From contig JAUCBJ010000668.1 of assembly GCA_032718475.1 (NCBI GenBank), positions 62,001 through 126,000 on the forward strand: DNA of 64,000 nucleotides, written 5' to 3'. Shown piece after piece: positions 1-64,000 of this stretch. Position 1 is the first letter of the stretch. Every line of letters begins with the position of its first letter. The position numbers and the translations under genes are program-made. The notes under the pieces are model-generated. The model did no database searches. It was not told the origin of the DNA and saw only the letters and a program-made list of their open reading frames with translations. Source of the stretch: Nemertoderma westbladi. Lineage: Eukaryota > Animalia > Xenacoelomorpha.

Positions 1-3000
1 TATGAATCGATTTTACCAGCTTTCATATAATTGTGAAACAAAGTGATGGTTGTTTGGAGACACGGAGAGGAGATACCCAGCTATGCGTATCACACGAACG
101 GAATACTTTAAGAATAAATCTGCAATCTTATCGACACAACTGCATTTTACCGGTAGTGAATCACTACTTCTATTTTCGCAATATCCTCATCCCCATTATC
201 TTTGCGCAAGTTTTGACATGAGGACAGGTGACATGCAATCCCGCAATGCAAATGCGAAACCACCTCCACAATAGAATACGTATTTACGGATTACGGATAG
301 CGATACCACGGGCTGACGGGACACGGGCTGACGGGTGATGTGTAATGGTAGTAGAAGTGTGATCCCATTGTAAGACACCTCAATCTCGAACTCCGAGTTA
401 TAACAGTTGTTTGATTGAGCACAATGAGCAGTTTAAACATCGTGTTTTAACTCCGTTGTCAATAACGTATTTAATTTATGATGTCGTATATTTCTCCATT
501 TATTCCAGCGCAGATTAATATGTAAAATCTCGACCGAATCGTATCGAAACCCTTGCGTTAAACGCCAAGAAGTACGTACCGGTACATACAATACTGCATT
601 ACTACCGTATATAGAACCAGAACCATGCAGCCATGTCCGCTTGGTTTAACCATTCACCATTTAAGATAGTACAGTAGTATCAAATTTCAGCATCTTACGC
701 TTACAGGCTTATGCAGAAATTGTCGATCTTATCTTGACATACAGACATAAAATCGAACGGGAAAATTAGTTCCTAATTTTAAATTGATTCCTTAGCCTAT
801 TTAAGCAAGAACATCAATTAACTGCTGTTTAACATTCCTTATTTAAACAATAATTTCATTGTAATGTTGTAGTACTGTAGTACAGTAGTAAGTAATGTGT
901 ATAAAATAATGTGCAGACATGTGTCAGACAGAAAGTGCTGTAAAATATTGCGCATAAAATAATGCTGTAATGTGCTGTGCCTGTGATGTGCATAAAAAGC
1001 ACATTATAAAATTTGACAACTAAAGTTACAACATGACAACCGGCAGCAGAACGGGAAAAATAATCACGGCGAGGATAACTCAGTCCAAATTATTGCAGTA
1101 TTGTGTCTGGCGGTCTGGCAGTCTGGGTACCGTACTAAAATTAAACACAACAGACAAACTGAAATATAATAATGATACCAGGCAGCCAGGATACAGGTAC
1201 TTGCCAGCTTGTCAGCTTGCAGCTGCAGGCTTGTACAGTTGTAGGCGGTAGTGTAGCGTAGTCTGGTTGCTGGTAGTGCGGTAATTAAGATTACATATTA
1301 AAAGTATAAGATGTAAAAAGTAAACTCGAGAATTATATTGTTATGTAATATTAGTTAGGCGCTAGGCCTATTATAATAATGAAAAAAAAGAAATAATGGT
1401 ACATAAGCAAGCAGGCTATTCGGTATAGGCCTATGCTATAGGCCTATGACTGTACGACATTATGACTGCAGGACTGTATGATAATCCTAATCCTACTGTC
1501 CTAGGAAACTAATATACAAGTTCCTACCTAACAGCCTAATACCTACTCTGCCGTCTGCTAACTCCTGTTAAGGTCAAGGTCAACTGCCTGACTAGCCTAG
1601 CAGCCTAGAGTGTAAGAGCCAAATGTATCTCAAAGGACAGAAGGAACAAAATGATGATATTACAGTTAACGTATTAATGTATTAAGGGCTCAACTGCTAG
1701 AAAAACATTAACAGTTGATTATTGAAAGGAATCGAACAGTCGAAAGTAAAATATGAAATAATGTTGATAAAAAAAAGATTGATTGCGGATGAATGCGATT
1801 CAGCCAATTCATTTTCTTGGACTGTTGGACTTGACTTCTACACCTGCATACTGACTGACTGTAACTATCCTGCTATCCCTGTATCATGTATTTCATTTAT
1901 CCCTACAACTGAACTATCTATCTGAATATAGCAGAAGAACTACACCTGTACACTGTACCGTACCGTACAGATTCATTCAAGATTAAGCAATCACCCAAGA
2001 TTAAACAGATCAATCATCCTACTGTATTTGCCTGTCAGCCTGTAATAATTTCTAAGAAATACACTTCCTTTCAGCCGTTACCGTTATCTGATTATCAGTG
2101 AGGGAGGGGATGGCGTTAAAAATTAAAACACTATCTTTATATATTTAACTTACTGTTTACAGTTCCAAGTCTAAGTTAATACGTGTTCTTGTAAGGGGCA
2201 CTTTAAGTACTACAGCAAGTGAATAGTTTAACCTTCAAGGAGAGATATTAAAAAATGATAATAAATTCGGGAGAAAATAATAAAATTTAGTAATTGACAA
2301 GTGAACACAGAATAAGGAACTGAAAATATAAATACATACAAAACAAACAACAACATCTAAAAATATAGTCAGGGCCATCACACTCACACAACCAAACTAC
2401 TGCAATAATAACGAACTAACAGTTGTGTACCGTTGGGTTTCTAAACGTACCAGTACCAGCACATGTTGTGTGTCCAGTAAAAGCACAATAAAATTGGGGC
2501 CCGAGCCCGATGTTATATGTACTGTATGTTGGTATTGATTGATAGTTTCATTCTGAATATACAACGATGAAGTATTGGCAACACTCAATGGCTATCTGCT
2601 AATGACCCTTATCGTCCTTACCCACTCTTCCACCCAATGAGACGGGCAGAGCCTTATGTTGGGCGCCTCTATATGCGTGATGAGTCATTATATGGTTACG
2701 AACAGTGTGGCCATGCAATTTAGTGTTACCCTCTTGCGCTAAAGCGGTCCCACATATAATAATATATAGGTTGGCAGATGGCAGATGTTCAATGGCCCAC
2801 CATATGTAAAATAAACGGCAACATGAAAGTATTTTACAAACGAATCGCTTTAATAAAATTTAAACATCATCCTAATCAATTATTTAATGTATAGCTTTTG
2901 AAACTTAACCAATTAGAAAAGTTATAGTAGCGTATAAAATAATGTTATCAACCACATATGATTAAGATCCTTGAAGCTTGGGGTCATAAATTAGATTACT

Positions 3001-5727
3001 GTTGCAATCAAATCACTGTACGTATGATAATGGTTCTACAGACAGCCGTTCATAGCATCTTTTAAGCATTTTTCCCCGGGCGGCACAGAATATTAATCTT
3101 AGCAGGTTAGGAAATAATGGTTAAACTACTGATGAAAGTGGGTTAGGAAATAATGGTTATACTACTGAGTAAAAAGTGTTACGATAGGACATAGCGATTA
3201 ATCTAACTGAGGAACAAAGGTTAAACTAACTTAGAAACAAAGGTTAGGACATAGGGGTTACACTAATTTGATGAACAACGGTTAGGGCAGGGACGGATTA
3301 TGGATTTTCGGGCCCCCGGTAGTCCCAAATCGGTAAGTGACCTTAATTGATCGGCATATATGTCGAAATGTGCTGTGCATGTGAATATATTCAGATACTG
3401 TGAATTGAAATTAAGTGGAAAACAACTAGAAAAGCAGTCTTGAAGAACGAACACATTACATTCAATTCGCGCAAATTTTTACCCTATTCTTACCAAATTC
3501 TTACCCTTCCTGGGCTCCACCTCGGCCATCGCTTTCACAACAAACACTCAATACTCATCAATGATCTATGGGAAGTATTTGCCTTGAACTTCTTGACGGC
3601 AAATTAAATATGCCGCGTGAACTACTACCGTGAAAATAGACAATAATAGTTACTTATGCGGTCCAAAATGATTAACCAACTACTATATGCAATGCATACA
3701 GTGTAGCATGACTATGTGCTGGTAGTCATGGGATTGGATATCGGCCCATAAGAAACATACATAAGTTTTCGGATGAATCTCATTTTGGTAATTCATTGCT
3801 GTTCAATTTGGAGATCATTTTGAGTAGACGAACATATACTGTTCTTCAACATGTTCGCAGCAAAATGCACGCAAAACACATTATTGCCGCTGGAATCGCA
3901 TTAAAAGTTATTGGCATTTATTTCCCTCTAGCTGTTCTTGATTAATGAAGGTTGCAATTCTCACGAATGGAGCATTGTATGGTAATGGTACCATCGGGGT
4001 CTTATCGCATGGGTAAAACAAGGTAAAGTTATCGGTAAACGTGTAACACCAGACAGCGGAGGCACCCCGACGGCTCTTTATCTCTTGGCTGTTACCTGTA
4101 AGGTGGGGAAGGTGCACACTAACTCCCAACCCAAGGTTGAGAGCTTTCATTATTCAACACCTTTCTTTACCCCCCCCCCCCCCCCCCCCCAGCATATGAG
4201 ACAATGATACGGATCGCACCACAGATACGGACCCAAATTAGTAGGACTAATAAACAGAATAAGTACATAACCACTGTAAAAGGTAATTTTAAATACCATG
4301 AAATATTAGTACCACCCAGAACCCAGAGATATGCGAATATTATTGAATGCCATCGACGGTGTTTCTGAGTTTGTGTAATTGTACATTCCAACAAAGCGGA
4401 TAAGATAATTTTATACTCAAATTATTACTTTTTACGGTGAGTTGGGAATTATTAATTTTAGCTATCAATAAAGTTGTTAATACAGTCACCCGACGTATAT
4501 AAAGCTCTACAGTACTGTATATAGGCTAACATCATGTTCGACCTTCTGAGTTACAAACATTCCCAATTCCGCATACAACATGATCTTCGACATTGAAAAA
4601 ATAATAATAATATGGTGTTAATTCCCATAAAAAAACTTCGGAAATATGGTGTCTTTAATTTATATGAAAACACTTTTAATAATAGTAAGATTAGACTCTC
4701 TATGGGGAGGTAACATAAAAAGTTAACATTAAGTAGGAAAATACTTCGATTTCAATTTTTTTACTCGAGTATATCAGATTACGAGTTTTATCACGTATTT
4801 TATGTCCCTGAGAAGAGACAAGATATAATGAGTAACTGACCATCGGTGTGTGAAAATAATTGATTTATTTATTTATAATTCCTAAATATATTAATAGATA
4901 TTTTATTAATTACCTGTATATATAATATATATACAATACATATACGATGCGTATAAAAATTATAGCTAAATTATGATAATAACAGTGATTATATTATATT
5001 ATAACCAAACGATAAAGTATATACCAGGTTTTAACTTTTAATATGAATTTTCTTAATATAATACAATAAGGTTGCTCACGCCCAGCAGCTGATGCACTGC
5101 ACAATATTGTATAAATTATATAGTTTTAGTTATGTTAAAGTAAAAACCTGGAATTCTTCACGTTTGGGAACAACACGGAATTAAATTAAATATAACATGT
5201 TACGTCACATGGTCCAAATACATAGATAACAATAAATCGAATTATAAGTAATAAATTTAAATAATGTTGTATTTGTTATCTGTAAACTCATTTCAGTGAC
5301 AACCCCATAGATATCTGTACTTTACGAGATCGCTTTACATCAGTAAAGCGATTGGTTATTAGAAAATGGATTATGGTTTAAAAGTTCAAATATAACGTAT
5401 AAATATAAATCTAATTTAAATATATAATTCTATAAGTGCAATAATATAATTCAACTATGGACTAGGGACAATGGACTGCATGGATGGGGGGGGGGGGGGG
5501 TATTAGCGCTAGCGGTACCACTTAAAATGCCCGCCTACCGCCTACCTACGTTGTAAAATTGGGCTTGTAAAATTGCCCAGTGATTTTGATAATTTCTGTT
5601 AAATTTATTGGTTTTTATTCAAAATACTACAGATTGGAATTTAGTTAAAAATCATTAGCTTAGCTTATAGTAATTAATATCAGTGATTTTAATGTAAATT
5701 AATGTTAAATGTGTTATTTAAGGTCAC

Positions 5728-5812
<85 letters not shown>
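5728..5812. repeat. (TCTG)n microsatellite
   Basis: About 21 near-perfect TCTG units read directly from the sequence. Confidence 0.95.
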
Positions 5813-6413
5813 GTTGTTCGGTCTGTCTATGTTGAATTTGTGTTGAGTTTTAAGTTGAATTTATATTTAAACTTATAAATTTATGGAAATAAATAATGAA
5901 TTCAGTTATTCTAAATTAATATTATTTAAATATTATACCGGACGGTAATCAAAATTTACAAATTACCATAGATTTACAATTATTTTACCTAAGAGTCTGG
6001 CCCCTGAATGTTTTGAGGATAACCATATGTAACTCTCTTCCACTCGGACACGGATAACGCAGATTTTGTTGATAACTTTATTGAATTGAAACGCAAATCT
6101 TTAGTAATTAAAGAAATTATATAGAAAAGTAAGACGAAAAACCTGAGTTTCAATAAAGATTACACAAAAATGGCTTTTGTTAAGAAATTACAGAAGTTAT
6201 CCAAAGGTGTAAGTAAATCTCTGTATGAAATGTAACTGAATCGCAAGCATTCCATAATAATAAGTCAATTATCTATTCCTTCGTATTGTTAGTTTAGTAG
6301 AATTTGATAACCCTAGACATACAGTATAACGGCACCACGATAGCACATTGATAAAGCTAAAAAAAAGTTGAAATATAAAACGCGATATTATAAATTATTC
6401 CTCCCAACTTTAT

Positions 6414-7214
6414 TTAATCCTTGCAATAAACGATGTGTAAAAAATTATCGGGATAACTTAAATGTTCGCTGAGCCACTGTAAAGGAGTTTCTAAGGGAAC
6501 CGATATCCCGTGAATCAAGGCCGAGCTAGACTGGGAGTTGTCTGAGAGTCCCAACTGAGTCATTAGGTCACCCAAGGTCTGTCTGACTCCGTCCTCCCCC
6601 AGGGACCTGTACAACAGCTGTCGGAACACTTTATCGGGTTGATATAGTCGGAATGGAAGGTGTTTAAAAGGCTCGCCTTCCTCAGAGTGCTCCATGAGTT
6701 TACGATTAACTGACCAGAACTGGTCGAATCTATCGTTCTGCAGACCAATCCACAACTGTTTATGATCTTTTTTCTGCATCATATTAATAACTTGGCCTCG
6801 GTGCTTCAAGGCGTCGGCCTCTTTGATGCACTGCATAAAGTGGCTCTCTACAGCGGCGAGACTCGGGCAACGGAGGCACTCGTGTTCCGGAAAGTCCTGG
6901 AAGTGAACCGCGAGGTTCCACGGGAGAACGGAACCGCTCGCGTACAGATCGAACAGAACGCCTATGGGATAGTTCCATTTGAGCAGTTGTCCGTCGTAAT
7001 CCAACCAAACCTCGTCGGTTTTATCGGAATCCACGTACTTCTGGAAGTGTTTTACTACTTTATCCCAAATCAACGGGAAGTAAGTTATCCGAGGTACCAG
7101 CAGATAGCAGGGTAGGGGTTGTTCTATGCTAGACACCTCGTTGGAGGCGAGTTGGAATTTAACTGGAATCTTTCCTTCCCAGATCTCTCGTAGTACTTCT
7201 CTGTCGTCTGCCAT
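6414..7214 (-). CDS. ATG5: Autophagy protein 5, intronless CDS, 266 aa
   Basis: MADDREVLREIWEGKIP start, LKWNYPIGVLFD, HFMQCIKEADALK (contains the ATG12-conjugated Lys), DRFDQFWSVNRKLM, and C-terminal PLETPLQWLSEHLSYPDNFLHI are all hallmark ATG5 motifs. Confidence 0.97.
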   Translation of the reverse strand: MADDREVLREIWEGKIPVKFQLASNEVSSIEQPLPCYLLVPRITYFPLIWDKVVKHFQKYVDSDKTDEVWLDYDGQLLKWNYPIGVLFDLYASGSVLPWNLAVHFQDFPEHECLRCPSLAAVESHFMQCIKEADALKHRGQVINMMQKKDHKQLWIGLQNDRFDQFWSVNRKLMEHSEEGEPFKHLPFRLYQPDKVFRQLLYRSLGEDGVRQTLGDLMTQLGLSDNSQSSSALIHGISVPLETPLQWLSEHLSYPDNFLHIVYCKD

Positions 7215-7456
7215 TACTGCAGTCTTACTGTAATAGAGCAGTAGATTATTGCAGGTTGCAGGTATTATTATTCAGTTATTGTTAGGTTGTAATATAGGTG
7301 CATCTGAGTAAGACAACTACTAAGAAGTAGGACTGACAGGATGACAGGTTGACAGCAGATATATCATATTTTCTTCCGCAATGTCAACATTTCTTACCAC
7401 AATGCCTCTGCTGCTGCTCTGTGTTAGAATCAGAATATTGAATATTGGCTAATTCG

Positions 7457-7645
7457 CAACTAACAGCTGATTACTCTCAAAAATAAAACTGTAACCAGTT
7501 CTATTGTATTTAGTTTATTGTTTTGGTTAAAATAACGTACCACAACCTGTTTCTTTCCCTAAATTGAGGATTTAACATTGAGGCGGGATATTAATTCGCC
7601 AAGATGGGATTTGCGTCCAGTCCCCCCCCCCCCCCCCCCTGTCTC
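7457..7645 (+). mobile_element. Dispersed repeat family A (MITE-like arm ending in a poly-C tract); inverted partner at about 10777-10961
   Basis: taacagctgattactctcaaaaataaaac...ccctaaattgaggatttaacattgaggcgggatattaatt...tttgcgtc...C-run...tgtctc recurs as the reverse complement at 10777-10961. Confidence 0.75.
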
Positions 7646-8834
7646 AATTTATTTGTTAATGTCTCAATTTGAAGAACAATAATACAAAATTTAATTAAAA
7701 TACATTTTGAAATTACTTCCTTTGATTTAATATAATCTGATTAAAACATCAATTATTCAGGGTGTTTTTCTTAGCTGCATTGATAAATGAAGTTATATAG
7801 GGTGTGTCTATTTTTTATTTAGGTAGTTTTACTTTGGCTCGAAATCCTATATCTTCAAGATAGGGTGTCTTTGTTACACAGTGCCACTGGTGTATCATGG
7901 ATCTGTATGTATCTGATCGGATCTGGATGTACAGTATCTATTCAAATGTCCCTCTAAAATTTAACCAATGAGACGTTTTGGAATATGTTTAATTATCCAA
8001 TCACAATAGATTCATTAATATCGGGTGTTTTTACATCGGAAATCTCAGTGCTAATTACCATACCCTATTCACGAAGTCGCCAAAAAAGTAAGTTATTAGA
8101 AGACACAAGTAAGTAGTAACATGAGACTAAATGTAGGGTGATTTTACATAGCAGAAACACCACTTTGCAACTAACAGGAATCTAATTTTCTGATATAGCT
8201 CATTTGAAAGAGCGCATAAAATTATACAAATAGTAATGTAGGAATGTAATGTATAGGAATATGAAATAAAAAATTTATACATTTCTTTGAGATAGGGTGC
8301 TTGGTTCTTTTTACCTTTTCACGGCAGTATGGGCTGAGACGTACTTTTTGGGCCCCTCACTTGATAGGTTCCCGGTGTTCTATTACCAGATTGGATTTAG
8401 CGATAACGGGGGGGGGGGGGGGGGGGACGACTTGCGACGCAAAAAACTTAATATCTCTCCAGGAGAAAATCGAATAACTGCTGATTATTCCAAAAAATGA
8501 AACTGCGAAATATTAATTTGGCCGGGATTGGGTCATTGCGTCGAATCCCCCACCCCCTCTCTATTACATCAACGTTATCCGTTATCTAATTATTACTGGC
8601 TTAGGTTTACTTGAAGCCGAGCAGCCGAAGCAAAGTTTGGAATGCAAATATATTCATAATCTCGATCTGTAAAATTGTTTAATTATTATCTGTAGACTGT
8701 TTTAATTACTCATTTATCAATATCACTTTGTGACCGTGATCAACAAACCAACTGTATGTAAGTCAAAGGCATTCGCATAGAATACAGATACTGATATACC
8801 AATGGTCTGGAATGGATAGTTCTAAATTAGGAAA

Positions 8835-10615
8835 ACACTAGTAAAACAGTAAAACACTGGAAAACATCCAGAAAACAGTGAAAATATTGAGCAGCAGGAA
8901 ATTTAACACATGTACTAAACTCTAAATTGGTAATCCTAAATGTACTCCAAGCACACGTTAAGTAACCACCGTAAAACATAGGGAAAAAAAAAATAAACCC
9001 TCTGGATAACAGTGAAAAAAATAATCAGCATTAGATTTTACCTATATGCTGCAGAAAAATATTTTGAAAGAGTCTAATATTACGCAGAAAGCATTGTCGT
9101 CGGGCAACCAAGGAACAGTAACCAATCAGCATGTTGTTCAGCACTATTCTTGTTTTACTCTCAGCCGGTATAGTAGGGACGTTAAAGCACCATATTTTGG
9201 AGAAATTGTGCATTTTTGTGATAATTTGATAATTTGTGATAAAGTGATAATTTGTGCACCAAAACTTACCCAAATATAGTCCGTACATGGGCGTGTGGTC
9301 TGAATATCAGTCAGAGGTGGTTCCCTTCTGATGTTGTGGAAATGCTTCCAGCTGCTGAAAGATTATTTCATTGGTATATGGTAAGTCAACACAAAAGACT
9401 TAGTTAACAAGTCCGTCGATATTTATTTGCCCATAAAGGTCGGTCTATAACCAACGTTCCTCCAACAAAACCAGCGCTGATACAACCGATACACCCTCAG
9501 GGCAGCTTATACCAAGCGGGACTATAGGGAATGTTGGTTGACAATGTGTTGGCAAAGCAACCCGAAGTGCCATCGCCTGAAGGATGGGTGGGTTTCAATG
9601 GACCTCAGTATGGTCTACTTTACCACCAGGCACCTGTCGCTTGTAGACAATTGTTGAGGGGTGGGTGGAAAAAACAGTGCAATCCAAAGACGTGCACTTG
9701 TAAGAAGAACTGTCTGACATGCACTGAACTGTGCTTCTGTTCTGGACCTTGTGCCCTGTAAAAATAAAGAAATACTGTACATACGTTCTTGGCTTTATGT
9801 CTATCTTCTGTTACTAACGATTTCACATATTTGTAGTGCCCTTTTGTGCAATCTCGAAGTATCTGGTGGCATAAAACAAACGGATCAGTTTAATACATTT
9901 CAAATTATTTTCTCGCATCCATGGCAACATGATTATTAGAGTTTACTAACATTATCTTTGTACATTTGTGGATGTTTGCTTATTAATCAAATTAGTGTGG
10001 ACATATTTGGGCAGAAAAACATTATATTATAGGCCTACATACATTACACATTATATTTTGGAAAAAAAACCAGTTGTTATATAAATATTTGCCCGTTGTT
10101 ATGGCCCTCCTTTGAATATTCGGTCACCAAAACGTTAAGTAATTCACTATAAAATAAAACAAAGTGTAACTTGACCAATTTTGGGGAAATATCATTCAGC
10201 CAATCACCCGATACTAAGGTAAGTAGACTTCGTTGGCATGTTAACATGGTACCAATGATATTCCGAGGTGGTTCCCTATCAAGACACTCGCCCATATATG
10301 GACTATCTTTGGGTAAGATTTGGTGCTTTTATCACAAAATGCACAACTCCTCCAACAATTGGTGCTTAACGTAGACTCTTTTAATTTATTTTTTAGCACC
10401 ATATAGGTAAAATTTAATGCTGATCATTTTTCTTGCACTGTTATCCGGAGGGTTTATAGTGTTTTTCTTATGTTTTACGGTGATTACTTAAGGTGTGCTA
10501 TGCGAGGAATACATTTAGGATTGCCAATTCAGAGAAGTACATGTGTTAAATTTCCTGCTGATCAATATTTTCACGCTTTCCGGGTGTTTTAGTGTTTTTC
10601 AATGTTTTCCTCTAC
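8835..10615. mobile_element. Foldback (TIR) element with arms at about 8835-9048 and 10399-10615, interrupted centrally by the Academ-like remnant
   Basis: cagcaggaaatttaacacatgtact...aatcctaaatgta...caccgtaaaacata...ggataacagtg...atcagcatta.attttacctatatg appears in reverse complement at 10399-10575. Confidence 0.7.
9171..10379 (+). mobile_element. Internally deleted, frameshifted DNA transposon remnant, Academ(X)-like (C-terminal nuclease-associated region plus Cys-rich finger)
   Basis: Inverted ends of about 120 bp (acgttaaagcacca...gcaccaaaacttacccaaatatagtcc versus ggactatctttgggtaagatttggtgc...tggtgcttaacgt). Broken reading frames give RRYLFAHKGRSITNVPPTKPALIQ / LRAAYQAG / PEVPSPEGW / ACRQLL..KKQCNPKTCTCKKNCLTCTELCFCSGPC, the PPT...RAxYQ...Cys-finger signature I associate with Academ proteins. 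Family assignment is by recall. Confidence 0.55.
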
Positions 10616-10776
10616 TACTGGTGCAATATCGCTGGAGAAAGTTTTACAAACACTTGTAGCTAAAGAATAAAAGCAAAAAATTCTGACTCATTCACTAAGG
10701 AGAAGGTATGGAAAACTATATCTGTATATCCAGGACATGTGGACCAATTGGTGTGTCGTTTTAGCCTATTTTATCG

Positions 10777-10961
10777 AGACAGGGGGGACCAACTCGACGC
10801 AAAACCCGCCTTGGAGAATTAATATCCCGCCTCAATGTTAAATTCTCAATTTAGGGAAAGGAGCAGGTTACAGTGGCACGTTATTTTAACCATAACAATA
10901 AACTAAAAAATATAGAACAGGTTACCGTTTTATTTTTGAGAGTAATCAGCTGTTATTTGCG
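10777..10961 (-). mobile_element. Dispersed repeat family A copy (inverted relative to 7457-7645)
   Basis: gagacaggggggac...aattaatatcccgcctcaatgttaaatt.tcaatttagggaaag...ttttatttttgagagtaatcagctgtta. Confidence 0.75.
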
Positions 10962-12289
10962 TTGAATTTCCCCTGGAGAGGGATACATTTTTATTACGTC
11001 CATAGCTTCCCCCCCCCCCCCCCCTATCTGATTTTATCATATTAACTTAATTTCGCGAATATTTAATTTCAATATTGACCATTTAAGGTACCGTTTAAAG
11101 GAAAGTAGCAGGATATAATGGCAGGCTTATCTAACCAAAACAATAAACTATATTTATGAAGCCCAGTTTACAGTAAAATTTATACTTCTAGACACTATAA
11201 CTAAAGTGTTGCTGTTTGCAGCAACGAAAGTGTTGCTGATAGCAGCAACGAAACTGATAACTATAAGGTCGATAAGGTATGAGTAGTCCAACAAACAAGT
11301 CGCGGATACACAGTTTCCAACACAATTTCCATATCAATCAGAACCAGCATACAAATTAGAAATCAGCTACCGACTCAAAATACGGATGGCACTATTGTAC
11401 ATGAAAGGCCCCAGTCCCTCCTGGTAACTCCCACCTTCCCCTGTTCTCAAGACCGCCCACTGGCGACAATAGCTAGCTTGCTCTGACCCTACCGGTAAAT
11501 GACATGGATGCAAGTTGCAAACTAGGCGCGTAGCTACGCGTAGTTCAGAATATTTTACTCGAAAATGAGGGTGTGATGGATGTGTCTAAATAAAAAAAAA
11601 TGAAGCCAAAGTTTGGAAATTCAATATAATTAGTATTTAGTATTATAATTGGGCAAGATTGCCCACAGTATTAGCACAATCAAGGGCACAAATATTTCCT
11701 GTAACGTAATTTTGATAAATATTACATTCCAGATATACCATATGGCATCAGTGCAAAAAGAAATACTTATAAATTAAGTACGTATGGGATTTTTAGGATT
11801 TGTTAAAGAAGTACGCATATCAACATTAGAAATAAGTGAGATATTAGTGGCACAAGCAGAAAATGTTAATCTTTTACACAAATCTCAACAACTATACACT
11901 ATTACAAATTACATCTCATCTACCTTGTCATCCGCCCTGTCTATATATTAAATATCGCCAAATTTTTTATTCAGAGGAGAGACTATAATACTAGGCCACA
12001 TATCTGTAGAAAGATACAGAAACTTATTATATTAATAATTATAATTAATAAAATTAGACAAACATTAATATAACAAAAATTATAAGGATAGCCTACTATA
12101 GAAAGCTATAATAGACGGTTATATTGAAAATAACAAAATTCAGAAGTAAAAATAATTGGCTCAAAACATTAAAAGCACAGGGAAACACCGATAAACAAAA
12201 GTTCAGAACAAAATGAATCTCGAAGGCAAAAAAAGGCAGTGAGAAGTAAAGTAAAACGTTACAGGAAATTCTAAAAGAAAACTATTAGT

Positions 12290-12510
12290 ACGAGACGGGG
12301 GGGGGGGGGGGGGGGGTCTTGACGCAAATCACATCCCTGCAAATTAATATCTCGTACCAAATGTTATTTGAGGAAGCAAATAGTGGCACGTTATTCTAAC
12401 CAAAACAAAACAAATTTAATAACAATACATTTTGTGCGTAATCAGTTGTTTTGTTACATCGATTTTACCAGTTAGAGGGACTAATATTTAATGCGCCAAG
12501 AGTCCCTTCC
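12290..12510 (-). mobile_element. Diverged family A copy with G-run
   Basis: gagac-G20-tcttgacgcaaatc...aattaatatctcg...gtggcacgttattctaacc...gtaatcagttgtt matches the 10777 copy. Confidence 0.6.
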
Positions 12511-12965
12511 CCATCTGATCACGTGATGTGATGCAGAATCCCCGAATCAAGAGATGGGAAGACTCAATGTGACTGTGAAAATTAAATATAAGTTTCGGAT
12601 TTAAAAGTGCGATAAAATTACAAAATGTGAGAAGAAAAGGCGATCGTAATAGCGGTGGAAATAACATTATTATATGTAGGTAGGTATAAGACGTGACAAT
12701 AATGTAAGATTAAGCTAAAGCTTGAGATATTGCCTAAAAAATCATTTCCATGATAATGTGAGTCGACATGAAATAAGTGAAAACTAGCAGCATCAATGTT
12801 ATAACGGAATTGGAATGTACTATGATTTAGACCCATAAATTGTGTACTAAGATGGGATGGTGTCAAGCATCACTGTCTGCCAAAGTAAGAATTAATGTAA
12901 GATGTGTTGCCAAGATAGGCGGCACCCTAGCGTATAGGTACTTACTGAAAGATTAACCGTCTACT

Positions 12966-13467
12966 TCTGCCGTGCAATGTAAAAAGACCGCAAGTCGCAT
13001 TTTTCCAAAACTCACTTTTTCTGGGTCTAAAAAATGCGCTCTATCTAATGGTATAACCGAGAACACCGTATCTACTCTAGTTCTCGAGATATGCAATGTA
13101 GAAAGGCCGTAAGTCACAACATATGTATAGTGTTACAAAGGAAAAAGACCGTAAGTCAACAAGATTGGGGCGTTTTGTCATTGCATAGATAATAAGAAAA
13201 CGCACATACGGTTTTTTTAAATATGTATTTACATACAGGTTGTATAATGAAAAAACACCGAAGTACAAAAAATTACCCTTGAAGTCAAAATATTAATGAA
13301 AAGCGAGAAAATCACGTATAAAAATTTCCCACCCCCAATTGCGTAGAGTTATAAAAAATTAGTAATTTACGGACATTTTAAACCAACAATCTAAAGGCAA
13401 ACAGTAATTTGCGTTTTACTCGAAATGACTTTTTGTGACTTGCGGTATTTTTACATTGCACGGCAGA
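12966..13467. mobile_element. MITE of about 500 bp with TIRs of about 30 bp
   Basis: tctgccgtgcaatgtaaaaagaccgcaagtc ... gacttgcggtatttttacattgcacggcaga, plus internal subterminal copies (gcaatgtagaaaggccgtaagtc). Confidence 0.75.
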
Positions 13468-14164
13468 CTAAATACCAACACCCTCTCTGTGAACCTGTAT
13501 ATTGTAGCTGCATTGGAATTACTTGGCAGCAGAAGCACCAAAAATAAATAACCAATAAAATAAAGTTACCTAATCAAATATAATATTAATAAAGTAATCG
13601 GAAAAGAAAATAGTTTCAATAATAAGTTATTAAATTTTGAGTTGACAATCATGAAAATGTCAACAACATTGATATAAGGATTAACAGTATCCCAGACGAG
13701 ACAACACAGCTGGGCAGACTAGATTACTTACTTCTGATTGGTTGAACCCCGTCTGTTTAGCCTATCAGGTCTATCAACCATTACCTTGGAGACCTAGCCA
13801 TAGAATAACTCAATCATGCGGAGTTTGCCAATTAATTATAATTGGATAGACAAATTCAACATGGAAGATGGTCTAGAATTCCAATTATAGCTGGTAATTC
13901 ACGACAATAATGTAGTTAATGGGAAGTGGAATATTTTCAATTCGGAGAATGAAAATAATTATTAGTCGCGGTTAATCCAATTTATGGGCACAGAGCCCTA
14001 CAAAACAAAATCTTCACAATATACAATTGCCGAAATTAGCTATGATATATTATACTTAATATAATACAAAAAATAAAGAAACTGCAATAAATAATAGGCG
14101 GGGGTGGGGGCGGGGGTGGGGGTGGGTGTGGGGGTTGGGGGATTCTTGAATCAATCAGGATGGA

Positions 14165-14378
14165 ATCCTCTGCAGGTGAAAATGACGCAAATAACAGCTG
14201 ATTACTCTCCAAAATAAAACTGTAACCTGTTCTAAGGACCTTAATTGATTGTTTTGGTTAGAATAACGTAAAATAACGTAATATCTCGTAACCCATATTT
14301 AACACTTGTTAATTAGGCGATACGAGATATTAATACGCCGGGATGTGATTTGCGTCACCCCCCCCCCCCCCCCCCCCC
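14165..14378 (+). mobile_element. Family A copy ending in a C-run
   Basis: acgcaaataacagctgattactctccaaaataaaactgtaacc...ttttggttagaataacgta...gatttgcgtca-C21, same orientation as 7457. Confidence 0.65.
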
Positions 14379-14394
14379 GACACATCGTCGGCAC

Positions 14395-15545
14395 ATCACT
14401 GCTCAGCACTCAGTGCCAACTGATCAGCACTCAGTGCCCAGCCCACTACTCAGCACTCAGTGCCCACTACTCAGCACTCAGTGCCCACTGCTCAGCACTC
14501 ACTGCGCACTGCTCAGTGCCCACTGCTCAGCACTCAGTGCCCACTACTCAGCACTCACTGCCCACTGCTCAGTACTCAGTGCCCACTACTAGCACTCAGT
14601 GCCCACTGCTCAGCACTCAGTGCCCACTGCTTAGCACACAGTGTTCACTACTCAGCACTCAGTGCCAACTGATCAGCACTTAGTGCCCACTACTCAGCAC
14701 TCAGTGCCCACTGCTCAGTACTCAGTGCCCACTGCTTAGCACACAGTGTCCACTACTCAGCACTCAGTGCCAACTGATCAGCACTCAGTGCCCACTACTC
14801 AGCACTCAGTGCCCACTGCTCAGTACTCTGTGCCCACAACTCAGCACTCAGTGCCCACTGCTCAACACTCAGTGCCCACTACTCAATTCACTCAGTGCCC
14901 ACTGCTCAGCACTCAGTGCCCACTGCTCAGCACTCAGTGCCCACTGCTCAGCACTCAGTACCCACTGCTCAGCACTCACTGCGCACTGCTCAGTGCCCAC
15001 TGCTCAGCACTCAGTGCCCACTACTGCTCAGCACACAGTGTCCACTACTCAGCACTCACTGCCCACTGCTCAGTACTCAGTGCCCACTACTAGCACTCAG
15101 TGCCCATTGCTCAGCACTCAGTGCCCACTGCTTAGCACACAGTGTCCACTACTCAGCACTCAGTGCCCACTACTCAGCACTCAGTGCCCACTACTCAGCA
15201 CTCAGTGCCCACTACTTAGCACACAGTGCCCACTGCTCAGCACTCAGTACCCACTGCTCAGCACTCACTGCACACTGCTTAGTGCCCACTGCTCAGCACT
15301 CAGTGCCCACTACTGATCAGCACACAGTGCCCACTACTCAGCACTCACTGCCCACTGCTCAGTACTCAGTGCCCACTACTAGCACTCAGTGCCCATTGCT
15401 CAGCACTCATTGCCCACTGCTTAGCACACATTGCCCACTACTCAGCACTCAGTGCCCACTACTCAGCACTCAGTGCCAACTGATCAGCACTCAGTGCACA
15501 CTACTTAGCACACAGTGCCCACTACTCAACACTCAGTGCCCTTTC
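14395..15545. repeat. Degenerate minisatellite, unit about 22 bp (gcactcagtgcccactgctca)
   Basis: Roughly 50 imperfect units. Accounts for the low-complexity LLSTQCP / HYSALSA / QHSVPT ORFs. Confidence 0.92.
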
Positions 15546-15774
15546 TGCTCTTAGTAAATGCCAGCTTATATTTTCTGCAGGCTAAACAATTGGGTACCAA
15601 ACAGAAGGCAGTAAATATAAATATTAAATAAAATCGAAAAACTGAACTAATAAAAATCAACATTTGAAATAAACATCAGACTGCTTTGAAAGTTCATCTG
15701 TATTAAATGTTCATTTCTCCAATAACAGACACAGACGAGGGTAACTTCCTTCTACAGACACGGACCAGCAGACC

Positions 15775-15942
15775 CTAGAGAATATCGCCCTCTTGTGCCC
15801 GTTTAACAGTTTCCAACATATAAAGTAATCCGGAACTATCGATGGAAGCAAATCTTGTGAAATCTTGAGAGTTCAGTAGATATTTAGTGAAACGTCCGTT
15901 CACGTAGAATGTTTGGAGTAAAGTCCCGTCGCGCGTCCAAAA
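15775..15942 (-). CDS. APAF1: Apaf-1 terminal exon (not in ORF track)
   Basis: ccttag|TTT TGG... gives FWTRDGTLLQTFYVNGRFTKYLLNSQDFTRFASIDSSGLLYMLETVKRAQEGDIL*, matching the Apaf-1 C-terminus. TAG at 15777-15775. Confidence 0.9.
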   Translation of the reverse strand, partial: FWTRDGTLLQTFYVNGRFTKYLLNSQDFTRFASIDSSGLLYMLETVKRAQEGDIL

Positions 15943-18900
15943 CTAAGGTAATAAAAACATTATGTGATAACAAATGTAATGTGAATGTAAATGTAAACAT
16001 AATGTAATGTAATAACATAATATTTAAATTTATTATCACTAACAACGAATTAATCACCAAATGTACACCATGTCCTAGAATATAGTGTTCATATTTAGGT
16101 ACACCCCCCCCCCCCCCCCCCGCCTCCCCAATTTTTCTACAAATCTTTATGAGATTGCATGAAATTTGAAACAGGGATAGTTTCACCTCCCGACCACTGA
16201 CTGGGTGAGCCAGAATTTTTATTTTCGCTTTTAATCTTTAGCTACCAGTGTTTGGAATGGGTGTCTCCGTCGATATTGCACTCGTCGTACTGCAGTTAAT
16301 CTTCAACCTCATAGTGATTTGTTGGTGTCACTGCCTTTAGAAAGCTGGCTTAAAGGTTGCATTTGCAACCACTGCAGGCCATTTTATTATATTTAATAAA
16401 TAAACCATGTTCTAGAATAGCCACTTACTAAAGTAAATTTTTTTTATTTGACTATTTTTGGCCACATTTTCACGAGTTTTGAGGGATCAGATTATGGGTT
16501 CATTTTGTTCGGGATATAACGAATTTATTCAAATCCACTTCCAATTTTAGGATTTTCTTTACTTTTTCTCAGATTTCATTCTTTAGTAGATCATTCACAA
16601 AGTCTCCAAAATTAAATAAATAAAGTATGAAATAAATAAATAATAATAAAATGAACTGCGAATTAACAAATAACAGTAAATGGGTGAAAATACAGAAAAG
16701 TTACCAAATTGGAGACATTCTCGTTTCTCACGTTTCTCAAAACCCAACATATGATATATATTCTGAAAGCTCAGAGTGTGTAGAATTTAATGAGAGTATT
16801 GACCGACCTTAAATATGATCTGTAAAAAAAATATACTGCTTCTCCCTTCCTGTCCACTGCCTGTAACCATTATTTTAATAGGATAATTGGTTACAGGCGT
16901 GGGACATTTGTCCTCCTGTAACCTTCCATGTAAATGTAATGAGAGCCTGGTTACAGGCGGTTACAGGTGGGGGGACGTTTTATGGTATGCATTGGTTTAC
17001 ACAGGCGATGGAAATATAGGAGGGTACGTGTATTATATACCATTAGAAAGCTTGTCTGGCGGGTGATCTAAATATGTTCATGGTTCCTAAGATCAAACAA
17101 ATTAGCATTTTGCAGTTCTGCGTTTGCATACGATGGTTACAGAGATGGACATTTATGGTCGGACACCCATGTTTGGAGATACTTATCAACCTGTAACTTC
17201 CAAGCTATTAAATTAATTTGATTAATTTTTTTCCATAATTCTGCAGCATAAATTGCTGCGATTTCAAATATAATTAATTCGAACGTAAAAAAGTAAAGGG
17301 GGTTTTTACCTCACAATTCTCTTGGAGGACAATTTTTAGCTATAAATTAAAAACAGGCTTTGGTGGCTCATCAAGTTCCGTGTATCTATGTAATCATGTA
17401 CACTGTTTGACTGCAAATTTATTGGGCTTTCTAGTGGTATATAAAACTTATACACTATCATAATTCCAATACGCCATTGAAACGATGAAATGATCAGTTG
17501 CATTTTTCCTATATTTATGATATTATTATTGATGTGGTGACCAATATTGTTTAGAATTTAAGGCATCGTATGCACTTTATTTTATGAAATTTCGATTAGT
17601 AGAAGTGGAATTATACATTGTCCAACATTTATGGAGCTTTTTGGCAACTTTTCTGTGTTTTCACTCAAATAACTTTTGGATAGTGATGAGATACAAACTA
17701 ACCTTAATGTTGTCGCCGGTAGACACCAGTCGAGAGCCGTCAGCATTAAAGGCAATGTCCGTAACCCAGGCGTTGTGACGACAACAGGTACCCACTAACG
17801 TCCAGCCCTTAACCAACCAAACCTTCACGCGACCAGTGTCGTCACCGGTTGCTAGGTAACGGGAACAGGGGGAGAACCGACAACTCCGTACGCAGTCAGT
17901 GAACCCCTGGAGAACAGTGTGTTGGGTGTCTGTGTCAGGGTTCACTATATAGGCGCAGCTGTTGGTGGAAGTAACGCAGACATGTGATTGGTTGGGAGAT
18001 ATTGCGCAGGATGTTAAGTAATCGTCAACCACTTGGATATCACGAAGCAGTTTCCCAGACAACACATCCCATATCTGTGGAATTTATTTACTCATATAAT
18101 ATATGTTTAATGGTGTCTGTCTGTCTGTATGTATGTCTGTCTGTCTGTTTTATATTGTATGTTTGTGAGTAACGTTTGTTTGTCTATATGTCTGTCAGTC
18201 TACCGGTATATTTGCCGTCAGTCCATAATGTATGTTTGTTTAATGTCTTTCTGCCTATGTTGTCTGTTTATCTAGATTGTCTGTCTGTCTATATTGTCTG
18301 TTTGTCTATATTGTCTGTTTGTCTATATTGTCTGTTTGTCTATATTGTCTGTTTGTCTATATTGTTTGTCAGTCTATATTATGTCTGTAGGAACGGTATG
18401 CTTATATCCGTGTGTTAATAAAACAAAATAAAATTATATTCGTTCTGTTGCTATGTGATGAAATGACATAAATTATAGGTTAACTTACGAGTAAGCGACC
18501 ATCATTAGCAATGCTTAAAACTCTTCTATCGTCGGTAAAACTCTTGACTTGGTTCACTGCAGATGTGTGGCCTTCCAAGCTCCACTTCAAAGAGATTTCA
18601 TTGGTTGACAACGACCACACACTTATCAGTTTATCGTTACCGGCTGTAATTAGCCAATCACAGGAAGGCTGAGTAAATACTAAACAGTATAGATTGTGAA
18701 CGCTACGATGGTTTCCTTCACAGACTCTCACATTCCTCAGATCTTTAGTGTTGTGATTGTAAATCTGTAAAAAGTACAAAAAAAACATCGCAATGATTCA
18801 ATTTCATGTAAATAAATTCAAGTTAGATTGTAAATAAATACAAGTTAGATTGTAAATAAATACAAGTTAGATTGTAAATAAATACAAGTTAGATTGTAAA

Positions 18901-21900
18901 TAAATACAAGTTAGATTGTAAATAAATACAAGTTAGATTGTAAATAAATACAAGTTAGATTGTAAATAAATACAAGTTAGATTGTAAATAAATACATGTT
19001 AGATTGTAAATAAATACAAGTTAGATTGTAAATAAATACAAGTTAGATTGTAAATAAATACAAGTTAGATTGTAAATAAATACAAGTTAGATTGTAAATA
19101 AATACAAGTTAGATTGTAAATAAATACAAGTTAGATTGTAAATAAATACAAGTTAGATTGTAAATAAATACAAGTTAGATTGTAAATAAATACAAGTTAG
19201 ATTGTAAATAAATACAAGTTAGATTGTAAATAAATACAAGTTAGATTGTAAATAAATACAAGTTAGATTGTAAATAAATACAAGTTAGATTGTAAATAAA
19301 TACAAGTTAGATTGTAAATAAATACAAGTTAGATTGTAAATAAATACAAGTTAGATTGTAAATAAATACAAGTTAGATTGTAAATAAATACAAGTTAGAT
19401 TGTAAATAAATACAAGTTAGATTGTAAATAAATACAAGTTAGATTGTAAATAAATACAAGTTAGATTGTAAATAAATACAAGTTAGATTGTAAATAAATT
19501 CAAGTTAGATTGTAAATAAATTCAAGTTAGATTGTAAATAAATACAAGTTAGATTGTAAATAAATACAAGTTAGATTGTAAATAAATACAAGTTAGATTG
19601 TAAATAAATACAAGTTAGATTGTAAATAAATACAAGTTAGATTGTAAATAAATACAAGTTAGATTGTAAATAAATACAAGTTAGATTGTAAATAAATACA
19701 AGTTAGATTGTAAATAAATACAAGTTAGATTGTAAATAAATACAAGTTAGATTGTAAATAAATACAAGTTAGATTGTAAATAAATACAAGTTAGATTGTA
19801 AATAAATACAAGTTAGATTGTAAATAAATACAAGTTAGATTGTAAATAAATACAAGTTAGATTGTAAATAAATACAAGTTAGATTGTAAATAAATACAAG
19901 TTAGATTGTAAATAAATACAAGTTAGATTGTAAATAAATACAAGTTAGATTGTAAATAAATACAAGTTAGATTGTAAATAAATACAAGTTAGATTGTAAA
20001 TAAATACAAGTTAGATTGTAAATAAATACAAGTTAGATTGTAAATAAATACAAGTTAGATTGTAAATAAATACAAGTTAGATTGTAAATAAATACAAGTT
20101 AGATTGTAAATAAATACAAGTTAGATTGTAAATAAATACAAGTTAGATTGTAAATAAATACAAGTTAGATTGTAAATAAATACAAGTTAGATTGTAAATA
20201 AATACAAGTTAGATTGTAAATAAATACAAGTTAGATTGTAAATAAATACAAGTTAGATTGTAAATAAATACAAGTTAGATTGTAAATAAATACAAGTTAG
20301 ATTGTAAATAAATACAAGTTAGATTGTAAATAAATACAAGTTAGATTGTAAATAAATACAAGTTAGATTGTAAATAAATACAAGTTAGATTGTAAATAAA
20401 TACAAGTTAGATTGTAAATAAATACAAGTTAGATTGTAAATAAATACAAGTTAGATTGTAAATAAATACAAGTTAGATTGTAAATAAATACAAGTTAGAT
20501 TGTAAATAAATACAAGTTAGATTGTAAATAAATACAAGTTAGATTGTAAATAAATACAAGTTAGATTGTAAATAAATACAAGTTAGATTGTAAATAAATA
20601 CAAGTTAGATTGTAAATAAATACAAGTTAGATTGTAAATAAATACAAGTTAGATTGTAAATAAATACAAGTTAGATTGTAAATAAATACAAGTTAGATTG
20701 TAAATAAATACAAGTTAGATTGTAAATAAATACAAGTTAGATTGTAAATAAATACAAGTTAGATTGTAAATAAATACAAGTTAGATTGTAAATAAATACA
20801 AGTTAGATTGTAAATAAATACAAGTTAGATTGTAAATAAATACAAGTTAGATTGTAAATAAATACAAGTTAGATTGTAAATAAATACAAGTTAGATTGTA
20901 AATAAATACAAGTTAGATTGTAAATAAATACAAGTTAGATTGTAAATAAATACAAGTTAGATTGTAAATAAATACAAGTTAGATTGTAAATAAATACAAG
21001 TTAGATTGTAAATAAATACAAGTTAGATTGTAAATAAATACAAGTTAGATTGTAAATAAATACAAGTTAGATTGTAAATAAATACAAGTTAGATTGTAAA
21101 TAAATACAAGTTAGATTGTAAATAAATACAAGTTAGATTGTAAATAAATACAAGTTAGATTGTAAATAAATACAAGTTAGATTGTAAATAAATACAAGTT
21201 AGATTGTAAATAAATACAAGTTAGATTGTAAATAAATACAAGTTAGATTGTAAATAAATACAAGTTAGATTGTAAATAAATACAAGTTAGATTGTAAATA
21301 AATACAAGTTAGATTGTAAATAAATACAAGTTAGATTGTAAATAAATACAAGTTAGATTGTAAATAAATACAAGTTAGATTGTAAATAAATACAAGTTAG
21401 ATTGTAAATAAATACAAGTTAGATTGTAAATAAATACAAGTTAGATTGTAAATAAATACAAGTTAGATTGTAAATAAATACAAGTTAGATTGTAAATAAA
21501 TACAAGTTAGATTGTAAATAAATACAAGTTAGATTGTAAATAAATACAAGTTAGATTGTAAATAAATACAAGTTAGATTGTAAATAAATACAAGTTAGAT
21601 TGTAAATAAATACAAGTTAGATTGTAAATAAATACAAGTTAGATTGTAAATAAATACAAGTTAGATTGTAAATAAATACAAGTTAGATTGTAAATAAATA
21701 CAAGTTAGATTGTAAATAAATACAAGTTAGATTGTAAATAAATACAAGTTAGATTGTAAATAAATACAAGTTAGATTGTAAATAAATACAAGTTAGATTG
21801 TAAATAAATACAAGTTAGATTGTAAATAAATACAAGTTAGATTGTAAATAAATACAAGTTAGATTGTAAATAAATACAAGTTAGATTGTAAATAAATACA

Positions 21901-24900
21901 AGTTAGATTGTAAATAAATACAAGTTAGATTGTAAATAAATACAAGTTAGATTGTAAATAAATACAAGTTAGATTGTAAATAAATACAAGTTAGATTGTA
22001 AATAAATACAAGTTAGATTGTAAATAAATACAAGTTAGATTGTAAATAAATACAAGTTAGATTGTAAATAAATACAAGTTAGATTGTAAATAAATACAAG
22101 TTAGATTGTAAATAAATACAAGTTAGATTGTAAATAAATACAAGTTAGATTGTAAATAAATACAAGTTAGATTGTAAATAAATACAAGTTAGATTGTAAA
22201 TAAATACAAGTTAGATTGTAAATAAATACAAGTTAGATTGTAAATAAATACAAGTTAGATTGTAAATAAATACAAGTTAGATTGTAAATAAATACAAGTT
22301 AGATTGTAAATAAATACAAGTTAGATTGTAAATAAATACAAGTTAGATTGTAAATAAATACAAGTTAGATTGTAAATAAATACAAGTTAGATTGTAAATA
22401 AATACAAGTTAGATTGTAAATAAATACAAGTTAGATTGTAAATAAATACAAGTTAGATTGTAAATAAATACAAGTTAGATTGTAAATAAATACAAGTTAG
22501 ATTGTAAATAAATACAAGTTAGATTGTAAATAAATACAAGTTAGATTGTAAATAAATACAAGTTAGATTGTAAATAAATACAAGTTAGATTGTAAATAAA
22601 TACAAGTTAGATTGTAAATAAATACAAGTTAGATTGTAAATAAATACAAGTTAGATTGTAAATAAATACAAGTTAGATTGTAAATAAATACAAGTTAGAT
22701 TGTAAATAAATACAAGTTATATTGTAAATAAATACAAGTTATATTGTAAATAAATACAAGTTAGATTGTAAATAAATACAAGTTAGATTGTAAATAAATA
22801 CAAGTTAGATTGTAAATAAATACAAGTTAGATTGTAAATAAATACAAGTTAGATTGTAAATAAATACAAGTTAGATTGTAAATAAATACAAGTTAGATTG
22901 TAAATAAATACAAGTTAGATTGTAAATAAATACAAGTTAGATTGTAAATAAATACAAGTTAGATTGTAAATAAATACAAGTTAGATTGTAAATAAATACA
23001 AGTTAGATTGTAAATAAATACAAGTTAGATTGTAAATAAATACAAGTTAGATTGTAAATAAATACAAGTTAGATTGTAAATAAATACAAGTTAGATTGTA
23101 AATAAATACAAGTTAGATTGTAAATAAATACAAGTTAGATTGTAAATAAATACAAGTTAGATTGTAAATAAATACAAGTTAGATTGTAAATAAATACAAG
23201 TTAGATTGTAAATAAATACAAGTTAGATTGTAAATAAATACAAGTTAGATTGTAAATAAATACAAGTTAGATTGTAAATAAATACAAGTTAGATTGTAAA
23301 TAAATACAAGTTAGATTGTAAATAAATACAAGTTAGATTGTAAATAAATACAAGTTAGATTGTAAATAAATACAAGTTAGATTGTAAATAAATACAAGTT
23401 AGATTGTAAATAAATACAAGTTAGATTGTAAATAAATACAAGTTAGGACACGGACCCCCCCCCCCCCCCCCCCAATTTTTCTACAAATCTTTATCATATT
23501 GTTTGAAATTTGAAACACAACAAGTTCACAACAAGTCCGTGGTTGTTACCATGAAGCCGGAATTTTCGATTTTGCCTTTAAATTTTATTTATAAGCGTTT
23601 CAAAAAAGTGTCTTTTGCGATATCGCACCCTCTGTATCATTGACATTCTTCACTTTAGTCGTAATTTTTTCACATCAATAGAAAGCTTGCGTTGCAAGGA
23701 TTCCAAATATGTAGCAATATCTGAATTTCATTGAGAAACAGCTGAGAAATAGGCGTTCAAAGATTGCAAGAATTATTGTTCACTGCAGGCCATTTATTCT
23801 ATTTAATAAATACACAATATTCTAGAACGTGTTATTTATTTTATGAGTTGGTAGGCAACAACGGTATGCCTATACAATATCTATATTGCGTAGCTAATCA
23901 TACATAAACAAATTGTTCCAGAATATTGTGTATTTATTAAATAGAATAAATGGCCTACAGTGAACAATAATTCTAGCAATCTTTGAATGCCTATTTCTCA
24001 GCTGTTTCTCAACGAAATTCAGACATTGTTACATATTTGGAATCCTCGCAACGCAAGCTTTGTGTGAAAATTGATGTGAAAAAATTACGACTAAAGTGAA
24101 GAATGGCAATGATACAGAGTGCGCGATTTCGCAAAAGACACTTTTTTATAACGCTTATAAATAAAATTTAAAGGCGAAATCGAAAATTCCGGCTTCATGG
24201 TAACAACCACGGTGAGTTGAACTAGTTGTGTTTCAAATTTCAAGCAATATGATGAAGTTTGTAGAAAAATTTGGGGGGGGGGGGGTCCGTGTCATCAGAA
24301 AATGACACTATAGTACGGGTCATGGTGTATAGATATACGTTTGGGCTGAAGGGCCACTTTTGTATATCAAAAGTGGCCCTATTGCGACTTGGGGGGTATT
24401 AAAAAGTGGCCCTTTAGCCCCTTTTTGGCCCTTTAGCTCGAAACCGCAAACGGGCTTGGATGGCCCTTTGTGTATACGGTTCCTTTAAAAAGTTATGCAC
24501 CTTCATTTTATTACTAAATGAAAACATAATTTTCGGGCCACTTACCAAAATGTATAAAATGGAATTAGGGCCAAAAAAGTCAAAAGGGCCAAAATTTGCC
24601 AAATTGGCCCTCTTCCTGTCTGGAATAATATATCATTGGCCCGAACTGAGCTTATTATATAGTGAAGAAAGAAAGGGCCATAACAGGCCCTATTTGATGT
24701 GACTTCATAACAAATTTATCAAATTAGTTGAGAAGGAAACGAGCCGAACTGAAAATGAGATAAATAACAATAGGGCCATTATACAGTGGCCCTTTTAAAT
24801 CCAATTTGATCCTACAAATATACTGAGCTGAGAATTTGAGTGGCCCACTTGTTTCAAAATTGATTTATTAAATAAAATGTCCCGAAGAAGGGGCCACTTT

Positions 24901-27900
24901 TACCATCATAAAGAATGAGATTAACAACATTAGGGCCATAAATATACATTGATTAAAATGGTCCGATTTCAATCCAAATTGATTAGTACCTAATCAAATT
25001 ATTAATTAGCGGTATTAGTCGAAGTCGATATCAACCTTATCTTGCACATACGGGCTGGAGCATTCGCGCAGCACGAGACTTACAACTCCTACCAAATATC
25101 AGATTAATCTAATGACTGGTTCTAATTATTACAACTGTGTGTGTGTGGGGTGGTGGTGTTGTCATGTGGACAATGCTATAGAACTAAATAGGCCACCAAT
25201 TTACGATGGCAAGATATTTATAAATATTTATAGATTTATAAATGACATCACGGTTAATGAGGAAGAGGGTCTAGATACAAATGTGTGACTTAATTTGTAA
25301 CTTAAGCGAACTTAGATCCCTCGTTGAAAGCAAAGCGTACCTTAGATCTTAGGTAGACTTAGATCCCAATTTATACAATTTCCTTAGCACACGCTAGAGG
25401 AGAAGCGAACTTAGATCCCACGTGTACTGTGCGTTGGCCGCGTTCTATCGATATTATAGTGTATATTGTACTGTGTTTCATTAAGCATATAAAACTACTT
25501 ATAATGATCTAATGCAATTAAGTCATTCTGTCATACACTCAAAGTAGTTGCAATCAGTGACTCACCAACAAACTGTGAAAGCAAGGCAAAATACGTCGTA
25601 TTTTAAAAGTTTTTTACGTAGTACTAATATACAAATAGCTACCTATCAGTGAAATATTTCCACAAAATATTCGAGAACACAAAATAATTTTAACATTGAA
25701 TAAGGCAGCATCAGGAGTTGAAGAGTACAATAATTTGAATCGCAGTAACTCTGGAAGCAATATAGTAAAATACTGCAGTTCAATTTATTTTGTAGCACTA
25801 TATCGCTCTATATTTTATTAACGAATTAAGCAACAAAAAAGTACCAATTTAAGAATACAATTACGTATTACATGGCACATGGGGAAAAAGACTTAGAGAA
25901 CATTGTTTTTTTCAATATTCTCTCGACCCTTTATTAACCTCGCTGGCGCTCGGTAAATAAAATGCCTTGTGAATAATGAAAAAAAGTTCTACTTTTTTTC
26001 CCATGTAATAAGTAATTATTTTGTAGCACCAATTCACATCCCCTGTGCCGGGATCGAGAGTAGCTATTTCGCGTTCGCGGATCTGAGCTGTGATGGCCCG
26101 CTTTGTTGACTTCTTTCGACCCCGTAGAGTAGCCTCGGCGACAAACTCACCAATAATTTCTAATTATGCAATGCTCCTAGGTCACTCTTACCAAATTTCA
26201 GATGGAATCTGATGGTTGGTTCTACAATTCTGTCAATTCGCCCCCCTAACGGCAGACAGGTGAACTTTAAAGTCTGTCTGTGTGTATAATTTCTACTTAA
26301 GCAACGGCGATAACTGCCCGTTGAAGACATGGGAACTTGAAGGTCTAACCGTACAGTACATAAAATATGTTCAAACAAAAATAATGTTTATTAAAATCTA
26401 CATTATTTTAGTTTTAGGTTAACTGCGGTAAATATTACATTGCAAGTCTTACAAATCATGTTACTATTCATGTCATTTTTTGAGAAAGTCTGACTGGCCC
26501 ATTTGATTCAAAATTGATTTATTAAATTAAATGAACGGGAAAAGGGCCACCTTTACTATCATAAAGAATGATATGATTTACATTAGGGCCACAAATATAC
26601 ATCTTTTACAGTGGCCCATTATATACACTGATAAAACACAACCGCGGTCTCTACAAATACCGTTGTTTAAAGTAAAAAACTACGGTAAGACAAACATAAA
26701 CCAGGGTTTCATATTGATTTTTTTTCATGCATTATCAAGTGGCACTATAACCTCGGTTTTGATTTAGTTTAATTTTAAACCACGGTTTCATTTGCAAAAA
26801 ATTATACAATAGTTTCGAAAAATAAATATTCGAAACCCATTTAAACTACGGTTTTATGGAATGACACCGGTTTTCAAAATATTTCACAACAAATCGCGGT
26901 TTTTATAAATATCAATTATATATCACATTTATTATTATTTTATATAGCAAAGTTATCCGTTCCCCGGACGGAATCTTTGCTTATATTCCTGCACTATGGG
27001 TGGGGTTATGCCGCCGTGCGTGGGTTAAGACTGAATTGCATTATTTAACGGCTGTATTTTTAATTGGCTGGCAGTTTTACCAATCAAAAAGTGTCAAAAT
27101 GTTACCACCGGTGTTCTAAATCCATGGTGTGGTGAGTGGTGACTTTTTCTATAACCCCGATTTGTGGTGCCAAAATTTAAAACCGGAATTTAATTAACAC
27201 AAACCATGGTTTCATAGGTTTTAAAACCTTAGTTTGAGGGACAAACCGTGCTTTCTTAGGTTTTTAACCCTCGGTTTGAGAGATTCTACGAATTTAAACA
27301 TTGATATTAAAATTTGGAACACCATTTTATTATGGTACCTAAATTTAAAACCGGAATTTAATTAACCCAAACCATGGTTTCATAGGTTTTAAAACCTTGG
27401 TTTGATGGACAAACCGTGCTACCATAGGTTTTTAACCCTCAGTTTGAGAGATTCCACGAATTAAAACCTTGGTATTATAATTTGTAACCTCATTTTGTTA
27501 TGGCGCCTAATTATAAAACCGTAATTTAATTAATCAAACCATGGTGTTCTAGGTTTTAAAACCTTGGTTTAAGGGACAAACCATGCTTTCATAGGTTTTT
27601 TAAACCTCGGTTTGAGAGATTAGCCACGAAATATATATAACCTTGGCATTTTGATTTGTAACCCCATTCTGGTATGGTACCCAAATATAAAACCTTAATT
27701 TAATTAACTCAAACCATGGTTTCAGATACTTTAAAACCTTGTTTTTGAGAGATTAACCACCGTTATTTGCTTGGAAAACCGTCCTTGTAGATAGGATCAT
27801 AATTAATGAAACAACGGTTCTATCTGTTACTTTAACCGCCGGTTTCTTAAAATAACCCCCGGTAGTTTTGGTGTAAAAATACCCGGGGTTAATTTAGAAA

Positions 27901-30900
27901 ACCGGCGGTTTTTTTAGTTAAAACCAAGGTTTATCTTTTTCAGTGTAGGTACATAATACCCTTCATTTGAAAGATACATATCTATGGCCCTTTAGGCCGA
28001 ACGTACATATATACATATATATATAATATCTATATATATAATACCTTTTATTTATCTAATTATCAAAATTAGGAAAACTTATCAAATGGAAATTAAAAAG
28101 ATTTCCATCCCCAACATTATAGAAAGAAAAGAAAATCCCTCAAGTACATCAAATTATAACAAAAAACATAAAATATTATTTATCTTCAATTTGACTCAAA
28201 ATACAAAATACCCCGATCTAAACGGTGGCCCAGAAGTGGCAAAAGGAATTACAGATCAACCAGAGATTAGAAATATCTAGAGAGAAATTGTCTCTAAAGA
28301 GATAATTTATTAGTTTCGGCCTCGACTTCACCGTAAAATGCGCTGATTTTTCAAAATGTTTAGAAACATTTATATACCCCTAAATCCTACCGGTTTATAC
28401 TTACCTTAATGGTACCCGTATCGCATCCGTAAGCAAACTCGCCCGGGCGCCCCCTAGCGATAGCTCGTATCCTTCCGCCCTCTGGGCACCCCACGTAGAC
28501 CTGCTCACACGAGACGCCCTCTAGAACCTGGAATCGGTAATGATTGTCCCCCGCCCCAACCAACACTTTCCCATCATCCAACACTCCGTCCAGGTCTCGC
28601 TTCAGTACCGTGTGGGTCGTGTTGGGTTGCAGTTCCATGGCGTCCCAAATCTGAAACATTCCGAATCAATAATCAATGAGATATCGAGATAATACACCAT
28701 GAAACATAATAATAGTGTCATTTTCAGATGACACAGACAGACCTATTAAGTTTCGTTAAGCGTATTAAAAATAAAGTGTCTTTTGTGAAATCTGAATTTC
28801 GTTGAGAAACAGCTGAGATATAGGAGTTGAAAGATTACAAGAATTATCGTTCGATGGAGGCCATGTAATATATTTAATAAATAGAAATACACAACATTCG
28901 CGAATTATTTATATTATCTCTTGCGATTCATAATTCGTTGATATTTCAATTTTCGAGCAATAATTTGTAAAAAACAATTTGTAGAACAATATGGCAAGGG
29001 GTGTCTGAGTAATCAGAAAATGACATTATATTCTGGGATCATAGTGTATAATATAGGATATGTTTTGAAAGTTTCTAATAACTACAAAATATATCCATAA
29101 TTTATTAAGTTACTCACCATGACTGTTTCGTCATCAGAAGCCGATATAATTTTCCTACCGCAGTGGCTGAAGGCGACCGAGTAAACCCAACTAGTGTGCA
29201 TATTGAGAGTGCTAATTATCTTGCCACTTACCGCATCCCATATGCGAATCTATATGAATAAATAGAAAACCTTATACCAGTTAGCGCATCCAAAATAATT
29301 CGTCCAAGGCATACTAAGGGGGGACATCTCAGTCTGAATAAACAAGAATAAGTTCAACAATTAACTATAACTTCAAGAAAAAAACTAACCGAGAATGAAT
29401 TGAGACCTCCAGCTAATGACCGACCGCTGGGGTGGAAGGCTAGACTTTGTACTGTAGATGCGTCACCAGTGGTGCACTCACAACGACGCTTTGAGGTAGT
29501 ACTTGTACTTGATTGGCTAACCGCATCCCAAACATGAACCTCACCCCAACAGGAAGAAGCGATGGTGCTGGAATCGGGGGACCAACACAGGTTGGAGACC
29601 ATATTCCTACAAAATAGAAACTATTGGTAAACTCATATTCAGTTACACAATATGTACCACATAGTTTTTGTTTGCACTACAATTTCGTGCGCAAAATCAG
29701 AATAAAAGTTAAATAACTTAATCACACTAAAATATTCTTAGTGATTTACATACACCAATATGCAGTGCCATGCGATATAAAGTAATGAGTATTTTAAAAA
29801 GTGGTAGAAATCGCTATAAAATTTTACTGCCAAAACCAAGTACCACACCCTGTCCTGCCGAGGGTCTTGATAACGCAGATGAATTAGGAATTTATGGCAT
29901 ATCGCGAATTGTGGAAGTGTTGAGTTGCGGGCACGGTCGAATATGCAGCATCCTAGGCATGTAGAAGGTAGACGTATGATAATAATGTCAGTAACAACTT
30001 TAGATACACTGACTGCGACTCCCAGACCCCCACTAACCTATGACCGATGTATGCCAGTAACAACTCGAGACACACTGACAGTGACACCAACTAACCTATG
30101 GCCAGTGTATGTCAGCAACAACTCGAGACACACTGACTAACCCCCACTAACCTATCCATACCAACCAACCACCAAGGTTAAGGCTGAATCACCAGCCGAT
30201 CGCCTCAATGGTTGGAAGGCCCACTTTGAAAAGCTCCTCAATAATGACAGGGTATTGCCTGATCACTTTATAGAAGTAAAAGTGTCTGAGTCTGTACTCC
30301 CAGATATTCCCATTGGCGATATCTCCTTTGCAGAAGTGAACGCTGCTGCAAAGAGCATCAAGACCAATCGTGCCAGTGGAGTAGATGGTGTTCCCCCTGA
30401 GGTCTTTAAAATACCTGAGTGTTTAAAGCTCATCTATCCTATCATAGTAGACATGTACCGAACAACAAGAGTCCCACAAGAAAAGAAAACAAATATGTTG
30501 GTGCCAGTTCCCAAGAAGGGTAACCTAACACTCTATGGTTCTTTTCGGGGAATCTCATTGATCTCGATTGCTGCAAAGCTATACAATAGAATTCTATTAA
30601 ATCGCATGAGGGATCCCATTGAAGACTGCTCCGTGGAAATCAGAATGGGTTCCGTAAAGGTCGTGGGACCATGGAGCCCATTTTGGCACTTAGAAGGATA
30701 ATTGAAGAGTTATCAAAAAAGAAAGACAGGCATCTGGCTGCTTTGTTGACTTCTTCAAGGCCTTTGATGCAGTCTCTCGCTCACGTATATTCAGCATACT
30801 TTCATTATATGGGATTCCTGATGAAATTATTGCAGCAATAAGATCAGTATACGATGGTTCGACAACAGTTGTGTCTACTGTTGACGGTGACACAGAACCA

Positions 30901-33900
30901 TTTTAAGTGTTATGGGGCATCCTCCAGGGAGACATACTTGCACCATTCTTGTTCATAATTGTGGTTGACTATGTTCTACGCATGTCCTTAGATCATCATA
31001 ATGATGATGGGGTGATGATAACTCCACCTACTGGCTCCAGAAGTCGAGGAAATCTTGCCAAGTACCTAACTGATCTAGACTTTGCTGATGACTTAGGAGT
31101 ACTCTCAGAATCACTAGAGGAAGCCCAACGGCTCCTCAGCTCATTGGAGCATGCTGCTTCTAGTGTTGGTCTTTTTATTAATTCCAGAAAAACCAAAATT
31201 TTGACAGTTAACTTTGAAAGTCCTCAGCAAGTCTCTGATCGGATGAGCATAAGCTCAAAGGATGGTATGCTTGAGCATGTGGACGACTTCTGTTACCTGG
31301 GATCATGGATCCGGAAGTCAGGTGAGGACCTTCGAATACGTAAGGGAAAGTCATGGGCAGCCTTGAATAGGCTTTCCAGGATTTGGAAGTCACCAAGAAT
31401 TAATCGGAAACTTAAGGTCCGGTTATTTAGAGCAGTAGTAATTCCAGTACTCCTCTATGGGAGTCCATGCTGGGCTCTAACTGCTGAGGACACCAAATCT
31501 TTGGATGGCACATTTACAAGAATGCTACGCCGGGTTCATTGCGTCAAGTACAATGCACACATCTCAAACTCAACACAATCTATATAACATTGGAGGTGTC
31601 TCATTGGTTCACCCAAGCTTGACACTAGAACAAAATAGCAAGCTTTGCAGAACATTGCTTTCGCCGTGAGGACCAGCCAGTGCATAATCTTGTACTTTGG
31701 TAGCCTCATGGAGTGAATAAGCATGGTGGACAGCCCATGACTTTCTTGAGACGCATCTTAAAGGACACTGGCCTTGAAGATGCGGATGATCTAGCAAATG
31801 TCATGGGTGATATGGAGTTGTGGCGGTGCAATTTTGTCGACAAGCCGGCACAGCATTCTTAAAAATGCAGCTGCAATGCAGCATGCCGATCCTAGCAGTA
31901 GTAGTAGTAGTAACCTATGAGCAGTGTATGTCAGTAACAACTCGAGACACACTGACAGTGACACCCACTAACCTATGACCAGTGTATGTCAGTAACAACG
32001 CGAGACACATTGACAGTGACACCCACTAACCTATGACCAGTGTATGTCAGTAACAACTCGAGACACACTGACAGTGACACCCACTAACCTATGACCAGTG
32101 TATGTCAGTAATGTGATGATCCGATGTGGGATCATAAACAAGATAAGTTGATATAAGCAAAGCAATATTGTTTATATTAATATAATACATGTAAGCAGGT
32201 AAAATAGCAGTATTGCTGTAATCCAGCATGCAGTACAGCAGTAGTCCTGTAGTCATGATTAGACTACAGGACTGCAGGATTGGTCAGGCTAATATATATA
32301 TAACAGTACCGGTAAAAGGTACAGACTACCAGAATATATCATACAGTATCTAAACGTAGTAAGCCATGCATTGGGTCAGTCTCAAGGGATCTCCACACCC
32401 CCCTTCTAGCTGAGCGTAGGTGACCTATGGCGCAGCTAAACTAAAGATAGTCTGGGGGGCGGATTTTTCGCTGGCTGCGCCGTTGTGGTAAAGGCAAAGG
32501 CTCAGGTGCGAATTGTACACGCCGCTCTGGCTGTGGCGCAGTGGTGGTGGTGGGGTCAGTTGAAACCTGGGTTTGCGGTGGTTGAGTGGGTTCCAGGGTT
32601 GGGGTGGGGTGGGGAGGTGTAGCTGGGCGTAGAAAGCGGCGGTTACGGCGGTACACACGCCCACTCGCTAGTTTAATCTTATAATCTCTGTGGGGCCCAA
32701 CCTGTACGATGGTGCCAGTACGATCCCAACGCTTAGTGTTGGGGTCTTGTAGTAGAACTGTGGTTCCCAGGTAGAGACGGGGAAGGCCACGGGTGTGCTG
32801 GTCATGGGCTGCCCGTTCAGTTGCCTTAACATCTGAGCGACGGTCAGCCACCTCGGCGATAGTACACCACTGGGGGGCGTAAGTTGTGTGATGTGCCGGT
32901 ACGAGGGAGCGTAAGGGGGCACCGAATACAATCTGTGCAGGGGACAGTCCTGTGGAGTTCGGAGTGTTACGCCATTCCAAGAGGCCCTGGTTGAATGCAT
33001 CTGTTAGGAATCCAGACTTCTTAACCAGGTTCTTCATCGCTTTGACTGCCGCCTCGGCGTGGCCATTGGAGGATGGGTTGTAGGGTGAGGAAGGTGAGAG
33101 GGAGACACCCCAACATTGGGCAAAGGCACGGAAGTCATGGGCGTCAAATTGGGGTCCACCATCAGTGCGGAGTCGTATAGGTACTCCAGTTGCAGAGAAT
33201 TCACGTGAGAGGGCCCTGGTGACTGCAGATGCTGTGGGAGGGGACCTCCACTCCGTGACACAGGGCCATCCAGAGAACCGGCAGGTGTAGACGAGGTAGC
33301 TACGTCCACTAACATCAAATAGGTCTGCAGAGGTGTCCTCGAATGGTCTGCTTGGTTGGTCCTCCTGGAGTAGTGGTTCACGGGGCTGGCTCGGGCGTGA
33401 TTCCTGGCAGAGGCCACATGAGTCCACCATGTGACGGATGTCTTCACCAATATTAGGCCAGAAAACGGCGAGGCGCGCACGACGCTTTGTACGTTCAACT
33501 CCCTGGTGGGAGGCATGAAGTCGCTGGAGCACACCGGGGCGCATTCCCATGGGGACTACTAGTCTATTATCATAGAGGACAAGGCCAGTGTCCCAGGAAA
33601 GTTTATCCCGCAGTTTCCAGTATGGGAGGAGCGCGCCCATAGGTTTAATGGGGAAACCACTCTGAACTGCATGGAGGAGTTCCTGGTATGTTGGGTCCAA
33701 ACTCGCAGCATCCTTGAGAGATATAATGAGGGAGTCCACCAGGTGTGTGGATGATGATAGGGATGTGGCGAGGGCTGAGACAGTGGCAGGGGAGTAGACT
33801 AGGTCCAGTTCATCTGCCAAGTCCTCTGCAGTAGGGTCTGCAACTGGGGCGCGGGACAAGGCATCCGGGATACAATGGGATTTCCCAGCAGCCCATATGG

Positions 33901-36900
33901 TATGGAAGGAGTAGGCCATGGTGCGCTCCTTAAGGCGTTGGAGGCGAGGGTTCTCCACCTCATCCAGTGTGTGGTGATCGAGGATGGAAACGAGGGGCCG
34001 ATGATCGGTGACTATTTCAAAGTCTGCCAGGCCAGAGAGGAATATACGGCACTTGCGGAGTGCCCAGGTGACTGCAAGCAGCTCCAGCTCAACCATGGCA
34101 TACCGCCCCTCTGTCTCTTATAGACAGATATTTAGCACCAGGGGTGGGGGCAGTGGCCTCATTGACTGCACAGGTGTCTGAGGGTGCTGAATGGCCATAG
34201 CAGTTGCCATGAGTGGCTGAGGGACTGCGTCATGGTACCTAAGTATCCCCAGTTCAGTGCACGTTCTCCAGGAGAGAAGGATGCCATCATACTCCCGGCT
34301 GATAAGGAAGGATGTGGAGAGAGAGCGGTTCTGGAAGGAAATAGTGAGGGGCAGGGAGCCACCAATATGTAGTGAGAGACCATTGGCTGCTTCTACCTGC
34401 TGAGCCGACTCATGTAGTCTGTCTGGCTGTTCCCCAAACCGACCAACTAATGTTAAACCCATAATATTCACATCGGAACCAGTGTCTGGGAGAACCAGTA
34501 GTGTACAGCTGCCACGCGCTCCAGAAATTGTGACAGAGACTAATGGGGCCGGTACTGGTCGTTCGGGGCGTGTGCCATGTGATGTGGAGTCAGTGATCTG
34601 ATGGGTTCGAAGAAGGCCAACTTTCCCATGAGTAGCAGCAGGGGCAGAGCTGCGACACATCCGCTGCAGGTGGCCGCGACGCTGACAGTTAAGACAGATA
34701 ACCTCATAAGCAGGACAGTCGGACCGGGTTGTGTGAGGGGTGCCCCCACAATTTCCACATTGCCGATCCACAGAGCGGTGACTGCCCCGGCGGCGGCCAT
34801 TGTCTCGGGGCAGTTCCCGGGAAGTTGCACGGTACACGGAGCTAGTGGGGCCACCAATGCGAACGTTTGCATGTTCCCTCGAAGCTGCCTCCTCAGCCCG
34901 AGATATGTCGATAACTTCCGGGAGATCTGGGAACGGAGTGCGAGCGAGTAGTTTCTGCTTCGTCTCTGCACAGAGCAGGCCAGCAACAAAGCGAACAGCG
35001 ATTTGGTGGCTGCGGCAGTGGGTGCAAAGTTCTGCCCCCAAATCCTCCAAGGCGATCCGGTATTCATCGACAGTTTCCCCTGGCCGTTGGGATCGGTTAA
35101 TGAAGTTGACATAGTCGAGGGCAAGGTTGGATTGACCCCGAAGATAAACCTGAAGGGCATCGAGGACAGTACTTGGGGCGAGTGTGGGGTCGCTGAGGTC
35201 CAGGGCACAGTTTACTTCGACTGACCGAGCGAGGCGGGTTGTAAAAGTTCCTAAAAGAGCTGCCGTTTGCTCGTCCACAGGGTAGGAAGTCAGTCTGTGC
35301 TGGCGGACGAAGAATTCCCACTGACGCCGCCAGGTGCGGAACTCTGGCAGTCGGATATCGGCGTCCAGTCGCTCAAGTGCGCGTGTATCAATGACACGTG
35401 GGGGATGCCGGGGGTTGGGGCCGTGATCACCGGCTGTAGGCATGGTGGGTGGTGCCAGAGGGATAGCTGCACGGGGAAGCAACGCCTCGATTAGGGCTGC
35501 AAGGCGCTCATCTGCACGGCGTGCATCCTCTCGGCGTTGTTCTTCGACAACTCGGCGGTATTCCTCTGTCTCGCGTCGATGCTGATCATCGGCAACCCGT
35601 TGGTGATCGGTAAGCGCACGGAACAGTTCGTCGTATGACAGTTTGCGTGTGTGGTGCGTCTTGGGCGACACAGTAGCAGACACGTCGGACTCCGACAGCG
35701 TGCCATCCCGGTCATCGGTGGCTGGAAGTGTGGAGTCATGGGAGTAAGCCATGAGAGTCACGTAAGTTTATAATAATCGCAGCGCCATGTGATGATCCGA
35801 TGTGGGATCATAAACAAGATAAGTTGATATAAGCAAAGCAATATTGTTTATATTAATATAATACATGTAAGCAGGTAAAATAGCAGTATTGCTGTAATCC
35901 AGCATGCAGTACAGCAGTAGTCCTGTAGTCATGATTAGACTACAGGACTGCAGGATTGGTCAGGCTAATATATATATAACAGTACCGGTAAAAGGTACAG
36001 ACTACCAGAATATATCATACAGTATCTAAACGTAGTAAGCCATGCATTGGGTCAGTCTCAAGGGATCTCCACAAGTAACAACTCGAGACACACTGACAGT
36101 GACACCTACTAACCTATGACCAGTGTATCCGTAACAACTCGAGACACACTGACAGTGACACCCACTAACCTATGACCAGTGTATGTCAGTAACAACTCGA
36201 GACACATTGACAGTGACACCCACTAACCTATGACCAGTGTATGTCAGTAACAACTCGAGACACACTGACAGTGACACCCACTAACCTATGACCAGTGTAT
36301 GTCAGTAACAACTCGAGACACACTGACAGTGACACCTACTAACCTATGACCAGTGTATCCGTAACAACTCGAGAAACATTGACAGTGACACCCACTAACC
36401 TATGACCAGTGTATGTCAGTAACAACTCGAGACACACTGACAGTGACACCCACTAACCTATGACCAGTGTATGTCAGTAACAACTCGAGACACACTGACA
36501 GTGACACCCACTAACCTATGACCAGTGTATGTCAGTAACAACTCGAGACACACTGACAGTGACACCTACTAACCTATGACCAGTGTATCCGTAACAACTC
36601 GAGAAACATTGACAGTGACACCCACTAACCTATGACCAGTGTATGTCAGTAACAACTCGAGACACACTGACTAACCCCCACTAACATATAATCAGTGTGT
36701 GTCAGTAACAACTCGAGACACACTGACTAACCCCCACTAACCTATGACCAGTGTATGTCAGTAACAACTCGAGACACACTGACAGTGACACCCACTAACC
36801 TATGACCGGTGTATGTCAGTAACAACTCGATGACCAGTGTATGTCAGAAACAACTCGAGACACACTGACAGTGACACCTACTAACCTATGACCGGTGTAT

Positions 36901-39900
36901 GTCAGTAACAACTCGAGACACACTGACAGTGACACCCACTAACCTATAACCAGTGTATCCGTAACAACTCGAGACACACTGACAGTGACCCCCACTAACC
37001 TATGACCAGTGTATGTCAGTTTACAACTCGAGACACACTGACAGTGACACCTACTAACCTATGACCGGTGTATGTCAGTAACAACTCGTGACACACTGAC
37101 AGTGACACCCACTAACCTATGACCAGTGTATGTCAGTAACAACTCGAGACACACTGACAGTGACCCCCACTAACCTATGACCAGTGTATGTCAGTTTACA
37201 ACTCGAGACACACTGACAGTGACCCCCACTAACCTATGACCAGTGTATGTCAGTAACAACTCGAGACACACTGACAGTGACATCCACTAACCTATGACCA
37301 GTGTATGTCAGTTTACAACTCGAGACACACTGACAGTGACCCCCACTAACCTATGACCGGTGTATGTCAGTAACAACTCGTGACACACTGACAGTGACAC
37401 CCACTAACCTATGACCAGTGTATGTCAGTAACAACTCGAGACACACTGACAGTGACCCCCACTAACCTATGACCAGTGTATGTCAGTTTACAACTCGAGA
37501 CACACTGACAGTGACCCCCACTAACCTATGACCGGTGTATGTCAGTAACAACTCGTGACACACTGACAGTGACACCCACTAACCTATGACCAGTGTATGT
37601 CAGTAACAACTCGAGACACACTGACAGTGACCCCCACTAACCTATGACCAGTGTATGTCAGTAACAACTCGAGACACACTGACAGTGACTACCACTAACC
37701 TATGACCAGTGTATGTCAGTAACAACTCGAGACACACTGACAGTGACACCCACTAACCTATGACCGGTGTATGTCAGTAACAACTCGAGACACACGGACT
37801 GTGGAGCCCAGACTTTCACTGTGCCATCCACAGAACAACTCGCTATGGTATTCCCATTGGGTGAGAAGGAAACGTCTTTCACTGCGTCGAAATGAGCGCA
37901 CCAATCAAATGTAACGAGCTGCATTTCTCCTTCAGTTGACAAGTCTATCACGGTAATGGAGCCTAGATCGACACAATTATAAGTATAAACCCAGTTATAT
38001 AAGATTAGAAAACAATTTACACAATAAAGTACGAAAAAATAACTAGAAAAGGGCCTAGCGGCCCATGGAGGAACCGCCTATGGTCAACCACGTCTATTAA
38101 AACAAAACTCGTAACTGTTTCTTCGCATGCTCTGGACAAGTTTCGTTTAAGTCTAGACGAAATTTATTACAGTACAGTATGTTCCATGGTTTTGGCCAAT
38201 AGGAGAACTCCCATACCTATCATAGACCGCTGACCAAACCATGGATCTTGACCCACATGGGGTGTAGAGACCACTGTATGTGATGTTCCTATCGAGTATG
38301 GGCATATGTTTCGTTTATGTCTAGTCGAGATTTATTGAGTGTATGAATGGTCCTTCGTTCAACCCTATCTGGCCCGGGCTATTATACAACGTAATTGGCC
38401 CGGGGGGGGGGGGGGGGGGGGGGTCAGTTTATAATTTTTTAGATCTTGGTTCAAAAATTACAATTTTGATGCTATGAGGGTTTTCGAGGTCGCTGACCAC
38501 GATGAAAACAGGTTATAATATTTCTGGTAATGAAACCCAATTTTGGGGCCATTCTGGTGCCTAAGAACGAAAAGTACAAGTAGCACAAAATTATAAACTG
38601 CTAAATTTTGCTATTTTGCTGTTGGATAGCCCATTCAATTTTAGGAAAAGTCACAAAATCTCGGTTCTCCCAACAAACTTGAATCAAAGATACAGATAAA
38701 TTACAAAAAAATTTCTAAAATGACGCGCCCCGGGCCAAATAGGGTTAAGGTGTTGGATGTTCTCCTATCGAATACATTATGGAGAAGTTTCGTTTTAGTC
38801 TAGAGTTGAAAAAGAGTTGAAATAAGATTTGGTACATAATTCGGGCCCGAATAAGGGCCTCATATGCCTATAAAATCTTATAGTCCCCTGGCCGCTGGCC
38901 CAACCGGGTCGTGGTCCACCCAGGGTGATATGTGCATAACGTGGGGGATGTTCCTAGCAGGTATGGACGAGTTTCGTTTAATTCTATTTCTAGAGTCAGG
39001 GCCGTTCTATAGTTGAGATTTATCTCAGTTTCGGCCAATCGGAGTCGTTCCATTCGTAGAAATTGCCCCTTGCCCCCTGCGTCTGAAAATATTTGTGAGT
39101 GACCTTACATTTGGCCTATCTGTAACTATGGTCAAAAAATTAGGAAAATCGCTAGAGCCGATTTAAATGGCTGGTGATCACCAACTCGTTGTCAACACGG
39201 TTTAATTTCTAGGATTTCTTACAGAAAGTAACCTGGAGGTTCCTAACTATTGAATTCAAACCGTATAATCGATGAGTTTATATGATTACATACAGTACAG
39301 TGTGAAGGGTTTTACCACGACGAGTGTTAGCGAGGATTGTAAAGGAGACGAGAACTGCAATCTTATTAAGCACTGTATTACGATATTTTTTAACCCACAA
39401 CTACAATTCGGGTGGGTAAAATAAAACTTTGAACAGCGTGAGTGATTTAGTCTTAGACAATGCGGACGGGACATTTGTTTTATGAGAACTGAATTAGAAA
39501 ATTAATGCAATAAACAGAATTTCAGGCGCTAATTTATATCAGCTTCAGGGTTGTACCTTTACCTTACAAAGTGTGGTAACTTTGAAATGTCCCACAGTCT
39601 ACACCTTGTGAATAATAGGGCCGCCAGTGTTGAGATCCATACACAAATAGTCCAGCCGACCAGCACCCCCAATTAGCGATTACACTACAGTAGAACAAAA
39701 TCGCCTCCGCTTTGCAGGACATTGCTTTCGCCGTGAGGACCAGCCAGTGCATAATCTTGTACTTTGGCAGCCTCATGGAGTGAATAAGCATGGTGGACAG
39801 CCCATGACTTTCTTGAGACGCATCTTAAAGGGCACTGGCCTTGAAGATGCGGATGATCTAGCAAATGTCATGGGTGATAGGGAGTTGTGGCGGTGGAATT

Positions 39901-42900
39901 TTGTCGACAAGCCGGCACAGCATTCTTAAAAATTCAGCTGCAATGCAGAATGCCGATCCTAGTAGTAGCGCCCGAGTTCTGCTCAAACCAAGTACTTTTC
40001 GACCTTTTAAAGGCATTTTTAAAAATTTCGTCACAATTTCAACCTCAAACTGCGCCGCCTGTTGAAGTTTGCTGCAGGTTGCAGCAAACGTCTTTATATA
40101 TATTTTAAATTGGCATTGAGATTTATTACATTACAAATAATATTTAACTAGAGGTAATTAGGATTCTATACAAAGTTAATATTATGGTATTTACGATTAA
40201 AATCCCCGATATATGCACACCCCGCCCCTCACTTACCGTTTCCGGAACAGCAAACGAGTTGATTGGAATTACTCGGGTGGAATTGAACTTTAGAAATAAT
40301 TCTATGCTGCGACCGTAACGGAGATGTTGATTTACCTCTCAACTGGGATAATATTGTGGACTGATCAGCCGTAACGCAAAACTGTAACTTCGGTTGATTC
40401 TTCTTAATGTTAATACTATCTAAGTTGAGCTGCAATGTAATGAAAATATGTAATAATATTTTGAACTTGAGCACTGATGTATATCTATGCTAACATTAAA
40501 TTATTGTCCAAAGACATTGAGCACTAATGTATCTATGCTTACTCTAATTGGCCAATGATTAGTGATTGAACAACTAGTGATTAGTGATTTTAAAAAAATC
40601 ATTTATTTATCATATGGCCATTTCGTGTATTAACAACACACGTCTTCAGTGATATGTGTTTAAAACGGTCCAGCAAAGTGTTAATCCTTTTAAAATAAAA
40701 AAATGTCCGCTTTGTTCTATCACCCTACAATAGGTTCCAATAATTCCACTAACAACACTATATGCTAATGATTTATGCTATATTTTAATAGGTTGTAATA
40801 GGTACATAGCTGCTACCCGGGGGTAGGGGTGGGAATTACTCATACCCCTTGTTCTGCTCCCAGTAATTCCACTGGTACTAATTTTATCGACCACATGGAA
40901 TTAAATGCTGAGTGGACTTTGGCGGGGCTCGATCCTCCAACCACAACCAATAGATTGCAGGACCGGCCACCCCGCCATATTCAGCTCAAATGTTCAACCA
41001 TATTTGACCATTTGACTAGTTTAGCCAAACAATAAATACAAATCACTACGTAGAATATATCAGGTTGCCAAGGTAACACTCACGCCATCCACACAGTCCT
41101 CCTTCACCAGGGTACCTCCCGGGTAACTCCTTCGGCCATAGTTGCCTGCTGCGTTGCCTGGCAACATCAACGCCTCGTCTTCGGCGGCGGAAAACTTTGC
41201 GATTAATTCTCCGGTAGAGCTGTCCCAGATCCGCACGGTGTTATCGGAACCGCAGCTGGCGAACTTTGCGTCGTCGTGAGAGAATGTGCAACACAATACC
41301 GTGTTGTCGTGGCAAATTCGTACGTCACCTAAAACAATCACGTATATAATATATACCAAACGTCACCTAAAACAAACGTATAACAAGCGTCACCGAAAAC
41401 AAACGTAGTAGAGTATATTACTTGCCATATTTGATATATAAATAAAATATATGAAAATTCCAATATATATTCAATATCCGATTCTTTCATTCACAGATTT
41501 GTTTACTAATTGCAACAATTATAATCTTTGGCAAAAACAATAATAAGTCGGTACTCTTATTGATTTGTTGTGTATAATTATTTAATAGTCAGCATACAAT
41601 TACTATAATAAGACAAATAGAAGTCTTCTAAAATGAACTTATTTTATTTGGGGCAGTTAAATAACTGCTGTACTGAATGATATACATTCCATATTAAGTA
41701 TTGGATATCTTTAGATGTTGCTACTGATTGAGAGCTGGCCGTGGAGGGTCTTTAGATGTTGGTACTGATGGAGAGCTGGCCGTGGAGGGTCTTTAGATGT
41801 TGGTACTGATGGAGAGCTGGCCGTGGAGGGTCTTTAGATAGATGTTGGTACTGATTGAGAGCTGGCCGTGGATGGTCTTTAGATGTTGGTACTGATGGAG
41901 AGCTGGCCGTGGAGGGTCTTTAGATGTTGACCCTTATTTCTCTTATTTGAATGTGGATACTGAACGATTGGATATTATTAAAATAAATGTTTATTAAACA
42001 TTGGCGGGAAATTCAAACTTCAGCTGCTATAAAAATCGTATTGAATTACAGAATTAGGGTGCATGGCGTTCACACACGTTCCTCAGGCTGTCAGGCGGTC
42101 AGCTGTCAGGCAGTCCGGCGTTCTACTGTTCTATACATTTATAAAACGCCAAGGTCTGAAGCTCTGAAGGTACAGTTCTAAAAAAGAGTTCGGACTGCGG
42201 TAGGCGATGTGTCGGCAGCCCTGTGCCCTGTATGCTGTAGCTGCAAATCTGGAGAGCTGAACAATAACCTTACTGCTTACTGGCGTAGTACTGTAGGCCA
42301 GTAGGCCTACTGTTACCGGTACTGTAATTATGCAGTAGTGATTTCCGAGAAATTATATTGTTTCAATTTATTTTTAAACACATTGATAGATCGTGATGGG
42401 CATTCCATTAGCATTAGGCAGTTAGACGAGGCCGATGCCTACCTTTTCGGGAATAGTATTCCAAATTCAAATCGTATCTACACTGTCAGACTGTATTACG
42501 AAAATGTGTTTCCAGTTGTTTCCGTTTTTAGCATATTATACTGTATGTACTGTAGATGTACCGGTGTAACAGAACATTTTCACTCCCCATGCAGCCATGC
42601 AAATGATAGTAATATTGCTGTATTGATAGTACTGCAGTACTGGTACTATTTGATCCATGTTTTTATTATGGTTATTAAATTGTGCCATTTTATTGTTAAT
42701 TTTAATGGCATAATTGATAATGGTAGTGCGTGCGTAGTGCCTATCGGCTATCGGTACTTGAGCAGCATTAAACCAAATGTCAATCTGTCAATATCAGCCA
42801 GCTAACGTCTGAACGTAGCTAGTAGTCAGTAGTAGTAGTCCTGTAGTCCTTGTTGTTGTTTCGTACCTAATTTATGATGTTGATACTCCACGCCCGGCTG

Positions 42901-45900
42901 CAATCATGTCGACTGCTAATAAAGACACAACGACCAACTCAGAATCCACTGACGAAACTAACAATGCGAACGCTAAAGATTTCAGCTCAGCTGCAAACCG
43001 CAGACACCGACAACGAGATACAGAAGATGGTGTGGCACTCGAGACGCAAGGAGCGGTTAATTAAACCGGACACGGAGTCCACCGCACTCATCCGTCCAAC
43101 GGATTACCAATGGGACGAGTTCCCGAGAGATAAACACGGAATCCCGTTGGACACGCCACGTTACCGCCACTACAAACGCGTCAAATACACCGAGATACTC
43201 ACGTCCCGTTACCATGACTACACGGGCCCGCGACCAATGGACATCCTGCGTCTATGCGCGGTCGCTTCCGGGGTCCTATTGGTCGTCTGCATCGGAGTCT
43301 CCGCGTGGCGTTACGAGGACGCCAAACGAAAGTTCGACGCTAGTATCGCTGCTAACTGTTGCCACGACGACCAGGAATACAAACGAGAATTCATTAAGTT
43401 TTACAACGCGAATAAAGGCGACCCTAACGAGGTCCACCTCATCACTTACGGAATCCTCGCCTACCATTGGTCAGTTAAACTATTTAGCTATGGATTTGAG
43501 GCTATAAAACGCGGGACATTTACGGAACGATTCGATCCATCCCGATGGGATCCCTGGAACTTCTCCCGGCCGTCGCCGCACCCGGAACTCCGACCAGGCA
43601 GCTCGTGGTCTCGCCTCCTGCGTCACCTGTTAGTCCCTCGTCTCCTCCGCTCTAACCACACAATCTTCCTCCTCGTCGTCTCTCTCCTCTTCCATGAGGT
43701 TATGCAACAAGCACCGCCGGTGTTGGATAAGTTCCAGGCCCTCCAGGTGTACCTGTCTGCGACGGTTGTGGCGCAGTGTGGGGGGGAGTGTTTCCGCTAC
43801 ATCCGTCGGACCTTTCCGCCGCGTTTAGGTGTCTGCGGCCCCGCTCCGGGGATGCTCGCTCTCGTCGCCACCGTTGCCTTCCTCCGACCGGACGTCCAGC
43901 TCTGGATCCCCGCCTTCAACCGGAACTACCTGAGTTACACTCCGGTTCCAGCCACCGACCGCCCCTTGTGGCGCTACTTCGACGCCACCGAGTGGCGGTG
44001 GTACCCGACCGCCGGGACCGCATTGAAGGCCGCCGTTGCCACGGAGACCGCGTTGTGTCTCCTAGCAACCACAGGACGTCCCATACACAATCTCTTCTAC
44101 ATAAAGTCCGCTATCCGCAGTCTGCACTCCAGTCACGCCTCCAGACTAACCGCTCTCCTATTCGGGGTCTTCTACGTGGTATTCTTCAGTGACTTTTGTG
44201 CTAATCAACAGGTTACCATAGTAACGCAGTACGATAAACTTAGAGACAGTTTCTCGAACTATAGAACTAAACCGAGTCTATTTAATTCCCATTAGCTTGC
44301 AATTTGTCTTTATCGCAGTTTTACTATAATTTTTAGTTAATGAATTATCGAAGCAAAATGTATACGCAAGATAAAGATTTCCGCTAAGATTATCGACTAA
44401 TTCCTAGCGCCTTTTTTTAACCAGTTACCCGATATGGGTTGGCCATTGAGATAATAGATTATTATAAAATTATCCATAGCATCAAATATGAAAAATAGCA
44501 TTACCAAATTATTCAATTATTATATATTTATATATATATTTAAACATTGAATATTAAATGCAGTTTCATGATTTTATCTTGTGGAATTATTGTTGCTAAT
44601 GATGCTACTATGACCACGACTAACAGCTGTGTGGAGCCGAGCTAGGGTGCCGTGGATCCTTTTATGCTCTAAACGTGTTATTATGAAACTTATGTATCAG
44701 AGTCAATAAATAACGTTTATTCGGTCCAGCTCAAATTATTTAGAAATTACCCTTCGTGATGTTGTATTTGGTTGGTCTGGGACTTTGCGATGCAAAAGAT
44801 ATAACCCTGCGAGGATTGGAGATTGTGCAGCAATGTACCAAGGTCTACCTGGAAGCCTACACATCTATATTGAACTGTGACGTCACAGAATTAGAAAGAG
44901 TCTATAAGAAGAGTATTACCTTAGCAGGTAAAACTGAACGCCCTAAAAATTCCAATTAAATAATTAACCAAATAGGGTCAATTGGTATCATATTTAATGT
45001 GACAAAAATAGACAAAATCGTCAAATCTATACAATCTACCTAATGACCAAATGTCACTAACTGAAGATTTTAACAAAGTGTGGGATAGAATTCAAGGTAA
45101 AAACAACAACAATAACCCTACATTTTTATATTTTTTTCACATGTAAAATATCTAATTATCAACAATTTACGTTCACAGATCGGGAGTTTGTTGAGCAAGG
45201 TAGCGACTCCATGCTCCGAGAGGCTACCACCGAGGACGTTGCGCTGCTAGTGGTAGGAGACCCACTGGGTGCCACAACACACACTGACCTTCTACTCCGA
45301 GCCAGGGAGCTCAAGGTCCCATACACACTGGTACACAATACCAGTATACTGACCGCGGTTGGTTGCTGTGGGTTACAGCTGTACCGGTACGGCGAGACAG
45401 TTTCGCTACCTCTCTGGACTGACCAATGGAAGCCGACCAGTTTCCACGACCGACTTGTAGCCAATCACACGCGAGGACTGCACACACTCTGTCTGCTCGA
45501 CATTAAAGTTAAGGAGCAGAGTGTAGAGAACCTAATTAAGGGTCGAAAAATATACGAGCCTCCAAGATATATGACCTCACAACAGGCTGCAAGACAGATT
45601 CTAGAATCGGCAGTAGAGAGGGGGGATGACGTCATTACACCTAAGTAAGTCCTGTTGTACGACATCATCATATATTGGTCTCGCAAATAGAAAGAAGAGT
45701 TATATTTGATTAACTTTTGGTCGATTTGTAAAACAATAGATAGAATATAATTTAACTTTTACGATTAAATAAATTCCCATAATATTTTTACATTATTCCT
45801 TTCTCGTTTCAGCACTCTCGCCATTGGTCTCGCACGGGTCGGTCTACCTGATCAGAAGATCGTGTTCGGTAATCTAACTCAACTATCAGACTACGATATG

Positions 45901-48900
45901 GGAAAACCTTTACACTGTTTGGTTATTCCAGCACCAGAACTTCACGATTTAGAACTACAATATATTGAAGAATATAGAATAAGTAAATTAGGTTAATAAA
46001 AAGATTTACATCCCAGAATTTATTGTAATTTTTCAATTAACACTTTCAGACATTGATTAATTTAATGGTTAAATACATGAAAGTTAGTTAAGTACATACT
46101 CAATAAGTTAAAGATTTACTTTCAGTTTAGATAGAGGTGTGATGTGACATTGTAATGAGTTTCAATGTATATTGAAGGCAATATTATTCCAGGGTCGGAA
46201 ATTGGAATAATTTGAGGCAAATATAATTATTTCTACGTAAAATCAGACAGTTTATATGAAATCGATTCAATTTTAAACTTCACTTTGATTTCTGAGTAGA
46301 TTGAAGTCGTTCATACAAAGGGTTCATCAATCAATATATTTCTGTAAGTTGTTGATTTGTTTTTGAACCACTGCGATCGACTGAGACCACTGTGTAATAC
46401 GCGGGAGGTGCGACGGATACCTTACTCACTGACTCGCACCTTCTCTGCCTTCTCGCCGACTCTTCTCGGTTTCTTTTGAAGTACATCAGGAAGAGGACGA
46501 CAGGCACGGCACCGAACGCAATGAGGAGACAACTAACCACCATGATGACAACCAATCGCAACTTCTGCGACGAGACATTATTCGCCTCAACTATAGCGAA
46601 ACGAATAACCACACTGTCGACTTTTTTATTTCCTAACGTTTTCCCATTGTTATCCGCGTGGCTACCCGGCCTGACTTCCGCAACGTAAACCCCGTAATCT
46701 TGCTCCGAACTCACCGTTATTCTGCTCGACTCCCTGACGACTGTGCGGTTCCCACGAGGCCCCTCGATCGAGTAAACCATGTCGTAATCTTTCACAGTGC
46801 GAGTGAACCCGGGCCGAGTCACGGCTTGCCATTCTAGATTCAGCACCTCGCCGAACTGCACCGCTAAAGTGACACCGGAGAACACGACAACGGACCCGTT
46901 GCCACGGGAGACAACCAACTTGAAGACCTGAACGAACAGCTTTTTGACGTTGGTGTACTCTTCACCAACGCGTTCAGTACAGATTAACATCTGACTGAAG
47001 TACAACTTGGTAGTGAGATGTTTATCAGTAGTAATCTGTTCTCCTAACTCGTTGATCCAAATAAGTTCACTCTCACGTCGCCTTTCATCCAAGTCGCATG
47101 TATCCAAATCGCTCACGAAACCGGGTTTACGCAGGAATACTAGAATCTTTCCGACTTCCAATTTCGTCACATTCGCTTTGTGGTACAGATCCACGGAGCA
47201 AGAATCCCGCGAGTGGACACAGGAGAATTCAACACCTCTGTAGTGAGATTCATTGGTAATAACCTCGGTCACGTATCGAACACCTGATTGGTCGTTATCT
47301 GGCAGTTTTGTCCAATTAGCAATTGGCACGCCTTCCAGATAGCCATGGACTGTTTGCCCCGTATCCTGTGTCTCATGTTCGAGGTTTAGCAGTCCGCATT
47401 CGAGTTTCACCGTCTGATTAGTAGTAAAGTGGCAAAACTTAGAGGAACTTTCTCCATCCACGCTACAACTGCATTGTAATGCACTGCCGTTAGCCCTCAC
47501 TACACCCACAAACAGGGCCACCAAAATATCAATTAGTGCTATCACTTTCATAATAGGCTCGACATGAATTTGTCTTGGCCTTTGTATTTTTATAGTTCCT
47601 TAAATTGAATTACAAGTCGACATTCTAGAACCTACAATATTGGAGTAGCTGTAGCAACAATTCATAGCGTCAATAAATAATCTACTAACTGTTGGGTTTA
47701 GGTAGAATAATTCTTCCTGATTCTGCGTCACATATCTTTATAGAATAATCATCACCACCAGATATAAATAGAGATCCGTTATGAGAGAACCTGGCGCAGT
47801 GAACTGGTCCATCGTGGTGCTTGGTTGATAGCTGTAGGGGTTGCGATGGGTCTCTGAAATAATTAATTTAGTCATTAATGAAGTATTGAAAAGTAAGTTT
47901 GTAAGTAAGTTGTAGTTTACACGACGGGCAATCTTATTCAAAACCTAATAAAAATATTTAATTGAATTTGAAAGCAAACCAAACAGCATTTACATAAATG
48001 TGTGTGTTTTAGCAAGGACTTAATTTATAATAATTATTCATAACATTGCACTTAATTCCACTGTAGTTTTTTTAAGGGCTGATTTTTCTCGTTTTCGTTG
48101 ATTTTAATACTGAATGTATTCAATTTTTTCTTCGGGCATATGCTACGTTGGCCTTCATATTTTCGGTAATTAGTGATTTTTTTCAATTGTGGCATTAGTG
48201 TATTTAATGGTAGCTACTACTTAAAAAAACACACAAATGCGTTGATAGTAAATAACATAACAAATAAATATTATTTGGTGCTGCTTCACGTGTAGATTGA
48301 CAATCCACTAAAGTGAAAGTTTCTCTGTGGAATATAGAGGGTTACCAAACTATCACAACTCACATTCCCGAGAATGAACTCCTGGATAACTCCGATGTAC
48401 TTCTTTTTACAGAAACTTTATGTTGCAACATGAATGCAGCCTCAAATAAAAGTCATTATTCGTTTATAGAACCAGCAGTAAAACCACGCCGCGGCCGACC
48501 GCATGGAGGACTAATGATATTATGTAAACCTGAACTGAATCCGTCTTTTGTGAAATCTAAAGAATCGTATGTAGTAATTAAAACACTGATTTACTATTTC
48601 TTGGTATTTTACTTTACTCCAAACTCTCCAGTCGAAGAGATTCTATTGACAGTAAATGAGGCGAGGCATTATCATATACATACCCAGTGCTATCGATTGT
48701 TATTGGAGGCGATTTCAATTGTCGGCTTGATGCTGTGTGCATTATGACGGAAAGGAAATAGAGATCTGCAATAAATATGAGTATCTTGGGATTGTTATGC
48801 AACAGTCACTGTCGTTTTCAAAGCACATCGATCAGAAGAAGAGGAAAGCTTTCTCTGCAATAGGATGTCTAAGACACTTGCCACTTATTTCCATCGAAAC

Positions 48901-51900
48901 TGGGATGAAGATAACCACTCCGAAAATAGACCCAATGTTCTGCTACGCTTTTCAAGAAATAGTCCCCTTTTTCACTCTGACGAACCTCAAACAACTGGAT
49001 AAAGTGAAATTCACCTTCCTAAAACGTCAACTTGGTTTATCAAAATACTCCTCGTCCACCTTAGCTATGAAGATAGTTGGTTGTAAATCATACGTAGAAA
49101 ACCTAAATTTGAAATATCCGTGAATTTTTGATCAAACGGTGTTAGAACAATATAGGTTAAATAGACGACAGAGGAGGAATCGTTTAGCGACAACAACTTC
49201 TTAGAAGGACCGGCATTTACCTCGCAGGGTTGGAGCGCCCCGGGCCAAAGGAACCGGCATAGTATTATGAGGGCCACCGCCCATGGCTTCCACTGGAAAC
49301 TATGTAGTGACATAACGCCATTTCACGAACTGGGCCCAACCTGTTAGGTAAATACTGTGGAGGCAGTGCGAGTGAGAGATATCACTTATTTAGCTGTGGG
49401 TCCTGTCCAGCTCTCTCGGCTCTGGGAAACTCTTAAGTGAATGAATACAGACCCCCCCCCCCCCCCCCCTCCCCTCTTTTTAACATTTTAGAACCTATTT
49501 TATATTTTAAATTTAAAATTAACTTATACAATCCTAATATTTTAAATACTCTGATTTTAATTTAAATTTAACTATACTCTGATAAATGTCATTTTAATGT
49601 AATAAAGATTAAATTTACCCCGTACGGGGGTGTATATTTCTAAAAAAAAAACATAATAATATACACAAATAACATAACAAATAAATATTATATTGTAGAA
49701 TATTCTTCTTGCTTTTAGAGGTAAATAAATTGAAAATTCAATTTATAATTCAGTAAATTAATTATTTTTTTAACAATTTAATTAACAATTTGTCTGGAAT
49801 TGTGAACATGCCACACAGCTGTACATATTAATAGTACACAAAAAAACACACCAATAATTCACGTTTGGGGGGCTTACTGCTTTAAATTAAATTAATTTTT
49901 TAAACCCTCTATAGCTGGTGTTTGCGGTCATTTTGCGCCATAATCCCCCCCCCCCCCCCCCACCCCCCGCGATTGGCTGTAACACAAAACAGCGGTAGCC
50001 GTATGCTAAGCTTGTTTTACTTCGTAGTTCGCCCCTAAAACACCTAGCCATTTATGACTGTTACCTAGCAACCTAAACACGGGGGAAATTTAAAACGTTT
50101 ACGACGTTACCAATTAGGCAAACTACAGTACCGGTACTGGTTATGCCTGACTGAGACTGACCAGACAGCCAACTATCCGACCAACGCTGAGTTGTGCAAA
50201 CACCCCGAATAATTAGCAACAATAAAATCATTAGTAGATTACAATGAATCACCACCGCAGGTTGGAGGTGTGCGGCACGCGGCCTCCGTACCGGGACGGA
50301 CGCCGTGAACGCGCCGTCAAGGTGTTTACCGTCGCCGACGAATCTCTCTACCTACTGGTCCATCGTGTCCCTACAGTAGCGCCTATAGAGGACCTCCTAA
50401 AACTCTTTGGTAAATTTGGCAACATCTCGCACCACGAACGGAGAGAACAAGAGTTATCCACCACAGACAACGAGTTCACACAGACGTTCCTTATAAAGTT
50501 CTCGAGTTTACTCGGAGCTGGGTTCGCTCGGCGACGACTCGACGACTTTAACTTCTTCGGTGGATTCATCCACGTCACTTACGCCCCGGAACTGGAGTCT
50601 CTTGCAGAAACGCGCGATAAATTCTTAACTCGTTCTCGTCGGGTTGTCCATCACATAGAGCGGCTCCGTCGGGAAAAGGCGGGAAATTTGAATAGCGGAG
50701 TTCGAGGGAAGAAAATAACTGGAGAAGGTGGTCGGTTAATCTCGAGAAAACGCGATAAAAATTCATCGGTATTGAACAAAAATGTTCCTTTGCAACGTCC
50801 GACAAATACGTCCGACTCTACGACCGATTCTAATGCACTGGAAATAGCGGAAACATCCGAAGTATATTCCCGCAAGGAAACATCCTCTCCAAGGACTCCC
50901 ATTCCGCCAATACTTGATGTTGCACTTAATCCTCGAAACAATGTAAACCCTCCGGCTATTGGTCACGCTGTCGACCAATCAAAGTACTCCGCCTACCACG
51001 GCGGTGATAGACTATTGACAAGTAAAATCCAACCTAAAGCTTTTACGCTTACCGAAAACAATTCGGTTACTATTGTTACTGGAAAGGTTAAGAGACCTAA
51101 TAAAGTACAAAAGAGTAATCGGGGTGGACACAATAGGGGGTGTTGGAGCTGGAGGAAACGGGAGGTTTCGGATCACAAGATAGATCCCAACCAGACAGTA
51201 GGAAAGTCGGACAAAGTGTCAGACCCCAATCGGTCTATCGGAAAGTCACACAAAGTGTCAGACCCGCGTCTATTCCTACCACGTATTTTATCTCTCAGCA
51301 GCAGGAAACACCCATAGAAATAGTCACTTATTTTATGTGAATATCGAAACATTACAGTTACACGGCAGTTTGAATGGGTTAGAGGTTATGTGATATTTAT
51401 TTGTTATTACAGTTTAGCTTATAAAAAATAGTGGAGCGAGCCACGAAAGTAAGCGAGCTTATTATATGGCTACCACTATCTCAACCTGGGTGTCGTGTCT
51501 ATCGGTCGGTTTGTCTGTATGTCTAATCTTTGAAATGTTCTCCTCAGGAACACTCCATTTCCTTAAAGTAGTAGGGTTCTATGAAAAAAAATTCAGATAT
51601 CGAAAGATTCCGTACAGACAGACTTCTACAGGTCGTCTGTCGGCAGCAATGGGGGTTACATGTCTAAATATTAAATATCCTCCCTTTTCTTTACTTTTAA
51701 TCCGTTCAAGCAGAATGCGTCACGATATATATGTACTACCTAATGAAGTTGATAATACATTTCATACCTCATGGTGTGAAGTAGCACTTTTATTACGTAT
51801 TACAGTCGGGTAGGTTGCTCTCGTCTATATTAATATGTGAGTGACCCCAAAAAACTTATGATTTATAAAACGAGTTATACTGTAACATAAGGTGTCCGAT

Positions 51901-54900
51901 ATTTCGCTACATGCTAAATATTCTGCACGAACCTATTGCACCAGTCTAGATATATTTTTTCTCATCCGCACTAACCTATTGCACCAGTCTAGATATATTT
52001 TTTCTCATCCGCACTAACCTATTGCACCAGTCTAGATATATTTTTTCTCATCCGCACTAACCTATTGCACCAGTCTAGATATATTTTATCTCATCCGCAC
52101 TAACCTATTGCACCAGTCGAGATATATTTTCCTCATCCGCACTAACCTATTGCACCAGTCTAGATATATTTTTCCTCATCCGCACTAACCTATTGCACCA
52201 GTCTAGATATATTTTATCTCATCCGCACTAACCTATTGCACCAGTCTAGATATATTTTATCTCATCCGCACTAACCTATTGCACCAGTCTAGATATATTT
52301 TATCTCATCCGCACTAACCTATTGCACCAGTCTAGATATATTTTTTCTCATCCGCACTAACCTATTGCACCAGTCTAGATATAGTTTTTCTCATCCGCAC
52401 TAACCTATTGCACCAGTCTAGATATATTTTTTCTCATCCACTAACCTATTGCATCAGTCTAGTCTAGATATATTTTTCCTCATCCACTAACCTATTGCAC
52501 CTGTCTAGATATATTTGTTCTCATCCGCACTAACCTATTGCACCAGTCTAGATATAGTTTTTCTCATCCGCACTAACCTATTGCATCAGTCTAGATATAT
52601 TTTATCTCATCCGCACTAACCTATTGCACCAGTCTAGATATATTTTTTCTCATCCGCACTAACCTATTGCACCAGTCTAGATATAGTTTTTCTCATCCGC
52701 ACTAAGCTATTGCACCAGTCTAGATATATTTTTACTCATCCACTAACCTATTGCACCAGTCTAGATATATTTTTTCTCATCCGCACTAACCTATTGCACC
52801 AGTCTATATATATTTTTCCTCATCCGCACTAACTTATTGCACCAGTCTAGATATATTTTTTCTCATCCGCACTAATCTATTGCACCAGTCTAGATATATT
52901 TTTTCTCATCCGCACTAACCTATTGCATCAGTCTAGATATAATTTTTCTCATCCGCAATAACCTATTGCACCAGTCTAGATATAATTTTTCTTATCCGCA
53001 CTAACCTATTGCAACAGTCTAGATATATTTTTACTCATCCGCACTAGCCCATTGCACCAGTCGAGATATATTTTTCCTCATCCGCACTAGCCCATTGCAA
53101 CAGTCTAGATATATTTTTACTCATCCGCACTAGCCCATTGCACCAGTCGAGATATATTTTTCCTCATCCGCACTAACCTATTGCACCAGTCTAGATATAT
53201 ATTTTTTCTCATCCGCACTAACCTATTGCACCAGTCTAGATATATTTTTCCTCATCCACACTAACCTATTGCAACAGTCTAGATATATTTTTACTCATCC
53301 GCACTAGCCCATTGCACCAGTCGAGATATATTTTTCCTCATCCGCACTAACCTATTGCACCAGTCTAGATATATTTTTCCTCATCCACACTAACCTATTG
53401 CAACAGTCTAGATATATTTTTACTCATCCGCACTAGCCCATTGCACCAGTCGAGATATATTTTTCCTCATCCGCACTAACCTATTGCACCAGTCTAGATA
53501 TATTTTTCCTCATCCACACTAACCTATTGCAACAGTCTAGATATATTTTTACTCATCCGCACTAGCCCATTGCACCAGTCGAGATATATTTTTCCTCATC
53601 CACTAACCTATTGCACCTGTCTAGATATATTTTTTCCCATCCGCACTAACCTATTGCACCAGTCGAGATATATTTTTTCTCATCCGCACTAAGCTATTGC
53701 ACCAGTCTAGATATATTTTTCCTCATCCACTAACCTATTGCACCTGTCTAGATATATTTTTTCCCATCCGCACTAACCTATTGCACCAGTCGAGATATAT
53801 TTTTCCTCATCCGCACTAACCTATTGCACCAGTCTAGATATATTTTTACTCATCCGCACTAGCCCATTGCACCAGTCGAGATATATTTTTCCTCATCCGC
53901 ACTAACCTATTGCACCAGTCTAGATATATTTTTCCTCATCCACACTAACCTATTGCAACAGTCTAGATATATTTTTACTCATCCGCACTAGCCCATTGCA
54001 CCAGTCGAGATATATTTTTCCTCATCCGCACTAACCTATTGCACCAGTCTAGATATATTTTTCCTCATCCACACTAACCTATTGCAACAGTCTAGATATA
54101 TTTTTACTCATCCGCACTAGCCCATTGCACCAGTCGAGATATATTTTTCCTCATCCGCACTAACCTATTGCACCTGTCTAGATATATTTTTTCCCATCCG
54201 CACTAACCTATTGCACCAGTCGAGATATATTTTTTCTCATCCGCACTAAGCTATTGCACCAGTCTAGATATATTTTTCCTCATCCACTAACCTATTGCAC
54301 CTGTCTAGATATATTTTTTCCCATCCGCACTAACCTATTGCACCAGTCGAGATATATTTTTCCTCATCCGCACTAACCTATTGCACCAGTCTAGATATAT
54401 TTTTCCTCATCCACACTAACCTATTGCAACAGTCTAGATATATTTTTACTCATCCGCACTAGCCCATTGCACCAGTCGAGATATATTTTTCCTCATCCGC
54501 ACTAACCTATTGCACCAGTCTAGATATATTTTTCCTCATCCACACTAACCTATTGCAACAGTCTAGATATATTTTTACTCATCCGCACTAGCCCATTGCA
54601 CCAGTCGAGATATATTTTTCCTCATCCGCACTAACCTATTGCACCAGTCTAGATATAATTTTCCTCATCCGCACTAACCTATTGCACCAGTCTAGATATA
54701 TTTTTCCTCATCCGCACTAACCTATTGCACCAGTCTAGATATATTTTTCCTCATCCACACTAACCTATTGCACCAGTCTAGATATATTTTTCCTCATCCG
54801 CACTAACCTATTGCACCAGTCTAGATATATTTTTCCTCATCCACACTAACCTATTGCAACAGTCTAGATATATTTTTACTCATCCGCACTAGCCTATTGC

Positions 54901-56474
54901 ACCAGTCGAGATATATTTTTCCTCATCCGCACTAACCTATTGCACCTGTCTAGATATATTTTTTCCCATCCGCACTAACCTATTGCATCAGTCTAGATAT
55001 ATTTTTCCTCATCCACTAACCTATTGCATCAGTCTAGTCTAGATATATTTTTCCTCATCCACTAACCTATTGCACCTGTCTAGATATATTTTTTCCCATC
55101 CGCACTAACCTATTGCATCAGTCTAGATATATATTTTTCCTCATCCACTAACCTATTGCACCAGTCTAGATATATTTTTCCTCATCCACTAACCTATTGC
55201 ATCAGTCTAGTCTAGATATATTTTTCCTCATCCACTAACCTATTGCACCTGTCTAGATATATTTGTTCTCATCCGCACTAACCTATTGCACCAGTCTAGA
55301 TATATTTTTCCTCATCCACACTAACCTATTGCAACAGTCTAGATATATTTTTACTCATCCGCACTAGCCCATTGCACCAGTCGAGATATATTTTTCCTCA
55401 TCCGCACTAACCTATTGCACCAGTCTAGATATATTTTTCCTCATCCGCACTAACCTATTGCACCAGTCTAGATATATTTTTCCTCATCCACACTAACCTA
55501 TTGCACCAGTCGAGATATATTTTTCCTCATCCGCACTAACCTATTGCACCAGTCTAGATATATTTTTCCTCATCCGCACTAACCTATTGCACCAGTCTAG
55601 ATATATTTTTTCTCATCCGCACTAACCTATTGCATCAGTCTAGATATAATTTTTCTCATCCGCACTAAGCTATTGCACCAGTCGAGATATATTTTTTCTC
55701 ATCCGCACTAACCTATTGCATCAGTCTAGATATATTTTTTCTCATCCGCACTAACCTATTGCATCAGTCTAGATATAATTTTTCTCATCCGCAATAACCT
55801 ATTGCACCAGTCTAGATATATTTTTCCTCATCCACTAACCTATTGCACCAGTCTAGATATAATTTTTCTTATCCGCACTAACCTATTGCAACAGTCTAGA
55901 TATATTTTTCCTCATCCACTAACCTATTGCACCAGTCTAGATATATTTTTTCCCATCCGCACTAACCTATTGCATCAGTCTAGATATATTTTTCCTCATC
56001 CACTAACCTATTGCATCAGTCTAGTCTAGATATATTTTTCCTCATCCACTAACCTATTGCACCTGTCTAGATATATTTTTTCCCATCCGCACTAACCTAT
56101 TGCATCAGTCTAGATATATATTTTTCCTCATCCACTAACCTATTGCACCAGTCTAGATATATTTTTCCTCATCCACACTAACCTATTGCAACAGTCTAGA
56201 TATATTTTTTCTCATCCGCACTAAGCTATTGCACCAGTCTAGATATATTTTTCCTCATCCACTAACCTATTGCACCAGTCTAGATATAATTTTTCTCATC
56301 CGCACTAACCTATTGCACCAGTCTAGATACATTTTTTCATCATCCGTTAGTTGTAATGCTCTGCGCTTCGCTTGCTCATATAACTTTGAACTTCTATCGG
56401 AAAGAAGACCCAGCTGAATGATATCCGGTGGGTGTTTCTGTACTAACAGATGACTGTTTACGCTCACCATAGTC
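15775..56474 (-). CDS. APAF1: Apoptotic protease-activating factor 1 (Apaf-1), 3' part: end of HD2 plus WD40 propellers, 11 exons in window, about 790 aa; 5' exons lie outside the window
   Basis: Exons 56474-56310, 47853-47690, 41328-41084, 40429-40237, 37962-37758, 29606-29390, 29249-29118, 28650-28405, 18764-18489, 18074-17703 and 15942-15775 all have AG/GT ends and compatible phases. The joined protein aligns collinearly, by eye, with vertebrate Apaf-1 (e.g. PDIIQLGL...MYLDWCN vs PNIVQLGL...LYLEWIN; VLKRDLDGV vs MLKQEVDVV; CVRSCRFS..LATGDDTG vs CVRCSAFS..LATGDDNG; QTFYVNG...GLLYMLET vs QTFYTNG...GILYILQT). Confidence 0.92.
16063..16420 (+). mobile_element. MITE family B arm (TA-CACCATG terminus, C-run subterminus)
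   Basis: tacaccatg...atatagtgt...C-run...aatttttctacaaatctttat...gaaatttgaaac...cactgcaggccattt.attatatttaataaata, shared with 23446-23830. Confidence 0.6.
17703..18074 (-). CDS. APAF1: Apaf-1 WD40 exon
   Basis: ccacag|IWDVLSGKLL...RYLATGDDTGRVKVW...HNAWVTDIAFNADGSRLVSTGDNIK|gttagt; 372 nt, phase 0/0. Confidence 0.9.
18489..18764 (-). CDS. APAF1: Apaf-1 WD40 exon
   Basis: tttacag|IYNHNTK...LITAGNDKLISVW...GHTSAVNQV...NDGRLL|gtaagt; 276 nt, phase 0/0. Confidence 0.9.
18807..23446. repeat. Highly homogeneous 22-bp tandem array (tgtaaataaatacaagttagat), about 210 copies, intronic
   Basis: Period 22, with only a handful of single-base variants over about 4.6 kb. Confidence 0.97.
23446..24329. 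mobile_element. MITE family B: foldback of about 880 bp (arms about 380 bp, spacer about 85 bp); left tip replaced by the 22-bp array
   Basis: gacacgga-C-run-aatttttctacaaa...cacaatattctagaac is mirrored by gttccagaatattgtg...tttgtagaaaaattt-G-run-tccgtgtc. The right end catggtg-TA suggests TA-targeting (Tc1/mariner-type) termini. Confidence 0.8.
25858..26017. repeat. Short imperfect foldback of about 160 bp
   Basis: aattacgtattacatgg...aaaaag...agaac...ttttttca vs tgaaaaaaagttct.ctttttttcccatgtaataagtaatt around a ctcgctggcgctcgg centre. Confidence 0.55.
26626..27945. mobile_element. Non-autonomous EnSpm/CACTA-type element with internal tandem repeats of about 175 bp
   Basis: TA-CACTGataaaa ... 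tttt-CAGTG-TA, many aacc(g)cggtt subterminal motifs, and 3-4 tandem units (aaaaccggaatttaattaac...aaaccatggtttcataggttttaaaacctt) at about 27175-27750. Confidence 0.65.
28405..28650 (-). CDS. APAF1: Apaf-1 WD40 exon
   Basis: tttcag|IWDAMELQPNTTHTVLKRDLDGVLDDGKVLVGAGDNHYRFQVLEG...FAYGCDTGTIK|gtaagt; 246 nt. Confidence 0.9.
28693..29049. mobile_element. Internally deleted MITE family B copy
   Basis: tacaccatga...atagtgtcattttcagatgacac ... atcagaaaatgacattat...tcatagtgta. The interior matches 23605-23815. Confidence 0.6.
29118..29249 (-). CDS. APAF1: Apaf-1 WD40 exon (not in ORF track)
   Basis: atatag|IRIWDAVSGKIISTLNMHTSWVYSVAFSHCGRKIISASDDETVM|gtgagt; compare HLSWVHGVMFSPDGSSFLTSSDDQTI. Confidence 0.9.
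29390..29606 (-). CDS. APAF1: Apaf-1 WD40 exon
   Basis: ttgtag|G-NMVSNLCWSPDSSTIAS...TGDASTVQSLAFHPSGRSLAGGLNSFS|gttagt. Its phase 2 start fits the CAT AG| donor at 37758. Confidence 0.9.
30156..31910 (+). mobile_element. 5'-truncated, frameshifted non-LTR retrotransposon (RTE-like reverse transcriptase)
   Basis: ASGVDGVPPE, PVPKKG...FRGISLISIAAKLYNRILLNR, FVDFFKAFDAV, GILQGDILAPFLF, LDFADDL, FCYLGS, VLLYGS motifs. (AGT)n 3' tail. Flanked by TAACCTAT at 30148-30155 and 31911-31918 (likely TSD). Confidence 0.9.
32112..32397 (-). repeat. 3' LTR
   Basis: Direct repeat of 35788-36073, preceded on the minus strand by the polypurine tract. Confidence 0.95.
32441..34096 (-). CDS. Gypsy pol C-terminal part: partial RNase H plus integrase
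   Basis: ELELLAVTWAL...IVTDHRPL...DALSR (RNase H); LHASHQG...CGLC (HHCC); SADLF / TDGGPQF / SNGHAEAAV (D,D,E). Confidence 0.93.
   Translation of the reverse strand: MVELELLAVTWALRKCRIFLSGLADFEIVTDHRPLVSILDHHTLDEVENPRLQRLKERTMAYSFHTIWAAGKSHCIPDALSRAPVADPTAEDLADELDLVYSPATVSALATSLSSSTHLVDSLIISLKDAASLDPTYQELLHAVQSGFPIKPMGALLPYWKLRDKLSWDTGLVLYDNRLVVPMGMRPGVLQRLHASHQGVERTKRRARLAVFWPNIGEDIRHMVDSCGLCQESRPSQPREPLLQEDQPSRPFEDTSADLFDVSGRSYLVYTCRFSGWPCVTEWRSPPTASAVTRALSREFSATGVPIRLRTDGGPQFDAHDFRAFAQCWGVSLSPSSPYNPSSNGHAEAAVKAMKNLVKKSGFLTDAFNQGLLEWRNTPNSTGLSPAQIVFGAPLRSLVPAHHTTYAPQWCTIAEVADRRSDVKATERAAHDQHTRGLPRLYLGTTVLLQDPNTKRWDRTGTIVQVGPHRDYKIKLASGRVYRRNRRFLRPATPPHPTPTLEPTQPPQTQVSTDPTTTTAPQPERRVQFAPEPLPLPQRRSQRKIRPPDYL
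34118..35761 (-). CDS. Gypsy gag plus aspartic protease
   Basis: QRPGETVDEY gag motif, two zinc knuckles (CGNCGGTPHTTRSDC, CLNCQRRGHLQRMC), and protease LPDTGSD...ILLSWRTC. Confidence 0.9.
   Translation of the reverse strand: MTLMAYSHDSTLPATDDRDGTLSESDVSATVSPKTHHTRKLSYDELFRALTDHQRVADDQHRRETEEYRRVVEEQRREDARRADERLAALIEALLPRAAIPLAPPTMPTAGDHGPNPRHPPRVIDTRALERLDADIRLPEFRTWRRQWEFFVRQHRLTSYPVDEQTAALLGTFTTRLARSVEVNCALDLSDPTLAPSTVLDALQVYLRGQSNLALDYVNFINRSQRPGETVDEYRIALEDLGAELCTHCRSHQIAVRFVAGLLCAETKQKLLARTPFPDLPEVIDISRAEEAASREHANVRIGGPTSSVYRATSRELPRDNGRRRGSHRSVDRQCGNCGGTPHTTRSDCPAYEVICLNCQRRGHLQRMCRSSAPAATHGKVGLLRTHQITDSTSHGTRPERPVPAPLVSVTISGARGSCTLLVLPDTGSDVNIMGLTLVGRFGEQPDRLHESAQQVEAANGLSLHIGGSLPLTISFQNRSLSTSFLISREYDGILLSWRTCTELGILRYHDAVPQPLMATAMAIQHPQTPVQSMRPLPPPLVLNICL
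35788..36073 (-). repeat. 5' LTR
   Basis: Direct repeat of 32112-32397, followed on the minus strand by the TGG-initiated PBS. Confidence 0.95.
37758..37962 (-). CDS. APAF1: Apaf-1 WD40 exon whose 3' end seeds the 58-bp array
   Basis: atctag|GC-SITVIDL...AHFDAVKDVSFSPNGNTIASCSVDGTVKVWAPQSVCLELLLTYTGH-AG|gttagt; phase 1/2. Confidence 0.9.
38363..38744. mobile_element. piggyBac-type MITE
   Basis: TCAA-ccctatctggcccggg ... cccgggccaaataggg-TTAA: CCCT/AGGG termini and a TTAA-like target (left copy mutated). Confidence 0.65.
39690..39968 (+). mobile_element. Second 3'-terminal fragment of the RTE-like LINE at 30156-31910
   Basis: Near-identical to about 31627-31905 (gctttgcag.acattgctttcgccgtgaggaccagccagtgcataatc...gccgatcctagtagtag). 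Confidence 0.9.
40237..40429 (-). CDS. APAF1: Apaf-1 WD40 exon
   Basis: ttgcag|LNLDSINIKK...IISKVQFHPSNSNQLVCCSGN-G|gtaagt; phase 0/1, fits both neighbours. Confidence 0.82.
40806..40985 (-). mobile_element. Degenerate tRNA-derived SINE with Deu/Nin-type central domain
   Basis: Minus strand reads ggatcgagccc (B-box-like) followed by gtccactcagcattt..ttccatgtggtcgataaaattagtaccag, resembling the Deu/Nin core as I recall it (ggtcgactcagcctttcatcc...gtcgataaaatgagtaccag). Confidence 0.6.
41084..41328 (-). CDS. APAF1: Apaf-1 WD40 exon
   Basis: gttttag|GT-DVRICHDNTVLCCTFSHDDAKFASCGSDNTVRIWDSSTGELI...DG|gtgagt; compare AHEDEVLCCAFSTDDRFIATCSVDKKVKIWNSMTGELV. Confidence 0.9.
41708..41930. repeat. 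41-bp tandem repeat, about 5 copies
   Basis: Unit tctttagatgttggtactgatggagagctggccgtggaggg. Confidence 0.92.
42874..44295 (+). CDS. PARL-like mitochondrial rhomboid, predicted catalytically inactive, intronless, 473 aa
   Basis: Collinear with PARL motifs: SAWRYE (AIWQYE), QVYLSATVV (AVYLSAGVI), CGPAPGMLALVA (LGASGAIMTVLA), TAGTALKAAVATETA (TAGNALKAIIAMDTA), HASRLTALLFGVFY (HAAHLGGALFGIWY). Basic, acid-free N-terminus resembles a mitochondrial presequence. Confidence 0.8.
   Translation: MMLILHARLQSCRLLIKTQRPTQNPLTKLTMRTLKISAQLQTADTDNEIQKMVWHSRRKERLIKPDTESTALIRPTDYQWDEFPRDKHGIPLDTPRYRHYKRVKYTEILTSRYHDYTGPRPMDILRLCAVASGVLLVVCIGVSAWRYEDAKRKFDASIAANCCHDDQEYKREFIKFYNANKGDPNEVHLITYGILAYHWSVKLFSYGFEAIKRGTFTERFDPSRWDPWNFSRPSPHPELRPGSSWSRLLRHLLVPRLLRSNHTIFLLVVSLLFHEVMQQAPPVLDKFQALQVYLSATVVAQCGGECFRYIRRTFPPRLGVCGPAPGMLALVATVAFLRPDVQLWIPAFNRNYLSYTPVPATDRPLWRYFDATEWRWYPTAGTALKAAVATETALCLLATTGRPIHNLFYIKSAIRSLHSSHASRLTALLFGVFYVVFFSDFCANQQVTIVTQYDKLRDSFSNYRTKPSLFNSH
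44759..45996 (+). CDS. DPH5: Diphthine methyl ester synthase, 3 exons (44759-44927, 45179-45644, 45813-45996), about 272 aa
   Basis: MLYLVGLGL.DAKDITLRGLE...VYLEAYTS, ADREFVE, LVVGDPLGATTHTDL, QLYRYGETVS, GLHTLCLLDIKVKEQ, IYEPPRYM, GLARVG..DQKI, DMGKPLH.LVIP. GT-AG introns in phases 1 and 2; AATAAA overlaps the stop. Confidence 0.96.
46331..47551 (-). CDS. Orphan type I single-pass membrane protein (signal peptide, Cys-containing beta-rich ectodomain possibly Ig-like, TM helix, PPxY tail), 406 aa
   Basis: Hydrophobic N-terminus MKVIALIDILVALFVGVVRA, multiple N-x-S/T sequons, TM LVVIMVVSCLLIAFGAVPVVLFLMYF followed by KRNR, and a PPAY motif. TATAAAA lies about 40 nt upstream on the minus strand (47594-47588). 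Confidence 0.75.
   Translation of the reverse strand: MKVIALIDILVALFVGVVRANGSALQCSCSVDGESSSKFCHFTTNQTVKLECGLLNLEHETQDTGQTVHGYLEGVPIANWTKLPDNDQSGVRYVTEVITNESHYRGVEFSCVHSRDSCSVDLYHKANVTKLEVGKILVFLRKPGFVSDLDTCDLDERRRESELIWINELGEQITTDKHLTTKLYFSQMLICTERVGEEYTNVKKLFVQVFKLVVSRGNGSVVVFSGVTLAVQFGEVLNLEWQAVTRPGFTRTVKDYDMVYSIEGPRGNRTVVRESSRITVSSEQDYGVYVAEVRPGSHADNNGKTLGNKKVDSVVIRFAIVEANNVSSQKLRLVVIMVVSCLLIAFGAVPVVLFLMYFKRNREESARRQRRCESVSKVSVAPPAYYTVVSVDRSGSKTNQQLTEIY
47690..47853 (-). CDS. APAF1: Apaf-1 first WD40 exon (not in ORF track)
   Basis: atttcag|A-DPSQPLQLSTKHHDGPVHCARFSHNGSLFISGGDDYSIKICDAESGRIILPKPN-A|gttagt. Phase 2/1 exactly bridges 56310 and 41328; compare PHTDAVYHACFSEDGQRIASCGADKTLQVFKAETG. 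Confidence 0.88.
48275..49666 (+). mobile_element. Internally deleted non-LTR retrotransposon remnant (APE endonuclease N-part joined to post-RT region)
   Basis: SLWNIEG...LLFTET...GRPHGGL...YFTP and frameshifted GGDFN (APE), then IEICNKYEYLGI (RT thumb). A-run at about 49642-49651. 25-bp direct repeat aaataacataacaaataaatattat at 48250-48274 and 49667-49691. Confidence 0.75.
50244..51317 (+). CDS. RBM48: RNA-binding protein 48 (RRM; minor-spliceosome-associated), intronless, 357 aa
   Basis: HH...VC.TRPPYRDGRR.RAVKVFTV..ES.YLLV..VP ... EFT.TFLIKF ... RRRLDDFNFFGGFIHVTYAPELESLAETRDK matches the RBM48 N-terminal domain; the C-terminal half is low-complexity. Confidence 0.92.
   Translation: MNHHRRLEVCGTRPPYRDGRRERAVKVFTVADESLYLLVHRVPTVAPIEDLLKLFGKFGNISHHERREQELSTTDNEFTQTFLIKFSSLLGAGFARRRLDDFNFFGGFIHVTYAPELESLAETRDKFLTRSRRVVHHIERLRREKAGNLNSGVRGKKITGEGGRLISRKRDKNSSVLNKNVPLQRPTNTSDSTTDSNALEIAETSEVYSRKETSSPRTPIPPILDVALNPRNNVNPPAIGHAVDQSKYSAYHGGDRLLTSKIQPKAFTLTENNSVTIVTGKVKRPNKVQKSNRGGHNRGCWSWRKREVSDHKIDPNQTVGKSDKVSDPNRSIGKSHKVSDPRLFLPRILSLSSRKHP
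51930..56345 (-). repeat. 43-bp minisatellite made of the last about 34 nt of an Apaf-1 exon plus its donor and first intron bases; about 100 copies with higher-order sub-patterns
   Basis: Plus-strand unit ctcatccgcactaacctattgcaccagtctagatatatttttt. The rightmost copy is coding (DEKMYLDWCN-AG|gttagtgcg). Confidence 0.95.
56310..56474 (-). CDS. APAF1: Apaf-1 HD2 exon whose 3' end seeds the 43-bp array
   Basis: ctttag|G-TMVSVNSHLLVQKHPPDIIQLGLLSDRSSKLYEQAKRRALQLTDDEKMYLDWCN-AG|gttagt; compare SLNGHLLGRQPFPNIVQLGLCEPETSEVYQQAKLQAKQEVDNGMLYLEWIN. Confidence 0.9.
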
Positions 56475-57503
56475 CTAAAGATACATAAACAAAATTGATG
56501 ATAATTATAAACAGGGCAAGAGAAGATACGTCGTCTGCACTAGTGTTTAAACGGGATCCCGAAGTGTTATTTATTGATTTAGGGGAGTTAAAATGGTTAA
56601 ACCAATGAGGTATATTGCTTTTGCGTTTGCCTTGTGTAATCAGGTTTATACTTGGATGCTGTATAACAATTGCAATTGTCTGTAATTGACCCAATTTAAA
56701 CTATTTTAGGGGGGGGGGGGGGGGGGGGGTTGATTTCGACGCAATAAAATTGCATCCCTCTCAATGTAGTAGTAACCTTTTCCTTAATTTATAATTTAAC
56801 GAGATATAATATTTCGATTAGATTATTACCATTATTACACTGTAAATGTGTGCTCCTGCACATTAATGTTATTGCAATAATATACATTATGTTTGCAACG
56901 ATAAATTTATAGATTACTTTCTGCTGTACAATATCCTTTACCGGTCGTAAAATAAACATAAACTTATATTTGTATTTATATTTATTTATATGTGTTAATT
57001 CTTATCTCTGGTAATTGGTTAATCAATAAATAAATAACCTTTTAATATAATCGGTAATCGTACTCATTATAAGTGGAAAAGGTCACATGATATCCAAAGG
57101 AACCCACTGATATAATGTAACCCAAACCCAACAAAATTAATCATTGTAAGTCAAGTAGTCGACGAAACGGCGGTTTTCGATCACACCACGTGGCTCGCAC
57201 CATTAACTCAGTTAATCTGTGCATTGAACCAAAACCTACCGTGAGTGAGTGTGGCTGGCACAAGTCCATCTCCGTACTACTATTGTATGTGTATAAATAT
57301 ATACAGTTAATACATTATATCAATAGTTAAGTAATCAATGCCGATAACATTATACATTAATCACCTTTTGATAGTAAGTAAGTAAGTAAGTAAGTAAGTA
57401 CCTTTGAACTTTGAATTTCTCTTTGAAGAGTTCATTTATTGCATAAATATAGTTCGAACTTTTTATAATATTAACTTATTAATATTATGTTGTAATAACT
57501 ATT

Positions 57504-57640
57504 TACATACTTGTGTGTAAAGTAGCACTTTACAGTGTGATGATCCGAGTGGCTTTGTTACACGAACAAACGTTAGTGAGTGAGTGAAAATAAAGCCACG
57601 AGGAACAGAACACTGTAAAGTACTTTGCAACAAGTATGTA
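57504..57640. repeat. Short imperfect foldback of about 135 bp
   Basis: tacatacttg / caagtatgta, actttacagtgt / acactgtaaagt and gtggcttt / aaagccac are arranged symmetrically. Confidence 0.65.
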
Positions 57641-57705
57641 CTGTATGTAGTTTTATTTCAAAATTGTAACATTACGAAAAGATATATTAAGTGATAGTAG
57701 TAGGG

Positions 57706-58012
57706 TCTTGGCCGGCTCTGCGACAGTTAGACCTCACTGACACCCATTGGGTGTCATATGACACCCAATTATCACCCTATGGGTGTCATTGGGTGTCATT
57801 GGCGCCAGACTGTCTGGGTGACACCTCCCAATTAGGCTAATTAGACCCTAATTGACAGGTGTCATCAATTAATTAGTACAATTAAACCCTAACAGGTGTC
57901 ATATGACTCCTAATTAGGGTTTAATTGATTATCCTAATTAATCAGACTGATTAGCGCCCTGACACACAATGGGTCATCAGTGATGTCTAACTGTCGCAGA
58001 GCCGGCTCAAGA
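57706..58012. repeat. Palindromic block of about 300 bp with nested gggtgtca/tgacaccc motifs
   Basis: gccggctctgcgacagttagacctcactga ... tcagtgatgtctaactgtcgcagagccggc, with internal ttgggtgtcatatgacacccaa. Confidence 0.85.
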
Positions 58013-58346
58013 GGGTGTCATAAGTGACACCGCAGCTCTTTTATTCATTAATACTTATTTATTTATATTTAATTTTAATTAATTGTACTTTATTTTACTT
58101 TATTTATTCATTTGTACTTTATTTTATATTAATTATTCATTTGTACTTTATGGGTATACAGCTCCCTTACTGGTAACTAATTACTCTTATCTATATCCAG
58201 ACAGCTTTTTCGTTGACCTTTGACCTTTGACCCCTCAATTAGCTTTAACCAAGCAACAGCATATTAATGATAGTTGTATCCAAGCGCCCCTGCCCCCACC
58301 CCGTGACAGCTCTGATTACTAATTACTCTTACATATATCCAACCGC

Positions 58347-58378
58347 CTGCAGTTCCATAGTCTGCCGCTAGAGGGCGT
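58347..58378 (+). promoter_or_regulatory. Candidate bipartite CTCF site (upstream motif plus core)
   Basis: CTGCAGTTCC-atagtc-TGCCGCTAGAGGGCGT matches the TGCAGTNCC upstream module and CCASYAGRKGGCR core at canonical spacing (one core mismatch). Confidence 0.5.
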
Positions 58379-58737
58379 ATTATCTGAAAATTAACATCTT
58401 CTCTAACTTTGTTATTTTCAATTTAACTATTTATTTGTACCTAATTTTAATTAATTATTTGTATTCTATTTGACTTTATTTATTCATTTGTACTTTATTT
58501 TAAATTAATTAATTGTATTACTTTTATTTTATACATTGATTTCTATTTTTAGATTAATTAGTTTTTATATTACCAATGAGATCACTATGACATAATGTCT
58601 ATTTTTAGCTCTATGGTTTATAGATCCCTTATCGTTAACTTTATAATCTTTCCTCTCGCGGCCCCTTTGTCTTCGTTATTCAATGGCGCCATTCTGTCTA
58701 CCATTGAATAACATTGGGCAATCATTATCTCGCCTGA

Positions 58738-58925
58738 TGTGACGTCATCAAAGCTGCTCTCTGATTGGTTTAATTATACAGTCTTTTCTCCCTCCTGTTC
58801 CCTGATTGGCTAACCCATTCTAGCCCCCTCTATAATAGCCCCCGTTCACCACATTCCCAATCATTGTCTCTTTGTTTTCCTGAAAAGTTTTAATTATTTT
58901 CGTAAAAGTATTTATTTATTTTTAT
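58738..58925 (+). promoter_or_regulatory. Pol II promoter/leader: CRE (TGACGTCA), two inverted CCAAT boxes, TATAATAG, Inr-like TCATT
   Basis: Motifs occur in canonical order and spacing upstream of the ATG at 58957, and the block is homologous to 62035-62275. Confidence 0.7.
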
Positions 58926-58956
58926 TTCCTAAACGAGTTACCGGTACACAATCACG

Positions 58957-60666
58957 ATGGCACATTCAGAAATCAGCTATTCAAGCAACGATCTGGTTTG
59001 CAACGAAAATCAGTTTATGCTACAAGACAACTCGTTTGGTCTATATTTCGATTCGGCGAACAAACTCTTCCCGTTAACGATAAATACAACCTTAAACCAA
59101 CCCATCCCGATTCCGGCAAACTACGCGCACTTTATTTTCCGCGCCTGCTACGAACTTCACGATGGACAATATCAAACCCTCGACGATAATAAACTTCATT
59201 CCTCCAACCACGGTTTCAAACTTTTAAAAAGGGACAACAAAATCACGTTCAATCTAACTACTTCGCCCGAGACGTTTACGATTCCAACTAGTATAGTCGA
59301 TTTTATTCGAGAAAACATCAACCAAGATGTGGCAAATCGTCTACTGGGTTTAACCACTCTCGTAACCTCCTTCTTCTCCGATGATCGCTTATTTGATTTT
59401 CATAGTATCGCAAACTCGATTCTTCTTCTCATCTGGAACTCGTCGACTCCGACCGAGGAAGAGGAGACTCGTTTCTTTAAACTTTTCGATAAGGATGTTC
59501 TCACTTTCGGCGAGAAATTGAATGAGCTCACATGCTTTTTTGCCAATAAAGTCTCCTATTACTTTGGATTCAATTATAGAGTTGGCACCTATGGAAGTAT
59601 TAACCCACTGAATCCACTCGAGTTAATAAAGCTGGAAGACACTGTAAACAGTTCATGGATCACCTTTTCCGTCGCCTGCGCCAATTTATTTCAACAATAT
59701 GTAAACATCTGTCGCCCTTTTATTAATCCTACTACTCACCTTGTCCTAAAACCGGGCAATTGGGTTGCTTTTGACTATTGCACTTTTGGGTTTGTTACAA
59801 ATATTCGGAACGAACGCAATTTAGCGATCACCAATGGCTACAGGGTTGACGATGGAAAGGCTATTGTTTCTTCTAGGGGCATGATTCTTCTTACACCAAG
59901 CGAGGTCGGCGAATTGAAATGGTTCGTTTCAACCTTCGAGGATAGTGAATGTGTCTGCTACGATGAACTTAACGTATACAAAGACAACATTTCCGAGCGA
60001 ATATCGATACAAAGTTGTATCAGTGATTCAGAAATTGATTTACAGATAATCGAGAGAAAATTTAACGAATCCTTTACTATAGCTAACACGATTCAAGCGC
60101 GCGAGGCTCTAATCAGATTCAAGGCTATGGCTATACAATTTGCTTTCAAACCAAAGCAGATTACGATCCCCAATCACCAGCGCTATCTCATAAATAGCAG
60201 TATCGCAGCCTTTATCTATAAGTTCAAATCCGAAAAATATGTTGGTATCTGGCCCATTTTAATGAAAGACGAAGAGAATACCACTTTTCAGTTCACCAAC
60301 GGTCTCAATATTAGGGGCAGCGATTTTCTCACGATAAATATAACCAACCCACCCAACTCTCACTACTATCTCAGTCCTTACATTCATATCAAGAACAAAC
60401 CAGCAGAAATTATATTCACCAATACGAAAAATACCAACACTATCACCCTATCCAACGACTTTACCATCGCGCGCCTTTTCGAATTACTAAAACGTTCTCT
60501 CAGAGAAGGCATCTTTCTCCCGCAGCAAACACACCTTAATCTATTTCACCTCCCAAGAAAAGGCTATCTCAACAAACTATTAAAGAGAAAATTATCGCAA
60601 CCATTAATAGTATCGGACCCTAAAAGGGTTAAACCAGTTATTCTCGGAGACCAGCAACCCTATTAA
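58957..60666 (+). CDS. Orphan 569-aa protein with possible degenerate PC4-like ssDNA-binding modules and a C-terminal bipartite NLS
   Basis: 1.7-kb uninterrupted ORF in AT-rich DNA with its own promoter; KRK-x10-KRVK at the C-terminus. The PC4 resemblance is by eye only. Confidence 0.75.
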   Translation: MAHSEISYSSNDLVCNENQFMLQDNSFGLYFDSANKLFPLTINTTLNQPIPIPANYAHFIFRACYELHDGQYQTLDDNKLHSSNHGFKLLKRDNKITFNLTTSPETFTIPTSIVDFIRENINQDVANRLLGLTTLVTSFFSDDRLFDFHSIANSILLLIWNSSTPTEEEETRFFKLFDKDVLTFGEKLNELTCFFANKVSYYFGFNYRVGTYGSINPLNPLELIKLEDTVNSSWITFSVACANLFQQYVNICRPFINPTTHLVLKPGNWVAFDYCTFGFVTNIRNERNLAITNGYRVDDGKAIVSSRGMILLTPSEVGELKWFVSTFEDSECVCYDELNVYKDNISERISIQSCISDSEIDLQIIERKFNESFTIANTIQAREALIRFKAMAIQFAFKPKQITIPNHQRYLINSSIAAFIYKFKSEKYVGIWPILMKDEENTTFQFTNGLNIRGSDFLTINITNPPNSHYYLSPYIHIKNKPAEIIFTNTKNTNTITLSNDFTIARLFELLKRSLREGIFLPQQTHLNLFHLPRKGYLNKLLKRKLSQPLIVSDPKRVKPVILGDQQPY

Positions 60667-60984
60667 TATAAACAGTCTCTATTTATTAAAAACTGTTCTG
60701 ATTATATCTTTTGTTAATGTTGATGTTCTATATTATTTATTATTAATGTTGTTGGTAAATTATTTATCCGTTGTTGTTATATTATTTAATATTGTTGTTG
60801 TCGATGAATTATTTATTCTTGTTTCCCCATAATGTTTAAAAAATATACGATGCTTAACCGGCTATTTTTCATTTTTCTCTACTAGTTAATCTATACTATG
60901 AGAGCGAGCCATGAAATAAGTGAGTCTCAGCATAGCATTAATGACCCCTACTGCTTCTTCGTAATCAATTTGAATGTTAACCCC

Positions 60985-61880
60985 TAAGGCATAGACTATG
61001 CCTCACTGGGGCACTGAGGCATAGACTATGACTCACTGAGGCGTAGACTATGCCTCACTGAGGCATAGACTATGCCTCACTGAGGCATAGACTATGCCTC
61101 ACTGAGGCACTGAGGCATAGACTATGCCTCACTGAGGCACAGACTATGCCTCACTGAGGCATTGAGGCATAGACTATGACTCACTGAGGCATAGACTATG
61201 CCTCACTGAGGCACTGAGGCATAGACTATGACTCACCGAGGCATAGACTATGCCTCACTCAGTGCCTCGACTATGCCTCACTGAGGCACTGAGGCATAGA
61301 CTATGACTCACTGAGGCATAGACTATGCCTCACTGAGGCATTGAGGCATAGACTATGACTCACTGAGGCATAGACTATGCCTCACTGAGGCACTGAGGCA
61401 TAGACTATGACTCACCGAGGCATAGACTATGCCTCACTCAGTGCCTCACTGAGGCACTGAGGCATAGACTATGCCTCACTGAGGCACAGACTATGCCTCA
61501 CTGAGGCATTGAGGCATAGACTATGACTCACTGAGGCATAGACTATGCCTCACTGAGGCACTGAGGCATAGACTATGACTCACCGAGGCATAGACTATGC
61601 CTCACTCAGTGCCTCGACTATGCCTCACTGAGGCACTGAGGCATAGACTATGACTCACTGAGGGATAGACTATGCCTCACTGAGGCATTGAGGCATAGAC
61701 TATGACTCACTGAGGCATAGACTATGCCTCACTGAGGCACTGAGGCATAGACTATGACTCACCGAGGCATAGACTATGCCTCACTCAGTGCCTCACTGAG
61801 GCACTGAGGCATAGACTCTGCCTCACTGAGACATAGACTATGCCTCACTGAGGCACTGAGGCATAGTCTATACCTCACTT
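60985..61880. repeat. Palindromic minisatellite (core tgaggcatag-a-ctatgcctca); resumes at 63968-64000
   Basis: Each 22-30 bp unit contains a 10-bp inverted repeat around a single base; higher-order repeats are visible. Confidence 0.93.
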
Positions 61881-62034
61881 CAATATACGAGCACAAAAGA
61901 GTTTACAAGCACAGGTTCAAGTCCAACTACAGCTCTATATATTTTGCATTGAAGTGGAATACGTTAGATGCTGGGGGGAATCTGGTTTGCGAGGGATATT
62001 TGAATGGTGAGTATAACTATCCTTGAGAGTTAGT

Positions 62035-62275
62035 GTGACGTTATCTCACCATGGATGGGCGGGCGCTTTACCCCTGTACTCGCATCTGCTCTCTCATTGG
62101 CTGTTTAACTTTCCTCCCTCGAGTCCTGATTGGCTGCCTAACTCACCCTCGAACTCTGATTGGATAATCCATTATAGCTTCCCTCTATAATAGCCCTCGT
62201 TCAATGCATTCCCAGTCATTCTCTAAGTTTTATTTTAAAAAGTTTTATTTATTTTCATAAAAGTTTTATTTATTT
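62035..62275 (+). promoter_or_regulatory. Second copy of the CCAAT/TATA/Inr promoter
   Basis: ctgattgg.taa.ccatt.tagc..ccctctataatagccc.cgttca...cattccca.tcatt.tct...aaaagtttta.ttattttc.taaaagt is shared with 58801-58920; this copy has three ATTGG boxes. Confidence 0.7.
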
Positions 62276-62332
62276 GAAATTTGTAGAATAATTTAGCTAA
62301 AATTCAATATTTTCAATTGACATTGCTATATA

Positions 62333-63385
62333 ATGCATAGACATGAAACTTGTTTGGTCTGTAATAAAGAAATGAGACAAGACAATTTATCTCGTCATAT
62401 GGAAACACATGGAAAGGAAAAACTAATGGCTCCATCACCAAAAAAATTTAAAAAATCCGAAGATATTTTTAGTGAAGATGAAAAGAAAAAGAGAGATGAG
62501 CGTGATATATTAAATATAAAACAGACAATGGAAAGTAAATTTCATAAAGTTATGAATATTTTGAAAGGGATACAAAAACAGTTACCCCTAGAAAATGAAG
62601 AAAATTTGGGTGAGAAAGATGGAGAAGAAGAGGATGATGAGATGGAGAATGAAAATAGTGAGGGTCAGGATGAAGTTGAAGAGAGTGAAGTTGAGAACGA
62701 TGAAAGTGAAGATCAGGAAGAGGATGAAGAAAGTGAAGTTCAAGAAGTGGGTGAAGATAGCGAAGGTCAGGAAGAGAATGAAGAAAGTGAAGAACAGGAA
62801 GAGGATGAAGAAAGTGAAGAACAGGAAGACGATGAAGAAAGTGAAGGCGGGGAAGAGGATGAAGAAAGTGAAGGTCAGAAAGAGGGTGAAGAAAGTGAAG
62901 ATCAGGAAAGCGGAGAAGAGGATGAAAATGATGATAATGAGGAAATAAAGAGGCAATTACTTGGAAATAAGAATCAATTGCGGAAAATTATTAAACATTT
63001 GAAGGAAAATGAAGAAAATAAAGAGGCGACATTGACCCAAGTCCTAGGAAGTAAAATTAAATTACAGAAATTTATTAAACATTTAGAAGAGAATGATGAA
63101 AATAAAGAAGAGATATTGAGACAAATATTAGGAAACAAAAATCAAATGCGGAAATTTATTAAACAAATGGAAGAAAATGAGGAAAATAGAGAAGAGATAT
63201 TAAGACAGGTTCTGGGAAATAAAAGTAAATTACTGAAAATTAATGAACAATTGAATAAAATTAAGAAACAGTTGGGTAACGAGGAAGATGAAAGTAAAGT
63301 AAATCAACCAGCTTTTACTAATTTTCGAAGACCTATGATAAAAAACTCTCGTTCAGTAAATGCCCGCGCAGGACGACGCTATTGA
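62333..63385 (+). CDS. Orphan 350-aa nuclear-type protein: N-terminal C2H2-like finger, NLS, long acidic tract, four 28-aa coiled-coil repeats
   Basis: CLVC-x11-H-x3-H, PSPKKFKK, a Glu/Asp tract of about 120 aa, and repeats of the form E(D)ENKEEILRQILGNKNQMRKFIKQMEEN. Has its own promoter. Confidence 0.75.
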   Translation: MHRHETCLVCNKEMRQDNLSRHMETHGKEKLMAPSPKKFKKSEDIFSEDEKKKRDERDILNIKQTMESKFHKVMNILKGIQKQLPLENEENLGEKDGEEEDDEMENENSEGQDEVEESEVENDESEDQEEDEESEVQEVGEDSEGQEENEESEEQEEDEESEEQEDDEESEGGEEDEESEGQKEGEESEDQESGEEDENDDNEEIKRQLLGNKNQLRKIIKHLKENEENKEATLTQVLGSKIKLQKFIKHLEENDENKEEILRQILGNKNQMRKFIKQMEENEENREEILRQVLGNKSKLLKINEQLNKIKKQLGNEEDESKVNQPAFTNFRRPMIKNSRSVNARAGRRY

Positions 63386-63412
63386 CATTTGTTTGTTTGA
63401 GTTCCTTTCATA

Positions 63413-63575
63413 ATAGTATTAGGGCTATTTATCCAAAACAATTATATTAGTATTAGGACTATTTATCCATAACAATTATATTAGTATTAGGACTATTTAT
63501 CCATAATAATTATATTAGTATTATAAATGTATTTACCCCACAATATTTATTACTATTAGGTCTATTTATTCAAGA
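63413..63575. repeat. Tandem repeat of about 34 bp, 4-5 degenerate copies
   Basis: Unit tagtattaggactatttatccataacaattatat. Confidence 0.8.
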
Positions 63576-63812
63576 AATTATATGTTTTTATAATATACTT
63601 TGGAAAATTAGTCGACTAAGTCATAATTTTTAAAACTTTAAATACGGGTTGAGTTATTTTATAAAGTTAAGAAGAATGAACCAATAGAGGCAACCTGAAG
63701 TCTAATCTCTTGGCCTTTACTCGTAAGACAACGCATTAACTCCCAAGGTTGCATACTATCACTATAGCTGGGAGAGTCAAAGATAGTGTATACTAGAGTT
63801 AACCAAGAGCTA

Positions 63813-63915
63813 GAAAAAAGAATAATGCGCTTCCAGGGTTCGAACTCACATCCCTCCAATTAGAGAACTAAGCAAATGACCAGCTTGAAGACCTTAGACC
63901 CTTAATCGGAGGCAT
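63813..63915 (-). ncRNA. Degenerate tRNA-Leu-like / SINE-head sequence with Pol III boxes
   Basis: Minus strand GGTCTAAGG ... TCTC..TTGGAGG..GTGAGTTCGAACCC, followed about 15 nt later by TTTTTT. No intact cloverleaf is evident. Confidence 0.4.
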
Positions 63916-64000
63916 CGAGCAGCCAATGAGAGAGCAGATGCGAGTACAGTGGTAAAGCCCATCCATAGTGAGGCATAGTCTATGCCTCAGTGGGGCATAG

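Follow-up and report, generated by a model that had tools for sequence, protein, structure and literature searches.

Minisatellite arrays across splice junctions of an Apaf-1 gene are probable mirage-type repeats of unusual copy number and density

Why should long tandem repeats lie at several splice junctions of a single gene? In the window, that is, the whole stretch of 64,000 nucleotides (nt) analyzed here, Tandem Repeats Finder (TRF) confirmed the three kilobase-scale arrays described in the original prediction (51925-56346, 37803-30025 and 18807-23446), and together with our gene model it places all of them within one gene on the minus strand. The identification of this gene as Apaf-1 was borne out by a Pfam match to APAF1_C in the frame 56270-56539 (E 1.4e-8), by WD40 matches in five other frames, and by a model of 11 minus-strand exons (A to K) with GT-AG borders, whose single frame of 793 amino acids (aa) is 29% identical to residues 551-1257 of fish Apaf-1 (E 2e-89). 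The closest homologues of exon J are likewise fish Apaf-1 proteins, with at most 44% identity, and a profile built from 30 of the 120 proteins of the Apaf-1 search found no N-terminal Apaf-1 exon in 56.5-64 kb.

Splicing was followed in short-read contigs of four (X1 to X4) out of eight listed sequencing runs, none of which is recorded as RNA; they were compared over the stretches 37700-41700 and 15500-18880 (exons C, D, E, I, J, and K). The window itself may derive from X1 and X2, and a single sample gave both X2 and X3. A contig of X4 (record 25; 4,302 nt) carries the record label "DNA?" and is read as RNA because it skips introns at CT..AC ends and its joints of 414 and 1,760 nt have zero depth in X1-X3. 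This spliced contig agrees with the model from exon C to exon K, to the base except for letters that fit either side of a joint and including the summed length of exons F, G, and H; on contig coordinates, 1,758 nt precede exon A. Thus, the exon boundaries proposed from the sequence could be checked against a transcript at three places, the donor of the 58-bp array (37758/37757), the triplicated acceptor (41328), and acceptor 18764, and they agreed at each. Contigs hide rare isoforms, and a low use of downstream donors could escape notice in such data.

Table 1. Features of the window with their positions, strands, and supporting evidence.
Feature	Position	Strand	Evidence and remarks
ATG5	6414-7214	-	Single uninterrupted coding frame
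Exon K (last) with 3' UTR to contig end	15614-15942	-	X4 contig 3974-4302; coding 15942-15775, stop ends at 15775
Exon J	17703-18074	-	X4 joints skipping 414 and 1,760 nt, CT..AC ends
Exon I	18489-18764	-	X4 contig (record 25) 3324-3601; 2 letters fit either side
22-bp minisatellite, 211 copies (TRF 210.9)	18807-23446	-	205/211 identical; CTAAC and T-rich tract; without AG
Foldback (palindromic) element, ~850 bp	23447-24293		Self-match 87% over 864 nt; adjoins far end of 22-bp array
Exon H	28405-28650	-	Frame; F+G+H total of 595 nt agrees with X4 contig coordinates
Exon G	29118-29249	-	Frame; F+G+H total as for exon H
Exon F	29390-29606	-	Frame; F+G+H total as for exon H
58-bp minisatellite, ~36 copies	29985-37810	-	Pieces 37810-36074, 32111-31911, 30155-29985; decayed, longer terminal copy
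LINE fragment inside 58-bp array	30156-31910	+	RVT_1 match; inserted at donor motif of a unit
LTR retrotransposon inside 58-bp array	32112-36073	-	Integrase and RNase H matches; identical 286-bp LTRs (0 mismatches); 5-bp target duplication
Exon E	37758-37962	-	X4 contig (record 25) exits DNA at 37757, first donor
Exon D	40237-40429	-	X4 contig (record 25)
Exon C	41084-41328	-	X4 contig (record 25) 2088-2332; entry at 41328
Triplicated acceptor, exon C	41312-41410	-	Copies at -38 (14/14 letters) and -65 (12/14, CG for AG); units bounded by TACG
PARL-like rhomboid	42874-44295	+	Protein-atlas lead
DPH5-like, three exons	44759 to ~45990	+	Nested in Apaf-1 intron
422-aa frame	46331-47599	-	Likely membrane segment; nested in Apaf-1 intron
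Exon B	47690-47853	-	Frame and homology
RBM48-like	50244-51317	+	E 1e-29
43-bp minisatellite, 103 copies	51925-56346	-	TRF; ~35 nt exon end and 8 nt intron start
Exon A	56310-56474	-	Helical domain end; APAF1_C E 1.4e-8; frame open with first donor only

The neighborhood of these exons is crowded. Four genes are nested in the introns A-B and B-C (41329-56309), three of them seemingly without a coding intron. ATG5, outside the arrays, is 63% identical to its best match, the protein of B. floridae, and 62% identical to that of a sea anemone, and from this one gene the host would be an animal that is not a cephalochordate. Upstream of exon A, at 58933-63385, two long plus-strand frames of 577 and 354 aa, which belong to no clear family, flank an array of 0.9 kb that is strongly hairpin-forming (z about -10 to -12); this region looks, from its sequence, like a mobile or virus-like element inserted in the intron, and a protein-atlas search with the frame 58933-60666 gave no usable name.

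The unit of the 43-bp array had been described as an exon end followed by AG/GTTAGT and repeated about 100 times, which is what we find: the last 36 nt of exon A are the founder copy, and the first unit carries this donor. Judged from the open frame and homology, 56310/56309 is the splice site of exon A, and only one of 80 exact donor copies, the first, keeps the frame open. The repeated donor itself persists in part, with 80 of the 103 words exact, 13 of GC-type, and 6 without the +1 G. The copies fall into 36 unit variants arranged in repeating higher-order blocks.

The same description, an exon end with AG/GTTAGT in about 36 copies, holds for the 58-bp array, whose unit comprises 53 nt from the end of exon E, the founder, and 5 nt of intron. 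TRF resolved this array into four stretches of 16.8, 13.2, 3.5, and 2.3 copies; it is real but not continuous, being split by an LTR retrotransposon and a LINE fragment that inserted later than the array formed. Again one of the exact donor copies (34 in this case) keeps the frame open, and again it is the first; the X4 contig leaves the DNA at this very donor, although a second unit is present in the compared stretch. When units are split on the exon side, the donor hexamer is without variants while 22 of the 52 other columns vary (about 0.04 by hand arithmetic); units split on the donor word itself would bias this count. Middle units are 93% alike, and the terminal copy near 29985, at the far end, is decayed and longer. 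The last 38 nt of exon E are identical to a common variant of the array, which, set against the decayed terminal copy, suggests that homogenization extends into the coding end of the exon.

Regarding the mobile elements around this array, the short-repeat tail of the LINE resembles its target word. An element end at 39687-39968 is similar to the tail of this LINE and occurs in very high copy, with a summed contig depth above 1 million in X1 compared to about 24 for single-copy sequence.

A third junction duplicated in place is the acceptor of exon C, where ttgttttag/gtgacg had been reported as triplicated. All three copies exist, and the X4 contig splices at the last, exon-side one (41328); the AG is kept in two of them, whereas the copy farthest upstream reads CG. 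Across the model, all 10 donors conform to GTNAGT and five of them to GTTAGT. The word common to both donor arrays is thus simply the donor that this gene uses most often. The original reading of the arrays as independent events is supported. A telomere-like interpretation of GGTTAG was rejected, as donors F and J also contain GGTTAG and are not amplified.

The 22-bp array is a different case. It was predicted to consist of CTAAC and a U-rich tract abutting an acceptor, and CTAAC, a T-rich tract, and 211 copies are indeed found; yet the array stops 42 nt upstream of the exon I acceptor at 18764, with its last CTAAC, a putative branch point, at -62, and its unit contains no AG, so that it does not span the junction. 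We give a nearly even chance to an origin without any link to splicing, namely instability beside the foldback element of 850 bp, with the proximity to the acceptor being coincidental. The array directly adjoins this palindrome, whose outer left end appears to be missing, and besides the gap and the lacking AG, 21% of such windows contain a looser branch-point word, YTRAY. On the other hand, just 24 of 2,139 background windows contain CTAAC, and a word of 10 letters in the unit recurs at the beginning of exon I, although this is also true of 16 of 1,672 matched windows and 15% reach the gapped score. The shared word is a weak hint that the array might possibly be an acceptor duplicate that has lost its AG; it is likely a minisatellite of the ordinary intronic sort, close to an acceptor, and its status as a fourth junction case is doubtful.

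How far, then, do arrays and junctions coincide beyond chance? Exact copies within 300 nt were found for 3 of 21 junction-spanning 14-mers, compared to 17 of 1,500 random intron positions (1.1%) taken outside the kilobase arrays (binomial P 0.0016). Likewise, 3 of the 8 intronic arrays with a period of at least 15, a count that leaves out one array inside the RBM48 frame, cross a junction; with neutral target lengths assumed at 21.5-6 kb, P ranges from 0.001 to 0.03. The amplification claimed for four of about 20 junctions thus reduces to three of 21, with a local excess that comes from one locus, hand-picked because of the pattern. None of the four junctions of the nested DPH5-like gene is duplicated, which brings the total to 3 of 25, and a search of the other 18 Apaf-1 junctions for older, decayed duplicates gave none above background. 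The intron-side ends of both donor units lie at +5 to +9, which under a flat model has a post hoc P of about 0.008. In the literature searched, mostly papers available without subscription, we found no study that asks across a genome whether arrays are enriched at splice junctions.

Arrays away from known junctions also occur. The 0.9-kb array at 60988-61879, upstream of exon A, is at no identifiable junction; with 1,758 nt of contig preceding that exon and no N-terminal exon found in 56.5-64 kb, it is probably still within the Apaf-1 gene. A 21-bp array of 55 copies (14397-15541; 1.1 kb) starts 73 nt beyond the end of the Apaf-1 contig and is likewise at no junction. At 41708-41929, an array of 5.3 copies of 41 bp has plus-strand units with TTTAG/ATG, about 950 nt before the PARL-like start, and could, from its sequence, have arisen by duplication of the acceptor side of an untranslated exon. 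We also considered hairpin formation as the common cause of the arrays and rejected it: the 43-bp and 22-bp units fold no better than base shuffles, and only the 58-bp unit (z -2.1 to -2.7), the 21-bp unit, and the upstream 22/52-bp units fold better.

Taken together, the arrays are quite probably junction-spanning minisatellites of the "mirage" type, which form by local duplication, expand, and are tolerated as the exon-side copy stays in use. What we observe of this course is that the units derive from the exon edge, that the first donor alone keeps the frame, and that the X4 contig is spliced from the first 58-bp donor and to the last acceptor copy. One small local duplication across the border is likely to have seeded each unit of 20-60 bp, as suggested by the short words shared by the unit ends, which are 4 nt long in the 58-bp unit (TGGG, found at both ends) and in the acceptor triplet, and 1 nt in the 43-bp unit. 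Unequal exchange and conversion would then likely have expanded the arrays, in which the middles are homogenized and the far end has decayed. Splicing at the exon-side site, with any other choice running into a stop, is the likely reason why the arrays are tolerated; the first donor may be chosen as in human F7, and mis-spliced RNA, if any, would decay via its premature stops. The arrays are likely harmless and without function.

Tolerance alone predicts no excess at junctions, and yet 3 of the 8 arrays cross one, both donor units stop within the same few intron positions, and the 58-bp hexamer is invariant. A possible, but clearly more tentative, addition is that splice sites themselves seed the duplications: pausing or RNA-DNA hybrids at the border would lead to nicks, and repair would duplicate the sequence up to a point just past the U1 site. 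This idea concerns only the seeding step and is compatible with the mirage label. The proportion of duplicated junctions relative to background speaks for it, as do the intron-side unit ends at about +8 and at +5 to +9, and the occurrence of such repeats in several lancelet genes (PMC3087553, PMC3902484), whose mechanism is called unclear in PMC3087553. It is weakened by the choice of a single locus for its pattern, by the undisturbed junctions of the DPH5-like gene, and by the 5 of 8 intronic arrays, along with the 0.9-kb and 1.1-kb arrays, that lie at no known junction. Moreover, the unit of human F7 ends at +33 (PMC1557585), so that +5 to +9 is not universal, and short shared words are enough for two of the three seeds. 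The fuller version, in which donors of this genome seed duplications with one breakpoint at +5 to +9, just beyond where U1 pairs, and the arrays in turn homogenize the coding end of the exon, strikes us as rather improbable.

Selection for decoy splice-site arrays had also been proposed. We regard it as very unlikely, also in a form where the arrays would act as U1/U2 sponges and so adjust the splicing of Apaf-1 or prevent premature cleavage. The many exact donors in both arrays and the invariant hexamer of the 58-bp unit would fit such a role. However, donors of the 43-bp array decay: 19 of 102 units depart from GT (+1 G in 6, +2 T in 13), compared to a mean of 5% in the other columns. In addition, homogenization explains why copies are intact, the 58-bp array contains two mobile elements, and the X4 contig shows plain splicing.

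Reverse transcription of splicing intermediates followed by reinsertion at the locus, another of the proposed origins, finds a possible source in the active-looking retroelements within the gene, but the units cross the cleavage site unbroken and end 5-9 nt in the intron and 36-53 nt in the exon. Since the junction itself would be the end point of a lariat or a free 5' exon, copying of such intermediates is largely refuted, and we give it hardly any credence.

That the arrays are assembly artefacts is the least credible reading of all: the 205 of 211 identical units mean that the exact length of the 22-bp array could be wrong, but the 43-bp array has its 36 variants in higher-order blocks, the 58-bp array has insertions with target duplications, and unit depth is high in all three DNA runs (X1-X3). 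Contig depth over the 58-bp unit was 791, 1703, and 656, compared to 22-66 for single-copy sequence, and over the 22-bp unit 3321, 926, and 2661, compared to 20-29; it is a rough measure that gives no copy number. These values are tens to a hundred times the single-copy depth, yet far below the tens of thousands on neighboring mobile elements, a pattern that fits real, locus-specific arrays.

Read as mirage-type repeats, the arrays make this gene a large natural test of donor choice, in which some 80 identical copies come after a single true donor, a number several times that in the human cases described. The gene is a conserved apoptosis gene, outside the named lancelet and vertebrate examples. 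If junction excess and breakpoints at +5 to +9 proved true across the whole genome, DNA damage linked to splicing could be tested as a source of minisatellites and of intron growth; if donors do seed duplications, mirages would gain their missing mechanism and intronic repeats would drive coding change. Without a genome-wide pattern, the locus would be a striking yet ordinary example.

The original prediction knew of no named element class with this structure, but such a class exists, as three reports show. In lancelet globins and Adh3, minisatellite-like tandem duplications across exon-intron boundaries were named "mirages"; they leave splicing undisturbed, and their origin was called unclear (PMC3087553). 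PGBD5, with two of them, and troponin C were added later (PMC3902484); units range from 10 to 160 bp, and the globins are BflGb6 and BflGb9 (PMC3087553, PMC3902484). In humans, donor-spanning VNTRs are described in five genes (F7, 6-16, CBS, LMNB2, and PDGF), where the most upstream donor is chosen; the unit in F7 intron 7 is 37 bp long, with 4 nt of exon and 33 nt of intron, and is present in 5-9 copies (PMC1557585). Finally, the Rogers model, as cited in PMC3087553, explains intron gain by tandem duplication of a proto-splice site.

The junction-spanning Apaf-1 arrays are probably of this known kind, with unusual copy number and density. A real boundary is spanned, according to the X4 contig for the 58-bp array and the acceptor triplet and according to frame and homology for the 43-bp array, and the head-to-tail copies keep the splice signal in both donor arrays (80/103 and 34 exact) and in two of the three acceptors. 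Splicing is undisturbed at the 58-bp donor and the acceptor triplet in one contig, in which rare isoforms are invisible, and concerted evolution with diverged ends is seen in the alike middle and decayed end of the 58-bp array and in the variant blocks of the 43-bp array. The narrow sense of the term, with a cephalochordate as host, would not apply, as far as ATG5 tells.

Like the lancelet mirages, the Apaf-1 repeats are tandem, border-spanning copies at donors as well as acceptors, many but not all of which keep their splice signal; splicing is normal, the middle is homogenized and the cluster ends are diverged, the unit sizes fall within 10-160 bp, and, as in PGBD5, one gene has several. In contrast, the donor arrays have 103 and 36 copies rather than the 2-7 given for lancelet globins and PGBD5, the host is apparently no lancelet, and one array is split by two mobile elements. 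As in the human VNTRs (F7, 6-16, CBS intron 13, LMNB2, and PDGF), the first unit lies across the border, further donors follow in its repeats, and splicing takes the most upstream one; yet Apaf-1 units consist mostly of exon (35-53 nt, with less than 10 nt of intron) where F7 has the reverse, and there are up to 103 copies compared to at most 25 pseudo-sites listed for the human genes. With the Rogers model, as it is cited, the arrays share tandem duplication across AG/GT, but here the copies lengthen an existing intron instead of creating a new intron or exon.
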